Positions 1 through 55,083 of a DNA stretch of 55,083 nucleotides are shown here, one piece after another. The stretch comes from Nitrospiria bacterium. GTDB lineage: Bacteria; Nitrospirota; RBG-16-64-22. A program made the position numbers and the translations under genes. The notes beneath the pieces are model-generated. The model made no database searches and was not told the DNA's origin. It saw only the letters and a program-made list of their open reading frames with translations. The stretch spans positions 1 through 55,083 of the forward strand of contig CAKKSE010000076.1 of the NCBI GenBank assembly GCA_919903025.1, given 5' to 3'. How positions within the stretch are numbered: the stretch's first letter is position 1; every line of letters begins with the position of its first letter.

Positions 1-35
1 GGGTGAAGAAGCCGAGCTGAGACCCGTTTTTCAAT

Positions 36-77
36 CTCACCCCCACCCTGTCCCTCCCCCATCAAGGGGGAGGGGAT
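36..77 (-). repeat. REP-like GC-rich hairpin with G-tract tail
   Basis: The plus strand reads CTCACCCCCACCCTG + CCCTCCCCC-ATCAA-GGGGGAGGG. The minus strand reads GGGGGaGGGacaGGGtGGGGG. Confidence 0.85.
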
Positions 78-119
78 CTGATTTTCAAGCCGCGTCTCGA
101 TGCGGCCGCCGGTTCGGGT

Positions 120-2096
120 TTAGAACCTGAACGACCCCGAGAACGTGATCTGCCGCCCTCCGGCCGGGAAGGCCGGGGCGATGTCGTACTCCTTGTCGAA
201 CAGGTTCAGGAGGGCGAGCGTCATCCCGACCCGCTTGTCGAACGGCTCCCATGTCGCCGCGAGGTCCGCCGTCGTGACCGCCGCGAGGCGCGTCGCGTTC
301 GTGTCCTCCCAGTACCGCTGACCGATGTAGTTTCCGTAGAGGCCGACCTTCACCTTCATCGGATCGGCCCATACGAGTCCGAGCCTCGCTTCGTGCTGAG
401 GAACGAGGGGCATCTCTTTCCCCTTGTTGGCCCCGTTGGAACGGTTCTCCGAACTGCGGTTCACGTACCGGGCCTGGAGAGAGATCCGGTCGGTGAGGAG
501 GGTATTCAGCGCGCCGCCGAGAGATGTCAGCGCCGCCCGCTCGGGCGCGTAGATGCCGGCTGACGTCCCTCCGCGCACGCGCTGGTGCTCGGCCCAGGCG
601 GAGATGAACGAACGGGTCCCGATCTCCCCTTCCCATCTCGCTTGAATGTCCGTCACCTTCGAACCGACGACGAGGAACGTCTCGTCCACGACGAGGCCGC
701 CGGCCTCCTGCGGGGCGAGCGAGGCGAACTCGTGGGTCTTCATCCGCTGGGCGATCCCGACCCTGAGCGTTTGTCCGGGCGAGAGAGAGATCTGCGAAGC
801 CGCGTGCGGGCCGATGAGAATCTGGTAATCGTTCATGCGGCCGAGTCCTTCGGCCCTGAGCCCGAGATCGAGCATGACGCCGGGCGTCGCCCAGAACTTG
901 TCTCCCGCGTACCCGAACCCTGCACGGATCTTCTCGTCCGTTCCAGGAAGGTAGGAGAGGAACGTCGAAATCGGGCCCTTGAGCGAAGGCGGAAGGGCGT
1001 TCAGGTTCTCGCCGTACGCGAGGTTGAGCGGATACGCCAGCTCGAAGGAGTTCGTCTGAAGGCGCCGGGTCTCGTAATATCCCCCCCCGCCCGTGATGGA
1101 GTGGGATCCGAAGTTCCCCGTCCAGCGGAGGTCGCCGCCCTTCGTCAGGTCGGCCTGCTTCCACTTGATGAGCGCCGTGCCGCCCATCGGGTCGCGGATG
1201 ACCTTCTCCTTGTCGTGGTCGTAGAGGAAGCGGAGCATCAGGCGGTCGTCGCCGGCGAGCTTCTGCGCGTAGCCCAGGTTGATGTTGTACGTCGTTTCCT
1301 TGTACTTCCCGACCGGCCCCATCAGGAGGACGAGCGGATCGATTAGGGGTGTTCCGGCTTTCTCGTAGTCCCAGGCGAAGGTGAAGAGGACTGACTTGTC
1401 GGGTCCGATCCGGTGGCCCATCCCGATATCGAATCCCTTGTTCTTCCATTGCCCGTCGGCGAGCACGCCGCGGTACTGCTCGTCCTCGACCGCCAGGTAG
1501 TAGGCGGACGGACACTTGGCGTCGGGACAGCTCCCGCTCGCCGTCAGGTGATACTCGCGGCCGTGCAGGCGGATCCTGTCCGTCGCTTCGAGCGTTGCGG
1601 TGATCCCGCTCGCCCTCTTGTTCTCGACGGGGTGATACCGGTTGGGGAGATAGACGGCGAGGGGATCGAGCATGAGGCCGAGGAGCGTCTCGCCCGAGCC
1701 AGCCACGGCGTTGCCTTGCGATTCGTTCACGAGCCCCTGGAAGAGGTGCGTGGAAGCCCACGTGGGCGCCACGCTTCCTTGCCGGGCGGCGAGGGCGGCC
1801 GTCCATTCGGCAAGGCCGAACGCGGCGTGACCCGCGCCGACGTGCGGGAAGCCGTCCCGCGTCGCCGGGATCTTGTCGGGCGGCGGCGCGTACGCTTTCA
1901 GCATCGAGAGCGCCTTGTTCCCGCTCTCGACGGCTTCGCCGAGCTGGTATCGGTCAGTCTGGGCCGTTGCCTGGACCAGGGCGGCGGTGGAATCGCCGGC
2001 CGGCGCGGCGGTTTTCGCGGCTGTTTCCCCCGCGAATGTTCCGGTTGGCGACAGTGCGAGCAGACAACAAGAGACGCTGGCCGCGATCCATCTCAT
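120..2096 (-). CDS. outer-membrane beta-barrel protein (TonB-dependent-receptor-like barrel)
   Basis: ORF 120..2219 trimmed to the ATG at 2096, which is preceded by GGAGGGA. Signal peptide MRWIAASVSCCLLALSPTGTFAGE. Long alternating beta-strand pattern and a C-terminal ...ITFSGSFRF ending in Phe. No clear TonB box or plug seen. Confidence 0.5.
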   Translation of the reverse strand: MRWIAASVSCCLLALSPTGTFAGETAAKTAAPAGDSTAALVQATAQTDRYQLGEAVESGNKALSMLKAYAPPPDKIPATRDGFPHVGAGHAAFGLAEWTAALAARQGSVAPTWASTHLFQGLVNESQGNAVAGSGETLLGLMLDPLAVYLPNRYHPVENKRASGITATLEATDRIRLHGREYHLTASGSCPDAKCPSAYYLAVEDEQYRGVLADGQWKNKGFDIGMGHRIGPDKSVLFTFAWDYEKAGTPLIDPLVLLMGPVGKYKETTYNINLGYAQKLAGDDRLMLRFLYDHDKEKVIRDPMGGTALIKWKQADLTKGGDLRWTGNFGSHSITGGGGYYETRRLQTNSFELAYPLNLAYGENLNALPPSLKGPISTFLSYLPGTDEKIRAGFGYAGDKFWATPGVMLDLGLRAEGLGRMNDYQILIGPHAASQISLSPGQTLRVGIAQRMKTHEFASLAPQEAGGLVVDETFLVVGSKVTDIQARWEGEIGTRSFISAWAEHQRVRGGTSAGIYAPERAALTSLGGALNTLLTDRISLQARYVNRSSENRSNGANKGKEMPLVPQHEARLGLVWADPMKVKVGLYGNYIGQRYWEDTNATRLAAVTTADLAATWEPFDKRVGMTLALLNLFDKEYDIAPAFPAGGRQITFSGSFRF

Positions 2097-2302
2097 AGCT
2101 TCCCTCCCCTCGGGCTTCTCAGCCGGCTGGTCGCGCCGTTCGACAAGCGGACGGCACCGCCGGGAACTCCTGCGATCAGGACGAATCACAGACGGAATCG
2201 GTCGCCTCTTGAGAGGCAAAAGGCGGCGAAAGCCTTTGAAATGTAGCCCAAGGGGGGTGGGGAGTCAAGAAATGGGATTTGGCAGGGAGGGTAATCCGCA
2301 AG

Positions 2303-3763
2303 TCACCAATTGAACCTCCCCCGTCGAAGCCATGTGCCGAACCGACCACTCCCCGGTTCTCCTGGGTACGGGTCAGGGTTCTTCTTGCCTTCCCAGTGCA
2401 TCTTGAACCGGACAATGGGTGCCGAAGGATCGGACGTGCGGTCGATGGTGACGACTAGGAAGTTCCGCGAGGGGTAGCGTGGCTTTATCGAGACGTCCAC
2501 CTGCTGTTGCGATTCAGTTCTGATGGCGAAGGAACTGCTGACCTTTCTTACAAGCGAATCCAAACAGCCAGCAGGTCTATTGCTTATCGGCGAACTCGTG
2601 GCCTGGACGATCTTCAAGCCAGTGCCCTGAAGCTTCGCTTCCGCAAACGTGCCCACATGCACGTCTCCACCCAGAATGAACACCTGTCGAGTCCGACCGT
2701 TCGCGAGCCAGTCGAACAGTCTGTCCAGGAGCCACTTGCGGTCCGCCTTGTTGATTTCGTGGGACCACTGATCGGCCACGTCCGACGTGGGAAACCATGT
2801 CCATCGGGGAGATAGATGGAACATTGGGACCGAGGAGACGACGAAAAGAAGCTGAGATGCGCTGCATTCGTCCCGGACGAAACGGACAATCCAGTCTCGC
2901 TGGGCGTCTCCCAATAGCTGGCGGTTCCAGGACTGCCGGTGTCCTCTGAGATCGAGGACCAGGAAAGCCGCTTTCCCAACGTGGAAGCCGTAGTAGAGCG
3001 CGCTGGGGTCCGAGGGATTCTGGGGGTTATGGGAGTGCTGGAATTCCACGTACGCTTTTCGAGCGGCCTGAAAGATGGATTGGTGCGCCAGGTAGGCGTG
3101 CTCCGGCTCGGAACCCCATCCGTTCGTGATTTCGTGATCGTCCCAGATCATGTACTGGGGAATATCGGCCATTGCTTCCCGGACGTCCGGCAGGCCCAAG
3201 TATTGGGGATAGAGAGACCGGTACAGTCTCAGGCGCTTTGCGAAACGGCTCGGATCGTCCTCGGAAAGGGCTAGGCTCTGTTGCCAGGCCTGCCCTGCTT
3301 CATCCGCGTAGACCTGATCGCCGACGAGAAGAAGAAATCTGGCCTGTTCCCGGATCAATTCCGCCCGGAGTGCGCGCCACATCACCGTCCCGCGAGGCTG
3401 TTTGTACTTGAAGGGCTGATGACAGGAGGCCACGGCGAACGCAAGACGGTCGGGATGTTGTTCGGGAAGGGTCATGAAAGTATGAAGATCATCATGAAGC
3501 TTTCGGGCGTCGTGGATAAGCCTGTAGTAGTAGCGGCGGTCGGGTTCGGGGAGCGGGATTTCGCAAACGCCGGTGAGCCCGGCTTCGGGTGAGGTCTCGA
3601 TTGGGAAAGGAGAGCCGGAGATGGGACGCGTTCCCTGGGAATCGAGGAAGACCTCGCACCTTACGGCGGTCTCGCCTTGGGCGGGCTGATCGGTATGTGC
3701 CCAGATTCGGGCGGAGTTCTTCGTCACGTGGCCGACGATCGGGCCGAGGATGAGGTTTGTCAT
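2303..3763 (-). CDS. PhoD-like phosphatase (metallophosphoesterase)
   Basis: 486-aa ORF with LLLVGDQVYADE, MIWDDHEITNGWG and ILGGDVHVG metallophosphatase/PhoD-type motifs. Confidence 0.7.
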   Translation of the reverse strand: MTNLILGPIVGHVTKNSARIWAHTDQPAQGETAVRCEVFLDSQGTRPISGSPFPIETSPEAGLTGVCEIPLPEPDRRYYYRLIHDARKLHDDLHTFMTLPEQHPDRLAFAVASCHQPFKYKQPRGTVMWRALRAELIREQARFLLLVGDQVYADEAGQAWQQSLALSEDDPSRFAKRLRLYRSLYPQYLGLPDVREAMADIPQYMIWDDHEITNGWGSEPEHAYLAHQSIFQAARKAYVEFQHSHNPQNPSDPSALYYGFHVGKAAFLVLDLRGHRQSWNRQLLGDAQRDWIVRFVRDECSASQLLFVVSSVPMFHLSPRWTWFPTSDVADQWSHEINKADRKWLLDRLFDWLANGRTRQVFILGGDVHVGTFAEAKLQGTGLKIVQATSSPISNRPAGCLDSLVRKVSSSFAIRTESQQQVDVSIKPRYPSRNFLVVTIDRTSDPSAPIVRFKMHWEGKKNPDPYPGEPGSGRFGTWLRRGRFNW

Positions 3764-3800
3764 GGAGGGATTCCTGGCCGTATGAGTTGGCGGTTTACGA

Positions 3801-6023
<2,223 letters not shown>

Positions 6024-6025
6024 GG

Positions 6026-6514
6026 CTACTGCTCCTCCGCAAAGAGATCTCCTTGCGCCGCTGGAGGCACGTCGAATCCGCAGTCCGCCAGCATTGCGCG
6101 GATGGCCCCTCGGAAGTCGGCGAAACGGGCGGTCGGTTCGGCATGGGAGTCCTCGCGCAATCCCGACTCGTTCTGGTAGTGTTCGGTCGCCGTGTGTACA
6201 TGGAAATCGTAGAACGTCTCCCGCTCAAGGACGTTCGTATGCTCATGACTCCTGCCATTATACCGCCGAAGCCGGAAAAGCTGGTTCGTTTTCGGCGGCC
6301 GGTAGGCAAGGATAACCGAGAAGTCGAGCGGATTGAACTCGCTCTGCCGAAGGATCAGTCGAAACTCGGACCCTTCGGCTCCGTTCACGTCCAACTCCCG
6401 CTCCTTGTGGCCGCGCTTTGGCTTGGTCTGGGTGCGTTCCCTGTAGTCGGGAGGCAGAGGTTTCCGTTCGGCCAGAAGGCGGGAAATCTCCGTCTCGCTC
6501 AGGCGAATCTCCAT
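6026..6514 (-). CDS. hypothetical protein (162 aa) nested in the R-M locus
   Basis: ORF track entry 6026..7267 trimmed to [11 protein letters not shown] at 6514; the upstream part overlaps res in another frame. His-rich segment [12 protein letters not shown]...[14 protein letters not shown]. Starts 32 nt after the res stop. Confidence 0.55.
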
Positions 6515-6546
6515 CGTGCCGCTTCTCCCGATTGCCTCGGCCGGAT

Positions 6547-8529
6547 CTATCCAAGGAGCCGATGAGCCGCCCGAACCTGATCGACCGTGACGGCGTCCGT
6601 GGCCGTAAAGATCATCTCGTACTTGATGCGGTCGGGGTTCATCTCTTCCCACTTGCGAAGGGCCATGGCCTTGCGGCCGCGCTCCCCGTCGAGCGGGTGC
6701 GTGCGGTCGCGTTCCCTCTTGATTTCGACAATGATGACCTTCCCCGTGCCGGGATTGCCGCCCGCTTCCGGTTTCTTGCGGATGACGAAGTCGGGCGTGT
6801 AGCGGCGCCACTTGCCCTTGTCGTCCTTGTATTCGACGAAGAAATCGGTCTTTCCGGGGTCCGTCAAGGCCCCGGTGAAGTAGATGTCCTCGACTTCTGT
6901 AGGTTTCAGATTCAGATGGTACAGCATCTGCTCGAAGAAACTCTTCTCGGGGTTGGAGTCGAAGTTGTAAGGGTCGTAGTGGAAGCCGAAAGGCCCCGCC
7001 TTGTCCCGCCAGATTTCGAAACGGGCCAGAAGGCTCTCGCGGTCTTTCGGGTAGACGATTTCGGCCGTATAGATTTCCGCGCCATCGGCGTCCAGCTCTC
7101 TTGCGAAACCCTCCGGCTTGACGAGGGCAAGGGCGACATCCACCTTCTCTTCTATCACGTCGTAGAACCGGGTCTGTCTTTCGATCTGGTCGGCGAGTTC
7201 GCCAATGTGTGATTCGGGGATCTCTTCGTCCCTGTAAAGCCTTCTCAATTCGTCGTAGACCCGCCACAGATCGAGCCGGTAGCGGGTGGAGAGGTCCACA
7301 GCCGCGGCATAGGCGTCGAGGCCTTCCGGCAGGGTTTCGATGATGAGTGCGTCTCCCACCTGCCGAAGAACGCTTGGGGTCGCCGCCTGTTCGGCGACGG
7401 TGAAGGTTCGCTTTTCCAGCAAATCGCCAACACTGCCCAAGGGCCGCTCAAGAATGAGGGGAGGGAATTCGCCTTCCCTCTTGACTACGGTCCGAATGAC
7501 GCGCGTCACGACAACGGGTGGCAAGTCGAGCTTCTGGAGGACGATTCGGGTGCGGCGTGTTTCCTCTCCTGTCCGGTTGAGATCGGAAATGGTCTCTCCA
7601 TACGTTTCCTGCAACTGACGGTCGAGAACGCCGAAGTTGTCCGTGGAAAGATAGACGCGTGCCTTCATTGTGTTGCCGGGGACTTGGCGTAGGCAACGGG
7701 TGGCGGCCTGGAGAACGAAGTTGTTGGATGTCTTGAGCTTGCGGGCCAGAGCGCAGGCAAAAAGGCTGGGGCAGTTCCACCCCTCGGTCCCCTTGTTCAC
7801 GAGCAGAATCACGCGATGTGGCGCCGCCGGATCGTTCAGGCGGTTGAAGGCGTCGATGTCGGTTTGCTTTGTGAGCGACTCGTCAGAGGTGTTGACCAGG
7901 CAGAGGGCTGGGCTCTGGCCTGCCTTGACGAGCGCTTTGTCGATGGCCGGTTTCAGTTCCTTCAAGTCATCGGTCTGGGGGAAATAGATCGCGAGTTTCG
8001 CGGGCGCGCCGTTGGGCAGTTGCACGCCTCCGTAGTCCCTGAAAAAGTCCTCGACGACGTAGGCCACATATTTCTTGGCGTTCCCGTCGAAATCGTAGGC
8101 CTGAATATTGCCCGCCAAGTCCTTAAGGATTCCGTCCCGGATTCCCTCGGAAAGGCCGTACCAGATGACCACGTCCTTCAGCGGCTGGCGCTGGAAGTAC
8201 GGTGTGCCAGTCGTGTTGACGACGCAAAGAAGGTTTGTGTTGGCCGCCAGGTAGTCCACGGTCTTACGGACCTTCTTAAGTTCCGTGTCGAGCGATTGTC
8301 CGTAGGTGTGATGCGCCTCGTCCGAAAACACGGCCAAGTGTGGGAGGCTCGCGATAGCCTGAAGGCGGAGGTTTGCCACTTCCGCGCGGGCCTCATCCTC
8401 CCGATTGCCCGTCTCGGTTTCCCGCGCCCATTCAAGGATTTCCGCAATGGCCGGGAAAGCCTCGCAGGTGTACCCGTCGGCCCGCCAAGAGTCCACTCGT
8501 ACCGCAATCTGCTGGTGCAGGTGCATCAT
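6547..8529 (-). CDS. type III restriction Res-like SF2 helicase/PD-ExK nuclease, lacking helicase motif I
   Basis: DEAH box FSDEAHH at about aa 70, motif III NTTGTPYF, motif VI QAATRCLRQ. C-terminal nuclease motif YTPDFVI...VIIVEIK. No GxGKT/S Walker A anywhere. Only about 70 aa precede the DEAH box. Confidence 0.6.
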   Translation of the reverse strand: MMHLHQQIAVRVDSWRADGYTCEAFPAIAEILEWARETETGNREDEARAEVANLRLQAIASLPHLAVFSDEAHHTYGQSLDTELKKVRKTVDYLAANTNLLCVVNTTGTPYFQRQPLKDVVIWYGLSEGIRDGILKDLAGNIQAYDFDGNAKKYVAYVVEDFFRDYGGVQLPNGAPAKLAIYFPQTDDLKELKPAIDKALVKAGQSPALCLVNTSDESLTKQTDIDAFNRLNDPAAPHRVILLVNKGTEGWNCPSLFACALARKLKTSNNFVLQAATRCLRQVPGNTMKARVYLSTDNFGVLDRQLQETYGETISDLNRTGEETRRTRIVLQKLDLPPVVVTRVIRTVVKREGEFPPLILERPLGSVGDLLEKRTFTVAEQAATPSVLRQVGDALIIETLPEGLDAYAAAVDLSTRYRLDLWRVYDELRRLYRDEEIPESHIGELADQIERQTRFYDVIEEKVDVALALVKPEGFARELDADGAEIYTAEIVYPKDRESLLARFEIWRDKAGPFGFHYDPYNFDSNPEKSFFEQMLYHLNLKPTEVEDIYFTGALTDPGKTDFFVEYKDDKGKWRRYTPDFVIRKKPEAGGNPGTGKVIIVEIKRERDRTHPLDGERGRKAMALRKWEEMNPDRIKYEMIFTATDAVTVDQVRAAHRLLG

Positions 8530-8774
8530 GCGGGGTCTCTCTCGGCAAGATGAGGGTTGTTGCCTTGCAGGGCCATGACAACGCCACTCCTTGTGGTCCG
8601 CGCAATACTATCACACATCTCGCCGTTTTCTACATGAACGAGGACGTGAAGCTCGACTACCTCTATGCGGGTGTCTGCTTGATGGGCGCGGTCTACTTCA
8701 TGTTCCGCTCGGCGGGCGCGGCTACGGCCTGAGAGAGCGTCATCCTGATCGACAACCCCCTGCAGCCGCGGGAG

Positions 8775-9221
8775 CTAAGGGAGTCTCTGGCCCCGGAGCG
8801 GATTTACGACGGCGATTCCGCCTTCGGATTGGAACCCGGAATCCGCCGTAAGAAGGCATCGAACCCCGAATTCCTTCATGCATCCGACGAGCGTCGCATC
8901 GTAGACATCCGCCCCTTCTTTCCTCCGGCTCACGGCCCACTCCAGGGTGTATGCGACCGACATTTCGCCCGGGATCAGAAGGCGCGATTCGTTCCTTATG
9001 AGTAAGACGATCTCAGCCGCTGCGACGGGAGACAAAGGCCGGGGCCTGGAGCGCCGGTGAGTGATTTGCGCATAGAGCTCGAACAGGATCTGCGGCGAGA
9101 CCGCGGCTTCGCAGCCGGCGTCGGGAAGGCCGGCGAGAGCTTTCCGGGCGGTTGCATGATGGGGGCTGTCCGCGTCGAGGGCGTAGACGAAGATGTTCGT
9201 GTCAACGAGAACGAGATCCAT
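8775..9221 (-). CDS. vapC: PIN-domain toxin VapC
   Basis: MDLVLVDTNIFVYALD N-terminus with the acidic PIN residues, 148 aa, directly downstream of a small RHH gene. Confidence 0.8.
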   Translation of the reverse strand: MDLVLVDTNIFVYALDADSPHHATARKALAGLPDAGCEAAVSPQILFELYAQITHRRSRPRPLSPVAAAEIVLLIRNESRLLIPGEMSVAYTLEWAVSRRKEGADVYDATLVGCMKEFGVRCLLTADSGFQSEGGIAVVNPLRGQRLP

Positions 9222-9426
9222 ACAGCTCCTTGCGGGTGAGAGGGGGGCGCCCGCCGAGGTGTATCTCGGGTAGGGCGGACAGAGGCCGTTTTGTTCTCTG
9301 AATGTAGCTCGCCGCGGCGCGCCGAATAATGTCGCTCTTGCTCGTTTTCTCCTTCTTGGCGATCTGCTTTAGGTCGGCGACCAAGCGTTGCGGCAAAAGA
9401 ACCTGCGTTCGAACCGTCTTTTCCAT
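9202..9426 (-). CDS. vapB: ribbon-helix-helix (CopG-like) antitoxin VapB
   Basis: 74 aa. N-terminal beta-strand VRTQVLLPQRLVADLKQIAKKEKTSKSDIIRRAA typical of RHH. GGAGGA lies 5 nt upstream of the ATG. Overlaps the vapC start by 20 nt. Confidence 0.65.
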   Translation of the reverse strand: MEKTVRTQVLLPQRLVADLKQIAKKEKTSKSDIIRRAAASYIQRTKRPLSALPEIHLGGRPPLTRKELYGSRSR

Positions 9427-9437
9427 ATGTCCTCCAG

Positions 9438-9456
9438 TGTGTATGGCTTATACACA
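9438..9456. promoter_or_regulatory. perfect inverted repeat TGTGTAT-N5-ATACACA upstream of vapB (candidate autoregulatory operator)
   Basis: Read directly from the sequence. Lies immediately upstream of the vapB SD. The minus strand contains TATAAG. Confidence 0.35.
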
Positions 9457-9529
9457 ACTCTAACGGTCGTTCCTCCCTCCGTCAAGCAGGAAGAGAGCCG
9501 TTCCATGCCGGCCTCGGGATCCCGTTCGA

Positions 9530-10393
9530 TCAGGAGCGAAGGAGCGACCGGAGGGCGAGCCAGAGGTACCAGGGGCGCTCGCGGACGCGGCGGAGGGTGT
9601 AGGGGAGCCACTCGGCCCCGAAGGGGACGTAGATCCGGACTCCGTGCCCCTCCGCGAGAAGCCGTTGCTGGAGGTCGGGGCGGATGCCGAGGAGCATCTG
9701 AAACTCGAATCTCCCGGGCGGGGCGTTCAGGCGGCGGGCCAAGTCTTTCGCCGCCTGAATCAAGACGGCGTCGTGCGTGGCGATTGCCGTGTCACGCCCT
9801 TCCCGCAGGAGCCGATCGAGGAGGCGGAGGAAGCTGGCGCGGATCTCGTTCATCCGCGTGTGGGCGATCGTTGCCGGCTCTTTGTACGCGCCCTTCACGA
9901 GGCGGACGGAGGCTCCCTCGGCGAGGAGGCCGGAGAGGTCCGCCGCGCTTCGCTTGAGCCGGGCCTGGAGGGCGATCTGGACGCTTCCCGGGAACTTGCC
10001 GTTCAGCCTCCGGTAGATGGCAAGTGCGGCGTCCGTCGTGGACGAGTCTTCCATGTCGATTCCCACGCGGATTCCGCGGAGAACGGCGTGCCCAGTCACC
10101 GTTTCAAGGAGCCCGAGGCAGAATGCCTCCCCTAGTTCCAGGCCGAGGTGCGTCGGCTTGAGGGCGATCATGGCGCCCAGGTTCTCGGCGGCGAGGCGCT
10201 CGACGAGGTCCTCGTACGAACGCGCGGCCGTCTTTGCGTCCTCCTCCCGGCGGACGTGTTCTCCCAGGAGGTCCAGAATTGAAGAGAATCCCCGCGCGTG
10301 AAGCGTCCGGGCCACGGCGAGGGCGTCTTCGACCGTCTTTCCGGCGATGAACCGGCGGGCGAGAGGGAAGAGAAGGCGGGACAGCACGCTCAT
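9530..10393 (-). CDS. proline dehydrogenase
   Basis: ORF trimmed to MSVLSRLLFPLARRFIAGKTVEDA at 10393, 4 nt after the carbamate kinase stop. About 287 aa, with the layout of a monofunctional proline dehydrogenase. Confidence 0.7.
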   Translation of the reverse strand: MSVLSRLLFPLARRFIAGKTVEDALAVARTLHARGFSSILDLLGEHVRREEDAKTAARSYEDLVERLAAENLGAMIALKPTHLGLELGEAFCLGLLETVTGHAVLRGIRVGIDMEDSSTTDAALAIYRRLNGKFPGSVQIALQARLKRSAADLSGLLAEGASVRLVKGAYKEPATIAHTRMNEIRASFLRLLDRLLREGRDTAIATHDAVLIQAAKDLARRLNAPPGRFEFQMLLGIRPDLQQRLLAEGHGVRIYVPFGAEWLPYTLRRVRERPWYLWLALRSLLRS

Positions 10394-10397
10394 CTCG

Positions 10398-11327
10398 CTA
10401 CGGCACGATCCGCGTGCCGGCCTTGCCTTCGAAGCCGGCCTCGATCTTGTCCGGTGTGGTGATGACGACCATCTTGCCGCCCTTTTCGAGGAAGTCGATC
10501 GCCGCCTCGATCTTGGGCCCCATGCTTCCCGGCAGGAACTCGCCCGCTTCAAGATACGCGCGCGCGCGCTTGACGGTCATGGCGCCAATGGGAACCTGGT
10601 CGGGCTTCCCGTATCCCGTGCAGACCTGCTCGACGGTCGTTCCGATCAGGAGGGCGCTCGCGCCGATCGCGGCGCCGAGCAGGGCCGCGGTCAGGTCCTT
10701 GTCGATGACGGCGTCCACGCCCCGGAGAAGACCGGCCTCGCTCCGGACGACGGGGATGCCGCCGCCGCCGGCCGCGATGACGGCGATGCCCGCCTCCGCC
10801 ATCCGGCGGATCGCGTCCTCCTCGACGATGCGGAGCGGGCGGGGCGACGGGACGACGCGGCGCCACCCCCGGCCCGCGTCCTCGCGGACGGTCCATCCCC
10901 GGTCAGCGGCGAGGGCCATCGCCTCGGCCTTCGTGTAGAACGGCCCCACGGGCTTTGCCGGGTTCGAGAAGGCCGGGTCGGCCGGATCGACGAGGACCTG
11001 GGTGACGACGGCGGCGATCGGGAGATCCGGGCCGATCTCGTTCTCCAGCGTCTGCTGGACGAGGAGGCCGATCTCCCCCTGCGATTCGGCGTCGCAGACG
11101 TAGAGGGGCATCGGCGCGGCGCGGTCGTACGCGGCCTCGGTCTGGAGAAGCAGGTTCCCGACGATGGGGCCGTTTCCGTGCGTGAAGACGACCTGATATC
11201 CCCGCCGGATCAGCCGGGCCGCGGGCGCGACGGCTTCGCGCATGTGGGCGAACTGCTCCTCGATGGTTCCCCGCTCGCCGGGGCGGATGAGGGTATTCCC
11301 GCCCAAGGCGACGACGAGCCTCTTCAC
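10398..11327 (-). CDS. arcC: carbamate kinase
   Basis: MKRLVVALGGNTL...FTHGNGPIVGNLLLQ...IAAGGGGIPV. GTG start in a GTGA overlap with the upstream stop. Confidence 0.85.
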   Translation of the reverse strand: MKRLVVALGGNTLIRPGERGTIEEQFAHMREAVAPAARLIRRGYQVVFTHGNGPIVGNLLLQTEAAYDRAAPMPLYVCDAESQGEIGLLVQQTLENEIGPDLPIAAVVTQVLVDPADPAFSNPAKPVGPFYTKAEAMALAADRGWTVREDAGRGWRRVVPSPRPLRIVEEDAIRRMAEAGIAVIAAGGGGIPVVRSEAGLLRGVDAVIDKDLTAALLGAAIGASALLIGTTVEQVCTGYGKPDQVPIGAMTVKRARAYLEAGEFLPGSMGPKIEAAIDFLEKGGKMVVITTPDKIEAGFEGKAGTRIVP

Positions 11328-12631
11328 CCGTGCTCCTTGAAGAACGCGTCCAGCGCATCGGCCAGCGTCGGCCGGCCCGCGTCCACGGCCTCATAAGTGA
11401 CGCGAATGACCGGCTTATCGATCTTCGCGATCCGCTCGAGATCGACCGGTGTCGCGACGACGACCACGTCGCAAGGCGTGCGCCGGATGGAAGCGGCCAG
11501 GTCTTCCACCTGCGCCGGCGAGTACCCGATGGCCGGAACGACGTCGCCCAAATGAGGACAGGCGGAAAAGGCGTGTTTGATCAGGCCGAGGGCGTAAGGG
11601 CGGGGATCGACGATCACCGCGCCGGCCGCGCGTGCTGCGATCGTCCCCGCGCCGTAGGCCATCCCGCCGTGCGTGAGCGTGGGGCCGTCCTCGACGACGA
11701 GGGCCCGCTTGTCCTTGAGCTTCTTGACCCCCGGCGCGCGGATCGCGAGGTTCATCCGGACGATCTTCGCGCTCGGGTTCACGCGGCGGACGGTTTTCTC
11801 CACGGCGGCCATGCTTTCCGCGGAAGCCGTGTTGGCCTTGGAGACAACGACCACGTGCGCCCGCCTGAGGCCGGCCTCGCCCGGGTGGAACCGGGTCTCG
11901 TCGCCGGCACGGAGGGGATCGGCGACGACGATCTCGAGCGAAGGATGGAAGAACGAGAAGTCGTTGTTTCCTCCGTCCCAGAGGATCGTGTCCCCTTCCT
12001 TCTGGGCCGCGGCCAGGACCGCCTCGTAGTCGATCCCCGCCATGACGGTCCCGCCGAGCGCGACGATCGGTTCGAACTCCTCCCTCTCCTCGATCGAGAG
12101 CCCGGCTTTGTCCAGATCCCTGATGTGGGCGAATCTCTGGACCTTTCTCGACGCGGAGAGATCGCCGTACGGCATCGGATGGCGGACGATGACGGGCTTC
12201 TTGTTCCGCTGGGCGAGGGCCTTGAGAAGATAGCGCGTGACGGGCGATTTGCCCGCGCCCGTTCGGACGGCGCAGACGGAGATGACGGGGACCCGGGCGT
12301 GGAGCATCGTCGATTCGGGTCCCAGGATCCAGAAATCGGCCCCCGCGGCAAGGGCCTTCGACGCCGCGTGCATGACGTCTTCGTGCGCGACGTCGCTGTA
12401 TGCGAAGACGACCCGGTGAACGCCGTGCTCGCGGATCAAGGCGGGGAGCTCGTCCTCGGCGTGGATCGGAATTCCCTGGGGGTAGAGGGGGCCGGCGAGC
12501 TCGGGTGGGTAGGTCCGGCCGGCGATCCCCGGAATCTGAGCGGCGGTGAAGGCGACGACTTCGAACCCCGGTTTTTGCTTGAAGAAGACGTTGAAGTTGT
12601 GGAAGTCGCGGCCCGCGGCCCCCATGATCAC
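11324..12631 (-). CDS. P-loop GTPase-like protein (COG2403 / cyclic 2,3-diphosphoglycerate synthetase-like family)
   Basis: Conserved N-terminus VIMGAAGRDFHNFN and Walker A RTGAGKS. ORF 11324..12781 trimmed to the GTG at 12631 (or the ATG at 12625), because the upstream 150 nt is a REP hairpin array read as SPLAGEG repeats. Confidence 0.6.
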   Translation of the reverse strand: MIMGAAGRDFHNFNVFFKQKPGFEVVAFTAAQIPGIAGRTYPPELAGPLYPQGIPIHAEDELPALIREHGVHRVVFAYSDVAHEDVMHAASKALAAGADFWILGPESTMLHARVPVISVCAVRTGAGKSPVTRYLLKALAQRNKKPVIVRHPMPYGDLSASRKVQRFAHIRDLDKAGLSIEEREEFEPIVALGGTVMAGIDYEAVLAAAQKEGDTILWDGGNNDFSFFHPSLEIVVADPLRAGDETRFHPGEAGLRRAHVVVVSKANTASAESMAAVEKTVRRVNPSAKIVRMNLAIRAPGVKKLKDKRALVVEDGPTLTHGGMAYGAGTIAARAAGAVIVDPRPYALGLIKHAFSACPHLGDVVPAIGYSPAQVEDLAASIRRTPCDVVVVATPVDLERIAKIDKPVIRVTYEAVDAGRPTLADALDAFFKEHG

Positions 12632-12651
12632 GACGCGGATGCGGCTGCGAT

Positions 12652-12763
12652 CCCCCTCACCCCGGCCCTCTCCCGCCAGGGGAGAGGGGAAAGATGGAGT
12701 GCCCTCTCCCGCCAGGGGAGAGGGGGAAAATGGGGCGCTCTCTCCCTCGGGCGGGAGAGGGGA
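12652..12763 (-). repeat. array of three REP-like GC-rich hairpins (CCCTCTCCC-N5-GGGAGAGGG), the first with a G-tract tail
   Basis: Stems at 12666..12688, 12702..12724 and 12740..12759. On the minus strand the first unit reads GGGagaGGGccGGGGtgaGGGGG. Confidence 0.85.
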
Positions 12764-12767
12764 TGTC

Positions 12768-14045
12768 TTATGCCGAGCCATCGAGCGCTTTTTCGAAGAT
12801 GTCCAGGCCCTGGTCCATCTCGGCGTCCGTCGCGATCAGCGGGGGGATGAAGCGGATCACGTGCTTGTCCCGGCCGCAGTCGATCAGGACGAGCCCCCGC
12901 TCCTGGCAGGCTGAGCGGACCTTCCTGCACGCTTCGGGATTGGGCGAGCCGTCCTCCTTCACGAACTCGATCCCGATCATGAGGCCCGGGCCGCGGACGT
13001 CGCCGATGGCGGAAAAGCGCCTGGACAGATCGACGAGTCTGTCTGTCGCCCGGCGGCCGAGGGTGAGGGCGCGTTCAAGGAGCCCTTCCCGCTCGATCAC
13101 GTCGATCGTGGCCAGGGCCGCGGCGCAGGCGACGGGGTTTCCGCCGAACGTCGTCCCGTGGGCCCCAGGGGACCACTTCTCCATCGTCTCCGGCCGCGCG
13201 ACGATCGCCGAGAGGGGGAATCCGGAGGCGATCCCCTTGGCGATCAGCAGGACGTCCGGAACGACGTCCGCGCCCTGGCAGGCGAAGAACCTCCCGGTCC
13301 GCCCCATCCCGCACTGGATCTCGTCGAAGATCAGCACGATCCCGTGCCGGTCGCACGTCTCGCGGAGATATTTCAGGTATTCCGCCGGCGCGGGGACGTA
13401 GCCGCCTTCGCCCTGGATCGGTTCGATGATGACGGCCGCGACCTCCTCGGGGGGGATCACCGTCCGGAAGATCCGCTCAAGGTCGGCGCGGCATTCGAGG
13501 CCGCAGGCGTCGCGGTTGCGAGAGGCGGGGCAACGGAAGCAGTACGGGAAGTCGGCGTGGTAGACGGCGGGGAGGAGGGGATGGGTCCGGCGGCGGTACT
13601 TCACGTTCGACGTGGTGAGCGAGACGGCGCCGAGCGTCCGGCCGTGGAACGCTCCGGTGAAGGCGACGATCCCCTGCCGGCCCGTGACGAAGCGCGCGAG
13701 CTTGATCGCCCCGTCGACCACCTCGGCGCCGCTGTTGGAGAAGAAGCAGGAGGCGAGCCCCGGCGGGGCGATCGTTCCGATCTTCTCGGCCAAAGCGACC
13801 ATCGGCTCGGTCCGGTAGACGTCGCTCGTGTGGATGAAGGCGTCGATCTGGGCCTTGGCCGCCGCGACGACGGCGGGATGGTTGTGCCCGATGTTGGCGA
13901 CGGCGAGGCCGGAGGAAAAATCGAGATACCGCCTGCCGTCGGAAGACGTGATCCATGCGCCCTCGGCCTTGACCGCATGGATGTCGGTCACGAAGGCGAG
14001 CGACGGCGCGATGACGGCCCTGGATCGGGAGATGATATCTGTCAT
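12768..14045 (-). CDS. class-III PLP aminotransferase (ornithine/GABA/acetylornithine aminotransferase family)
   Basis: 425 aa with DFSSGLAVANIGHNHP, FSNSGAEVVDGAIKLAR, LIFDEIQCGMGRTG and the PLP-lysine region DVLLIAKGIASG. Confidence 0.85.
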   Translation of the reverse strand: MTDIISRSRAVIAPSLAFVTDIHAVKAEGAWITSSDGRRYLDFSSGLAVANIGHNHPAVVAAAKAQIDAFIHTSDVYRTEPMVALAEKIGTIAPPGLASCFFSNSGAEVVDGAIKLARFVTGRQGIVAFTGAFHGRTLGAVSLTTSNVKYRRRTHPLLPAVYHADFPYCFRCPASRNRDACGLECRADLERIFRTVIPPEEVAAVIIEPIQGEGGYVPAPAEYLKYLRETCDRHGIVLIFDEIQCGMGRTGRFFACQGADVVPDVLLIAKGIASGFPLSAIVARPETMEKWSPGAHGTTFGGNPVACAAALATIDVIEREGLLERALTLGRRATDRLVDLSRRFSAIGDVRGPGLMIGIEFVKEDGSPNPEACRKVRSACQERGLVLIDCGRDKHVIRFIPPLIATDAEMDQGLDIFEKALDGSA

Positions 14046-14112
14046 CGAGACACTATGGCCGCCCGCGGTCCGGGCGGTCGGGCGGCAGGGCGCGTTCTCA
14101 TTCGCAGTTTCT

Positions 14113-14155
14113 CCGATTCACCCATTCACCGATTCACCGATTCATCCGCTCATCC
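14113..14155 (-). repeat. 8-nt tandem repeat (GGTGAATC on the sense/minus strand, about 5 units)
   Basis: The plus strand reads CCGATTCA CCCATTCA CCGATTCA CCGATTCA TCCGCTCA. The aldehyde dehydrogenase stop (14150..14152) lies in the last unit. Confidence 0.9.
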
Positions 14156-15643
14156 CCGGTCGATCTGGGCTTTCTGGAGCCGGCCGGAGAAGTCCCGGTA
14201 GATCACCTTCCACTTCGTGAAGAAGTCGAGGGCGCCGCCGCGCCCGCCGGCCTCGCGCGGGCCGCTTCCGCTCCCTTTCGTTCCGCCGAAGGGAAGCTGG
14301 ATCTCCGCGCCGATCGTGGAGGCGTTGACGTAAACAAGCCCCGTATCCATGTCGCGCTCGGCGATGGCCGACTTGTTCACGTCCCGGGTATAAATCGCCG
14401 ACGACAGGCCGTACTTCGTCCCGTTCACGATCTCGATGGCGTGCGCCAGGTCTCGCGCCCGGATGACGGCGACGACCGGGCCGAAGATTTCCTCCCGGGC
14501 GATCCGCATCTTCGGGTCCACGTCCGCGAAGACCGTGGGTTCGATGAACCACCCTTCGGCCAGACTGCCCGAGACCTTGCGCTTCCCGCCGCAGAGGAGC
14601 CTCGCCCCTTCCTTCCTGCCGATCTCGATGTAGTCCAGAACCTTGTTCATCTGCTCCTGGCTCACGACGGGTCCCACGTCCGTCGAAGGATCGAGACCGT
14701 CGCCCAGCCGAAGGGCTTTCGCCCGGCCGGCGAACTTCTCCAGAAAGGAGTCGCAGACCTTCTCATGGACGACGATTCGGGCGGCGGCGGTGCATCGCTG
14801 GCCGGACGTGCCGAACCCTCCCCAGATTGCGCCTTCCACGGCCAGGTCCAGGTCCGCGTCGTCCATCACGACGATCGCGTTCTTCCCGCCCATCTCCGTG
14901 GAGACGGACCGGTGAAGGGCGCCGCAGGCTTGCTCGATTCCCTCGCCCGTATCGCACGATCCGGTAAAAGACACGGCGTCGATCCCGGCGTGCGAGACCA
15001 GCGCCCCGCCCGCCTCGGAGCCCGTCCCATGGACGAGGTTGAGGACGCCGGGCGGGAGGCCGGCCTCGACGAGAATCTCCACGAGCCGCGTCGCGCAGAC
15101 GGGCGTGAGCGACGACGGCTTGAAGACGACCGTGTTGCCGCAGACGAGCGCGGGAAAGATCTTCCAGGCGGGGATGGCCACCGGGAAGTTCCAGGGTGTG
15201 ATGAGGGCGCAGACGCCGACGGGCACGCGGACGCTCTTCGCGTCCTTGTCGGGAAGCTCGGAGGGGACCGTCTCGCCGGAGAGCCGCCGGCCTTCACCCG
15301 CCATGTAGAAGGCCATGTCGATCGCTTCCTGGACGTCTCCCAGGCCTTCCTTCAGGACCTTTCCCATTTCCCGCGTGACGAGGCGGCCGAGATCCTCTTT
15401 TCTTCGCGCCAGAAGCTCACCCGCACGGATGAGGACCTCGCCCCGTCGCGGTGCGGGCGTGAGCCGCCAGGCGTCGAATGCCCGCCGGGCCGCGTCGACG
15501 GCGGCATCAACCTCGGCCTCCGAAGAGCGGGGAACGCGGGCCAGGACGTCCGACGCGCGGGCCGGATTGACGCTCTCGATCGTATTCGAAGGGGGCGGTT
15601 CGGTCCATCGGCCGCCGATCAGGTTCCGAAGCGTCTCGGGCAT
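14150..15643 (-). CDS. aldehyde dehydrogenase family (likely 1-pyrroline-5-carboxylate / glutamate-semialdehyde dehydrogenase)
   Basis: ORF trimmed to [13 protein letters not shown] at 15643, with GGAGG 8 nt upstream. ALDH motifs FTGS, MGGKNA and GQRCTAA. Lies in the same cluster as proline dehydrogenase. Confidence 0.8.
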
Positions 15644-15714
15644 GGCTTGGCCTCCGGTGTCGGCGAGAAACGTACCATAATAGCCATAGGTCATTCAACG
15701 CTGGGGGGGGCTGA

Positions 15715-15770
15715 GGAATTGGAAATTGAAAATTGAAAATTGTAAATTGGAAATTGGAAGTTGGAAAAGT
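15715..15770 (+). repeat. 7-nt tandem repeat (GAAATTG/AAAATTG, about 8 units)
   Basis: GGAATTG GAAATTG AAAATTG AAAATTG TAAATTG GAAATTG GAAGTTG GAAAAGT, followed by TCGATGGTTGGGGGTCTCCCATCAACCGATCGACCCATCAACC (to 15812). Confidence 0.9.
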
Positions 15771-15820
15771 CGATGGTTGGGGGTCTCCCATCAACCGATC
15801 GACCCATCAACCTAACCGCG

Positions 15821-15849
15821 TTGACACGCCCACGCCTTTCGGATATAAG
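15821..15849 (+). promoter_or_regulatory. sigma-70-type promoter TTGACA-N17-TATAAG upstream of the histidine kinase
   Basis: Hexamers read directly. The -10 element ends 27 nt before the ATG at 15876. Confidence 0.5.
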
Positions 15850-15875
15850 CGCTGGAAAAGACGCGGGGAAACGGC

Positions 15876-17381
15876 ATGGCCGGGTTGGAAGAGATCAAGG
15901 CCGAAGAACGAAGACGCCTGGAGCGCGAACAGCTCTTTGTCCGCCTCATCGTCATCACCCTCGTCGTGGTCTATTCCTACGCCAATCTGGGGCTCCCGGG
16001 ACCGAGGTCCACGGCCTTCTTCGCAACCCTCATCTTTGCGGTCTACTACGCGGGCCTCCTCTTCTACTACCTCGCGCTCCGGCGGGACTGGATCGCGGGC
16101 GCCCGGATCTACGTCGGTCTCACGCTCGACAACATCATCATCACGACCGGCGTCTTCATCTCCGGCCAGACCCAGAGCGCCTTCTACGTCTTCTACTACC
16201 TGGTCGGGTTCGGAACCGGGTTTCGATACGGCCAGACGCCGATGCTCGTCTCCCTGGCGCAGGCCACGGTCGGATACTCGGGCATCATCCTCTACGACTA
16301 CGTTACGCCGCCCCACGAGCCCCAGATCTCGATGGAGGTCATCAAGATCCTGGCCATGTGGGGCCTCACGTACTACGTGACGGTCCTGATCCAGAAGCTC
16401 CGAAAGAAGGAGAAGAACGTCCTGGAGCTGGCGCGGCGGGTCCAGAAGCTCGAGGACCCTGGGGTGGACCCGCAGTCGGTCTACTTCTCGACGGGGGACG
16501 AGATCGAGGTATTGGCGGGAACGTTCAACGCGCTGACAGACTCGCTCAAGCGCCGCGAGGAGGCGCTCACGCGGCAGAACGAGGAGCTTCGCCGGATGGC
16601 CGACGAGCTTAGGAAGTCGCTCGCCCTCAAGGAGGAGAACGTCGAGCTTCGCTTGCTCACGGAGGAGCTCAACCGGCAGAAGGATCTGGCCGTCCACGCC
16701 ACGCAGGCGAAAACAAAGTTCCTCGCCACGATGTCGCACGAGCTCCGGACGCCGCTCACCTCGATCCGGTGGTCGGCCGAGAACATCCTGGCCGGCGTCG
16801 GCGGGCCGATCAGCCCGAAACAGCAGGACTACCTGAAGGCCCAGATCAGGACGACCGATCACCTGATCCGGCTGGTGAACGAATTGCTCGATCTCTCGCG
16901 GATCGAGGAGGGGCGGATCGTCCTGAACCGGACCCGCCAGACCGTGTGGGAGATCGTCCGCGACGCGATGGCGGACGTCCAGGGGATCGCGGAACAGCGC
17001 GGCGTCCAAGTCGTCGTCGGCTCTTCCGACGGGAGCGAGCGGATGGAGGTGTCGGTCGACAGGGACCGCATTCTCCAGGTCCTCGTGAACCTCCTTCATA
17101 ACGCGATCAAGCACGCTCCCGCGGGAAGCCGCGTGACGATCGACGCCGGCGCCCGTTCGTCGGAGTTCCGGATCGACGTGGCGGACGAGGGGGGAGGAAT
17201 CTCCGCCGAGTTCCTGCCGCACATTTTCGACCCGTTCACCCAGGCGGAGACGGTGAAGGAGGGCGCCGGCCTGGGGCTCGCCATCGCCAAGAACCTGGTG
17301 GAGCTGCACGGGGGGAGGCTGACGGTCGAAAGCGCCGTCGGCGTGGGAAGCCGGTTCTCCGTCTATCTGCCGATGGGGTGA
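15876..17381 (+). CDS. membrane sensor histidine kinase
   Basis: Multiple N-terminal TM helices, coiled-coil linker, H-box ATMSHELRTPLTSI, and an HATPase region with NLLHNAIKH, DEGGGI and GAGLGLAI. Confidence 0.85.
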   Translation: MAGLEEIKAEERRRLEREQLFVRLIVITLVVVYSYANLGLPGPRSTAFFATLIFAVYYAGLLFYYLALRRDWIAGARIYVGLTLDNIIITTGVFISGQTQSAFYVFYYLVGFGTGFRYGQTPMLVSLAQATVGYSGIILYDYVTPPHEPQISMEVIKILAMWGLTYYVTVLIQKLRKKEKNVLELARRVQKLEDPGVDPQSVYFSTGDEIEVLAGTFNALTDSLKRREEALTRQNEELRRMADELRKSLALKEENVELRLLTEELNRQKDLAVHATQAKTKFLATMSHELRTPLTSIRWSAENILAGVGGPISPKQQDYLKAQIRTTDHLIRLVNELLDLSRIEEGRIVLNRTRQTVWEIVRDAMADVQGIAEQRGVQVVVGSSDGSERMEVSVDRDRILQVLVNLLHNAIKHAPAGSRVTIDAGARSSEFRIDVADEGGGISAEFLPHIFDPFTQAETVKEGAGLGLAIAKNLVELHGGRLTVESAVGVGSRFSVYLPMG

Positions 17382-17388
17382 TGGGCAC

Positions 17389-17423
17389 AGAGTTCGGAGT
17401 TCAGAGTTCAGAGTTCGGAGTCT
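17389..17423 (+). repeat. 7-nt tandem repeat (AGAGTTC/GGAGTTC, 5 units) between the kinase and regulator genes
   Basis: AGAGTTC GGAGTTC AGAGTTC AGAGTTC GGAGTCT. Confidence 0.9.
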
Positions 17424-17452
17424 TGGGTTTCCAAGCACGGAGGGAAGATTCC

Positions 17453-18832
17453 ATGGCCGGACACACGATTCTGATCGTGGACGACGATCCGAACATCTCG
17501 GGGCTGATCGGCGACCGCCTCGAGCTCGAAGGGTACCGCGTGCTCAAGGCCGGGACAGCCAGGGAGGGACTCGACATGGTCCGGACGGGGCGTCCGACCG
17601 CCGTCCTTCTCGACATGATGCTCCCCGACGGCGACGGGATCGAGGTCCTCCGGACCCTGCGGGACGGCGGAAACGACATCGACGTCCTGATGCTGACGGC
17701 CCACGGAACGGTCGAGAAGGCGGTCGAGGCGATTAAGCTGGGGGCGTACGACTTCATCCTGAAGCCCTCGTCGTTCGAGGAGCTGTCTCTTCGCCTGCGG
17801 CACGCCCTGGAGCGGCAGAGCCTGAGCCGGAAGAACGCCATCCTGACAGAGGCGCTTTCCGGCGACCCGATCGACCCGGTGGCGGAGTCCCCGGCGATGG
17901 CCGGCGTTCTGGCCCTCGCCCGAAGGGTGGCCGAGACCGACGCCACCGTTCTCGTCCTGGGGGAGAGCGGGGTGGGGAAGGGCGTGGTCGCCCGCTGGCT
18001 CCACCAGCAAAGCCAGAGGAAAACCGGCCCGTTCGTCAAGGTGGACTGCACAATCCTGTCCGAGGAGCTCCTGGCGTCGGATCTCTTCGGCCACGAGCGG
18101 GGATCGTTCACGGGAGCGCATTCGCGCAAGGTTGGCCGGCTCGAAATGGCGGATGGGGGAACGGTCTTTCTCGACGAGATTGGGGAGCTTCCCCTTGCGC
18201 TCCAGCCCAAGCTCCTCCGCGTCATCGAAGAAGGCGCGTTCGAGCGGGTGGGGGGGACGGAAACGCTCAGGACGAACGCGCGGTTCATCGCCGCGACCAA
18301 CAGGCCTTTGGGCGAGATGGTCAAGAACGGGACCTTCCGCAAGGACCTTTACTACCGGATCAACGTCATGGCGGTCGACGTTCCGCCTCTGCGCGAACGC
18401 CCCGAGGACATCGTTCCCCTGGCCTGGCGCGTCCTCAACGGGAGGCGGATCGGGGCGCGTCGGGAAATTACAGCCATTTCGAAAGAAGGAATCAACGCCC
18501 TCCAGGCGTACTCCTGGCCGGGAAACGTCCGGGAGCTTCAGAACGTCGTCGAGAGAGCGATGATCCTCACGAGGGAGAACGAGATCACGCTGGAATCCCT
18601 TCCGCCGGAGATCCAGCCGCCCATGGATTCCGAGGCGGTGGAGAAAGAAGACGGATCTTCCTCGATGGAAGGATCTGTCAGGGAGTTCAAGAGGCGCCTG
18701 GTTCTTGAGGCGATCAGGGCCTCAGGCGGGAACAAGGCGGACGCCGCCCGGCGGCTGGGGATCAGCCGAACGTACCTCTTCCGGCTGATGGAACAACTGG
18801 GCGGGGGGTCGGAAGGGCAGGGACGCGAATAA
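17453..18832 (+). CDS. sigma-54-dependent response regulator (NtrC family)
   Basis: ORF trimmed to MAGHTILIVDDD, with GGAGGGA upstream. REC domain, AAA+ Walker A GESGVGKG, GSFTGA loop, C-terminal HTH NKADAARRLGISRTYLFRLM. Confidence 0.9.
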   Translation: MAGHTILIVDDDPNISGLIGDRLELEGYRVLKAGTAREGLDMVRTGRPTAVLLDMMLPDGDGIEVLRTLRDGGNDIDVLMLTAHGTVEKAVEAIKLGAYDFILKPSSFEELSLRLRHALERQSLSRKNAILTEALSGDPIDPVAESPAMAGVLALARRVAETDATVLVLGESGVGKGVVARWLHQQSQRKTGPFVKVDCTILSEELLASDLFGHERGSFTGAHSRKVGRLEMADGGTVFLDEIGELPLALQPKLLRVIEEGAFERVGGTETLRTNARFIAATNRPLGEMVKNGTFRKDLYYRINVMAVDVPPLRERPEDIVPLAWRVLNGRRIGARREITAISKEGINALQAYSWPGNVRELQNVVERAMILTRENEITLESLPPEIQPPMDSEAVEKEDGSSSMEGSVREFKRRLVLEAIRASGGNKADAARRLGISRTYLFRLMEQLGGGSEGQGRE

Positions 18833-18995
18833 GCACACCAAGGACCGTCTTGGAATATCGACACCCCTGAGGGGGGAACGTCTACTTTGTCGGACTCTCC
18901 CCGGACGCGGAAATCTTCTCATCTCTTCCTCAATGAAAGCGCCAAGACATTGTATTTTAAGCGGTTCCCCGGCCGCTGGCGGATAGAGTGCCTCC

Positions 18996-19011
18996 TGGCA
19001 CCGTGCCTGCA
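18996..19011 (+). promoter_or_regulatory. sigma-54 (-24/-12) promoter TGGCAC-N5-CTGCA
   Basis: One mismatch to TGGCAC-N5-TTGCA, with GG and GC spaced 10 nt apart. Lies 160 nt downstream of the NtrC-family gene and 205 nt upstream of the receiver-only gene. Confidence 0.5.
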
Positions 19012-19216
19012 AGACTTTCAAGTGGAAGGAAAGGCACTCCCATGATCGAGGCAGTCTCGGACGAGTACCCCTCCATCTCGGCCGAGACACCCCGGTCGCT
19101 GGGTTGGCCGATACGGGACCGGGCCGGCCCCTCCCCGGTTCGGACCCGTTTCTTTCCGGCGGCTGTCTTCCGGCTCGATGGAGAGTTGGTCGGAGGTAGA
19201 TTGAAAGGAGCAGACA

Positions 19217-19636
19217 ATGGCTCGGAGCGTTGTGGTCGCAAGCCCCCTTGAGTTGGATGCTGATGTGGAAAACGGTTCCTGCCGCGTCCTGGTGGCCGGC
19301 GCGGACCTGAGCCTCGCCTTCCTTCTGGCGGATCGGTTGATCCTGCACGGCTTCTACGCGACAGTTTCCACCGCCGTCCGGAACCTCGATCAGGTCCTCG
19401 ACATCCAGAAGCCGGACGCCGTACTCCTCGATCTTGACTCCGGTTCCGAAGCGGTTTTCCGCGCTCTCGCGGCGATCGACCGGTGCGGCATCCACGCCGT
19501 CCTATTCTCCAGCGAGGCGGCCGAGGCCTGGAACGGGCACATCAACCCGGCTACGAGTGTCTTCTTCCGCAAGCCGTTCGAGGCCGAACGGGTCCTGAAT
19601 CACCTCGACTCCCTCAAAGATGAGCCGGGGGTCTGA
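19217..19636 (+). CDS. single-domain response-regulator receiver (CheY-like) protein
   Basis: AAGGAG SD 7 nt upstream. The beta3 segment AVLLDLD contains a candidate phospho-acceptor Asp. AVLFSS provides the beta4 Ser and FRKPF the beta5 Lys-Pro. The first acidic pair is only partly conserved. Confidence 0.5.
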   Translation: MARSVVVASPLELDADVENGSCRVLVAGADLSLAFLLADRLILHGFYATVSTAVRNLDQVLDIQKPDAVLLDLDSGSEAVFRALAAIDRCGIHAVLFSSEAAEAWNGHINPATSVFFRKPFEAERVLNHLDSLKDEPGV

Positions 19637-19641
19637 TTTCA

Positions 19642-19686
19642 GGAATTGGAAATTGGAAATTGGAAATTGCAAGAATTGCAAGAATC
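19642..19686 (+). repeat. 7-nt tandem repeat (GAAATTG x4) followed by ATTGCAAGA x2
   Basis: GGAATTG GAAATTG GAAATTG GAAATTG CAAGAATTG CAAGAA, followed by TCGATGGTTGAGGTCGCCCATCGATCCATCAAC (to about 19717). Confidence 0.9.
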
Positions 19687-19722
19687 GATGGTTGAGGTCG
19701 CCCATCGATCCATCAACTCATC

Positions 19723-20247
19723 CTACTTCTGGATTTGGCTGACGATGTGGGTGAGTTCCGGAAGGATGAGGCGCTCCATCGCCAGCCGGACGGCGTTCTC
19801 GGATCCCGGCATCGAGACGATCAGCCGCCCCTTGCAAGCGCCGGCCGTCGCGCGCGAAAGGATCGCCGCGGACCCGATCTCCTGATACGAGAGAAACCGG
19901 AACAACTCGCCGAAGCCGTCCAGCCGCTTCTCCAGCAATCCATCGATCGTCTCGAACGTGGCGTCCCGCTTGGTGAGACCCGTCCCGCCGTTGATCAGAA
20001 TGGCTTCGACGGCCGGCGTCGCGGTCCCTTCCTCGATCGCCCGCTGGATCAGCCCGGGGTCATCCTTGACGATTTGGTAGAGGCGGACAGCGTGGCCTTC
20101 GCGGGCGAGAAGATCCCGAATGGCCCGCCCGCTGGCGTCGTTTTCTTCCGTGCGGGTGTCGGAGCAGGTGACGACCATACAGCCAATGCTCTTTTTCGCC
20201 TGGGCCTTGTGCTCGTGGGCGGGCGAGGCGGGGAAGCGGCCTTTCAT
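19723..20247 (-). CDS. moaB: molybdenum cofactor biosynthesis protein MoaB/MogA family
   Basis: VVTCSDTR...NGGTGLTKRDAT...GFGELFR...MPGSENAV. Start taken as the ATG in an ATGA overlap with the uspA stop. Confidence 0.75.
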   Translation of the reverse strand: MKGRFPASPAHEHKAQAKKSIGCMVVTCSDTRTEENDASGRAIRDLLAREGHAVRLYQIVKDDPGLIQRAIEEGTATPAVEAILINGGTGLTKRDATFETIDGLLEKRLDGFGELFRFLSYQEIGSAAILSRATAGACKGRLIVSMPGSENAVRLAMERLILPELTHIVSQIQK

Positions 20248-20681
20248 AGCGGGACGGTCAGGACCGGGCACGGGGCCATGCGGACGATCTTCTCCGCGGT
20301 GCTTCCGAAGAGGACGTAGTCGATCGGGCCGGTTTTCCCGTGGCTTCCCATCACGATCAGGTCGGCGCTGATCTCCCGCGCTTTTTTCGCGATCTCGGCG
20401 TCCGGGGCGCCGAAGACGATGGCCTCCTCGCGGATTCTTTCGCGGCCGCGGATCGCCTTGGCGAACTGCGTGAAGAGCCGCTTCGTCTCCTTGAGGGCCG
20501 CCGCCTCGACCGTCCGCTTGGGTCCCAAGCCGAGCCTTCTGGCGGCGTCGAGAATCCGCTGGTCGACAACCGTCATGAGGACGATCTTCCCGTCGAACCG
20601 GACCGCCAGCTCGGCGGCCGTGCTGTACGCCTGCCGCGAGCAGGGGGAGAAGTCAGTGGGAACCAGGATTGTTCGGAACAC
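20244..20681 (-). CDS. universal stress protein (UspA family)
   Basis: MFRTILVPTDFSPCS...DLIVMGSHGKTG...GSTAEKIVRMAPCPVLTV. Confidence 0.85.
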   Translation of the reverse strand: MFRTILVPTDFSPCSRQAYSTAAELAVRFDGKIVLMTVVDQRILDAARRLGLGPKRTVEAAALKETKRLFTQFAKAIRGRERIREEAIVFGAPDAEIAKKAREISADLIVMGSHGKTGPIDYVLFGSTAEKIVRMAPCPVLTVPL

Positions 20682-20700
20682 GATTCAGGCGGGCGTCCGG

Positions 20701-21174
20701 TCAGGTCGCAAGAGGCTCGACTTTCTTGACGGAAGCCGGATAGACGGAGATCACGGCATTGTTCGAATTGGGGTCGGCCGGAAAGAGGTAGAAAGCGCCG
20801 TCGGCCGTCGGGTTCCAGGGGACCGGGATGTAGCCGACGACCGTTTCGTCATCGCGGAAAGTCACGGACACCTTCGTTCCCATTCCTTCCCGGGCGGCGT
20901 CCATCCGGTCTTGCCGGTCGGAGTTTCCCTCCAGATTGCGGACGAAGAAGATCGCTTTGAGGTCGCCGGGACGGACGGGCGTCCACTCCGCGAATGCCTC
21001 GTCGATGAGCTGTTCGATCGGCATGAACTCGAATAGCGGCGCTTCCAGGGAGAACCCGCGCACGTATCCTTTCTCCACGCGCCCGTCGCGGAAGTGAACG
21101 ACGACCGGCCGGGTGGCCAAGAGGCCGCCGGAAGAGATGAAATATGAAGCGATTTTCCTGCTGTCGTGGGCCAT
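20701..21174 (-). CDS. hypothetical protein (157 aa)
   Basis: ORF trimmed to MAHDSRKIAS. Two similar half-domains (VVVHFRDGRVEKGYV... and VSVTFRDDETVVGYI...FYLFPADPNSNNAVISV). Function unknown. Confidence 0.5.
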   Translation of the reverse strand: MAHDSRKIASYFISSGGLLATRPVVVHFRDGRVEKGYVRGFSLEAPLFEFMPIEQLIDEAFAEWTPVRPGDLKAIFFVRNLEGNSDRQDRMDAAREGMGTKVSVTFRDDETVVGYIPVPWNPTADGAFYLFPADPNSNNAVISVYPASVKKVEPLAT

Positions 21175-21311
21175 GGTTCGTCCTGGCTGAGTTGGGTCTT
21201 GCCTCGGGTTTGATCCGAATTTACCGCTCGAACGGGCTCTTGTCAATGCCTTCACCCCGAAAAATCGCCCGTATCTCGCGTTCTTCGCACTGCCAAGATG
21301 CGGCAATCGGT

Positions 21312-21806
21312 CTACAAATACGAGATTCGGCGAAAAGTTTCGGACAATTCCTTCGAGTGGTTCAGGAGAGCCCCTTGCGTTGTCACGCGGTACGTGTACC
21401 TTGTCTGGTTGACGTCCCTGTAGACCAACTCGTAAATCTCCGGCTTTCCCTCTCCGGCCACGAGCGTCCCCTTGCAGGAGGCCGGCTCCTGGATCCCGTA
21501 TTCATGGGCGAGGTGGATCCGGGCGATCAGGTCCGCCACCGACTCGCTGATCCAGCGCGCCTCGGGCCGTCCCCGGAGGGCGGCGTAGAGGGACAGGACT
21601 TCGGCCGGCGGGCGGTCGGAGGAAAGGAGAAACTCGACGACCTTGACGGGTCCGTCGGCCGAAGGCGAGCCGGGCCCGATGAGGATCGAGACGGGCACGG
21701 CGTCCAGATCGGCCCTCTGGTGAATCGTTGAAAGGACTTCGGCGATTCGGGATACGCCCGCCAGTCGAAGGCGGTACCAGGTTGCCGGCTCGGATTGTTT
21801 CGTCAC
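21312..21806 (-). CDS. hypothetical protein (164 aa)
   Basis: Only long ORF on this strand and in operon orientation with the downstream genes. Protein-like composition, no motif recognised. Confidence 0.4.
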   Translation of the reverse strand: MTKQSEPATWYRLRLAGVSRIAEVLSTIHQRADLDAVPVSILIGPGSPSADGPVKVVEFLLSSDRPPAEVLSLYAALRGRPEARWISESVADLIARIHLAHEYGIQEPASCKGTLVAGEGKPEIYELVYRDVNQTRYTYRVTTQGALLNHSKELSETFRRISYL

Positions 21807-21885
21807 AGAATTCCCCGTCCCGAAGCTGATGGTAATCTATCCCCTTTCTCCGCCGGCTTCAAGGGGCGCGGGGACGGAAAACGCC

Positions 21886-21914
21886 TTGACACCCTTCAAA
21901 CGCTGTTCTAAATT
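21886..21914 (+). promoter_or_regulatory. sigma-70-type promoter TTGACA-N17-TAAATT giving a near-leaderless IclR transcript
   Basis: Hexamers read directly. The -10 element ends 8 nt before the ATG at 21923 and there is no SD. Confidence 0.5.
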
Positions 21915-21922
21915 GTCGCCTG

Positions 21923-22729
21923 ATGAAACGGGAAAAGGGCGAATACCTCATCCAATCGATCGCCCACGCCTTGGACATTCTGGGAGCTTTCACGCCCCAG
22001 GAGGTCGAGCTGGGCGTCACCGAGATTTCCCGCCGGCTTGGCCTCCCCAAGAACAACGTCTTCCGGATCCTCGCGACGCTCGAGCTGAGAGGATACATCG
22101 AGCAGAACAAGACGACGGGAAACTATCGGCTCGGACTCAAGACGTTCGAACTGGGCCAGACGTTCATCCACTCGACCAACACGGTCCGCCAGGCCCGGCC
22201 GGTTCTCGAAAAGATCGTCGAGGAGGTGAACGAAACGGCGTACCTCGGCATCCTGAAAGGGACGAACGCCGTCTACCTGGACGTCGTGGAGACGCGGCAG
22301 GCCGTTCGCTCGGCTTCCCGCCTGGGAGCCATCATCCCGGCCTGCTGCACGGCCCTCGGGAAAGCCCAGCTTGCGTTCATGCCCCGCGAGGAGTTGATGC
22401 GGCTTTTCGGCCGGAGCAAGCTGGTCGCCTACACGAGCAACACCGTGGCGACCCGAGAGGAGCTCTTCCGGCGGCTCGACGCCGTCTATGAGAACGGTTT
22501 CGCCCTCGACGAGGAGGAGTACGAGGAGGGCGTGCGCTCCGTCGGCGCTCCCGTCCGCGACTTCTCCCAGGAGGTCGTGGCCGGCATCTCCATCTCCGGC
22601 CCCGCCTATCGCATCACCCCGGAGAGGATCCAGAACCAGCTCGTTCCCCTCCTGAAGCGCGCGGGCCTCGAACTCTCCAAGCGGCTTGGATACGAGGTGG
22701 GCGTCAAGATGGAAGGCGTGAAGGTCTAG
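21923..22729 (+). CDS. IclR-family transcriptional regulator
   Basis: N-terminal wHTH (IQSIAHALDILGAF...VTEISRRLGLPKNNVFRILATLE) and a C-terminal IclR effector domain (EEYEEGVRSVGAPV). Confidence 0.85.
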   Translation: MKREKGEYLIQSIAHALDILGAFTPQEVELGVTEISRRLGLPKNNVFRILATLELRGYIEQNKTTGNYRLGLKTFELGQTFIHSTNTVRQARPVLEKIVEEVNETAYLGILKGTNAVYLDVVETRQAVRSASRLGAIIPACCTALGKAQLAFMPREELMRLFGRSKLVAYTSNTVATREELFRRLDAVYENGFALDEEEYEEGVRSVGAPVRDFSQEVVAGISISGPAYRITPERIQNQLVPLLKRAGLELSKRLGYEVGVKMEGVKV

Positions 22730-23046
22730 CGCTTCACGTTGCCTTCGCTCGGCGCTAGTTCCTCGAATCTCGGTTCTTTCCGGCGAAGTGGAGGATAGCC
22801 TTTGGCACAGGCCGGAATGCTCATCGGCAAAGGCCCCAGAGGCTGGCTCCAGGGCCATCGACACCAGATCCCGCTCCCAAGAAGCTTGATTCTTCTCTCC
22901 GAGGGACTCTCTCCGTTAAAAGGACTCGTCCCGGTTGATACTTGTCCAAATCCTTGACGAGTCCGGATGATTCCTCCGCGATTGAAATGGGAAATCTGCC
23001 GGGCGTCAATCCGCGCATCGCGGCGACGTTCGGGAGAGAAATGAGC

Positions 23047-23078
23047 TTGCAAAATAGAAATCGATTTCTGTTTTGCAA
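23047..23078. promoter_or_regulatory. AT-rich 32-bp palindrome TTGCAAAATAGAAATC|GATTTCTGTTTTGCAA
   Basis: 15 of 16 positions are self-complementary. Lies in a 560-nt intergenic region just upstream of the candidate 6S RNA. Candidate operator or promoter element. Confidence 0.35.
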
Positions 23079-23094
23079 GATTGGTTTCGCGCAT

Positions 23095-23285
23095 GGCTCT
23101 CACCGTTGGGTCGGGAGAGAGGGTCTCTACGAACCTTCGGGGCCTGATGGAGCTTCTGGGCAGAGCGTGAGGGGCCGGCTGTTTGGCCTGATTCGTCGGC
23201 TTGGCCATCGTCCCTCTTGCCCTCTCCGCTTGCTCTCTCCGTTGACACGACTTCACCCAGGTGATACCTTCCCAGCCTTCGAGCG
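23095..23285 (+). ncRNA. ssrS: candidate 6S RNA (ssrS-like); boundaries approximate
   Basis: Non-coding stretch immediately upstream of, and co-oriented with, the 5-formyl-THF cyclo-ligase gene, which is the E. coli ssrS-ygfA arrangement. The 5' arm TCACC..TGGGT..GTCG..GGAGAGAG can pair with the 3' arm CTCTCTCC..CGAC..ACCCA..GGTGA to give a long rod. Not verified by folding or a covariance model. Confidence 0.35.
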
Positions 23286-23292
23286 AGGCTGA

Positions 23293-23889
23293 ATGAATCC
23301 TCCGCGGTCGAAAGAAGAGATCCGCCGGACGATGATCGCGGCGCGCGAGGCGCTCGATCCCTCCGAGCGCCGGATCATGAGCGAAGCGATCGCCGCCCGG
23401 CTCGGCTCGATGCCGTTCTTCGAGGGAGCGCGGGCGGTCGGGCTCTATAGGGGCGTGCGCGGGGAAGTCGAGACGGATCTCCTCGTTGAGCGGTGCTTCC
23501 GCGAAGGCCGGAAGGTAGCCGTTCCCGTCGTCCGGCGGGAGGAGCGGCGACTTCTCTTTTCCTGGACCTCCCACGAGACGCGCTGGGCGGCCGGTCCGTT
23601 CGGCATTCCCGAGCCGGCGCCGGAGGACGTGGAGCCGGCGGACGTCGCGTCCCTCGATCTCCTCGTGATGCCGGGGGTCGCGTTTGCGGAGGATGGTTCT
23701 CGCTTGGGCTACGGCGGGGGATACTACGACCGGCTTCTTCGGGAGGCCGCCCGGCGGCCGGTGACCGTCCTCCTCGCGTTCGAGATGCAGGGCGTGCCGG
23801 AGCTTCCGCGGGGCGATCACGACGTCCGTGTGGACTGGATTGTGACGGAAGGAAGGACGATCAACGCGGGTGAATCGGTGAGTCGGTGA
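23293..23889 (+). CDS. 5-formyltetrahydrofolate cyclo-ligase
   Basis: 198 aa with KEEIRR...R..L and the C-terminal [11 protein letters not shown] motif. The stop codon lies inside the GGTGAATC repeat. Confidence 0.85.
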
Positions 23890-23908
23890 ATCGGTGAATC
23901 GGAGAAAT
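23869..23908 (+). repeat. 8-nt tandem repeat (GGTGAATC, about 5 units)
   Basis: GGTGAATC GGTGAGTC GGTGAATC GGTGAATC GGAGAAAT. Contains the upstream stop (23887..23889) and ends 10 nt before the folD ATG. Confidence 0.9.
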
Positions 23909-23917
23909 AGGGATCAG

Positions 23918-24763
23918 ATGGCGAAGATAATCGACGGCAAGGCGATCGGTCAGACGGTGCGAGACGAGGTCGCGCGCGACGTGGGACGGCTGAGGGAAGT
24001 CGGCGTCGTTCCGGGTCTTGCCGTCGTGCGCGTGGGGGACAACCCGGCGTCGGCCATCTACGTCCGAAACAAGCGGAAGGCGTGCGAGGCGGCCGGGATC
24101 CACTCCGAGGAGCACGATCTTCCCGGGACGACGGACATGGCGGCCCTCCTTGGCCTGGTCGAGCGGCTGAACCGCGATCCGCGGATCCACGGAATCCTCG
24201 TCCAGCTTCCCCTGCCGAAGGGGCTGGATGAGAGGGCCGTCCTTCGCGCCGTCGATCCGGCGAAGGACGTCGACGGGTTCCATCCGTTCAACGCGGGGCG
24301 GCTCTTGTCGGGAGACCCGTCGCTGGTTCCCTGCACGCCCCTGGGGGTCCTCCGGATGCTCAAGGAGGCGGGCGTCCCGCTCGCGGGGCAGGAAGCCGTC
24401 GTCGTCGGCCGGAGCAACATCGTGGGGAAGCCGATGGCTCTCCTCCTCCTCGGCGAGAACTGCACGGTTACGATCTGCCACTCCCGGACGAGGGACTTGC
24501 CCGCCGTGTGCCGGCGCGCGGACATCCTGGTCGCAGCCGTCGGCAAGGCCGAGATGGTCCGCGGGGACTGGGTGAAGGATGGAGCCGCCGTAATCGACGT
24601 CGGGATCAACCGCCTTCCCGACGGGAAGCTCGTCGGCGACGTGGCGTTCGAAGAGGCCCGCGCGAGGGCGGGATGGATCACGCCCGTTCCCGGCGGCGTG
24701 GGGCCGATGACGATCGCCATGCTTCTTTCGAACACGATCCTGGCGGCGCGGAGCGCACTCTAA
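23918..24763 (+). CDS. folD: bifunctional methylenetetrahydrofolate dehydrogenase/cyclohydrolase
   Basis: [10 protein letters not shown]...ILVQLPLP...[11 protein letters not shown]...[10 protein letters not shown]. Confidence 0.9.
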
Positions 24764-25566
24764 TGGCGACCGAAAGAACCACGATCCACACGCTCATCCA
24801 AAAGAAGAAGGACGGCGAGAAAATCGCCGCCGTGACGGCCTACGACTATCCGTTCGCCGAGATCGCCGACGAGGCGGGGATGGACATCGTCCTCGTCGGG
24901 GATTCGCTCGGGATCGTCGTCCAAGGAGAGGAGACGACGCTCCCCGTCACGATGGATCAGATGGTCTACCACACGCGCCTTGTCTCCCGAGCGGTCAAGA
25001 AGGCCCTCGTGGTCGGCGACATGCCGTTTCTCTCCTATCAGGCCGGCATCGAGGACGCCGTCAGGAACGCCGGGCGGTTTGTCCAGGAAGGGTTCGCTCA
25101 GGCCGTGAAGCTGGAGGGAGGGGCGGGCGTTCTCGATCAGGTGAGCGCGATCTCGAGGGCCGGGATTCCCGTGATGGGCCACCTGGGGCTCACGCCCCAG
25201 TCAGTCCACCAGATGGGCGGGTACAAGGTCCAGGCTCGCTCGCCGGCGGAGGGGGACAAACTCCTCGCCGACGCGCGGGCGCTCGAGGAAGCCGGCGTTT
25301 TCGCCATCATCCTCGAGGGAATCCCGGCCCGTCTCGCGAAGCGGGCGACTCAGTCCGTCTCCGTCCCGACGATCGGAATCGGCGCGGGGCCGCACTGCGA
25401 CGGACAAGTCCTTGTCTTGCACGATCTGCTCGGTCTCTTCGTGAAGTTCTCTCCCAAGTTCGTCAAGCGCTACGCGAACCTCCGTGAGGAGTCGCTCAAG
25501 GCCCTGCGGCACTACCGAAGCGAAGTCCTGTCAGGCGAGTTCCCCACCGACCAGCATTCGTTCTGA
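24763..25566 (+). CDS. panB: 3-methyl-2-oxobutanoate hydroxymethyltransferase
   Basis: TAATG overlap with the folD stop. [11 protein letters not shown]...VLVGDSLG...VKLEGG...GHLGLTPQS. Confidence 0.9.
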
Positions 25567-25581
25567 GATTCGTCTTGGAAT

Positions 25582-25610
25582 CCGCAGATTGCGCAGATTT
25601 GCGCAGATAA
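25582..25610 (+). repeat. short tandem repeat (GCGCAGAT-like, 3 units of 9-10 nt)
   Basis: CCGCAGATT GCGCAGATTT GCGCAGATAA, just after the panB stop. Confidence 0.8.
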
Positions 25611-25680
25611 GGCACGGCGGCAGAGGCGGGTTCGGTGACCTGCCCTACGAAAGCCCCCCGTAGGGCAGCACACCGTGCCT
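25610..25680. terminator. long nested hairpin between convergent panB and glgB (terminator-like, no U-tract)
   Basis: Outer stem AGGCACGG / CCGTGCCT and inner stem CTGCCCTAC / GTAGGGCAG with an 11-nt loop. Confidence 0.35.
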
Positions 25681-25715
25681 GCCCCCTGCACCCGCAAATC
25701 TCTGTGCCTCCGGGG

Positions 25716-27935
25716 CTAGTCACTTTTTTTCAGCCAGATCGCCGCCAAGGGCGGAAGGGTGAGGGAGAGCGAGCACGGACGGCCCTGCCAGGGGGTTGGC
25801 TCGGCCATGACGCCGCCGCCGTTGCCCATGTTGCTTCCTCCGTAGTGCTCCGAATCGCTGTTCAGGATCTCCCGGTAGAAGCCCGGCTCCGGGACGCCGA
25901 TCCGGTATCCGCGCTGAGGGACTGGCGTGAAGTTGCAGACCGCAACGAGGAAGTCGCGCGGGTTCCTCGCCCGCCGCAGGAACACGATCACGTTGTGGTC
26001 GGCGTCGTGGAAGTCGATCCACTCGAACCCCTCCCAGTGGAAATCTACTTCCCACAAGGCCGGCTGGGATCGGTACAGCACGTTGAGATCCCGGACGTAC
26101 TTCCTGAGTTTCTCGTGCGGGTCGAATTCCAGGAGGTGCCACTGGAGAGACGAGCCTTCGTCCCATTCCCACCACTGGCCCAACTCCCCGCCCATGAATA
26201 GGAGTTTCTTCCCCGGGTAGGCGTGCATGAAGCCGTAGAAGAGCCGGAGATTGGCGAATCTCTGCCAGAAGTCGCCCGGCATCCTGTCCAGGAGGGAGCG
26301 TTTTCCGTGAACGACCTCGTCGTGGGAGAGAGGCAGGATGAAGTTCTCCGTGAACGCGTACAGGAGGCCGAACGTGATCTGGCCGTGGTGGTACTTCCGG
26401 TGGACCGGGTTCTTCGACACGAAGTCGAGCATGTCGTGCATCCATCCCATGTTCCACTTGAGGGAAAAGCCCAGCCCTCCCAGATAGGTGGGGCGGGAGA
26501 CGGCCGGCCAGGCGGTCGATTCCTCGGCGACCGTGGCCGCGCCGGGGAATTCGCGGTGGACGGCCTCGTTCAGCTCCCGGATGAAGGCGATCGCCTCCAG
26601 GTTCTCGTTTCCCCCGTAGACGTTCGGGACCCACTCGCCCGGCCGGCGGGAATAGTCGAGATAGATGACGGAGGCCACGGCGTCCACCCGCAGGCCGTCT
26701 GCGTGGAACCGGTCGAGCCAGAAGAGGGCGTTCGAGATGAGGAAGTTCTTCACCTCGTTCCGCCCGTAATTGAAGATGAGCGTTCCCCAGTCCTGGTGGA
26801 ATCCCTTTCGCGGGTCTTCGTGCTCGTAGAGGCAGGTCCCATCGAACTGCCTGAGGGCGTGATCGTCGGCCGGGAAGTGGGCCGGGACCCAGTCGAGGAT
26901 GACGCCGATCCCGTTCTGATGGCACTGGTCGATGAGAAACATGAGATCCTCGGGCGGACCGAAGCGGCTTGTCGCCGCGAAGTAGCCGGTCACCTGGTAA
27001 CCCCATGAGGCGTCCAGGGGATGCTCCATCACCGGAAGGAGCTCGACGTGCGTGTATCCCAGATCCTTTACGTAGAGGACCAGGTCGCGGGCCAGCTCGC
27101 GGTACGTGAGGGAGCGGTTCCCCTCATCGGGGACCCGCCGCCACGATCCCAGGTGGACCTCGTAGATCGACATCGGGCGGTCGAGGGGATTTGCCCTGGT
27201 CCTCGCTTCCATCCAGGCTTGGTCGTTCCACCGGTATTTCGAGATGTCGTGGACGACGGAGGCGGTCTTCGGGCGAAGCTCCGTCAGGAAGGCGTACGGA
27301 TCGGCCTTGACGCGGGCCGGCCCGCCGGCGTTCGGCCGGATCTCGAACTTGTAGAGAGAGCCCTCGGGCAGGCCGGGGATGAATATCTCCCAGATCCCGG
27401 ACGTGCCGCGGAGACGCATCGGATGGATTCGGCCGTCCCAGTGGTTGAAGTCGCCGATCACGCTTACGCGTCTGGCGTTCGGCGCCCAGACGGCGAATTG
27501 GACGCCCGGCGCGCCGTTCACGACGCGGAGGTGGGCGCCCAGCTTTTCGTAGGTCCGGTAGTGCTTTCCCTCGCCGATCAGGTGGAGATCGAAATCGGTG
27601 AGGACCGGCGGGAAGGCGTACGGATCCTGGATGTCGGATTCCCGGTTCCGCCAGTCGACGAGGCGAAGACGGTACGGACGCCCCCCCTCGTCCCGGGGGA
27701 GGACAGCCTCGAAGAAGCCGTCCGGGTGCTGTTTCTCCATCGGGACGGGCGAGCCGGGGTCGGAGTCGGTGATGACGAAGGCTTCCCGCGCGTCGGGCCG
27801 GAAGACCCGGACGCAAACGGCAGGCGCTCCGCCGCGAATCGAGGGATGCGGGCCGAGGACCTGGAAAGGGTTCCAGTGCTCGGCTCGGACGATCCGGAGG
27901 ATCTCATCGTGCAAACTGTTTTCATAAACATCCAT
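25716..27935 (-). CDS. glgB: 1,4-alpha-glucan branching enzyme
   Basis: ORF trimmed to MDVYENSL, with AGGGGG upstream. GH13 motifs [24 protein letters not shown] and [12 protein letters not shown]. Confidence 0.9.
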
Positions 27936-28083
27936 CTGGGACGAACCCCCTTTCCCGCTTTGCACCATCATCCTATCACCGGACGGTCGAAACCGGGAAC
28001 AACGAAGCGCATCCCGTCGCAGGCGGGACCGCAATCCCCGCATTGTCGGAGCCGGCCAGCGCACTTTTCCCGCGCCTTTTTTC

Positions 28084-28112
28084 TTGACACTCTCTGCCTC
28101 GTCCGATAGGAT
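28084..28112 (+). promoter_or_regulatory. sigma-70-type promoter TTGACA-N17-TAGGAT with an upstream T-tract, for the nuo operon
   Basis: Hexamers read directly, about 150 nt upstream of the nuoA ATG. Confidence 0.5.
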
Positions 28113-28264
28113 GCGAACGCCTTTTGATCGTTTCGCCGAATCTCTTTAGTTTCAACGCGTTAGGGCTATTCCGCGGGTCGACTGTATACACTTTCGGCGG
28201 CTTGGAAGGCGGACTCGCCTTCCGGCGGCGCTTTCGCCGTGCAGGGAGCCGTGCAGGGAGATTG

Positions 28265-28636
28265 ATGCCGGAAACGCACCTCCCAACACAGTACCTGCCG
28301 GTTCTCCTCCTCCTGGCGCTCGCCGCCGGATTCGTCGTGATCAACCTCGTGATGGGCTCGCTGGTCCGTCCCAAGCGGCCGTCTGCCGAGAAGCTCACCC
28401 CCTACGAGAGCGGAATCCCGCCGATTGGCCAAGCCCAGCGGCGGTTCAACGTCCGGTTCTATCTTGTCTCGATGCTTTTCGTCTTGTTCGACATCGAAAC
28501 GGTCTTCCTCTATCCCTGGGCGGTCCTTCTGAAGAAGCTCGGGATGTTCGGTTTCGTCGAGATGGCAGTCTTCATCATGATCCTTCTTGTGGGATACGGG
28601 TATGCGTGGAAGTCGGGGGCATTGAATTGGGATTAG
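28265..28636 (+). CDS. nuoA: NADH-quinone oxidoreductase subunit A
   Basis: ORF trimmed to MPETHLPTQYLPVLL. YESGIPP...FDIETVFLYPWA motif, 123 aa, three TM helices. Confidence 0.85.
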   Translation: MPETHLPTQYLPVLLLLALAAGFVVINLVMGSLVRPKRPSAEKLTPYESGIPPIGQAQRRFNVRFYLVSMLFVLFDIETVFLYPWAVLLKKLGMFGFVEMAVFIMILLVGYGYAWKSGALNWD

Positions 28637-28656
28637 GGATTAGGGATTAGGGGGTA
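28629..28656 (+). repeat. 7-nt tandem repeat (GGGATTA x3 plus GGGGGTA); canonical G-quadruplex motif
   Basis: GGGattaGGGattaGGGattaGGGGG. The nuoA TAG stop (28634..28636) lies inside unit 1. Confidence 0.9.
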
Positions 28657-28660
28657 AGGC

Positions 28661-29149
28661 GTGGAAGGCGGAGTGAAAGCCGTGGAGTTTTCAGAGACGG
28701 CGAAGAGGGAGATCGAGAAGATCCTGTCGCGCTATCCGACGAAAGGCGCGGCGCTCCTTCCCGTCCTCCATCTGGCCCAGGAGGAGTTCGGCGTCCTGAC
28801 GGAAGGCGTTCGGGCGCGCGTGGCGCAGGTCCTGGATCTTCCGCCGGCCCAGGTGGAAGGGGTCGTGAGCTTCTACACGCTCTTCAAGACTCAGCCGACC
28901 GGCCGCCACGTGATCTGGCTCTGCCAGACGCTCTCCTGCGATCTCGCGGGGACGCGGAGCCTGCTCGGGCACCTCGATCGCCGCTATTCTCTCAAGCCCG
29001 GCGGGACGACGGCCGACGGGCGGTTCACGCTCGTGATGGCCGAGTGCCTGGGCGGGTGCGGGACGGGGCCGGCGATGATGGTGAACTGGGACTATCACGA
29101 TCGGCTTACGCCGGAGCGGGTGGATGAGGTGCTGGAGAAATACCGGTGA
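28661..29149 (+). CDS. nuoE: NADH-quinone oxidoreductase subunit E (2Fe-2S)
   Basis: Cys ligands in CQTLSC and AECLGGCGTGP, and the SFYTLF motif. The GTG start is uncertain (28661 or 28673). Confidence 0.85.
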   Translation: MEGGVKAVEFSETAKREIEKILSRYPTKGAALLPVLHLAQEEFGVLTEGVRARVAQVLDLPPAQVEGVVSFYTLFKTQPTGRHVIWLCQTLSCDLAGTRSLLGHLDRRYSLKPGGTTADGRFTLVMAECLGGCGTGPAMMVNWDYHDRLTPERVDEVLEKYR

Positions 29150-29221
29150 ATCGGTGAATGGGTGAATCGGTGAATCGACCAATGACTATTGACCAATGAC
29201 CAATGACCAATGACGGATGAC
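29145..29221 (+). repeat. two abutting tandem arrays: GGTGAATC x4 (8 nt) then GACCAAT x6-7 (7 nt)
   Basis: The array contains the nuoE TGA (29147..29149) and the nuoF ATG (29217..29219). Confidence 0.9.
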
Positions 29222-30509
29222 TATGGAGCCGGTCCTTCTTAAGAGAATCGACATTCCGGGCATGGCGGAGATCGAGACCGCCGTGGCGAACGGCGCGTAC
29301 GCCAACCTTGGGAAGGGGCTGGGGATGAAGCCGGCGGACCTGCTCGAGCTGGTGAAGGCTTCGGGCCTTCGGGGAAGAGGCGGAGCGGGGTTCCCGACGG
29401 GAGCGAAGTGGGGATTCGCCGCTGGCGATCCCAAGACCCCTCGCTACCTTGTCTGCAACGCCGACGAGTCGGAGCCGGGGACGTTCAAGGACCGCCCGAT
29501 CCTCGAGAGGGACCCGCACCTTCTTCTTGAGGCGATGATCCTCTCCGGCCACGCGATCGGCGCGGAATACGGCTACATCTACATCCGCGGCGAGTACGCC
29601 GATGCCTACCGCATCCTCGCCAAGGCCGTGGAGCAGGCGTACGAGAAAGGCTTCCTGGGGAATGACATCCAGGGCTCGGGGACGCGCTTCGAGTGCGTCG
29701 TCCACAGGGGGGCTGGCGCCTACATCTGCGGGGAGGAGACGGCCCTCCTAGAGTCGATCGAGGGGCGCCGCGGACAGCCGCGGAACAAGCCGCCGTTCCC
29801 CGCGAACGTGGGGCTCTTCGGCAAGCCGACCGTCATCAACAACGTGGAAACGCTCGCCAACGTTCCGTTCATCGTCGAGAGGGGCGCGGAGTGGTTCAAG
29901 TCGATGGGAACGGAGAAGGCGGCCGGGCCGAAGCTCTTCTGCGTCTCCGGCCGGGTGAACAAGCCGGGCGTCTACGAGCTGGCGATGGGAACGCCGCTCC
30001 GAACTCTCATCAAGGACGTCTGCGGCGGAGTGCCCGGCGCGAAGCGGATCAAGGCCGTGATTCCGGGCGGCGTCTCGGCCGCCTTCCTCGGGCCGGAAGA
30101 CCTCGACGTGAAGCTCGACTTCGAATCGGTGGCGGCGGCGGGGTCGATGTTCGGCTCCGGGGGCGTGATCGTCCTGGACGAGGACGACTGCATCGTGAGC
30201 GCGACGCTCAACATCATGCGTTTCTTCAAACACGAGTCGTGCGGCAAGTGCACGCCGTGCCGGGAGGGGACGTACTGGCTCTACAACGCTCTCCACCGGA
30301 TCGAGGAGGGCGGCGGCCGGCCGGAGGACCTCGCGCTTCTTCTGGACATCGCCGACAACATCTCCGGCAAGAGCTGTTGCCCGCTGGCCGACGGGGCGAT
30401 CTCCTGCGTCGTCTCTTCCGTCAAGAAGTTCCGGGCCGAGTACGAGCGGCACATCCGCGAGGGAGGCTGTTCCTTCGCGGCGCGCGAGGCGGGGGCGGCT
30501 AAGGCATGA
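29217..30509 (+). CDS. nuoF: NADH-quinone oxidoreductase subunit F (FMN, 4Fe-4S)
   Basis: GLRGRGGAGFPTG, CNADESEPGTFKDR, GAGAYICGEETALL and ESCGKCTPCREG...SCCPL. Confidence 0.9.
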   Translation: MTMEPVLLKRIDIPGMAEIETAVANGAYANLGKGLGMKPADLLELVKASGLRGRGGAGFPTGAKWGFAAGDPKTPRYLVCNADESEPGTFKDRPILERDPHLLLEAMILSGHAIGAEYGYIYIRGEYADAYRILAKAVEQAYEKGFLGNDIQGSGTRFECVVHRGAGAYICGEETALLESIEGRRGQPRNKPPFPANVGLFGKPTVINNVETLANVPFIVERGAEWFKSMGTEKAAGPKLFCVSGRVNKPGVYELAMGTPLRTLIKDVCGGVPGAKRIKAVIPGGVSAAFLGPEDLDVKLDFESVAAAGSMFGSGGVIVLDEDDCIVSATLNIMRFFKHESCGKCTPCREGTYWLYNALHRIEEGGGRPEDLALLLDIADNISGKSCCPLADGAISCVVSSVKKFRAEYERHIREGGCSFAAREAGAAKA

Positions 30510-31690
30510 CCGATCTCATCCAGCCGATATTCCAGACTGCCGCGTGGGTCGTCATTTATGCCTTCGTTCCGTCGTTCATCGTGATGAACGCCGTCCTGAT
30601 CGCGGGCGCCTTCCTCACGTACGTCGAGCGGAAGGTCATCGGCCACATTCAGCAGAGGCCGGGGCCGAACCGGGTCGGGCCCCTTGGTCTTCTCCAGCCC
30701 CTGGCCGACGGGATCAAGCTCCTCACGAAGGAAGACATCATCCCCGCGCAGGCGGACCGGTTCGTGTTCGTGATCGCGCCGTTCCTCTCCCTCGTTCCCG
30801 TCATCATGGCCTACGCCGTGATCCCCTGGGGGGAGCCGACGACGCTCATGGGGGTCCTTCCATGGCTCCGCGTGTTCGACGGGTGGGGTTATATTCCGGC
30901 CGCGTGGAACCCCTTTCCGCTCGTTCCCGAGAAGGCGACGCTCGTCATCTCCAACCTCAACATCGGCGTCCTCTACATCCTGGGCATGTCGGGGCTCTCT
31001 GCCTACGGGATCATCCTGGCCGGCTGGGGCTCGAACTCCAAGTACGCTCTCCTGGGAGGCCTCCGGTCGGCCGCGCAGGTGATCTCCTACGAGATCGCCA
31101 TGGGTCTCGCCATCGTGGGCACCCTGATGCTCGCCGGGTCCCTCTCGCTCGTGGACATCGTGCGCGCGCAGGAGTCGAGCTTCTGGTACGTCCTGGCCCA
31201 GCCGCTCGGGTTCCTGATCTTCTTCATCTCCGGGATCGCCGAGACGAACCGCGCGCCCTTCGACCTCCCGGAGGCGGAGAGCGAGATCGTGGCCGGGTTC
31301 CACACGGAGTATTCCGGCATGCGGTTTGCCTTCTTCTTCATGGCCGAATACGGGGCGATGGTGATCATCTCGGCCATGGCATCGATCCTCTACCTGGGCG
31401 GGTGGCTCCCGCTCCAGCTTCCGATCCCGTCCGCTCTGCCGGCGATCGGTTCCACGCTGGCCGTTACGGACGGGGCCGTGCGCGCCGTCAACGGGGCGCT
31501 GATGGCGGTCCCGCCGATCGTCTGGATGCTTTCGAAGATCGGCTTCTTCCTGTTCGTCTACATCTGGCTGAGGGCGACGTTCCCCAGGCTCCGGTACGAT
31601 CAACTGATGCACCTGGGATGGAAGGTCATGCTTCCGCTGGGCCTCGCGAACATCTTCGTCACGGGCCTCGTGATTCTGGTGAAGGGGTAG
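30506..31690 (+). CDS. nuoH: NADH-quinone oxidoreductase subunit H
   Basis: ATGA overlap with the nuoF stop. ERKVIGHIQQRPGPNRVGPLGLLQPLADGIKL, AETNRAPFDLPEAESEIVAGFHTEYSG and PRLRYDQLM. At 394 aa it is somewhat longer than usual. Confidence 0.9.
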   Translation: MTDLIQPIFQTAAWVVIYAFVPSFIVMNAVLIAGAFLTYVERKVIGHIQQRPGPNRVGPLGLLQPLADGIKLLTKEDIIPAQADRFVFVIAPFLSLVPVIMAYAVIPWGEPTTLMGVLPWLRVFDGWGYIPAAWNPFPLVPEKATLVISNLNIGVLYILGMSGLSAYGIILAGWGSNSKYALLGGLRSAAQVISYEIAMGLAIVGTLMLAGSLSLVDIVRAQESSFWYVLAQPLGFLIFFISGIAETNRAPFDLPEAESEIVAGFHTEYSGMRFAFFFMAEYGAMVIISAMASILYLGGWLPLQLPIPSALPAIGSTLAVTDGAVRAVNGALMAVPPIVWMLSKIGFFLFVYIWLRATFPRLRYDQLMHLGWKVMLPLGLANIFVTGLVILVKG

Positions 31691-31694
31691 ACGG

Positions 31695-32234
31695 GTGAAT
31701 CTGGATCAGGCGTTCTTTCTCTACTTCGCGGCGATGATTGTCGTCTTTTCGATCGTGACGATCACGCGGAAGAACCCGGTCTACGCCGTCATGGCGCTGT
31801 TGGTCGTCTTCTTCCATGTGGCGGGACTGTACGTCCTGCTCAATGCCGAGTTCATCGCCGCGCTCCAGGTCGTCGTCTACGCGGGCGCGATCCTCGTCCT
31901 CTACCTCTTCGTCCTGATGCTGTTGTCCGTCCCGCGTGAGGCCCTCGGCGCGGCGGCCCACCGCCGTTGGCCGGTCTACGCACTCGTCGGCGGCGCGACG
32001 ACGTTCGAGATCGCCCTTCTCCTGGCGCGGTCGAAATTCGCGCCGAGGCCGGGACCGTACCCGCCCGACGTCGTCCGGGAGATGGGGTCCACGCAGGCGA
32101 TCGGGACGGTCCTCTTCACGGAGTTCCTGTATCCGTTCGAGGTGATCTCCCTCGTGCTTCTCGTGGCGATGATCGGGGCGATCGTCCTGACCAAGAAGTG
32201 GACGCCGGCCCAGGGCGGGGAGGAGGGACGATGA
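31695..32234 (+). CDS. nuoJ: NADH-quinone oxidoreductase subunit J
   Basis: GTG start 4 nt after the nuoH stop. 179 aa, hydrophobic, with NAEFIAALQVVVYAGAILVLYLFVLML. Confidence 0.8.
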   Translation: MNLDQAFFLYFAAMIVVFSIVTITRKNPVYAVMALLVVFFHVAGLYVLLNAEFIAALQVVVYAGAILVLYLFVLMLLSVPREALGAAAHRRWPVYALVGGATTFEIALLLARSKFAPRPGPYPPDVVREMGSTQAIGTVLFTEFLYPFEVISLVLLVAMIGAIVLTKKWTPAQGGEEGR

Positions 32235-32536
32235 CGATTCCGCTTTCCTGGGTTCTGGCGCTCTCGGCGGTCGTCTTCGGGATCGGCGTGATCGGCCTCC
32301 TCACGCGCCGGAACATCCTGATCCTTCTCATGTCGCTCGAGTTGATCCTGAACGCGGCCAACATCAACCTGGTCGCCTTCTCGAATCACCTTCACTCGAT
32401 GCGGGGGAACGTGATCGTCGTCTTCACGATCGCCGTCGCGGCGGCCGAGGCGGCCGTCGGCCTCGCCATCCTCCTGGCCCTCTTCCGCAACCGCCGGACC
32501 GTGAACCTCGACGAGGTGAGGGAGATGAAGGGATGA
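32231..32536 (+). CDS. nuoK: NADH-quinone oxidoreductase subunit K
   Basis: ATGA overlap with the nuoJ stop. 101 aa with LMSLELILNAANINLVAF and AVAAAEAAVGLAIL. Confidence 0.85.
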   Translation: MTIPLSWVLALSAVVFGIGVIGLLTRRNILILLMSLELILNAANINLVAFSNHLHSMRGNVIVVFTIAVAAAEAAVGLAILLALFRNRRTVNLDEVREMKG

Positions 32537-34485
32537 CGCGGTCGGTCGTTTTGTTCAGGGATCTGCTGATCCCGATCCTGCCGCTCGCGGCGTTCCTGGT
32601 GAACGGCCTCTTCGGCCGGTGGACGCGCGAGAAGGCCCACTGGGTCTCCGTCCCGGCCGTCGTCCTCTCGTTCCTCCTGTCGCTGTTCGTCCTCAAGGAC
32701 GTTCTCTCCGGCGTCAATACGTACGCCTCTCTTTACCGCTGGATTACGGTCGGCGCGTTCGACGTCTCCGTCGGCGTCATGATCGACCCGCTCACGGCCG
32801 TCATGCTGATCGTCGTGACGTCGGTCTCGTCCCTGGTTCACATCTATTCCATCGGATACATGCACGGCGACAAGGGGTACGCCCGGTTCTTCGCGTACCT
32901 CTCGCTCTTCACGTTCTCCATGCTGATGCTGGTTCTCTCCAACAACCTTCTCGAGCTCTTTGTCTTCTGGGAGGCCGTGGGGCTTTGTTCCTACCTCCTG
33001 ATCGGCCACTGGTACGACCGGCGCTCCGCCGCCGACGCGGCGACCAAGGCGTTCGTCGTGAACAGGGTCGGCGACTTCGGTTTCGGCCTGGGGCTCCTTC
33101 TCATCTTCGTCACGCTCGGGACTCTCGACTATCAGGCTGTCTTCCTCGGCGCGAAAGCCGCGACGAACCAGACGGTCGACCTCCTCGCCCCGTTCGGCGG
33201 CAAGCTCGACGTCGGGCTCGTGACCTTGATCGCCCTCCTCCTCTTCGCCGGCGCGATGGGGAAGAGCGCCCAGCTTCCCCTCCACGTCTGGCTCCCGGAC
33301 GCGATGGAGGGCCCGACGCCGGTCTCGGCTCTCATCCACGCGGCGACGATGGTGACGGCGGGCGTCTACATGGTGGCCCGGATGCACCCGGTCTTCGAGC
33401 TTTCTCCTTCGGCGATGGCGACCGTGGCCGTCGTGGGGGGCGGGACGGCCATCTTCGCGGCGACGATCGGCCTCGTCCAGAACGACATCAAGCGGGTTGT
33501 GGCGTACTCCACGGTGAGCCAGCTCGGGTACATGTTCCTGGCCTGCGGGATCGGCGCGTACGGCATCGCAATCTTCCACCTGATGACGCACGCGTTCTTC
33601 AAGGGGCTCCTCTTCCTCGGCGCCGGGAGCGTGATCCATGCGCTTTCGGGCGAGCAGGACATTCGGAAGATGGGGGGTCTCCGGAACAAGATCCCGGCGA
33701 CCTACCTCACGTTCCTGATCGGGTCGCTCTCGCTGGCGGGTGTCCCGCTCTTCGCCGGCTTCTTCAGCAAGGACGAGATCCTGACGCGGGCCTTCTTCGC
33801 CGGAGACCTGGGGCGCGTTCTCTGGGGCGTGGCGCTCCTTGGGGCCTTGCTGACGGCCTTCTACGCTTTCCGGCTCGTCTATCTCGTCTTCCACGGCGAG
33901 ACCCGTCTGCTTCCCGACGCGGCGCATCACGTCCACGAGTCGCCCCCGGTCATGACGGTCCCTTTGTGGATCCTGGCCGTTCTGGCCGTCTTCTCCGGGT
34001 GGGTGGGAATCCCGCTGATCGCCGGCGGCGACAAGATCGGCCACTTCCTGGAGCCGGTCTTCAAGGGCGTAGCGCACGTTGCGCATGCGGACATTCGCCT
34101 GGAGTTTTGGCTGATCGCGGTTTCCGTCATCGTGGCGCTCCTGGGGATCGCCGTGGCGGACATGTTCTACAGGACCCGGCCGGCCATGCCGGACAAAGTC
34201 GCGTCGGCTTGGCCCCGCTTCTACTCTCTTTTGCTCAACAAGTGGTGGTTCGACGAGATTTTCGACTGGGCGATCGTCCGGCCGACCCGGAGGATTTCAG
34301 AAGCGTTCCTCTGGAAGGTTGCCGACGTCCGGATCATCGACGCCTTCGTGAACGGCGTCGGGAGCGTGACGCAACAGGCCGCGGCCTCCTGGCGGCGAAT
34401 CCAAACCGGACTCACGCAGGATTACGCGATGACGGTCGTCCTGGGGCTCCTCGCGATCGTCGCCGTCTGGCTTGCGGCATGGTGA
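32533..34485 (+). CDS. nuoL: NADH-quinone oxidoreductase subunit L
   Basis: ATGA overlap with the nuoK stop. 650 aa antiporter-like subunit with WEAVGLCSYLLIGHW, GKSAQLPLHVWLPDAMEGPTPVSALIHAATMV and a C-terminal extension. Confidence 0.9.
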   Translation: MTRSVVLFRDLLIPILPLAAFLVNGLFGRWTREKAHWVSVPAVVLSFLLSLFVLKDVLSGVNTYASLYRWITVGAFDVSVGVMIDPLTAVMLIVVTSVSSLVHIYSIGYMHGDKGYARFFAYLSLFTFSMLMLVLSNNLLELFVFWEAVGLCSYLLIGHWYDRRSAADAATKAFVVNRVGDFGFGLGLLLIFVTLGTLDYQAVFLGAKAATNQTVDLLAPFGGKLDVGLVTLIALLLFAGAMGKSAQLPLHVWLPDAMEGPTPVSALIHAATMVTAGVYMVARMHPVFELSPSAMATVAVVGGGTAIFAATIGLVQNDIKRVVAYSTVSQLGYMFLACGIGAYGIAIFHLMTHAFFKGLLFLGAGSVIHALSGEQDIRKMGGLRNKIPATYLTFLIGSLSLAGVPLFAGFFSKDEILTRAFFAGDLGRVLWGVALLGALLTAFYAFRLVYLVFHGETRLLPDAAHHVHESPPVMTVPLWILAVLAVFSGWVGIPLIAGGDKIGHFLEPVFKGVAHVAHADIRLEFWLIAVSVIVALLGIAVADMFYRTRPAMPDKVASAWPRFYSLLLNKWWFDEIFDWAIVRPTRRISEAFLWKVADVRIIDAFVNGVGSVTQQAAASWRRIQTGLTQDYAMTVVLGLLAIVAVWLAAW

Positions 34486-34492
34486 GACAAAG

Positions 34493-35998
34493 ATGAAGTT
34501 TCCGATCCTGTCGCTCACGACGTACATCCCCCTGATCGGCGCCCTGTACCTCCTCTTCATGAAGGAGCACGAAGGGATGGTCCGGCGGCTCTCGCTCGCC
34601 GTCTCGCTAGCCGCTCTTGCCCTCTCGGTCCTCATGCTCGGCCACTTCGATCCGAAGAGCGCGGGGTTCCAGTTCGTGGAGAACCTCGAGTGGGCGCCTT
34701 CCCTCGGCATCTCCTACAAGATGGGCGTGGACGGCATCAGCGTTCTCTTCATCGTCCTGACGACGGTCCTCACCGTCCTGTGCGTTCTCGTCTCCTGGAC
34801 TCAGGTGAAGAAGTACGTGCGGGAGTTCCACGTGGCCCTTCTCGTCATCGAGTCGGCGATGCTCGGCGTTTTCTCGGCGCTCGACCTCGTCCTCTTCTAT
34901 GTCTTCTGGGAAGTGATGCTCATCCCCATGTTCCTCATGATCGGGATCTGGGGAGGGCCGAACCGCGTTTATGCCGCCGTGAAGTTCTTCCTCTACACGC
35001 TGGCCGGGTCGGTCCTCATGCTGATCGGCATCATCGTCCTCTACGTCCACGGCGGAAAGACGTTCGACGTCGCGGCCCTGCTTCAGGTCAAGTTCGCGGC
35101 GCCCGTCCAGTTTTGGGTCTTCCTGGCCTTCTTCGTCGCGTTCGCCGTGAAGGTTCCGATGTGGCCGGTCCACACGTGGCTTCCGGACGCCCATACCGAG
35201 GCGCCCACGGCGGGTTCCGTGATCCTGGCCGGGATTCTCATCAAGATGGGGGCGTACGGCTTCCTCAGGTTCTCGCTCCCGATGTTTCCCGACGCGACCG
35301 TCACCTTCGCTCCGTACATCCTCGCCCTTTCGCTTGTGGCGATCATCTACGGGGCGCTCGTGACGCTCGTCCAGACCGACCTCAAGAAGCTCATCGCCTA
35401 CTCGTCGGTCTCGCACATGGGGTTCGTGACGCTCGGGATCTTCGCCCTGAACCGCCAGGGAATCGAGGGCGGGATCATGCAGATGGTCAACCACGGGATC
35501 ATCACGGGGGCGTTGTTCCTTCTCATCGGGATCATCTACGAGCGGACGCACAGCCGGGAGATCTCGGCCTACGGGGGGATCGCCCGGAGCGTCCCGCGGT
35601 ACGCTTCGTTCTTCGTCCTCTTCGTCCTCGCGTCGCTCGGCCTGCCGGGTCTGAACGGGTTCGTGGGGGAGTTCCTGGTCCTCCTGGGGGCATTTCAGCG
35701 CGACCGGATCGTCGGGGTCCTGGCGATGACGGGGATCATCCTGGCTGCCGTCTACCTTCTCTGGATGACCCAGCGTGTCCTCTTCCAGGAGATGACGCAT
35801 CCCGAGAACGAGAAGCTGGCCGATATCGACACGCGGGAATTCATCACGCTTCTCCCGCTGGCCGTTTTGGTCGTTTTCCTGGGCGTCTATCCCAATCCCG
35901 CCCTTTCGGTGATGCACGCCTCGGTGGACCAGATGATGGCGAAGATGGAAGCGCACAAGGCGGCGGCCATCACCTGGGCGCAGGCATGGCCGTTCTGA
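34493..35998 (+). CDS. nuoM: NADH-quinone oxidoreductase subunit M
   Basis: ORF trimmed to MKFPILSL, 7 nt after the nuoL stop. FWEVMLIPMFLMIGIWGG and KVPMWPVHTWLPDAHTEAPTAGSVILAG. Confidence 0.9.
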   Translation: MKFPILSLTTYIPLIGALYLLFMKEHEGMVRRLSLAVSLAALALSVLMLGHFDPKSAGFQFVENLEWAPSLGISYKMGVDGISVLFIVLTTVLTVLCVLVSWTQVKKYVREFHVALLVIESAMLGVFSALDLVLFYVFWEVMLIPMFLMIGIWGGPNRVYAAVKFFLYTLAGSVLMLIGIIVLYVHGGKTFDVAALLQVKFAAPVQFWVFLAFFVAFAVKVPMWPVHTWLPDAHTEAPTAGSVILAGILIKMGAYGFLRFSLPMFPDATVTFAPYILALSLVAIIYGALVTLVQTDLKKLIAYSSVSHMGFVTLGIFALNRQGIEGGIMQMVNHGIITGALFLLIGIIYERTHSREISAYGGIARSVPRYASFFVLFVLASLGLPGLNGFVGEFLVLLGAFQRDRIVGVLAMTGIILAAVYLLWMTQRVLFQEMTHPENEKLADIDTREFITLLPLAVLVVFLGVYPNPALSVMHASVDQMMAKMEAHKAAAITWAQAWPF

Positions 35999-36009
35999 GG
36001 GCATGAAAC

Positions 36010-36041
36010 GGGGAAGCGGAGAAACGGTGAATCGGAGACAA
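36010..36041 (+). repeat. degenerate 8-nt tandem repeat (GGGGAAGC GGAGAAAC GGTGAATC GGAGACAA)
   Basis: Between nuoM and nuoN. The last unit supplies a GGAG 9 nt before the nuoN GTG. Confidence 0.7.
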
Positions 36042-36043
36042 CA

Positions 36044-37492
36044 GTGATTCAGTTCAATGCGGCTGATCTGGTCTGGCTTCTTCCGGAGATCATCCTCTTC
36101 GTCACGGCTTCGGCCGTCGTCCTCCTGAGCGTGATCGTCCGGCCAGAGGCGCGCTCGGGGCTCGCGGCGCTCGCCGTGATCGGGGCGCTGGCCGCGGGGT
36201 GGGCCGCGTACGGCCTCAGCGACGGAAACGTGGAACTGTTTTCCCGGATGGTCATCGTCGACCCGTTCGCCACGTACTTCCGCTACCTGTTCGTCCTCGC
36301 CGTCCTCGGGGGTGTTCTCCTTTCCGTCCGGACGCTCCAGACGGAGGGAGGGAACCGGTCCGAATACTACGGGCTCATGCTCTTCGCCGCGATCGGGATG
36401 ATGGTCATGGCCGAGGCGGGCGACCTCCTCATGGTCTACATCGGCCTGGAGCTCATGTCCCTGTCGCTGTACATCCTCGCCGGCTTCTACCGCCGCGAGA
36501 CGCGGTCGAACGAAGCCGCGATCAAGTACTTCATCCTGGGGACGCTCGCCTCGGGAATCTTCGTTTACGGCTTGTCGCTTCTCTACGGCCTCACGGGGAC
36601 GACGTCGATCCGCGCGATCGGCGAGATCGTGTCGGCGGGGGGTCTTTCCCGCCCGGCTCTCGTCCTGGCCCTGGCGATGGTCGGAACGGCCTTCGCGTTC
36701 AAGGTGGCGGCCGTTCCTTTCCACATGTGGACGCCGGACGTCTACGAGGGGGCTCCCACGCCGGTTACGGCCTTCATGTCAGTCGGGCCGAAGGCGGCCG
36801 GATTCGCCGTTTTCCTGCGCGTTTTCCTCGAAGCTTTCCCGGCCGCCCAGCCGGACTGGAACAACCTCGTCATCGTCCTTTCCATCCTCACGATGGCCGT
36901 GGGGAACATCATCGCCATCGCCCAGACGTCGGTCAAGCGGATGCTGGCTTACTCGTCCATTGGCCACGCGGGGTACATCCTGATCGGCCTCGTCGGCGGG
37001 ACGGCTGTGGGGGCGGGGGCCGTCCTCTTCTACCTCCTCATGTACACGATCACGAACCTGGGCGCGTTCGGCATCCTGGTCGTCCTGCAGAGGGAGAAGG
37101 GGCGGGTGGAGACGCTGGACGATTTCGCCGGTCTCGGGAAGACGCATCCGGCCGCGGCCCTGGGGATGCTCATCTTCCTCTTCTCGCTCACCGGCATTCC
37201 GCCGATGGCCGGGTTCTTCGGGAAGTTCTACCTCTTCACGGCCGCCGTCAAGGCGGGGTACGTCTGGCTCGCCGTCCTCGGCGTTCTCATGAGCGCCGTG
37301 TCGGCCTTCTACTATCTCCGCGTCGTCCTCGCCATGTACATGCAGGAGCCCGCCGCGGCGGGGGCCGGGGAGCCGATGTCCCAGCCCAGCGCCGTCCTGG
37401 CCGTCACGATCGCCGCCTTCCTCACCGTCGGGATCGGCATCCTGCTCAATCCTCTTCTCTCTCTCGCGGCGGCGTCCCTGCCCAAGATGTGA
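36044..37492 (+). CDS. nuoN: NADH-quinone oxidoreductase subunit N
   Basis: GTG start. 482 aa antiporter-like subunit with FKVAAVPFHMWTPDVYEGAPTPVTAFM. Confidence 0.85.
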   Translation: MIQFNAADLVWLLPEIILFVTASAVVLLSVIVRPEARSGLAALAVIGALAAGWAAYGLSDGNVELFSRMVIVDPFATYFRYLFVLAVLGGVLLSVRTLQTEGGNRSEYYGLMLFAAIGMMVMAEAGDLLMVYIGLELMSLSLYILAGFYRRETRSNEAAIKYFILGTLASGIFVYGLSLLYGLTGTTSIRAIGEIVSAGGLSRPALVLALAMVGTAFAFKVAAVPFHMWTPDVYEGAPTPVTAFMSVGPKAAGFAVFLRVFLEAFPAAQPDWNNLVIVLSILTMAVGNIIAIAQTSVKRMLAYSSIGHAGYILIGLVGGTAVGAGAVLFYLLMYTITNLGAFGILVVLQREKGRVETLDDFAGLGKTHPAAALGMLIFLFSLTGIPPMAGFFGKFYLFTAAVKAGYVWLAVLGVLMSAVSAFYYLRVVLAMYMQEPAAAGAGEPMSQPSAVLAVTIAAFLTVGIGILLNPLLSLAAASLPKM

Positions 37493-37516
37493 GGGAGTCC
37501 TGATCGGTTCTTGATT

Positions 37517-37556
37517 CCTTCCCCCTGGATGGGGGAGGGTGAGTGTGGGGGTGAAG
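37517..37556 (+). repeat. REP-like GC-rich hairpin with G-tract tail
   Basis: CCTTCCCCC-TGGAT-GGGGGAGGG followed by TGAGTGTGGGGGTGAAG. Same family as the copy at 36..77. Confidence 0.85.
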
Positions 37557-37575
37557 AGTCAGCTTGCCGGATCGA

Positions 37576-37613
37576 CCCCCCCCACCTATGTCCTCCCCCG
37601 CAAGGGGGGAGGA
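37576..37613 (-). repeat. REP-like GC-rich hairpin, inverted relative to 37517..37556
   Basis: C-tract tail CCCCCCCCACCTATG, then TCCTCCCCC-GCAA-GGGGGAGGA. Forms an inverted pair with the preceding copy. Confidence 0.85.
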
Positions 37614-37634
37614 GAGAGGAATGGAAGGGGAAAC

Positions 37635-38633
37635 ATGAACCCCTGGTCGAAAACGGTCCTCGGACTTGCGGCCGCCGGCATCCTTCTGCTCTGGCAGGCC
37701 CCGGCTCTGGCCGACATCTTCGAATGGACGGACGACCAGGGGAACACGCACTTCTCCGATAACCCCGGCACGATCCCAGAGAAATTTAGAAAGAACGCGA
37801 AGAAAAGCGGCGGCGAGGAGCCGGCGAAGAAGGAACAGCCGGCCTCTTCCGCGCCCCAATCCGCAAAGCCCGCCAAGCTCCCGGCGGGTCCCCGCCTCGA
37901 TGCGCCTTCCGATGCGCCGGCCGATTTCTCATTCGGAGCGGGAAGCCCCCTTGGCTCAAAGAGGTACGTTGTCCGCTTCCACGGCGAGGGGGGAAACGTC
38001 AAGTACGTCAAGGCCAAGGTGGGGAGCGAGTCTGCGACATGGATGCTGTTGGACACGGGGGCGACGTACTGCCGCTTGAGCCGGCCGCTCGCCAAGTCGG
38101 CGGGGATCGACTTCGGTGAATCGACGCCCCTCATTTTTCTTGGGACGGCGTCCGGCGTGATCGGCGAGCCGTTCGTCAAGGTGGACCGGATCGAGATGGG
38201 CGGCGCGGAGATTCGGGACGTCTACGCCACGGTCGAAGCTCCGATCGGCTCGGGAGCGGAGAGAGCCCCCGTTCCGTCGTTCGATCCCGACCGCGTCAAC
38301 GGGATTCTCGGAATGAGCTTTCTGGACAACTTCCGCGTGACGGTGGACAGCGAGCGCAGTCAGTTGATCCTGGAGCCCCGGTCGGGGCTCGATGCGCGCG
38401 ATGCCCGCGGCGGGCACAGCAAGCGGTGGTGGCAGAGCCAGTTCCGGTCCGCCAAGAAGAATATCGACCATGCGGAGCAGCGACTTGCGCGGCTAAAGGA
38501 GAGGACGCGAGCGGAGGATTACCAGGATATCAAGAAGCGCCTGGAGATCACGATCGACTTCTTCCAGCGGGAACTCTCGAATCTCGAAACCAAGGCTTCC
38601 CACGCGAACGTTCCGCAGGAGTGGAGGAAGTAG
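37635..38633 (+). CDS. secreted DUF4124-like / retropepsin-like aspartic protease fusion
   Basis: ORF trimmed to MNPWSKTVLGLAAAGILLLWQAPALA (signal peptide). IFEWTDDQGNTHFSDNP, a low-complexity linker, WMLLDTGATYC (the D-T-G-A active-site motif) and a C-terminal coiled coil. Confidence 0.6.
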   Translation: MNPWSKTVLGLAAAGILLLWQAPALADIFEWTDDQGNTHFSDNPGTIPEKFRKNAKKSGGEEPAKKEQPASSAPQSAKPAKLPAGPRLDAPSDAPADFSFGAGSPLGSKRYVVRFHGEGGNVKYVKAKVGSESATWMLLDTGATYCRLSRPLAKSAGIDFGESTPLIFLGTASGVIGEPFVKVDRIEMGGAEIRDVYATVEAPIGSGAERAPVPSFDPDRVNGILGMSFLDNFRVTVDSERSQLILEPRSGLDARDARGGHSKRWWQSQFRSAKKNIDHAEQRLARLKERTRAEDYQDIKKRLEITIDFFQRELSNLETKASHANVPQEWRK

Positions 38634-38712
38634 GGTCCTCCGCGGTTCTTCGCACCTTTTCCCCGTTCTTCACAACGGCGTCGGGATACCCACGCACAGC
38701 TCGATCGGGTTG

Positions 38713-39981
38713 TCAGCCAAGCGGGGAGAGCTTTTCCTTCTTCGGGAAAAGGGGGAGGAAGCGGGAGAAGAGCCAAAGGAGCCCGAACGGCAGGAGAAGA
38801 AGCAGAAGAAATCCCGCCAGCCCTTCCTTGAAGGTGTCCAGATCGTGGGGGATGATGGGCAGTTGGTAGTTCATGTACCCCGAGAAGGTGAGGGAGAAGG
38901 CCTGCCCGCCGATGACCACGTTCCAGCGCATCATGAAGACGCCGAAGAGGATCAGGATCGAGGCGACGAACGCCCGCCTGATGCTCAAGCTGGGAAGGAG
39001 CAACAGCAAGAACGGCAGAGCCATCCCCAGGCCGTACTGGAGCCCGAAGATGTTGAAGGCGAACCGATCGAAGATGATGGTCTGCAGGATCTCATAGGGC
39101 TTCTTCGCCGTATAGCTATGGAACACGAGATCCAGCAATTCCAGGGACAAGGCCAGGATCATGAAAAAGACCAGATACTTCGCAATGATGCGGATGATCT
39201 GGATGTCCGTCTCCCGCTGGGGCATCGCCGACGGGTGTCCCCTTTCCGGTCCCCACGGGCTGGGCCGCTTGAAGATCACACGGATTTCCATGATCACGAT
39301 GTAGGTGAAGAGGCAGAGCGCAATGCCCGAGACGACGGCGGACATGATGAAGATCACGGGCATGAGAGGGGTCATCCAGAGGGCGTTGGCCTTCACCGAT
39401 CCGAAGATGAACCCGACGTATCCGTGGAGGAAGCAGGCGACCGGGATCCCGACCCCGGCCAGGACGGTCGCAACCCGCTCATCCAGCTTGAGGGCTTTCT
39501 CGCTCACGTCATAGCTGCCGAGCGTGAGGACGCGGTACAGAAGCCCCTTGAGTCTCGCCGGCAAACCCTCGGCCTTTCTGAGCGAAAGGGCCGACTCCAC
39601 GATGTGCTGTCGGTAGGTGAACCAGACCTCCGAAGCGACGATGGCCGCGTAGACGGAGAAGACGACGCCGAAAGCCGCGATGGCCGAGGTGAAATGCGGC
39701 GTGAACAAGACATGGATGTTCCGCTGCGGCTGCTGCAAGTGGAACAGCAGAGGCAGGGGCGCCGCCAGCAGGAGGGCGAGGGAGAAGACCAGGGCGAAGG
39801 GGGTGACGGGCTTCAGCTCCTCCTTGCCGAAAACGTGGGAGAGAGAGGAGAGGACGAACGCCCCGGCCACGAGGCCCGTGAGATAGGGATAGAGGACGAT
39901 CTGGATGCTCCAGACGATGTTCTCGTTGGGATAGACGAACAGCTCCTTGATCGTCCAGATCTCGCCATGCACAGGCATCAT
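38713..39981 (-). CDS. NrfD/PsrC-family integral membrane quinone-interacting subunit
   Basis: 422 aa, about 10 TM helices. N-terminus IVWSIQIVLYPYLTGLVAGAFVLSSL typical of NrfD. Starts 1 nt after the stop of the FeS gene. Confidence 0.8.
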   Translation of the reverse strand: MMPVHGEIWTIKELFVYPNENIVWSIQIVLYPYLTGLVAGAFVLSSLSHVFGKEELKPVTPFALVFSLALLLAAPLPLLFHLQQPQRNIHVLFTPHFTSAIAAFGVVFSVYAAIVASEVWFTYRQHIVESALSLRKAEGLPARLKGLLYRVLTLGSYDVSEKALKLDERVATVLAGVGIPVACFLHGYVGFIFGSVKANALWMTPLMPVIFIMSAVVSGIALCLFTYIVIMEIRVIFKRPSPWGPERGHPSAMPQRETDIQIIRIIAKYLVFFMILALSLELLDLVFHSYTAKKPYEILQTIIFDRFAFNIFGLQYGLGMALPFLLLLLPSLSIRRAFVASILILFGVFMMRWNVVIGGQAFSLTFSGYMNYQLPIIPHDLDTFKEGLAGFLLLLLLPFGLLWLFSRFLPLFPKKEKLSPLG

Positions 39982-39982
39982 C

Positions 39983-40756
39983 TCACCTCACGATCCGGTC
40001 CAGGCCGATGTAGAAGGCGTGCGGCTTCGTTCCGTACTCCTCCTTCAGGACGGTGACCCGCTCGGTCCGGACGATTCGGCTGACCTCGCTGTTGGGGTCC
40101 CGGATGTCTCCCCACTTCCGGACCCCGAAGGCGCAGGCGTCCACGCACGCCGGGTTCATCCCCTTCGTGATCCGGTGGTAGCAGAACGTGCACTTCTCGG
40201 CGGTCTTGTGCACCGGATGGAAGAACCGCGTTCCGAACGGGCAGGCCTGAAGGCAGTAGCCGCAGCCGATGCACCAACTCCGGTCCACGAGGACGACCCC
40301 CTCGTCCGTCACGTGGCTGGCCCCCACGGGGCAGACCTGGACACACGGCGGGTTCTCGCAGTGGTTGCAGACCTTGGGGACGAAGAACCCCTTCGCAATC
40401 TGTTCCGCCGGGACCTGTTCGCCCATCGGGTTGTTCTTGGTATATCCATCGCGGGCGGCGTTGGGAGAATCGATGAGGACCCGGCCGTCCGTAGTCACGA
40501 CGTACCGCTCAACCCAGGTCCGCGAGGCGGTTGTTTCCCAGGGGATCTCGTTCTCGCGCTTGCAGGCCTGGACACACATCCCGCAGCCGACGCACTTCGT
40601 GGCGTCGATGACCCACGCCCAGCGCGGCCCCTTCCCCTTCCGCACGGCGGCGAGGATCTCGGGCGTGAGAAGTTCATACGCCGCCGCGGGGACCGCGGCG
40701 GCCGCCAGAGCCTTGGCGCTGTTCTTGAGGAAATGCCGCCTGGACCAATTCATCAT
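39983..40756 (-). CDS. Tat-exported 4x[4Fe-4S] ferredoxin-like subunit (NrfC/PsrB/DmsB family)
   Basis: Twin-arginine signal MMNWSRRHFLK. Cys clusters CVGCGMCVQAC, CNHCENPPCVQVCP, CIGCGYCLQACP and CTFC...CVDAC. Confidence 0.85.
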   Translation of the reverse strand: MMNWSRRHFLKNSAKALAAAAVPAAAYELLTPEILAAVRKGKGPRWAWVIDATKCVGCGMCVQACKRENEIPWETTASRTWVERYVVTTDGRVLIDSPNAARDGYTKNNPMGEQVPAEQIAKGFFVPKVCNHCENPPCVQVCPVGASHVTDEGVVLVDRSWCIGCGYCLQACPFGTRFFHPVHKTAEKCTFCYHRITKGMNPACVDACAFGVRKWGDIRDPNSEVSRIVRTERVTVLKEEYGTKPHAFYIGLDRIVR

Positions 40757-40757
40757 T

Positions 40758-41243
40758 TCACTTCCACCCCGCTGTGTGGACGCTGTGGCACGTCACGCAC
40801 GGAAGGCCGGGGTTGTGTACTTCCGGGTTCTGCATCTTCATCGGGATGGGGCCGCCCGGCAGTCCGGTGTAGACCTTCGGCCGGTAGGGGAGATCGGCAT
40901 GGCACCTCAGGCAGAGGTCCCGCTCCCGGTCGACGGCCAGCTTTGGCGGATCCATTGGATGGTCGCGGGCCGGGCCGTGACAGTTCTCGCACTGGATCCG
41001 GGAATGCTTCGAGGCCGCGATTTTGGCGTAATTCTCATGATGGCAACCCGCGCAGTAGTCCTTCCCCTTGTGTTTCACCTGCACGGCTTTCCAGTCGTCT
41101 TCATTCCCCGTCCGGTACCATCCGTACGTATAATCCCCCCGGTGGACCCCGAAGTCGCCGGGGACGTACAGTGCCCGCGCCGTCAGGAAGAGCGCGAGAA
41201 GGCCTAGCGCAATCCAGAGAGGTCTGAAGACATGGGATCTCAT
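40758..41243 (-). CDS. membrane-anchored tetrahaem cytochrome c
   Basis: N-terminal TM helix and four CXXCH motifs (CAGCH, CENCH, CLRCH, CVTCH). Confidence 0.8.
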   Translation of the reverse strand: MRSHVFRPLWIALGLLALFLTARALYVPGDFGVHRGDYTYGWYRTGNEDDWKAVQVKHKGKDYCAGCHHENYAKIAASKHSRIQCENCHGPARDHPMDPPKLAVDRERDLCLRCHADLPYRPKVYTGLPGGPIPMKMQNPEVHNPGLPCVTCHSVHTAGWK

Positions 41244-41244
41244 G

Positions 41245-42030
41245 TCATGGAGAGGCCTTGGGCGTCTTCACGCGGTCCAGCTCGTTCTTGGCCGCCTGCG
41301 CGTGCTCGTAGGCGGAGATCCCTTTGACAAAGACCTCTTTGATATGGAAGGTATGCCAAGCCTGCTTGGCCAGCGAGAGATCTGCCTGCGCCCGTCCGAG
41401 TTCCGCCTCCGCGACGGCGACCGGACTTCCGGCCTGCTTGGCGGCTCCCAGGGCGTCCTTGAGCAGGGACAGGCTCAGCGCAGTTTTGCGGATGATCGCG
41501 ATCACCTCGTAGGCTTGGTACGGCTTCGGATGACACAGATTGCATGTCTCCTGCATCTCCTTCAGGCTCAGCACCTTGGTCGCCATGGCGCCGTGGCAGG
41601 TGGCGCAGTTGGGCCCCTTCCCCGTCTTCTGGAGCATCATGTAGTGGCGGCTTTTCTGGAATGCCTGGTATTGCTCATGACAGGTTCCGCACGTCTTGGG
41701 GATCGTCTGATAGAAGACCCGGCTCTTGGGATTGTTCGAATTCAGCACGCCCGCGTGGGCCTCTTTCTTCTCCGCCTTGGCGGGATCCCCGCCGTGACAG
41801 GAGTTGCAGGTCACCTGCTTCTTGGCGTGGACCGACTGCTCCCATTCGAGAAAGGAGTGTTTAACATGGGAAGGATCCGCCAGCGTCTTATGACAGTCGA
41901 TGCAGGAATTAGCCTCCGCCCCGGGCAATGGCCAGAGAAGAAGAACTCCAAGAACCATCCCAGCGATGACGACCCCCCCCCGAATCCAGGCAGAGCGTTC
42001 CCTCACCAGTTCCACACCCAGTCCCCGCAT
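41245..42030 (-). CDS. pentahaem cytochrome c
   Basis: Signal/anchor sequence, five CXXCH motifs (CIDCH, CNSCH, CGTCH, CATCH, CNLCH) and an alpha-helical C-terminal third. AAGGAG SD 8 nt upstream. Confidence 0.75.
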   Translation of the reverse strand: MRGLGVELVRERSAWIRGGVVIAGMVLGVLLLWPLPGAEANSCIDCHKTLADPSHVKHSFLEWEQSVHAKKQVTCNSCHGGDPAKAEKKEAHAGVLNSNNPKSRVFYQTIPKTCGTCHEQYQAFQKSRHYMMLQKTGKGPNCATCHGAMATKVLSLKEMQETCNLCHPKPYQAYEVIAIIRKTALSLSLLKDALGAAKQAGSPVAVAEAELGRAQADLSLAKQAWHTFHIKEVFVKGISAYEHAQAAKNELDRVKTPKASP

Positions 42031-42367
42031 AGTGATCTCCTTTTCAGCTTTTGAGCAAATCCCGGACCGCGAATCTCTTCTCCGCGTTCCGAGCGATTAC
42101 AACCGGTTGCAAGAAAGCACCCGTTGAAACGGCCAAGACGACCGCCAGAACTGCGCCAGAAGCCTCATCCTTGTGGTGCAAGACGCGCAACATGCGTGAT
42201 GACAAGAAACAGGGGGGCGACGCAAACAAGACCAGGATACGCGGCTAATATATAGCACCGCAATCCAGGGTTTTCAACCCCCGCATAACAGGCTTGTCGG
42301 TTGACCTTCCAGCGCGGCGGTCGTCGCCGGCGCGCAAGCGCCCGGGAGTGTCACGGGCGGCCGGGGG

Positions 42368-43615
42368 CTAGAACCAAAGCATCCCGACGACGGCGCCGGT
42401 CATCAGCGTCGCGAGCGTCCCGGAGACGATCGACCTGAACCCGAGCGAGACGATCTCCCCGCGCCTTTCCGGAACCATCGTTCCCATTCCGCCGATCATG
42501 ATCCCGAGGCTCCCCAGGTTGGCGAAGCCGCAAAGCGCGTACGTCATGATGACGCGGCTCCGGGGAGAGAGGGCGTCCTCGGGGAGAGCCGCGAGGTCCA
42601 GGTAGGCGATCAGCTCGTTCAGGATCGTCTTCGTCCCCATCAGCGCCCCGGCGGTCTGGGCCTCCGGCCAGGGAACGCCCGCGAGCCAGACGAGGGGCGC
42701 CATGAGGACCCCAAGGATCCGCTGGAGCGTGACGGGCTTGCCGCCGATTTCCGGAAGGAGCCCGACGATCTGGTTCGCGAGGCTCACGAGGGCGACGAGG
42801 ACTATCAGCATGGCGATGATGTTGATAAGGAGCTCGACGGCCTGGAGGGTGCCTTTCGTGACGGCGTCCATGCTGTTCTCGGCTTGTTGCGGCGGGACGA
42901 TGTTGCCTGAGGTGACGCGGTCGTCTCCAGGGACCATGAGGGCGGCCACGGTGATGGCGGCCGGGGCGCTGATAATCGACGCGATCAGGATCTGTCCCAG
43001 CGCGTCCGGGATGGCGCGGGAAAGGAAGCTCGCGTAGAGGAACATGACCGTCCCCGCGATCGTGGCCATCCCGGCCGTCATCACGGCGAACAGCTCGCCG
43101 CGGGTCATCTCCTTGAGGTAGGGCCGGATAAAGAGAGGCGCTTCGATCATTCCGACGAAGACGTTCGCCGAGGCGGACACCCCGACCGCGCCGCCGACCC
43201 CCATCGTCTTCTCTAGAAGACGCGAGAATCCCTTCACGATGAGCGGAAGGACCCGCCAGTGGAAGAGAAGGGCGGAGAGAGCGCCCACGACGAGGATGAG
43301 GGGAAGGGCCCGGAAGGCCAGGACGAAGCTCGCGCCGGGGTGGGATTCCCCAAACGGCAGCGGCCCACCGCCCAGGTAGCCAAAGACGAACGAGGTCCCG
43401 GCTTGCGCGGCTTTCTCGATGGCGAGAAGGACGTTGTTCAGCGAGACGAAAGCTTCCTTGATCGGCGGGACCTTGAGGAGGAGGAAGCCGAGCGCGATCT
43501 GCAGGAGCGCGCCGGCGGCGACGGTCCTCCATCGGACGTTCCGGCGGTTCTCGCTGACGGCCCAGGCGAGGGCGATGAGGGCCGCGAAGCCGAAAGCGCT
43601 CTGAAGGATCAACAT
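42368..43615 (-). CDS. nupC: NupC-family concentrative nucleoside transporter
   Basis: ORF trimmed to MLILQSAFGFAALIALAW. GTSFVFGYLGG and FANLGSLGIMIGG, 415 aa, polytopic. Confidence 0.8.
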   Translation of the reverse strand: MLILQSAFGFAALIALAWAVSENRRNVRWRTVAAGALLQIALGFLLLKVPPIKEAFVSLNNVLLAIEKAAQAGTSFVFGYLGGGPLPFGESHPGASFVLAFRALPLILVVGALSALLFHWRVLPLIVKGFSRLLEKTMGVGGAVGVSASANVFVGMIEAPLFIRPYLKEMTRGELFAVMTAGMATIAGTVMFLYASFLSRAIPDALGQILIASIISAPAAITVAALMVPGDDRVTSGNIVPPQQAENSMDAVTKGTLQAVELLINIIAMLIVLVALVSLANQIVGLLPEIGGKPVTLQRILGVLMAPLVWLAGVPWPEAQTAGALMGTKTILNELIAYLDLAALPEDALSPRSRVIMTYALCGFANLGSLGIMIGGMGTMVPERRGEIVSLGFRSIVSGTLATLMTGAVVGMLWF

Positions 43616-43754
43616 GGTGCGGCCCTTCCCTTGCGGCGGCTCGCGGCCGCCGACATGCGTCCGAGTTGCGAGAGGCCTCTTCCGTTTCCGCTGTCCCTCA
43701 GCAGAGGTAGCATTTTTTGATCGTCCACTCAACCGCAAATTCGCGATATCGCTG

Positions 43755-43763
43755 TGGTATATT
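43755..43763 (+). promoter_or_regulatory. extended -10 element TGgTATATT upstream of the macro-domain operon
   Basis: Read directly, 28 nt upstream of the ATG at 43791, with GAGGAGGAGGG SD in between. No good -35 element. Confidence 0.3.
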
Positions 43764-43790
43764 ATTTCAGAATGAGGAGGAGGGTTCGCC

Positions 43791-44309
43791 ATGCCTGATA
43801 TACGGATCGTCCAGGGGGACATTACGGAGATGGGCGTGGACGCCGTCGTGAACGCGGCCAACAACGACCTGATCCTCGGAAGCGGCGTGGCAGGGGCGAT
43901 CCGGCGGCGGGGAGGACCCGCAATCCAGGAAGAGTGCCACAAGATCGGCCGGATCGCGGTGGGCGAGGCGGCCGTCACGGGCGGGGGAAGCCTTGCCGCG
44001 CGGTACGTGATCCACGCCGCCAGCATGGGGTTTTCCCATCCCACGACCGACGAGTCGCTCCGCGCGTCCGTTCGGAACTCGCTGTTGCGCGCCGAGGAGC
44101 TCGGGATCAGGACGGTCGCCTTTCCCGCCCTCGGGACGGGCGTGTCCGGATTTCCTCTCGAGCGATGCGCCGAGATCATGATCGGGGAGATATCGGACCA
44201 CCTGGCCGGCGCGACGGGCCTCTCGGAGGTCTCGATCGTCCTCTTCGATTCGGCGGCGCGCGGCGTGTTCGCCGACGTCCTCTTGCGGGCGAGTTCCCCG
44301 GGAACGTGA
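43791..44309 (+). CDS. macro-domain protein (ADP-ribose binding/hydrolase, YmdB-like)
   Basis: [34 protein letters not shown] and [12 protein letters not shown]. Confidence 0.85.
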
Positions 44310-44310
44310 C

Positions 44311-44913
44311 GTGGAGGCGGATCGCCCGAACGGAATCGCGGTTCGTGAGCGGGAGCTTTTTTCCTATCTCGTTCGGCGGGTCGTGTCCGGTTTCAGGCCG
44401 AGACTTGCGGAGGTCTCAGCCCGGACCGCCGCCCGCGCGGGGGAGGATTCAGAGGCCGCGTTCCAGGGCCTTGTGGCCAAGGGGTGGGTCCGCCTCGATC
44501 CGCTGGCGAGCGACTTTTCCGGCGTGGGACCGTTCGTCTTCGAGGACACAGACTGGTCCGTTTCGATGGGCGAGACGGCGGTCTCGGCGCAATCCGCCCT
44601 TGATTCCCTCGCGGTCCACTTCGTGAGCGGCAACGACGTCTTCATCCGCTCTCACTGCGGCTATTGCAGCCGGGAAATCACGATCACGATCAAATATGGA
44701 CGGATCCGGTCGGCCGCTCCGGCCGAGATCAGGGTCTTTATCCCCGAGGAGGCCGATCCTCCGGCTCCCTCCCTGTTCTTCTGCTGTCCGTCCGATTTCT
44801 TCAGTTGGCGGTCCGAGAACCCCCGGGCGGGGACGGCGCTCACCCTCGAGGAAGGGCTCATTTACTCGGAGGGATTCTTCGGCGGCGCCGCCGAAGAAGG
44901 GAACGTTTCCTGA
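44311..44913 (+). CDS. hypothetical protein; weak resemblance to the alkylmercury-lyase (MerB) fold
   Basis: GTG start 1 nt after the macro-domain stop, and TGATG overlap with the next gene. Has SAQSALDSLAV where MerB has C-A-x-D-A-L (from memory), and FFCCPSDFFSW near the C-terminus. The product call is tentative. Confidence 0.35.
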   Translation: MEADRPNGIAVRERELFSYLVRRVVSGFRPRLAEVSARTAARAGEDSEAAFQGLVAKGWVRLDPLASDFSGVGPFVFEDTDWSVSMGETAVSAQSALDSLAVHFVSGNDVFIRSHCGYCSREITITIKYGRIRSAAPAEIRVFIPEEADPPAPSLFFCCPSDFFSWRSENPRAGTALTLEEGLIYSEGFFGGAAEEGNVS

Positions 44914-46400
44914 TGGGCCGGATCATCCGCCTGGCCGTCGTGGTTGTCTGGGTTTCCCTCCTTGTCGTCCTTGGGACCCGGGTGTACGCACCGGGGGGCG
45001 CGACGGTCCTTGTCCCGGAGAAGATCGACGCGGTCTCCCCGGTCCGGGAAGAGTGGCTCGGCGCCTACTTCAAGGGGAACAAGATCGGCTATATCACGAC
45101 CCGCACCGAACGGATCGGGGAGATCATCCACATCAAGCAGACGGGAGAGCTCAGGCTCTCGCTCCTCGGGCAGGCCCGGCGCGTCGAGTACGAGCTCTCC
45201 GCCTACAATGGCGCCGACTACCGCCTGCGCTCGTTCTCCTTCCGGCTCAAGTCGGAGTTCTCCGACATCGAGGCCTCGGGAGAGGTGCGCGGCCGCCGGA
45301 TGCTGCTCTCGCTCGTCTCGGGCGGAGAGACGCGGAAGCACGTCGTCGAGATGGCCGATGTTCCCTATATCGCGGCCGGCCTGAAACCGGTCCTCGCCAA
45401 CCAGCCCCTCGCGCCGGGGAAGAAGTTCCGGTTCCACGTCTTCGAGCCGCCTCCCACGTTCCAGACCGTCCCGATGGAGATCGAGGTCGAAGGGATGGAC
45501 GGCGTCAAGATCGGCGGCACGGTGACGACGGCCTACCGCCTGAAGACGACCTACCACGGGCTCATCCTGCGGGCGTGGATCGACGAGAACGGAAATACGC
45601 TCAAGGAGGAGTCGCCCTCCGGATATACCCTGATCCGCGAATCCAGGCAGGCGGCCATGACGTTTCCTGAAGGAGCGCCGGTCTTCGATCTCCTGGCCCT
45701 GTCCAGCGTGCCGGTCGCGGGCTTGATTCCGGACAAGGGCGTGGTCGACTCGCTCACCCTCCGCGTATCGGGGATCGATCCCTCCATCTATCCGGATATG
45801 AACGGCGGGCGTCAGGCGGTCGAGGGGAACGACGTCGTCATTCGGCGGGAGGACCCGCGGGCCATCCCCTCCTATCCCCTTCCCTACAGGGGGCGGGAGT
45901 GGGCGGACGATCTCAAGCCCGATCCCTTTGTCCAGGCGGACCATCCGAAGATACGGGCGCAGGCGGAGAAGATCATGGCCGGGGAGACGGACGCGCTCAA
46001 GGCCGCCGAGAGGATCGCGTCGTGGGTCCACCTGAACGTCCGGAAGGAGCCCGTGGTCTCGATTCCTTCGGCTATCGAGGTCCTCGAAAACCGCGTGGGG
46101 GACTGCAACGAGCATACGATCCTGTACGCGGCCCTCGCCCGCTCTGCGGGGATTCCCACGAGGATTTCGGCGGGTGTCGTGCGCGTTCTCACACGTTTCT
46201 ACTACCACGCCTGGCCGGAAGTCTACGTGGGCAGTTGGATGGCGGTCGACCCCACGCTGGGGCAGTTCCCGGCCGACGCGACGCATCTCCGGCTCATCCA
46301 GGGCGGCCTCGACAAGCAGGCGCCGATCATCGCCGCGATCGGCTCCCTCCGCCTGGAGGTCAAGGGAGTGCGGATGTCCGGCCTGGAGGCGGCCCGGTGA
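44913..46400 (+). CDS. membrane-anchored transglutaminase-like (Cys-His-Asp) protein
   Basis: ORF trimmed to MGRIIRLAVVVVWVSLLVVL (TM anchor). Transglutaminase core GDCNEHTILYAALARSAGIP...YHAWPEVYVG...VDPT. Confidence 0.75.
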   Translation: MGRIIRLAVVVVWVSLLVVLGTRVYAPGGATVLVPEKIDAVSPVREEWLGAYFKGNKIGYITTRTERIGEIIHIKQTGELRLSLLGQARRVEYELSAYNGADYRLRSFSFRLKSEFSDIEASGEVRGRRMLLSLVSGGETRKHVVEMADVPYIAAGLKPVLANQPLAPGKKFRFHVFEPPPTFQTVPMEIEVEGMDGVKIGGTVTTAYRLKTTYHGLILRAWIDENGNTLKEESPSGYTLIRESRQAAMTFPEGAPVFDLLALSSVPVAGLIPDKGVVDSLTLRVSGIDPSIYPDMNGGRQAVEGNDVVIRREDPRAIPSYPLPYRGREWADDLKPDPFVQADHPKIRAQAEKIMAGETDALKAAERIASWVHLNVRKEPVVSIPSAIEVLENRVGDCNEHTILYAALARSAGIPTRISAGVVRVLTRFYYHAWPEVYVGSWMAVDPTLGQFPADATHLRLIQGGLDKQAPIIAAIGSLRLEVKGVRMSGLEAAR

Positions 46401-47140
46401 TCAAGCTCGATCATCTGACGAAACACTTCGGGCGCATCGCCGCCGTCGACGACCTTTCGCTCGAGGTTCGGGGCGGGGAGATCATGGCGTTCCTGGGGCC
46501 GAACGGGGCGGGGAAGACCACGACTCTCAGGATGATCGGCGGCCTGCTCGAGCCCACCGGCGGGCGGATCGAGGTGAAGGGACACGATCTGGCAAGGTCG
46601 CCGATCGAGGTGAAGCGGATCATGGGATTCATCCCCGATCGGCCGTATCTCTACGAAAAACTGACCGCCCGCGAGTTCCTAGTCTTTTCCGGCGGGCTCT
46701 ACGGTGTTCCGCCGGACCGGGCGTCATCGCGCGGGAAGGAGCTTCTCCATCTCTTCGGTCTCACGGATTGGTCGGATGAGCTGATCGAGTCGTTCTCCCA
46801 CGGGATGAAACAGCGCCTCGTCATGGCTTCCGCCCTGCTCCACGAGCCGGAGGTCCTTGTCATCGACGAGCCTATGGTCGGCCTCGACCCGCGCGGCACG
46901 AGGATGCTCAAAAACCTTTTCCGCGGGCTGAGGGACCGGGGGGTCACGATCCTCCTTTCGACGCACACACTCTCCGTCGCGGAGGAGATCTGCGACCGGG
47001 TGGCCATCATCCACAAGGGACGCTTGGTCTCCGTGGGGACGGTAGAGGATCTTCGCGTTCTCTCTCACAAGCACGAGGCGGGGTTCGAGGAAGTCTTCCT
47101 TGCGCTGACGAGCGAAGGGGAGGAAGGAACTGCAGATTGA
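46397..47140 (+). CDS. ABC transporter ATP-binding protein
   Basis: GTGA overlap with the upstream stop. Walker A GPNGAGKTT, signature SHGMKQR, Walker B VLVIDEP. Confidence 0.85.
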   Translation: MIKLDHLTKHFGRIAAVDDLSLEVRGGEIMAFLGPNGAGKTTTLRMIGGLLEPTGGRIEVKGHDLARSPIEVKRIMGFIPDRPYLYEKLTAREFLVFSGGLYGVPPDRASSRGKELLHLFGLTDWSDELIESFSHGMKQRLVMASALLHEPEVLVIDEPMVGLDPRGTRMLKNLFRGLRDRGVTILLSTHTLSVAEEICDRVAIIHKGRLVSVGTVEDLRVLSHKHEAGFEEVFLALTSEGEEGTAD

Positions 47141-47204
47141 AAATTGAAAATTGAAAATTTGAAATTGGAAATTGGAAATTGGAAAACGAAAGCCAAGAGC
47201 CAAG
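47133..47204 (+). repeat. 7-nt tandem repeat (AAAATTG/GAAATTG, about 8 units) followed by AGCCAAG x2
   Basis: Contains the ABC ATPase TGA (47138..47140) and ends at the ATG of the permease gene. Confidence 0.9.
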
Positions 47205-48923
47205 ATGAACGCCGGTGACTGGATGACCACTCCACGCTTTATCAACCTTCTCAAGCCGAAATTCTGGTCCGTCATGAACCGGATCCGGCGGCGGGACAGG
47301 ACGACGATGGTTCGGATCGCCGTGGGGTCGATCCTCGCGCTCCTGTTCTGGCTGGGCGCGGCATCGATCACGACCCGCGTCCTCGTCCACTTCCGGAGCG
47401 CGGAGATCATCGGCGATCTCCTGGCGGCGAAGCTCCTCGCCATGTACTGGCTCCTCCTCCTCTCCGTCCTCCTGATGAGCGGGCTCATCACGGCGCTCTC
47501 GACGTATTTCCTGGCGGCCGATCTCCCCCTCCTCCTGGCCGCGCCGGTGTCCGTCTCCCGCCTGTTCTACGCCCGCCTCGTTGAGACGACGGCCCTCTCC
47601 TCGTGGATGGTTTTCCTGTTCGGCCTTCCCGTCCTGGTCACGTACGGCAGGGCCTACGGGGCCGGCCTGGACTACTATCTCGCGATGGTCCCGGTCTTCG
47701 GCTCCCTGATCCTGATCTCCGTGGGCCTGTCCGTCATCTTCGTCCAGCTCCTGATGCGGGTCTTCCCCGCGCGCCGGACCCGCGATGTCCTCATCCTTCT
47801 CTCGCTCGTCGGCGTCCTCATCCTGTACTTCCTTTTCCGGTTTCTCCGCCCCGAGCGCCTCGTCAACCCGGAAGCGTTCGCCACGCTCACGATCTTCGTC
47901 GCCGAGCTGGGCGCGCCCTCCTCGCCGTGGCTTCCTTCTGTCTGGGCGGCGGAGGCGCTCGTTCCGCTCCTCACCGGGAAGGAGGGGACGCCGTACTTCC
48001 ACCTCTCCCTCCTGGTCTCGACGGCCGCCGCCGTCGTCGTGATCGGCGAGACGCTGGCTCGGAAGGTGTACGCCGGAGGCGTCTCCAGGGCGCAGGAAGG
48101 AAGGCGAGTCCGGCTCTCCGGCTGGCCGATCGTCGACAAGCTCCTGGGGCGGATCGCGTTCGCCTTTCCGGGCGGGGTCGGTCTCGTTCTGGCCAAGGAC
48201 ATCCGGACGTTCTTCAGAGACACGCTCCAGTGGTCTCAGCTCCTCCTTCTCGCGGCGATCATCGTCGTCTACCTCTACAACTACATGGTTCTGCCGCTCG
48301 ACTGGATCGGGGCGGGGGGCGTCTGGCTCATGCACCTCATCGCCTTCCTGAACCTTGGCCTCGGGGGAGTGGTGACCGCCGCCGTGGCGTCGCGGTTCCT
48401 CTTTCCGGCCGTCAGCCAGGAAGGGCCCGCCTTCTGGATCCTGCGGGCGGCGCCCGTCTCCCTCTCGCGGATCGTCTGGGGCAAGTTCCTGGGAGGGCTG
48501 GTTCCGCTCGTGATCCTGGGAGAGATCCTGGCTGTGGCCTCGGGGATTCTTCTCAACGTGTCGACGGAGATGATCGTCTTGTCGGCCGCCACGATGGCGT
48601 TCCTGGCGTTCGCGATATCGGGGATGGCCGTGGGTCTCGGCGCCCGGTATCCGGACTTCCGGGCGGGCAGCATTGCGCACGTTCAGATGGGATATGGAGG
48701 AATGATCTTCATGCTCCTTTCGCTCGCCCTGATCGCGGTCGTCGTTTTCCTGCTGGCCTGGCCCACGTACCGCATCGTCCTGGCCGGCGAGGGATGGGTC
48801 CCCGTGGGGGCCGGCCCCGGCGCCCTCATCCTGCTGGTTTTCGGGGCGGCGGCCCTTATCTGCATCGGCGCCGGCGTTGTCTCAATGCGCCTCGGAATCA
48901 AGGCCTTGGCCGCGGGAGAGTAG
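47205..48923 (+). CDS. large polytopic membrane protein, putative ABC exporter permease
   Basis: ORF trimmed to the first ATG outside the repeat. About 572 aa with more than 10 predicted TM segments. Directly downstream of the ABC ATPase. Confidence 0.55.
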   Translation: MNAGDWMTTPRFINLLKPKFWSVMNRIRRRDRTTMVRIAVGSILALLFWLGAASITTRVLVHFRSAEIIGDLLAAKLLAMYWLLLLSVLLMSGLITALSTYFLAADLPLLLAAPVSVSRLFYARLVETTALSSWMVFLFGLPVLVTYGRAYGAGLDYYLAMVPVFGSLILISVGLSVIFVQLLMRVFPARRTRDVLILLSLVGVLILYFLFRFLRPERLVNPEAFATLTIFVAELGAPSSPWLPSVWAAEALVPLLTGKEGTPYFHLSLLVSTAAAVVVIGETLARKVYAGGVSRAQEGRRVRLSGWPIVDKLLGRIAFAFPGGVGLVLAKDIRTFFRDTLQWSQLLLLAAIIVVYLYNYMVLPLDWIGAGGVWLMHLIAFLNLGLGGVVTAAVASRFLFPAVSQEGPAFWILRAAPVSLSRIVWGKFLGGLVPLVILGEILAVASGILLNVSTEMIVLSAATMAFLAFAISGMAVGLGARYPDFRAGSIAHVQMGYGGMIFMLLSLALIAVVVFLLAWPTYRIVLAGEGWVPVGAGPGALILLVFGAAALICIGAGVVSMRLGIKALAAGE

Positions 48924-48999
48924 GGGATCCCCGCCGGGCCGCCCCCTACAATATCTGGGGCTCTATTTGACGGTTAGCCCATTCTGTAGCAGTTTTCCT

Positions 49000-49029
49000 T
49001 TGACATTGGTTTTTGCCATGTGATAGGTT
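49000..49029 (+). promoter_or_regulatory. possible sigma-70 promoter TTGACA-N18 spacer-TAGGTT upstream of smc (TGaTAGGTT extended -10, TG at 49021..49022)
   Basis: Read directly. Followed by a CCGCCGGG/CCCGGCGG hairpin at about 49070..49096 in the leader. Confidence 0.3.
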
Positions 49030-49120
49030 TCTCCCGGTTTTTCCGCCTGAAACGTTGTTTTACAAGAAGCCGCCGGGGACGACGATTCCCGGCGGTGTCT
49101 CAAACCCACCGGAGGGGTCC

Positions 49121-52100
49121 ATGCGCCTCGAAAAAGTCGACATCCAGGGTTTCAAGTCGTTCATGGACAGGACTCAGATCTCCTTCATGCCGGGCGTCAC
49201 GGCGATCGTCGGGCCGAACGGGTGCGGAAAGAGCAACATCACCGACGCCGTCCGGTGGGTCCTCGGAGAACAGAGCGCCAAGCACCTTCGCGGCGACAAG
49301 ATGGAGGACGTCATCTTCAACGGGAGCACGACGCGGAAGGCCACGGGAATGGCCGAGGTCTCCCTCATCTTTTCCGATCCCACGCGCGAGATCGTTTCCG
49401 ACCTGGGCAACTACGAGCAGATCCAGATCGCCCGCCGCCTGTACCGCTCGGGCGAGAGCGAGTACCTCCTCAACAAGGTCCCGTGCCGACTCAAGGACAT
49501 CCGGGAGGTCCTCATGGAGGGGGGCGTCGGGGCCCGGGGGTACGCCGTCATCGAGCAGGGGAAGGTCGAACAGCTCCTCAACGCCAAGCCGCAGGATAGG
49601 CGGTTCGTCGTGGAGGAGGTCGCGGGGATCACGAAGTACAAGGCGCGCAAGACGGAGGCGCTGAACAAGCTCGAGGCGACCCGCCAGAACCTGCTCCGCG
49701 TGAACGACATTATGACCGAGATCCGGCGGCAGATGGCTTCTCTCGAGCGCCAGGCGAAAAAGGCGGAGCGGTACCGCCGGTACCAGGACGAGATCCGCGG
49801 CCTGGACTTCCGCCTCGCGGCCGTCGAGTACGGCGAGTTGGGGCGCGACTGGACGGCCCTTCAGTGTGAGCTCAAATCGCTTCACGCCGACGAGGAGCGC
49901 CTCTTGACCGTCCTGGCCCAGGGGGAGTCGGCCGTGGAGGCCGCCCGCCTCGGGGTGATCGACCGGGAACGCGAGATCAAGGATGTCCAGAGGGGAATCT
50001 ACGAGACGGAGACGGCCATCCAGAAGCTCGAAGGCCGGATCGAGATCCTCGGAAACCAGTCCTCTTCCCTGGCCGATCACGCGAGCCGCCTTGAGGCGGA
50101 AGGGGTCAAGCGGGACGAAGCCGCCGGGCGAATCGCCGAGGAGACCCGGGCGAAGGGCGGGGAAAAAGCGAGCGTCGCCGCCGACCGGGCGACGGCGGAG
50201 GAAGAGGCGGGGGCGATCCGGGCGCGGTACGACGCCCTTCGACGGGAAGCGGAAGAGCGCCAGATGGAGATCGAGGCCGCCCGCCGGGCGATCGTCCAGG
50301 GCATTTCGGTCCTGACCGACGCGCGGAACCGGCTGGCCGGTCTGACGGAACGCGAGGACGCGCTCGGGCGAAGCGCGGAGAAAGGGAAGCGCGAGACGGC
50401 GGAAGCCACGGCTCACCTGGCCGGCCTGGAAGAGGCCTCGCGCCGCGTCGCCGCAAAGGTCGGCGAGTCCGACGCCCGAAAGGTCCGGGTCCTCGACTCC
50501 CTGGCCGCTCTCTCCCGCGGCATCGAGGAAATGAACGCCCAGTTGACCCAGGCCGAGGCCGGCGTCCGCGCGGCGAGCGAGGACTTGGCGGCACACCGTT
50601 CCCGCCTCGCGTCCCTGAAGGAGTTCAGCGTCCGCTACGAAGGATACCGGGAGGCGGTCCGCGATCTCCTCACGTCGGAGGACGGGTCCCACATTCGTCC
50701 GTCGCTTCGCGGGGTCGTGGCCGATCTGATCGAAACGGAACCGCGCTACGAAGCGGCCGTCGAGGCGGCCCTGGGAAGCAGAATCCAGTTCTTGGTCGTC
50801 GATGATCCCCAGGCGGCCCGCTCAGCCGTCGAATACCTCAAAGGGAAGAGCGTCGGCCGGGGAACGTTCATCCCCCGCGTCCCGCGCGGAAGCGGTCCGT
50901 CCGCCGCCGTTCCGGGAGACGCCGCGCTCGGGTCCCTTCTCTCGTTCGTCCGATATTCGCCCGAAGACGCGGACGTCGTCCGCTTCCTTCTGGACCGGTT
51001 TGTCGTCGTCCCCGACCTCGATTCCGCCGAACGGTTCCACAAAGCTCATGCCGCGTCCCTGAACGGGAGCGCGCCCACGATCGTGACGCTCGACGGGGAG
51101 GTCTGGGAGCCGTCGGGGATCGTGACCGGCGGCGGACCGGACGGAGGATCGACCGGTCTGCTGGCCAGAAAGAGGGAGATCCGGGAGATTGAAGAAGACG
51201 TCGCGCGCCGGGAGGACGAAGTCCATTCGCTCGAGCGGGAACGAGACGCCCTGCGCGAGCGGCTGGCCGGGATGCAGGAGAGGCGGAAGGAGCTCGAAGG
51301 CGAGAGCCGTGAGGCCGATCTGGGACTGGCCCAGGCGACGCACGAGCGGGAAACCGTTGTTCGCGACGCCGCGCGGGCCCGCGAGAGGCTCGATCTTCTT
51401 CTCGCCGAGGCCCAGGAGCGGGAGGCCGAACGCTCGGAGATTCTCCGCGAGCGGGAAGGTCTCTCGGAAAAGGCGGCGCTTATGACCCGACAGCAGGAGG
51501 AGCGCGAGGCGGCCCTGGGCGCGGCCATGGAAGACGACAACCGGCGCCGGGCTCAGTTGGAGGTCTTGTCGGCGGACGTGACGATCATCGAGGTCCGCCT
51601 GGGGACTCTCAGGGAGCGCGTCGAGGGACTGGACCGAGACATCGCCCGGCTCGAGGAAGCCCGCACGGAGGCATCGAAAGCCGCGGCAAGCCACCGCGAG
51701 GAGGCGCGCGCCCGGCTGGCGGAGCGGGAGAAGGTCCTGGCGGAGACCGAAGAGACCCGGCGTCTCCTGGCGGATTCCATCCGGACCAGGGAGGAAGGAC
51801 GCTCACGATTCGTGGAGCTTCAGGAAAGCCTGAACGTCCAGGCGGAGGAACTGACCCGGATCGAAGAGACCCTCCGGAGCGACCGGCTCGCCTACGATGA
51901 TGTCCGCGAACAGCGTTCGAGCGGCGAGATCAGGAAGGCCGACCTCAGGGGTAAGCTGGACCACCTTGGTGAGAGGATTCGGGAGCTGTATCAGGCCGAG
52001 ATCGAGACGATCGTGAAAGACCTCGGCGAATTCGAGATCGATCTTGAAGCATCCCGGACGAGGCGGGACGATCTCCGCGACAAGCTCGCCGGGATGGGAG

Positions 52101-52708
52101 CGGTCAACCTCGCCGCGTTCGAGGAGCACAGGGAGCTCGTCGAGCGGGACGCGTTCCTGACGAAACAGCACGCCGACCTCACGGAGGCGGTGGCGGCCCT
52201 CCAGGAGACGATCGCGAAGATCAACCAGACGACCGAGGAGCTTTTCTACGAGGCGTTCAACGCCATCAACGCGAAGTTCCAGGAGGTCTTCGGGGTTCTC
52301 TTCGAGGGAGGACGGGCCGAGCTCGTCCTGGTGGAGGACGGGGATATGCTCGACGGAGGGATCGAAATCGCGGCCCAGCCCGCGGGGAAGAAGCTCCAGA
52401 ACATCCATCTCTTCTCCGGCGGCGAGAAGGCGCTCACGGCGATCGCCCTCCTCTTCGCATGCTTCCTCATCAAGCCGACGCCGTTCTGCATCCTGGACGA
52501 GGTTGACGCGCCGCTCGACGACCAGAACGTCGGGCGGTTCGCCCGCCTGGTCCGGTCCCTCTCCGACCGGACGCAGTTCATCGTCGTGACGCACAACAAG
52601 CAGACGATGGAGGCGTCGGACGCCCTCTACGGCGTCACGATGAACGAGCCGGGCGTCACGTCGCTGTTGGCCCTGCATCTCAAGTCCCCCACGGCCCAGG
52701 CGGCGTGA
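49121..52708 (+). CDS. smc: chromosome segregation protein SMC
   Basis: ORF trimmed to [14 protein letters not shown], with GGAGGGG upstream. Walker [10 protein letters not shown], long coiled coils with a central hinge, signature [12 protein letters not shown], Walker [13 protein letters not shown]. Confidence 0.9.
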
Positions 52709-52861
52709 GAGCGCGGTGGATGGGTGATTCGGACCTTTCCTCGCATCATGACTTGTCTATTTGGGAAAAGACCTCCAACCGAACGCTTGCGTAAGGAGGT
52801 CTCATGCGAGTGGATACTCCGTGTCCTCCTGAAAAGATCGTTCGGATACAGGTGAACTGCG

Positions 52862-53488
52862 ATGGCAAATCCAGCAAGGGCCAGATTCGTTGAAGACCTG
52901 ACCAAACGGTTTGGAGTTGTTCGCAAGCTGGAGAATAGCGAGTCGCTCTTCGCGATCGGCGACGACAAGGCGAGGCTCTACTTTCGGTACTCCAAGAAAC
53001 ATCCCAGGAATAGGACGTTTTTCGGCCTACGCAAGATTGATCTCCAAGCCCTTGAGGGTCACAGGGGCATTCTGTGTTTCTTCTGGGAAGGGCAACCAGA
53101 GCCGCTGTTCATTCCCTTTGAGGAATTCGAACAGGTGTTTGCCGGCTTGAGTCCTGCCAGCGATGGACAATACAAGGTTCAGGTCTATGAGCAGGAGGGC
53201 GGGACAGAACTGTATATCGCCAATGCCGGCAGATTCAACGTGGAAAGCTATTTTAGTTGGGGTCACCTCGGATCTTTGCTGGAGATCTCAGGAAGTGCAT
53301 GCCCGGAGTTGTCACACGTACAGGTGCAGACACTTCTTGGTGGTGTTGGCGCGGCAAAGGGTTTCGATATATGGATCCCTCCAAGTGACAGAGCCAAGCT
53401 CGATTGGGAAGTGAGCCCTACTTTTCCGGTGTCGAAATCCCTTCCACCAATACTTATGCAGATCAAAATGAAATTATCTCATGGATAA
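52862..53488 (+). CDS. hypothetical protein (208 aa), first gene of the low-GC island
   Basis: AGGTGA SD. Its 8-nt overlap (ATGGATAA) with the next gene suggests co-transcription. The C-terminal stretch LSHVQVQTLLGGVGAAKGFDIWIPPSDRAKL resembles the start of a nuclease-type domain, which then ends abruptly. Confidence 0.4.
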   Translation: MANPARARFVEDLTKRFGVVRKLENSESLFAIGDDKARLYFRYSKKHPRNRTFFGLRKIDLQALEGHRGILCFFWEGQPEPLFIPFEEFEQVFAGLSPASDGQYKVQVYEQEGGTELYIANAGRFNVESYFSWGHLGSLLEISGSACPELSHVQVQTLLGGVGAAKGFDIWIPPSDRAKLDWEVSPTFPVSKSLPPILMQIKMKLSHG

Positions 53489-53687
53489 ACTTTACACAAC
53501 CGAAAGCGCTGCGGAGTATCTTCGTGTGACGCCGGCAAGAGTGCGCCAGTTGATTATTGCCGGGCGGATCAAGTCGGAAAAGTACGGCCGGGACCATCTC
53601 ATTTTCGAAAGCGAGTTAAAGCAATACGCAGCCAGCGGAAAGAAAAAGGCGGGGAGGCCCCCCCAAAATAGCTTGCGCTTGCGTTAG
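53481..53687 (+). CDS. small helix-turn-helix DNA-binding protein (excisionase/MerR-like HTH)
   Basis: 68 aa with [26 protein letters not shown] typical of that HTH class. Lies immediately upstream of the methyltransferase. Confidence 0.6.
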
Positions 53688-53701
53688 TAATATTGTATAA
53701 T
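53673..53701 (+). promoter_or_regulatory. sigma-70 promoter TTGCGC-N17-(TG)TATAAT predicting a leaderless methyltransferase mRNA
   Basis: Consensus extended -10 TGTATAAT. Six nt separate the -10 element from the A of the ATG at 53708, and there is no SD. Confidence 0.5.
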
Positions 53702-53707
53702 TTTTCT

Positions 53708-54616
53708 ATGAAAACGAAACGAAAATCACCGGCCGGCAGGGCAACTACGGAACTCGTGCTTTCCTCGTATCTCGGTGACAACAGCGAGGTCTTTCCGCAT
53801 GTGCTGCGGCTGCACGTTCCCGCAGGCGCAAAAGTGGCCGACGTTACCTACGGCAAGGGCGTATTTTGGAAGAACATCCCTGCGGATGAATACAAGTTGC
53901 TGCCGTCTGATTTAAAGTCCGGGGTTGATTGCCGCCATCTACCCTATGGCGACGGGGAGCTTGATTGTGTTGTTCTCGACCCGCCTTATATGGAAGGCCT
54001 GTTCCGAAGCGATAATTCATTTGCCGGGAACGGGACGCATTCTTCGTTCCGGGACCATTACTCGAACGGCGACAGGCCGTCCGCGTTAAGTAACAAGTGG
54101 CACGATGCGGTGCTCGAACTTTACGTAAGGGCGGCCATCGAGGCAAAGCGGGTGCTCAAGCGTAACGGAGTATTGATCGTGAAGTGCCAGGATGAAGTAA
54201 GCGCGGGCATCCAACGTATGTCACATGTTGAGATCATCCTGAATCTCATGCGCTTGGGGTTCTATGCCAAAGACATTTTCGTTATGATGAGGCGGAACAA
54301 ACCGGGCGTTACGAGGATTATCAAGCAGTTGCACGCGCGGAAAAACCACTCGTACTTCTTAGTCTTCCAACTCGGCGCGGCAAAGTCCAAACTGAACTCA
54401 ATCAACATTATGCGCGATTTAACAGACGTTCGAGAAGGGGAATTGGGCTTGCAATATACGGAGGCTGCAAAGGCCAGGACACCGGCATTAATGTTGCGAG
54501 AAGCTTCCGCCGAATGGCGGGAGGGTAGTTCCGGAAAGTGCTGCGCGGGAGGTCGTCGTTCAACGCAAAAGCGAAGTTCCACTTCTCCTCGAAAGCGAAA
54601 AGGTTCACCGCGATGA
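53708..54616 (+). CDS. DNA methyltransferase (DPPY motif; N6-adenine or N4-cytosine)
   Basis: Motif I-like [12 protein letters not shown] followed about 50 aa later by motif IV VVLDPPY. Conserved end HSYFLVFQ. The last 70-80 aa are Arg/Ser/Lys-rich and antisense to the convergent nuclease gene, so the true end is uncertain. Confidence 0.6.
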
Positions 54617-55007
54617 TGTCGAATTCTCCGACGAGCAGGCAGGTGGTCTCAACCATCTTGCTCCCGACCTTGATCTTGCGCCGATCACTCGCGTCGCATT
54701 GATACTTGCCGGTGTATCCGGCTTCCGTCGTTTTGATGCTGTTCGTCTGGAGGGATTTGCACTCTATCGTGAAGTCTTTGCCCTTATACGTGACGATGAG
54801 ATCGCCTTTTCGGCTTCGGTCATGGTCGTCGGCCTTGTGGATATTCTCGTAAGGAGGACCGGCAAAGTGCATCTTCCTCAGTTTGTATTCCGCGATATAG
54901 CCGAGCATCAGGCCGCGCATGCTTGGGTTCTGTTGGATGATCTCGGTAAGCTCCTGCTCCGTCAGATCCCACCGTTTCAATATACTTTCACGTTGCTCCG
55001 GGGACAT
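54408..55007 (-). CDS. PD-(D/E)XK restriction-endonuclease-like protein
   Basis: 199 aa with GAGAGGA SD. Candidate catalytic residues in [14 protein letters not shown] and TIECKSL (D...E-x-K). Confidence 0.55.
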
Positions 55008-55083
55008 ACATTCCTCTCGTAATTGTTACCAGGCTTGTCCAAATTAGGTTTTCAAACAGTTGAGCCTCCTTTGGGATTGTGGT

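Follow-up and report, generated by a model that had tools for sequence, protein, structure and literature searches.

Tandem heptanucleotide and octanucleotide repeats anchored to upstream stop codons at gene junctions of an uncultured groundwater bacterium

The STRR sequences, reportedly described by Mazel and colleagues in 1990, are said to be families of tandem heptamers dispersed in the intergenic DNA of heterocystous cyanobacteria, with no assigned function. Small dispersed palindromic repeats reportedly nest in such heptamer arrays, an observation attributed to Elhai and colleagues in 2008. For the LSSRs of Mrazek, Guo and Shah (2007), a slippage model and an excess of heptamers are recorded in the summary given in PMC4679880. 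The same anatomy as that of the arrays described here has been published for the GGGNATC repeats (PMC4692102), and repeats that overlap stop codons on the coding strand are already known for other units (PMC4692102, PMC4679880). MacGregor has proposed that the TAACTGA repeats may have a translational role, and a post-transcriptional regulon acting via a binding protein has also been suggested for them (PMC4679880). The arrays analyzed here belong to this known class of bacterial simple-sequence repeats, whose units are 5–11 nt long.

The window, which is the entire 55,083-nt stretch of DNA that was analyzed, contains nine arrays with a period of 7 or 8 nt and at least three copies, as compared to a mean of 0.39 (maximum 2) across 100 dinucleotide-preserving shuffles. 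Three weaker arrays are also present. All the arrays listed in the initial annotation were recovered with Tandem Repeats Finder (TRF) and by direct reading, each in place or displaced by a few bases. The non-coding share of the window is about 12%, and every array lies there or touches solely the last codons of a gene, which bears out the description of a dispersed family limited to gene junctions. The AT-richness noted in that annotation is equally clear, as the GC content is 42% for the arrays and 63.5% for the window. An assembly artefact is ruled out, since the same arrays are found, identical, in four independent assemblies (L125, L127, L128, and L132) and Logan contigs from other runs read through them without any difference (such as X1 22900–25684 and 26427–29171). 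The arrays are present in DNA as well as RNA contigs.

On the minus strand, GGTGAATC is repeated 4.5 times at 14109–14144, with GGAGAA at the end. This array is located 5 nt past the stop codon of an aldehyde dehydrogenase gene (14150–14152) and 63 nt ahead of the ATG of an aminotransferase gene (14045), and its metagenome depth is 633 versus about 22. On the plus strand, 4.8 copies of the same unit, also with GGAGAA at the end, are found at the cyclo-ligase/folD junction (23869–23906). They encode the final six residues and the stop codon (23887–23889) of 5-formyl-THF cyclo-ligase, and the folD ATG is at 23918. Another 4.2 copies (29144–29176, plus strand; depth 536 versus 20) include the TGA stop of nuoE (29147–29149), and dozens of metagenome contigs carry this array sequence with unrelated flanks. 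A degenerate, GGTGAATC-related array, with four copies of GAAnCGGn (36005–36038, plus strand), starts 6 nt past the stop of nuoM (35996–35998).

The AATTGRA unit is repeated 7.3 times at 15717–15767 (plus strand; depth 1014 versus about 20) in the divergent spacer between the aldehyde dehydrogenase gene and a histidine kinase gene, 22 nt from the start of the former and 108 nt from that of the latter. It is followed by a hairpin module (TCGATGGTTGGGGGTCTCCCATCAACCGATCGAC..., 15768–15815, plus strand), identified by alignment, with a predicted fold of −22.4 kcal/mol (z −2.3). In a convergent spacer at 19644–19685 (plus strand), beginning 7 nt past the stop of a 139-aa ORF, 3.7 copies of AATTGGA (19644–19669) are followed by 2.3 copies of AATTGCAAG and then, again by alignment, by another copy of this hairpin module (CGATGGTTGAGGTCGCCCATCGATCCATCAAC, 19686–19722, plus strand; fold z −2.25). 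The 7.1 copies of ATTGRAA at 47136–47185 (plus strand) include the TGA stop of an ABC ATPase gene (47138–47140), and have a depth of 3317 versus 20 at a likeness of at least 95%. A short array of 2.1 copies of AGCCAAG (47191–47205, plus strand) overlaps the ATG of the ABC_tran_2 gene (47204).

Other units are found at the remaining junctions, all on the plus strand. The unit (C/G)AGAGTT, also given as CAGAGTT, is present in 4.9 copies (17388–17421) between the histidine kinase gene (stop at 17379–17381) and that of an NtrC-type response regulator, and the Shine-Dalgarno (SD) sequence at this junction, GGAGGG, is located outside the array. GGGATTA, with 3.4 copies (28629–28652), includes the TAG stop of nuoA (28634–28636). 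The 5.4 copies of GACCAAT (29177–29221) abut the 29144 array and run into the ATG of nuoF (29217).

The anatomical rule of these arrays is anchoring to the upstream stop codon. With two exceptions, the window arrays that have a co-oriented upstream gene start between −21 and +7 nt of its stop. The exceptions are the array at 29177, which abuts that at 29144 and lies 27 nt past the nuoE stop, and the hairpin arm at 25583 (see below), 16 nt past the panB stop. The comparison was extended across phyla with 29 sense and 35 antisense arrays, for which gene positions outside the window are from a GC-frame ORF caller that was checked against the window and L001 only and is less reliable at low-GC loci. 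For the sense, TGA-bearing arrays between co-directional genes, the upstream stop is a median of 5 nt away; 21 of the 29 lie within 20 nt, and 10 overlap it. For the antisense arrays the median is 78 nt, and 1 of 35 lies within that distance of 20 nt (Mann-Whitney p = 3e-8). The GGGATTA unit is also located on the stop of another gene, in L070. The suggestion that several arrays contain the upstream stop stands for the cyclo-ligase, nuoA, nuoE, and ABC ATPase genes. It does not stand for the aldehyde dehydrogenase gene, where the stop is 5 nt before the TRF boundary.

Six arrays (14109, 23869, 28629, 29144, 29177, and 47136) stop all three sense frames, while the antisense strand has such stops in only one (28629). 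All-frame stopping is therefore real for these six but is not a general property, as half of the arrays lack any stop and about half have neither a stop nor an SD-like motif. These stops, and the four genes whose real stop comes from the array, would fit cis-acting translational elements in polycistronic mRNA, be they all-frame insulators, re-initiation pads that hold terminating ribosomes with SD-like GGUGA/GGAG, or standby sites, an idea of the initial annotation that resembles the one MacGregor put forward for the TAACTGA repeats. GGUGA is complementary to UCACC in the conserved 16S 3′ tail, the last unit of the 36005 array (GGAGA) is 5 nt ahead of the nuoN GTG (36044), and an RNA contig (X15 23747–23987) crosses the cyc/folD array with no differences. 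In L170, the cyclo-ligase/folD junction has one unit without an in-frame stop, and a cyclo-ligase-FolD fusion is predicted.

Overall, however, we consider a translational function unlikely. The geometry follows the upstream stop, and the distance to the downstream start is loose (median of 128 nt across loci, 2–108 nt in the window), so the roles at the downstream start that had been put forward (SD sequence, standby site, re-initiation pad) are not supported. For folD, 13 nt separate the GGAG of the array from the ATG, and an AGGGA in a better position is found outside the array, which argues against an SD sequence supplied by the repeat. Arrays are also found between divergent (15717) and convergent genes (19644, 25583), and a role specific to cistron junctions is not supported. 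Moreover, the sense array RNA is no less structured than the antisense RNA. All-frame stopping is probably a consequence of where the arrays survive rather than their purpose.

The orientation of the GGTGAATC arrays can be read in two ways. In this lineage the family is in the sense direction in eight of nine co-directional spacers (the window together with non-orthologous loci), which would favor a translational element. Across phyla there is no sense bias (29 sense and 35 antisense arrays), which argues against it, and a constant sense orientation thus holds within the lineage but fails as a general rule. All 15 arrays scored in co-directional spacers (from the window, L001, and five sample-Ga0154722 loci) have a purine-rich mRNA strand; this scoring left out L049, L070, and L122, and L049 has one pyrimidine-rich array. 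The bias within the lineage might be due to selection acting on the RNA, an alternative that counts against the slippage reading given below.

At six junctions, the copy number is identical in L125, L127, L128, and L132, four near-identical strains, and the only changes are two point substitutions, in a comparison based on contigs rather than raw reads, such that rare variants would not show. Slippage-prone tuning, another proposal of the initial annotation, is not borne out by this result. The same stability makes it highly improbable that the arrays are phase-variable contingency loci, with copy number switching the neighboring genes at high frequency, and their sites are the 3′ ends of housekeeping genes, not promoters or the 5′ coding parts of surface genes. 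The observations that would fit phase variation are differences between close strains at two junctions. At ALDH/HK, the 15717 array is 41 nt longer in L131 and its units have diverged, and at nuoM/nuoN the X5 population has canonical GGTGAATC units where the window has the degenerate form.

A relative that shares about 92% nucleotide identity keeps the unit with a changed copy number at four of six junctions, and at the other two the array is replaced. Two arrays are lost outright and nuoA/nuoE has a different unit, which also counts against translational elements. In L001, the kinase TGA is part of the first unit (TGAGTTC) of the array matching 17388, the 19644 array is replaced by a MITE-like element, and the GACCAAT array (29177) is absent. 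The GGGATTA array at nuoA has only 1.5 units in L001. In the window this array gives exactly four G3 tracts, as in the GGGNATC repeats (PMC4692102), which might suggest that the arrays have a structural role in DNA or RNA, for instance as G-quadruplexes; G3 tracts are confined to this one array, however, and with 1.5 units in its ortholog we regard such elements as a most improbable explanation of the arrays. The array junctions are the same across about 15–18% third-position divergence, an observation that counts against an origin by slippage.

The arrays are part of a repeat population that extends across the lineage. Their density there is 0.9–3.4 per 10 kb, as compared to 0–1.1 in loci from distant relatives of folD. 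In the source metagenomes, over-representation of the GGTGAATC and AATTGRA families is 25- to 165-fold, and they are multi-copy on contigs with a depth matching this genome, and in about 130 kb they are found at at least 12 and at least 6 loci, respectively. In 858 kb of array-bearing loci, arrays of at least three copies show sharp peaks at periods of 7 (193 arrays) and 8 nt (207), with 46 at 6, 34 at 9, 8 at 5, and 9 at 10 nt. GGTGARTS is found at 14 viral-contig loci and permuted-unit control octamers at 9, 26, 12, and 12, so the unit is not special.

The presence of one unit at many loci of a single genome is something that local slippage alone leaves unaccounted for. It would be expected if the arrays were sites for a putative sequence-specific RNA- or DNA-binding protein (CsrA-, S1- or Csp-like) that controls a post-transcriptional regulon, and both the transcription of the arrays and the GGA motifs that recur, by direct reading, in the AATTGGA, GAGTTCGGAG, and GGGATTA units would be consistent with such a protein. 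This seems very unlikely, as at least seven unrelated units co-exist and are swapped at one junction, GACCAAT and CGCAGATT have no GGA, and the flanking genes are functionally mixed (folate metabolism, complex I, ABC transporter, two-component system, aldehyde dehydrogenase).

Hairpin and palindromic elements are found in or beside several arrays. In the convergent panB/glgB spacer, 2.7 copies of CGCAGATT(T)G (25583–25608, plus strand) were rejected as a free-standing repeat, since they are the outer, 5′ arm of a 141-nt hairpin element (25575–25715; MFE −71.7, z −5.1) with a multi-copy core. This element is related to another of about 115 nt, with CGCAGATT/AATCTGCG arms, that is nested inside GGTGAATC arrays at four non-orthologous loci with 88–94% identity. 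The AATTGRA arrays at 15717 and 19644 have a G-rich 5′ flank and the 3′ hairpin module in common, and these flanking modules are also left unaccounted for by slippage. In addition, REP-like palindromes split the nuoE/nuoF array in L001 and the cyc/folD array in L170. All these features would be expected if the arrays had spread as parts of, or been generated around, MITE/REPIN-like mobile composites, with the units as cargo or target sites rather than products of slippage in situ. We consider such spread quite unlikely. Most arrays (14109, 17388, 23869, 28629, 29144, and 47136) have no hairpin module, and the nested elements are missing from the orthologous window arrays, which indicates that the elements came after the arrays. 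Moreover, at nuoA and nuoE the first unit falls on native 3′ coding sequence that is also present in L001, which favors an origin in situ.

The arrays are therefore probably (with a probability of about 0.6) lineage-specific hepta- and octanucleotide simple-sequence repeats of the LSSR/STRR-like kind, generated by slippage and filtered by selection. Slipped-strand mispairing or unequal exchange at the DNA level would create them and alter their length, and a register of 7–8 nt would be intrinsically preferred. Because this period breaks the reading frame, arrays last only outside genes. Where the unit has TGA or TAG in the sense direction, an array can occupy the extreme 3′ end of a gene and supply its stop codon, which explains why arrays begin at the upstream stop, read in the sense direction, are AT-rich, and are full of stops. 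For one array, transcription as a linker with weak structure inside operon mRNA is shown, and small palindromic REP/MITE-like elements insert into the arrays. What the arrays do to expression (for instance, terminating all frames, lengthening spacers, or occasionally offering an SD-like last unit) would be a by-product of the survival sites and not a designed regulatory function.

As in the STRR, several tandem-heptamer families are scattered through intergenic DNA, and GACCAAT is in the circular/reverse-complement class of STRR2 (TTGGTCA). The host here is not a cyanobacterium, however (nuoE and nuoF, 64% GC, Nitrospirae-labelled relatives), and octamer families are present as well. The contingency-locus repeats of host-adapted pathogens, such as the tetra- and heptanucleotide tracts of Haemophilus, also have short tandem units with a slippage-variable copy number. 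In comparison, the copy number here is stable in near-identical strains, at the 3′ ends of housekeeping genes, and there is no apparent on/off logic.

The GGGNATC heptamers of Xanthomonas and Nostoc (Rehm et al. 2015, PMC4692102) are similarly dispersed, enriched in non-coding DNA, preferred between aligned ORFs, transcribed, and without a link to phase-variation genes. The units differ, with no GGGNATC tandem among the arrays here, only the GGGATTA array could form a G-quadruplex, and there is no overall preference for four units. The TAACTGA heptamers of marine Beggiatoaceae, Cyanobacteria, and Bacteroidetes (MacGregor 2015, PMC4679880) likewise place one heptamer at many intergenic sites per genome, and their forward orientation stops all frames, so that overlap with gene ends is only slight. 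TAACTGA tandems are absent here, several unit families occur together, and the anchor is the upstream stop, whereas the TAACTGA repeats are mostly a few nucleotides upstream of start codons. With the LSSRs, as far as they are summarized in PMC4679880, the arrays share tandem direct repeats of 7–8 nt far above chance, heptamers as a dominant class, a sporadic phylogenetic spread among free-living bacteria, and slippage as the proposed origin. Both are kept out of coding sequence by a period that is not divisible by 3. In contrast to the LSSRs, the host lineage is new, an uncultured bacterium from groundwater with 'Nitrospirae bacterium' MAGs as its closest named relatives. Octamers also match heptamers in prominence, and the anchoring to stop codons is quantified here.

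The window contains a family of short tandem arrays whose units are arranged head to tail, with periods of 7 and 8 nt and 2.1-7.3 copies each. All of the arrays listed in the initial annotation were recovered by Tandem Repeats Finder at positions differing by a few bases at most, and each was also read directly together with its flanks. The main octamer, GGTGAATC (degenerate pattern GGTGARTS), forms arrays at 14109-14144 (minus strand), 23869-23906 and 29144-29176, and a degenerate form is present at 36005-36038. The heptamer AATTGRA is found at 15717-15767, 19644-19669 and 47136-47185. Single arrays recovered by the program have the units CAGAGTT (17388), GGGATTA (28629), GACCAAT (29177), AGCCAAG (47191) and CGCAGATT(T)G (25583). 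The last of these had been described as an GCGCAGAT-like array, and is instead one arm of a 141-nt hairpin element.

With a threshold of three copies, nine arrays of period 7 or 8 are present in the window, compared to a mean of 0.39 and a maximum of 2 in 100 dinucleotide-preserving shuffles. They are AT-rich, as had been stated, with 42% GC versus 63.5% for the window. Four independent assemblies of near-identical strains from other samples (L125, L127, L128 and L132) hold the arrays unchanged, and Logan contigs from further runs cross them with zero differences, which excludes an assembly artefact. The repeat family first recognized by eye is real, and its original description is largely accurate.

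This accuracy extends to the genes. Pfam supports the earlier identification of aldehyde dehydrogenase, a histidine kinase with its NtrC-type regulator, 5-formyl-THF cyclo-ligase, FolD, PanB, nuoA/E/F/H/M/N and two ABC components. The location at gene junctions is also borne out, as every array in the window lies in the roughly 12% of the sequence that is non-coding or on the last codons of a gene. A scan of the whole window against Rfam gave no family at the gathering score, and no tRNA or tmRNA was found in it. The complex I cluster (28319-37492) has the gene order nuoA-E-F-H-J-K-L-M-N; nuoB, C, D, G and I are absent between nuoA and nuoH, and may lie elsewhere in the window or the genome. 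A toxin-antitoxin pair (PIN-domain and RHH proteins, named from the gene table of the near-identical L125) is located at about 8775-9440. A 42-nt direct repeat, with copies 74% identical and 326 nt apart (22907-22948 and 23233-23274), lies between the genes for an IclR-type regulator and the cyclo-ligase, and may be an operator or promoter duplication. The GC content drops to 0.565 at 52001-54000, from about 0.64-0.69 in the adjoining sequence; this segment may have a foreign origin or be non-coding.

The most regular feature of the arrays in the window is the position of their 5′ end, which is located between -21 and +7 nt from the stop codon of the co-oriented upstream gene. There are two exceptions. 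The array at 29177 abuts that at 29144, which puts its start 27 nt past the nuoE stop; the hairpin arm at 25583 is 16 nt past the panB stop. The stop codons of the cyclo-ligase (23887-23889), nuoA (28634-28636), nuoE (29147-29149) and the ABC ATPase (47138-47140) are inside arrays, in agreement with the initial annotation, and in the cyclo-ligase gene array units also provide the codons of the six C-terminal residues. The distance from array to next start codon varies from 0 to 108 nt. Six of the window arrays do carry stops in all three sense frames, the property highlighted at the outset; on the antisense strand this holds for one array only.

The same relationship was quantified for GGTGARTS arrays between co-directional genes, in public genomes and metagenomes of many phyla. 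Genes were defined with our own GC-frame ORF caller (GC1 > GC2 and GC3, starts trimmed), which reproduced the gene table of L001, a relative at about 92% nucleotide identity, and misses folD in the window. Sense arrays (n=29) have a median distance of 5 nt to the upstream stop, with 21 within 20 nt and 10 overlapping the stop itself. For antisense arrays (n=35) the median is 78 nt, and only one is within 20 nt (Mann-Whitney p = 3e-8, Fisher p = 2e-9). Neither class keeps a tight spacing to the downstream start: the medians are 128 nt (sense) and 159 nt (antisense), and 4 of the 29 sense arrays are 20 nt or less from that start. A start at the upstream stop is thus a property of stop-bearing sense arrays and not of antisense arrays, a quantified rule that spans many phyla and that any functional model must account for.

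For eight of the 35 antisense arrays the next called start is no more than 20 nt downstream. Such a placement would match the repeats of Rehm et al., which occupy the non-coding strand shortly before an ORF, but it may be an artefact of the ORF caller extending starts through stop-free arrays. With the same caller, about 20% of the arrays in other phyla fall inside called ORFs, nearly all of them antisense.

The initial annotation had GGTGAATC always reading in the sense of the flanking operon. Within the lineage this is the case for 8 of 9 co-directional spacers, whereas across phyla there are 29 sense and 35 antisense arrays. A universal orientation rule was rejected on these counts, which were 20 sense and 28 antisense before metagenome loci were added. 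The one exception among these spacers, at 6706 of the non-orthologous locus L070, is in a spacer of 540 nt and follows a terminator-like hairpin; more GGTGAATC copies in L070 overlap the stops of minus-strand genes. The mRNA strand is purine-rich in all 15 period-7/8 arrays from co-directional spacers of the window, L001 and five loci from JGI sample Ga0154722, a tally that left out the same-lineage loci L049, L070 and L122. A pyrimidine-rich CAATTTT array in L049 (6754-6787) shares its co-directional spacer with an AATTGAA array, of which it is the inverted counterpart.

The array RNAs, with units such as (GGUGAAUC)n and (AAUUGGA)n, are predicted to fold weakly, with energies of 0 to -0.20 kcal/mol per nt, compared to -0.25 for coding windows. 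A lack of structure in the sense strand only was considered as the cause of the orientation bias and rejected, as sense RNA is predicted to fold slightly more than antisense RNA. Another possibility is that antisense arrays in operons would be C-rich, G-poor unstructured tracts that cause polarity via Rho.

Comparison of strains reveals how stable the arrays are. The copy number is the same at six junctions in contigs of the four near-identical assemblies, with only two point changes and flanks that are 97-100% identical, and the arrays are therefore not hypervariable. Two junctions do differ between close strains. The junction between the aldehyde dehydrogenase and histidine kinase genes is 41 nt longer in the close strain L131, with diverged units. 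Between nuoM and nuoN, a population from a Logan run (X5) has canonical GGTGAATC units, while the window version is decayed.

The orthologous genes of L001 have 86-93% nucleotide identity to those of the window (77-86% at third positions). Relative to the window, the unit is kept and the copy number changed at four of six junctions, and the array is replaced at the other two, once by a MITE-like element and once by a CACGGAGA array. Between nuoA and nuoE, L001 has five copies of AATTGGA where the window has 3.4 copies of GGGATTA, and its array between nuoE and nuoF is split by two REP-like palindromes. In another strain, L170, the junction of the cyclo-ligase and folD genes retains one GGTGAATC unit together with a C6...G6 palindrome and has no in-frame stop, and the gene call at 3001-4458 is a predicted 485-aa cyclo-ligase-FolD fusion.

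The MITE-like element of L001 is about 170 nt long and occupies three intergenic sites, 1486-1655, 5490-5665 and 14110-14280 (the latter two as reverse complement). It is absent at the orthologous sites of the window, and one copy stands in place of the window's 19644 array.

The arrays serve as landing sites for small palindromic elements. A hairpin element of about 115 nt, the arms of which are octamer repeats ((CGCAGATT)x3 ... (AATCTGCG)x3; fold z = -3.8), lies within GGTGAATC arrays of four non-orthologous loci with 88-94% identity (L001 9808-9925; L159 ~1025-1145 and ~11555-11670; L150 ~5795-5910). The related 141-nt hairpin of the window is located in the convergent panB/glgB spacer (25575-25715), with a minimum free energy of -71.7 kcal/mol (z -5.1), and its core (25624-25686) is multi-copy in groundwater metagenomes, at a depth of 255 versus 19. 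The AATTGRA arrays at 15717 and 19644 have shared flanks, G-rich on the 5′ side and with a hairpin module on the 3′ side. Many arrays in other phyla have an inverse-complement copy of themselves after them, and each such pair makes a long hairpin with tandem-repeat arms. At many loci, including L035, L084, L100 and L121 from Acidobacteriota MAGs, GGTGAATC arrays abut arrays of other units (GGGAGAC, CAGATGT, CGATTGAC, GCTGATT and others).

A different palindrome is found in three tandem 36-nt units at 12665-12763, just upstream of the genes of an aminotransferase operon. Each unit consists of a REP-like palindrome, GCCCTCTCCCGCCAGGGGAGAGGG, and an A-rich spacer, and a related copy with 67% identity is located 25 kb away at 37590-37625.

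The closest relative of the FolD protein, from groundwater MAGs, has 94% identity, with every other match at 69% or below. Members of this cluster are from Hainich and other groundwater samples; one of them was used as query in place of the window's own histidine kinase sequence, which had no exact contig match. Among the 119 genome loci compared, the tetranucleotide usage nearest to that of the window (r = 0.98) is in 'Nitrospirae bacterium RBG_16_64_22' and an 'NC_groundwater' Nitrospirae MAG. The five non-orthologous contigs of sample Ga0154722 (r >=0.98) add 57 kb of the lineage. Arrays of period 7 or 8 have a density of 0.9-3.4 per 10 kb in seven same-lineage loci and 0-1.1 per 10 kb at two loci of distant FolD relatives. 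The distant folD relatives in L171 and L173 (67% identity) show no synteny with the window.

In the source metagenomes contig depth rises on every array, about 5-fold for GAGTTCG, 25- to 30-fold for GGTGAATC and 50- to 165-fold for AATTGRA, because dozens of contigs with unrelated flanks carry the same arrays. Many of these contigs match this genome in depth, and do so in two separate samples. The repeat population is therefore genome-wide and not peculiar to the window.

The degenerate GGTGARTS pattern has matches in many phyla, in at least 119 stretches of genome sequence. Its reading as a special cross-phylum family is not supported, since four controls with permuted units found 9, 26, 12 and 12 viral-contig loci, compared to 14 for the pattern itself; the matches show how abundant octamer arrays are in general. 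The GGTGARTS unit is not mentioned in the papers searched. Over 858 kb of matched loci, arrays with at least three copies show a sharp peak at periods 7 (193) and 8 (207), with 8, 46, 34 and 9 arrays at periods 5, 6, 9 and 10, and most units are lineage-specific. The general feature is the 7-8 nt register, and not the GGTGAATC unit itself.

Bacterial hepta- and octanucleotide repeat families have raised questions of function and origin since 1990, when the cyanobacterial short tandemly repeated heptamers (STRRs) were described. An RNA contig covers 23747-23987, across the array between the cyclo-ligase and folD genes, and AATTGRA arrays of other loci are present in further RNA contigs; on this evidence, in which carry-over of DNA is possible, the arrays are transcribed within operon mRNA. 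The roles originally proposed for them at the next gene fare poorly. As Shine-Dalgarno donors they are plausible for nuoN only, as folD, the response-regulator gene and nuoF have better-placed purine motifs outside the arrays. Other functions tied to the downstream cistron are likewise not supported, given the loose distance to the start.

The simplest account that fits all the observations has three steps. Slippage or unequal exchange would generate simple-sequence repeats of 7-8 nt. Selection then filters the arrays, as a period of 7-8 nt cannot survive within a reading frame. A sense array bearing TGA or TAG can occupy the extreme end of a gene and supply its stop. Such a filter gives stop anchoring, sense orientation, stop richness and AT-richness together, and it places no constraint on how far away the next start is. 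The presence of stops in all frames is best explained by this filter of tolerance.

Several observations are not explained by plain slippage: the sense bias (8 of 9), the fact that unit types persist at orthologous junctions, and the presence of the same unit at no fewer than a dozen loci within one genome. The purine-rich mRNA strand, seen in every co-directional array scored, is also outside the slippage-and-filter account. In this uncultured groundwater lineage the stop-anchored sense arrays could instead be a genome-wide cis-acting system of polycistronic mRNA, be recognized by a dedicated binding protein, or, given their identity at many loci, arise by a dedicated mechanism of templated unit addition at gene ends, all of which we regard as improbable. 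A cis-acting system might consist of all-frame termination and insulation modules, or of a hand-over track for terminating ribosomes. If the arrays were true functional translation elements, they would constitute a new layer of operon organization. The evidence points to tolerated repeat DNA over functional elements of this kind.

The lineage is new for such repeats, which take up a large share of its operon junctions in the window. The arrays also have practical consequences. They set true stop codons and C-termini, can make or prevent gene fusions (for example cyclo-ligase-FolD), break short-read assemblies, and attract small mobile palindromes.

A comparison can be made with the known classes of short repeats. 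Contingency repeats are hypervariable and located in promoters or 5′ coding regions, whereas the arrays here follow the stops of housekeeping genes and have the same copy number at six junctions of the four assemblies; the two exceptions among close strains are L131 and X5. The stable hairpin of REP, REPIN and MITE sequences is not formed by the arrays, but is present in the nested elements at 25575-25715 and L001 9808-9925. The STRRs belong to heterocystous cyanobacteria, while this genome has nuoE and nuoF and its nearest tetranucleotide usage is in 'Nitrospirae bacterium' MAGs. GACCAAT is a reverse-complement rotation of TTGGTCA, which we take to be STRR2, and the other units of the window have no match to STRR1-3.

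TAACTGA repeats have stops in all frames in their forward orientation, and a translational role has been proposed for them (MacGregor, PMC4679880). No TAACTGA tandem was found here, and the arrays are only loosely spaced from starts, whereas TAACTGA repeats are placed forward and a few nt upstream of them. The GGGNATC heptamers of Xanthomonas and Nostoc are transcribed and are unlinked to phase-variation genes (Rehm et al., PMC4692102). The position of our sense arrays at gene stops agrees with these repeats, but their unit is GGGNATC or GGGGA(C/T)T, and no GGGNATC tandem is present in the window or the same-lineage loci. Four consecutive G-tracts (G3N4 four times), which would give the potential to form a G-quadruplex (G4), are present solely in the GGGATTA array at 28629.

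The closest agreement is with the long simple-sequence repeats (LSSRs) of Mrazek and colleagues, which, as summarized in PMC4679880, have units of 5-11 nt with an excess of heptamers and are proposed to arise by polymerase slippage. Like LSSRs, the arrays have head-to-tail units in this size range, exceed the number expected from composition in the shuffle test, and are numerous in the genome with period 7 (and 8) dominant. LSSR units that are not a multiple of 3 are under-represented in coding DNA, and the window arrays are likewise non-coding or on terminal codons. The arrays therefore have the defining features of LSSRs, and what is new is the lineage, the units, and the quantified rule that anchors them to stop codons.

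Follow-up and report, generated by a model that had tools for sequence, protein, structure and literature searches.

The plus strand of the 55-kb window (the whole stretch of DNA that was analysed, 55,083 nucleotides) carries a nuoA-E-F-H-J-K-L-M-N operon at positions 28265-37492, comprising 9 of the 14 core complex I genes. It originates from a groundwater Nitrospirota bacterium of the genus RBG-16-64-22. The genes and sites are as follows, with dN/dS values for the seven testable genes.

28084..28112, plus strand: candidate sigma-70-like promoter, TTGACA-17-TAGGAT, ~150 nt upstream of nuoA
28265..28636, plus strand: nuoA, 123 aa; PF00507, E 6.6e-39; dN/dS 0.17 (against JACPZO01)
28629..28652, no strand: (GGGATTA)n tandem array (Tandem Repeats Finder), covering the nuoA stop and the nuoA-nuoE spacer
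28661..29149, plus strand: nuoE, 162 aa; PF01257, E 3.1e-48; TIGR01958 above cut-off; dN/dS 0.24
29144..29214, no strand: (CGGTGAAT)n and (GACCAAT)n tandem arrays in the nuoE-nuoF spacer
29217..30509, plus strand: nuoF, 430 aa; PF01512, PF10589 and SLBB (Pfam); TIGR01959 equivalog, 581 bits (cut-off 559); dN/dS 0.09
30506..31690, plus strand: nuoH, 394 aa; PF00146, E 7.4e-124; dN/dS 0.12
31695..32234, plus strand: nuoJ, 179 aa; PF00499, E 9.8e-42; dN/dS 0.08
32231..32536, plus strand: nuoK, 101 aa; PF00420; NF004320 above cut-off; dN/dS 0.08
32533..34485, plus strand: nuoL, 650 aa; PF00361 and PF00662; TIGR01974, 805 bits; dN/dS 0.14
34493..35998, plus strand: nuoM, 501 aa, single copy; PF00361; NF004499 equivalog, 677 bits (cut-off 585)
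36044..37492, plus strand: nuoN, 482 aa, closing the operon; PF00361; TIGR01770, 480 bits (cut-off 333)

The genes are tightly packed. F/H, J/K and K/L are joined by ATGA overlaps and H-J by 4 nt, and the other spacings are 24 nt (A-E), 67 nt (E-F), 7 nt (L-M) and 45 nt (M-N). As nuoH overlaps the nuoF stop codon, nuoG is absent at the F/H junction; likewise, nuoI is absent at H/J because nuoJ starts 4 nt past nuoH. No pseudogene fragments were found in the operon spacers. The promoter candidate, recognised by consensus match alone, agrees with the consensus at 10 of 12 positions and is the sole promoter-like site on the plus strand between 27900 and 38800.

Each of the nine genes encodes a bona fide complex I subunit. 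Pfam assigned each of the nine plus-strand reading frames and matched all seven proteins of the membrane core (NuoA, H, J, K, L, M and N). NuoE, F, H, K, L, M and N pass the curated NCBIfam cut-offs, with NuoA and NuoJ slightly under. NuoH, L, M and N score highest against complex I models, not hydrogenase-4 or Mrp models, and among solved structures NuoH best matches the ND1/Nqo8/NuoH subunits of true complex I (E 1e-85 to 1e-77). Lineage-specific insertions in NuoH lie at residues 118-141 and ~296-320. Compared with 58 canonical NuoL proteins of relatives, NuoL has canonical length, no indels and no lateral-helix insertion.

The Q-module subunits NuoB, NuoC/D and NuoI, together with NuoG, are not encoded alongside the others. 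For tblastn we used NuoB, NuoCD (or C and D), NuoG and NuoI from two Nitrospirales operons and one Trichlorobacter operon. In all frames of the window nothing better than E ~0.001 was obtained, and these weak matches were discarded as generic 4Fe-4S motifs within an unrelated Fe-S protein at 39983-40756. Queries from 2M-type complex I clusters matched only the nine nuo genes, and a Pfam scan of the remaining large reading frames of the window revealed no Nuo, hydrogenase or Mrp-type protein. As homologues were likewise not found within 10 kb past either window end (ENA contig), all five connecting subunits are missing from the 75 kb surrounding the operon. Some 25 pieces of 8 kb drawn at random from MHEK01 and JACPZO01 (~0.2 of ~5 Mb) gave the same result; NuoB, C, D, G and I were not found in any RBG-16-64-22 sequence examined. 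The public MAG of the lineage is ~90% complete, so that its complete scan could still miss them. In protein and genome searches, Nitrospirales filled the best 80 and best 120 matches. The earlier note on this DNA had read the same nine genes, the same spacings and overlaps, and the lack of the five subunits in the window from the letters and reading frames, and was accurate in each, to the nucleotide for the junctions.

At least 12 independent RBG-16-64-22 assemblies share this gene order. MHEK01000047 is collinear with 92% nucleotide identity, spanning F/H, H/J, J/K and K/L, and JACPZO010000168 is collinear over glgB-A-E-F-H. Four contigs from Hainich groundwater (ENA) and six from Logan share the gene order at 99.5-99.98% identity to the window. 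A second lineage with identical gene order has 56-77% protein identity, i.e. it is about 35% diverged. The pruned arrangement is therefore old, and its recurrence indicates long-term maintenance. This agrees with the earlier view that it does not stem from a single recent deletion, and it provides the recurrence in relatives that the earlier note had proposed to look for. All other relatives examined (~160 loci) have the canonical full order, none lacking B, C/D, G and I. The nearest homologues of each subunit reside in canonical A-B-CD-E-F-G-H-I-J-K-L-M-N operons, so the pruned operon derives from a complete one. It is fixed in the small RBG-16-64-22 lineage.

Judged by their sequences, the nine genes look functional. 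At dS ~0.2, dN/dS of the seven testable genes (A, E, F, H, J, K and L) is 0.08-0.24, and 629 of 675 near-invariant residues are kept (26/28 in NuoA, 90/95 in NuoH), with mostly conservative changes. The FMN, N3 and N1a ligands are intact: NuoF contains the FMN motif GRGGAGFPTG and the 4Fe-4S (N3) motif C342-xx-C345-xx-C348...C388, and NuoE has all four cysteine ligands of its 2Fe-2S cluster (C88-x4-C93-x35-C129-x3-C133). As already noticed before, NuoH keeps its conserved loops, namely ERKV..GPN..GLLQP.AD and AETNR.PFD..AE.E, and the motifs of its TM1-2 and TM5-6 loops are intact. In solved complex I structures, these loops build the quinone chamber with NuoB and NuoD.

We consider it likely from these sequence features that the locus is a functional, pruned canonical complex I operon whose missing subunits B, C, D, G and I are supplied in trans from another locus. 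The operon would contribute NuoE/NuoF, the flavoprotein pair that oxidises NADH, as well as NuoH, the subunit of the quinone channel, and a membrane arm complete with its three pumps (NuoA, J, K, L, M and N). NuoG, NuoI, NuoB and NuoC/D, which form the electron path from NuoF to quinone, appear to have been cleanly lost at three junctions. Once completed by the subunits from elsewhere, the complex would act as an ordinary NADH:quinone oxidoreductase. In this sulfur-oxidising, rTCA-using autotroph it would probably run largely in reverse, with the proton-motive force driving NADH formation at the expense of quinol. Supply in trans is the better of the two explanations offered earlier: purifying selection, the intact quinone-site loops and the phylum-wide precedent of 2M-type clusters speak for it indirectly, whereas the failure to find the partner genes in the RBG-16-64-22 sequence examined, including the random pieces, counts against it.

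The 2M-type complex I cluster corresponds to clade 3 of Chadwick et al. 2018 (PMC6606698, PMC8115632, PMC12342949). We found 42 Nitrospirota loci of the order A-B-C-D-G-I-J-K-L-M-M-N, lacking E, F and H; one of them belongs to a Hainich MAG with a complete canonical cluster on a separate contig. Both kinds of cluster are incomplete and in need of subunits borrowed from another cluster of the same genome, occur in the same phylum and draw an identical boundary between shared and private subunits, with A, J, K, L, M and N private. These six, duplicated in both Nitrospira clusters, are the genes of the pruned operon besides E, F and H. In contrast to the pruned operon, the 2M cluster retains B, C, D, G and I and carries two tandem nuoM genes. 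NuoL of 2M complexes is reported to be lengthened as well (PMC6606698). The pruned operon itself was rejected as 2M-type: it has one nuoM, an unextended NuoL without the lateral-helix insertion, and the opposite gene content. NuoM is 53-61% identical to canonical NuoM, compared with 42% and 33% for the two NuoM copies of 2M clusters.

Outside A, J, K, L, M and N, the 2M cluster is the exact complement of the pruned operon. This suggests that genes were lost reciprocally and that two membrane arms share a single peripheral arm. The donor locus may be such an A-B-C-D-G-I-J-K-L-M-M-N cluster, an assignment we make tentatively. Gene loss in the two clusters would then have been complementary, so that one peripheral arm plus NuoH serves two alternative membrane arms. 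A stricter version is conceivable but a little more doubtful: all peripheral-arm genes would be single-copy, with E, F and H in the pruned operon and the rest in a 2M-type cluster, and this NADH-oxidising arm, together with NuoH, would be obligatorily shared between a three-pump and a four-pump membrane arm.

It is also possible, if on balance rather doubtful, that B, CD, G and I lie at one or more other loci without a second membrane arm and that the cell has a single complex I. According to a survey, complex I genes in bacteria are a mix of split and single-cluster forms (PMC12361115). Such a split would accord equally well with all the evidence of function. Scattered nuo or ndh genes are known from other bacteria, those of the cyanobacterial ndh genes being one example. 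However, three blocks would have to leave the operon cleanly, or a duplication of the whole operon would have to be followed by reciprocal loss, and no intermediate gene-loss state was found among the ~160 relative loci. As a second cluster in Nitrospirota already has the complementary content, differential loss is the shorter path. The earlier proviso that the arrangement might be an ordinary split common in the lineage holds insofar as it is fixed in RBG-16-64-22, but not beyond, given the canonical order in every other relative examined.

A new complex, in which a non-homologous connecting module takes the place of G, I, B, C and D and works together with NuoEF, NuoH and the membrane arm, is improbable. 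The five subunits are indeed absent from the 75 kb at the operon and likewise from the sampled pieces of related genomes, but no candidate gene for such a module was found in or near the window. The sole nearby redox cluster, consisting of two multihaem cytochromes c, a Tat-signal Fe-S protein and an NrfD-like subunit, is transcribed convergently, and the Tat signal indicates that it faces the periplasm. Moreover, the quinone-site loops of NuoH are conserved under purifying selection, and in type and length NuoE and NuoF match those of an ordinary complex I. We know of no complex with a NuoH-type subunit that lacks NuoB- and NuoD-like partners. The different connecting module offered by the earlier note as its second explanation finds no support here.

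Even less probable is that these genes are what remains of a second complex I operon, decaying or inactive and retained by chance. The operon is incomplete, and in one co-assembly (ERZ1300416 NODE_9) nuoM has two premature in-frame stop codons, which may reflect either an error in the consensus or a variant that has genuinely lost function. Against decay stand nine intact reading frames with overlapping start and stop codons, the low dN/dS ratios, the gene order kept over ~35% protein divergence and the clean spacers. An assembly or binning artefact at the junctions, named before as a possible refutation, has practically no probability left: misassembly is excluded by replication, since the same junctions come from different groups, assemblers and sites (Rifle, California groundwater, Hainich, Logan unitig assemblies) and from the divergent second lineage.

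The usual picture of complex I is that of a fixed unit of 14 subunits with a single operon encoding it. Nitrospira genomics had already hinted at subunit sharing between paralogous clusters, as the 2M cluster lacks E, F and H. To our knowledge, Nitrospira always has a complete canonical operon in addition, so that sharing there is an assumption only. Here, it is the canonical operon itself that lacks the Q-module and NuoG, and yet purifying selection has continued to act on it over deep divergence. If the partner genes were single-copy, sharing would be obligatory and provide natural genetic evidence for module swapping. The exchange boundary would separate A, J, K, L, M and N from the peripheral arm together with NuoH. 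Complex I would then be a two-gear machine for forward versus reverse electron flow, translocating ~4 or 5 H+ per 2 e-, and the 2M-type Q-module with NuoG would be able to dock NuoEF. This would bear on whether 2M complexes use NADH or ferredoxin, and single-copy partners would offer a simple system for this electron-carrier question in rTCA autotrophs relying on reverse electron transport. If the partner is merely a B-CD-G-I locus, the arrangement would be an unusual but ordinary split operon.

The nearest examples of the canonical nuoA-N operon (solved structures: Thermus thermophilus 4HEA, Escherichia coli 7NYH) are Nitrospirales clusters with fused nuoCD. All nine proteins are orthologue-grade to these copies (45-60% identical), and the retained genes share order and orientation, the three-pump arm and the NuoL length. 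Unlike in the canonical operon, nuoB, nuoC/D, nuoG and nuoI are gone from three positions, leaving joins from a 4-nt overlap to a 24-nt gap. Complex I-like enzymes with 11 subunits are natural variants without a whole functional block (PMC12361115). These types (cyanobacterial NDH-1, Fpo and the Campylobacterota-type Nuo without N-module) lack E, F and G and always have B, C, D, H and I, whereas the pruned operon retains the N-module flavoprotein and loses the Q-module and NuoG. An 11-subunit NDH-1/Fpo type was rejected, as E and F are there and B, C, D and I are absent. A group 4 [NiFe]-hydrogenase, Mbh or formate hydrogenlyase type was dismissed as well, there being no NuoD- or NuoB-like reading frame and H, L, M and N scoring as complex I. 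A partial Acidobacteriota cluster, nuoA-C-D-H-J-K-L-M-N (locus L032, CAWEUE010000004), is similarly tight, lacks the Fe-S subunits B and I and has H directly followed by J. It differs from the pruned operon in keeping C and D and in lacking E, F and G. Coming from a different phylum, it shows that pruned nuo clusters arise elsewhere, too.

The (GGGATTA)n array sits where canonical operons carry nuoB-C-D. It was rejected as a specific deletion scar: similar arrays of 7-8-mers occur in unrelated spacers of the window, and the nuoA-nuoE spacer of JACPZO01 contains a different array, (GGAAATT)n.

The nine close-set genes on the forward strand at 28265-37492 were identified by Pfam as nuoA, nuoE, nuoF, nuoH, nuoJ, nuoK, nuoL, nuoM and nuoN (E-values 1e-27 to 1e-124). 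NuoE, F, H, K, L, M and N also pass the curated NCBIfam cut-offs, and NuoA and NuoJ score slightly below theirs. The solved structures nearest to NuoH are ND1/Nqo8/NuoH of complex I, not hydrogenase or Mrp-type subunits. The gene spacing described in the earlier note is exact: nuoA and nuoE are separated by 24 nt, nuoE and nuoF by 67 nt, nuoF and nuoH share an ATGA overlap, nuoH and nuoJ are 4 nt apart, further ATGA overlaps occur at nuoJ/nuoK and nuoK/nuoL, and 7 nt and 45 nt lie between nuoL and nuoM and between nuoM and nuoN, respectively. One candidate sigma-70-like site, a sequence match, is located approximately 150 nt 5′ of nuoA. Upstream of the operon lies glgB on the opposite strand, and an aspartyl-protease/DUF4124 gene comes after nuoN. 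Every one of the nuo genes belongs to a complex I subunit family, and the locus as a whole does not encode all core subunits together. The operon shows none of the defining features of the 2M cluster, the 11-subunit complex I type or group-4-hydrogenase-type clusters. No description of an A-E-F-H-J-K-L-M-N cluster was found in the literature searched; a large complex I survey pools such cases as 'Nuo-Partial' (PMC12361115).

Judged by their sequences, the nine genes look functional. Among the 675 alignment positions with at least 97% invariance in canonical relatives, 629 are unchanged in the window, and most of the changes are conservative. NuoF retains the FMN motif and the N3 cysteines, and NuoE all four cysteines of the 2Fe-2S cluster. 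NuoL, M, N, A, J, K, E and F are of canonical length, NuoL having no lateral-helix insertion. In complex I structures, the quinone chamber is lined by NuoB, NuoD and the TM1-2 and TM5-6 loops of NuoH. The motifs of both NuoH loops, already read as intact before, were confirmed by alignment. NuoH (gene 30506-31690) additionally carries two lineage-specific insertions at residues 118-141 and ~296-320, LPWLRVFDGWGYIPAAWNPFPLVP and a Pro/Ala-rich stretch, present in none of ~78 relatives. They reside in loops other than those with the TM1-2 and TM5-6 motifs, and, from the alignment, these insertion loops are judged periplasmic. In two collection scans, the NuoH peptides PAAWNPFP and AQESSFWY matched the RBG-16-64-22 genus only. 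An intact quinone-site surface on NuoH combined with an ordinary complex I NuoEF is only sensible if the organism also possesses NuoB, C, D, I and G. We infer that these five subunits would be supplied from another locus, completing the enzyme.

The window itself does not encode the five subunits. As the earlier note had claimed, none of its ORFs resembles them: tblastn in all frames with the NuoB, NuoC/D, NuoG and NuoI proteins of three canonical operons returned only generic 4Fe-4S motif matches, queries from 2M-type clusters again found no NuoB, C, D, G or I in six frames, and Pfam scans of all other sizeable ORFs revealed nothing that belongs to complex I, a hydrogenase or Mrp. The operon spacers, made up in part of short tandem arrays, are too short to conceal remnants. 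Exact-protein look-ups on a 117.8-kb ENA contig that includes the window detected no nuo genes within 10 kb past each window end. When Nitrospirales NuoCD was compared with 5.8 billion proteins, the best 120 matches were all from Nitrospirales (at least 72% identical), RBG-16-64-22 not being among them; a 5814-nt contig with a NuoCD match was rejected as a partner since it belongs to a different MAG and has the canonical A-B-CD-E order. Likewise, when genome contigs were scanned with the unfused NuoD of a different Nitrospirota lineage, the best 80 matches included no RBG-16-64-22 contig. Two public MAGs of the genus, MHEK01 and JACPZO01, were sampled via the exact intergenic arrays (AATTGGA)3 and (SGGTGAAT)3, and nuo genes were absent from all of the ~25 random 8-kb pieces obtained. 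Two weak matches (L281, L296) were discarded as generic ferredoxin and molybdopterin motifs. The supplementary tables of three papers give no per-genome nuo content. Among the columns available to us from Anantharaman 2016, RBG_16_64_22 is marked 'H2 production' and no group 1-3d hydrogenase column is set; the mark could reflect a NuoD- or NuoG-like match and is too vague for use.

A second, 2M-type nuo cluster without nuoE, nuoF and nuoH has been called characteristic of the genus Nitrospira (PMC6606698, PMC8115632), and the Nitrospirota 2M-type cluster is covered by a further source (PMC12342949). Among the matches listed in our scan with unfused Nitrospirota NuoD were 42 loci of the order A-B-C-D-G-I-J-K-L-M-M-N lacking E, F and H, 20 of them complete, and 15 canonical loci. 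One Hainich MAG contains both cluster types on separate contigs (L418 and L440). Since the 2M loci lack E, F and H, a cluster that has to obtain these subunits from elsewhere is already in use in Nitrospirota. Both cluster types keep genes A, J, K, L, M and N; compared with this pair, the window operon consists of the six common genes plus E, F and H, and the genes it lacks are precisely B, C, D, G and I. Its membrane-arm proteins are nearer to the canonical copies (45-60% identity) than to the 2M copies (A 47%, J 47%, K 58%, L 50%, M 42% and 33%, N 38%). By analogy, we tentatively propose that two pre-existing paralogous clusters may have undergone reciprocal gene loss, which would be the shortest evolutionary path to the pruned state, and that one peripheral arm together with NuoH might serve two membrane arms. 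If the partner genes were single-copy and inside a 2M-type cluster, the finding would be considerably more significant. An ordinary split, in which B-CD-G-I form a locus of their own elsewhere and equally complete the enzyme, is a fully plausible alternative, though less likely than not.

For a non-homologous connecting module instead of G, I, B, C and D, there is no candidate gene. A redox cluster adjoins the operon:

38713-42030, reverse strand, four convergent genes, encoding two multihaem cytochromes c, a 4Fe-4S protein with a Tat signal (SRRHFLK) and a membrane subunit resembling NrfD

The cluster resembles a quinol:cytochrome c module of the Cbc, ACIII or DsrJOP kind that faces the periplasm, and we rejected it as a complex I connector for its Tat signal, c-type cytochromes and location on the opposite strand. 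In L084, a Hainich H32 variant, neither the NrfD nor the aspartyl-protease gene was called in the corresponding stretch, which aligns to the window save for a gap near 38584-38825.

GTDB places the host in class and genus RBG-16-64-22 of the Nitrospirota, a small aquifer lineage with predicted sulfur oxidation (reverse Dsr, dsrEFH) and CO2 fixation by the rTCA cycle (PMC11033732, PMC10203281). Both public MAGs of the genus match the window collinearly, with 92-93% nucleotide identity, over every unusual junction on their contigs, and contigs 99.5-99.98% identical to it, with identical gene order, were found in four ENA Hainich groundwater and six Logan assemblies. In three further assemblies, a far more distant lineage has overlapping nuoA and nuoE, followed by E-F, the F/H ATGA overlap and H-J-K-L; its proteins share 66% (A), 58% (E), 67-70% (F), 65% (H), 56% (J) and 77% (K) identity with those of the window. 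The pruned order is found in both lineages and is therefore older than their split, which bears out the earlier view that it did not arise by a single recent deletion. Among the relatives examined, it recurs only in the genus and this one distant lineage. The other NuoH relatives from GTDB genomes and JGI metagenomes, including Nitrospirales, Geobacterales and Gemmatimonadota, are at most 55% identical and have the canonical A-B-C/D-E-F-G-H-I-J-K-L-M-N order on all sufficiently long contigs, except for two unrelated odd cases, L032 and L357.

Two in-frame TAG codons (121, TCG to TAG, and 139) in nuoM of one co-assembly (ERZ1300416 NODE_9, 13988-15493, corresponding to window 34493-35998) would fit a decaying operon. 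This explanation is contradicted by deep conservation and purifying selection, with dS of ~0.17-0.28 and dN/dS of 0.08-0.24 when genes A, E, F, H, J, K and L of the window are compared with those of the two MAGs. nuoM is intact in the window and in the assemblies other than ERZ1300416, where the stops may stem either from an error in the consensus or from a genuine subpopulation with loss of function. A misassembly, which had been considered as a possible refutation, is excluded by the repetition of the junctions in independent assemblies and in the distant lineage.

Many intergenic spacers contain 7-8-mer tandem arrays of the types (AATTGGA)n, (CGGTGAAT)n, (GACCAAT)n and (GGGATTA)n:

14109-14144, array
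15717-15767, array
19644-19669, array
23869-23906, array
28629-28652, array
29144-29214, array
47136-47185, array
7960-8000 of comparison contig L039, array

Exact three-copy (AATTGGA) and (CGGTGAAT) arrays occur, among the matches listed, on more than 110 contigs from phyla as diverse as Patescibacteria, Acidobacteriota, Nitrospirota and Bacteroidota, with up to 8 array matches per 8 kb on one Acidobacteriota contig. As the same arrays are found in unrelated spacers and many phyla, we rejected them as deletion scars. (SGGTGAAT)3 arrays also lie just upstream of a canonical A-B-CD-E-F operon in Nitrospiraceae UBA8922 (DOHC01000033.1); the repeat family is thus common to different Nitrospirota classes. 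One stretch has a lower GC content (~0.60 versus 0.64-0.69):

2000-9300, DNA methylase, 660-aa protein without Pfam match, DUF1828 protein and RHH/PIN toxin-antitoxin pair

The stretch resembles a defence or mobile island acquired by insertion. A DDE transposase lies immediately past the right end of the window.

The Acidobacteriota MAG contig L032 (CAWEUE010000004.1, 7738-17155) has the nuo order A-C-D-H-J-K-L-M-N, with H directly followed by J, and is devoid of both Fe-S subunit genes nuoB and nuoI as well as E, F and G. In L357, a short JGI soil contig, nuoH adjoins nuoJ as well. Pruned nuo clusters may therefore be commoner than usually thought.
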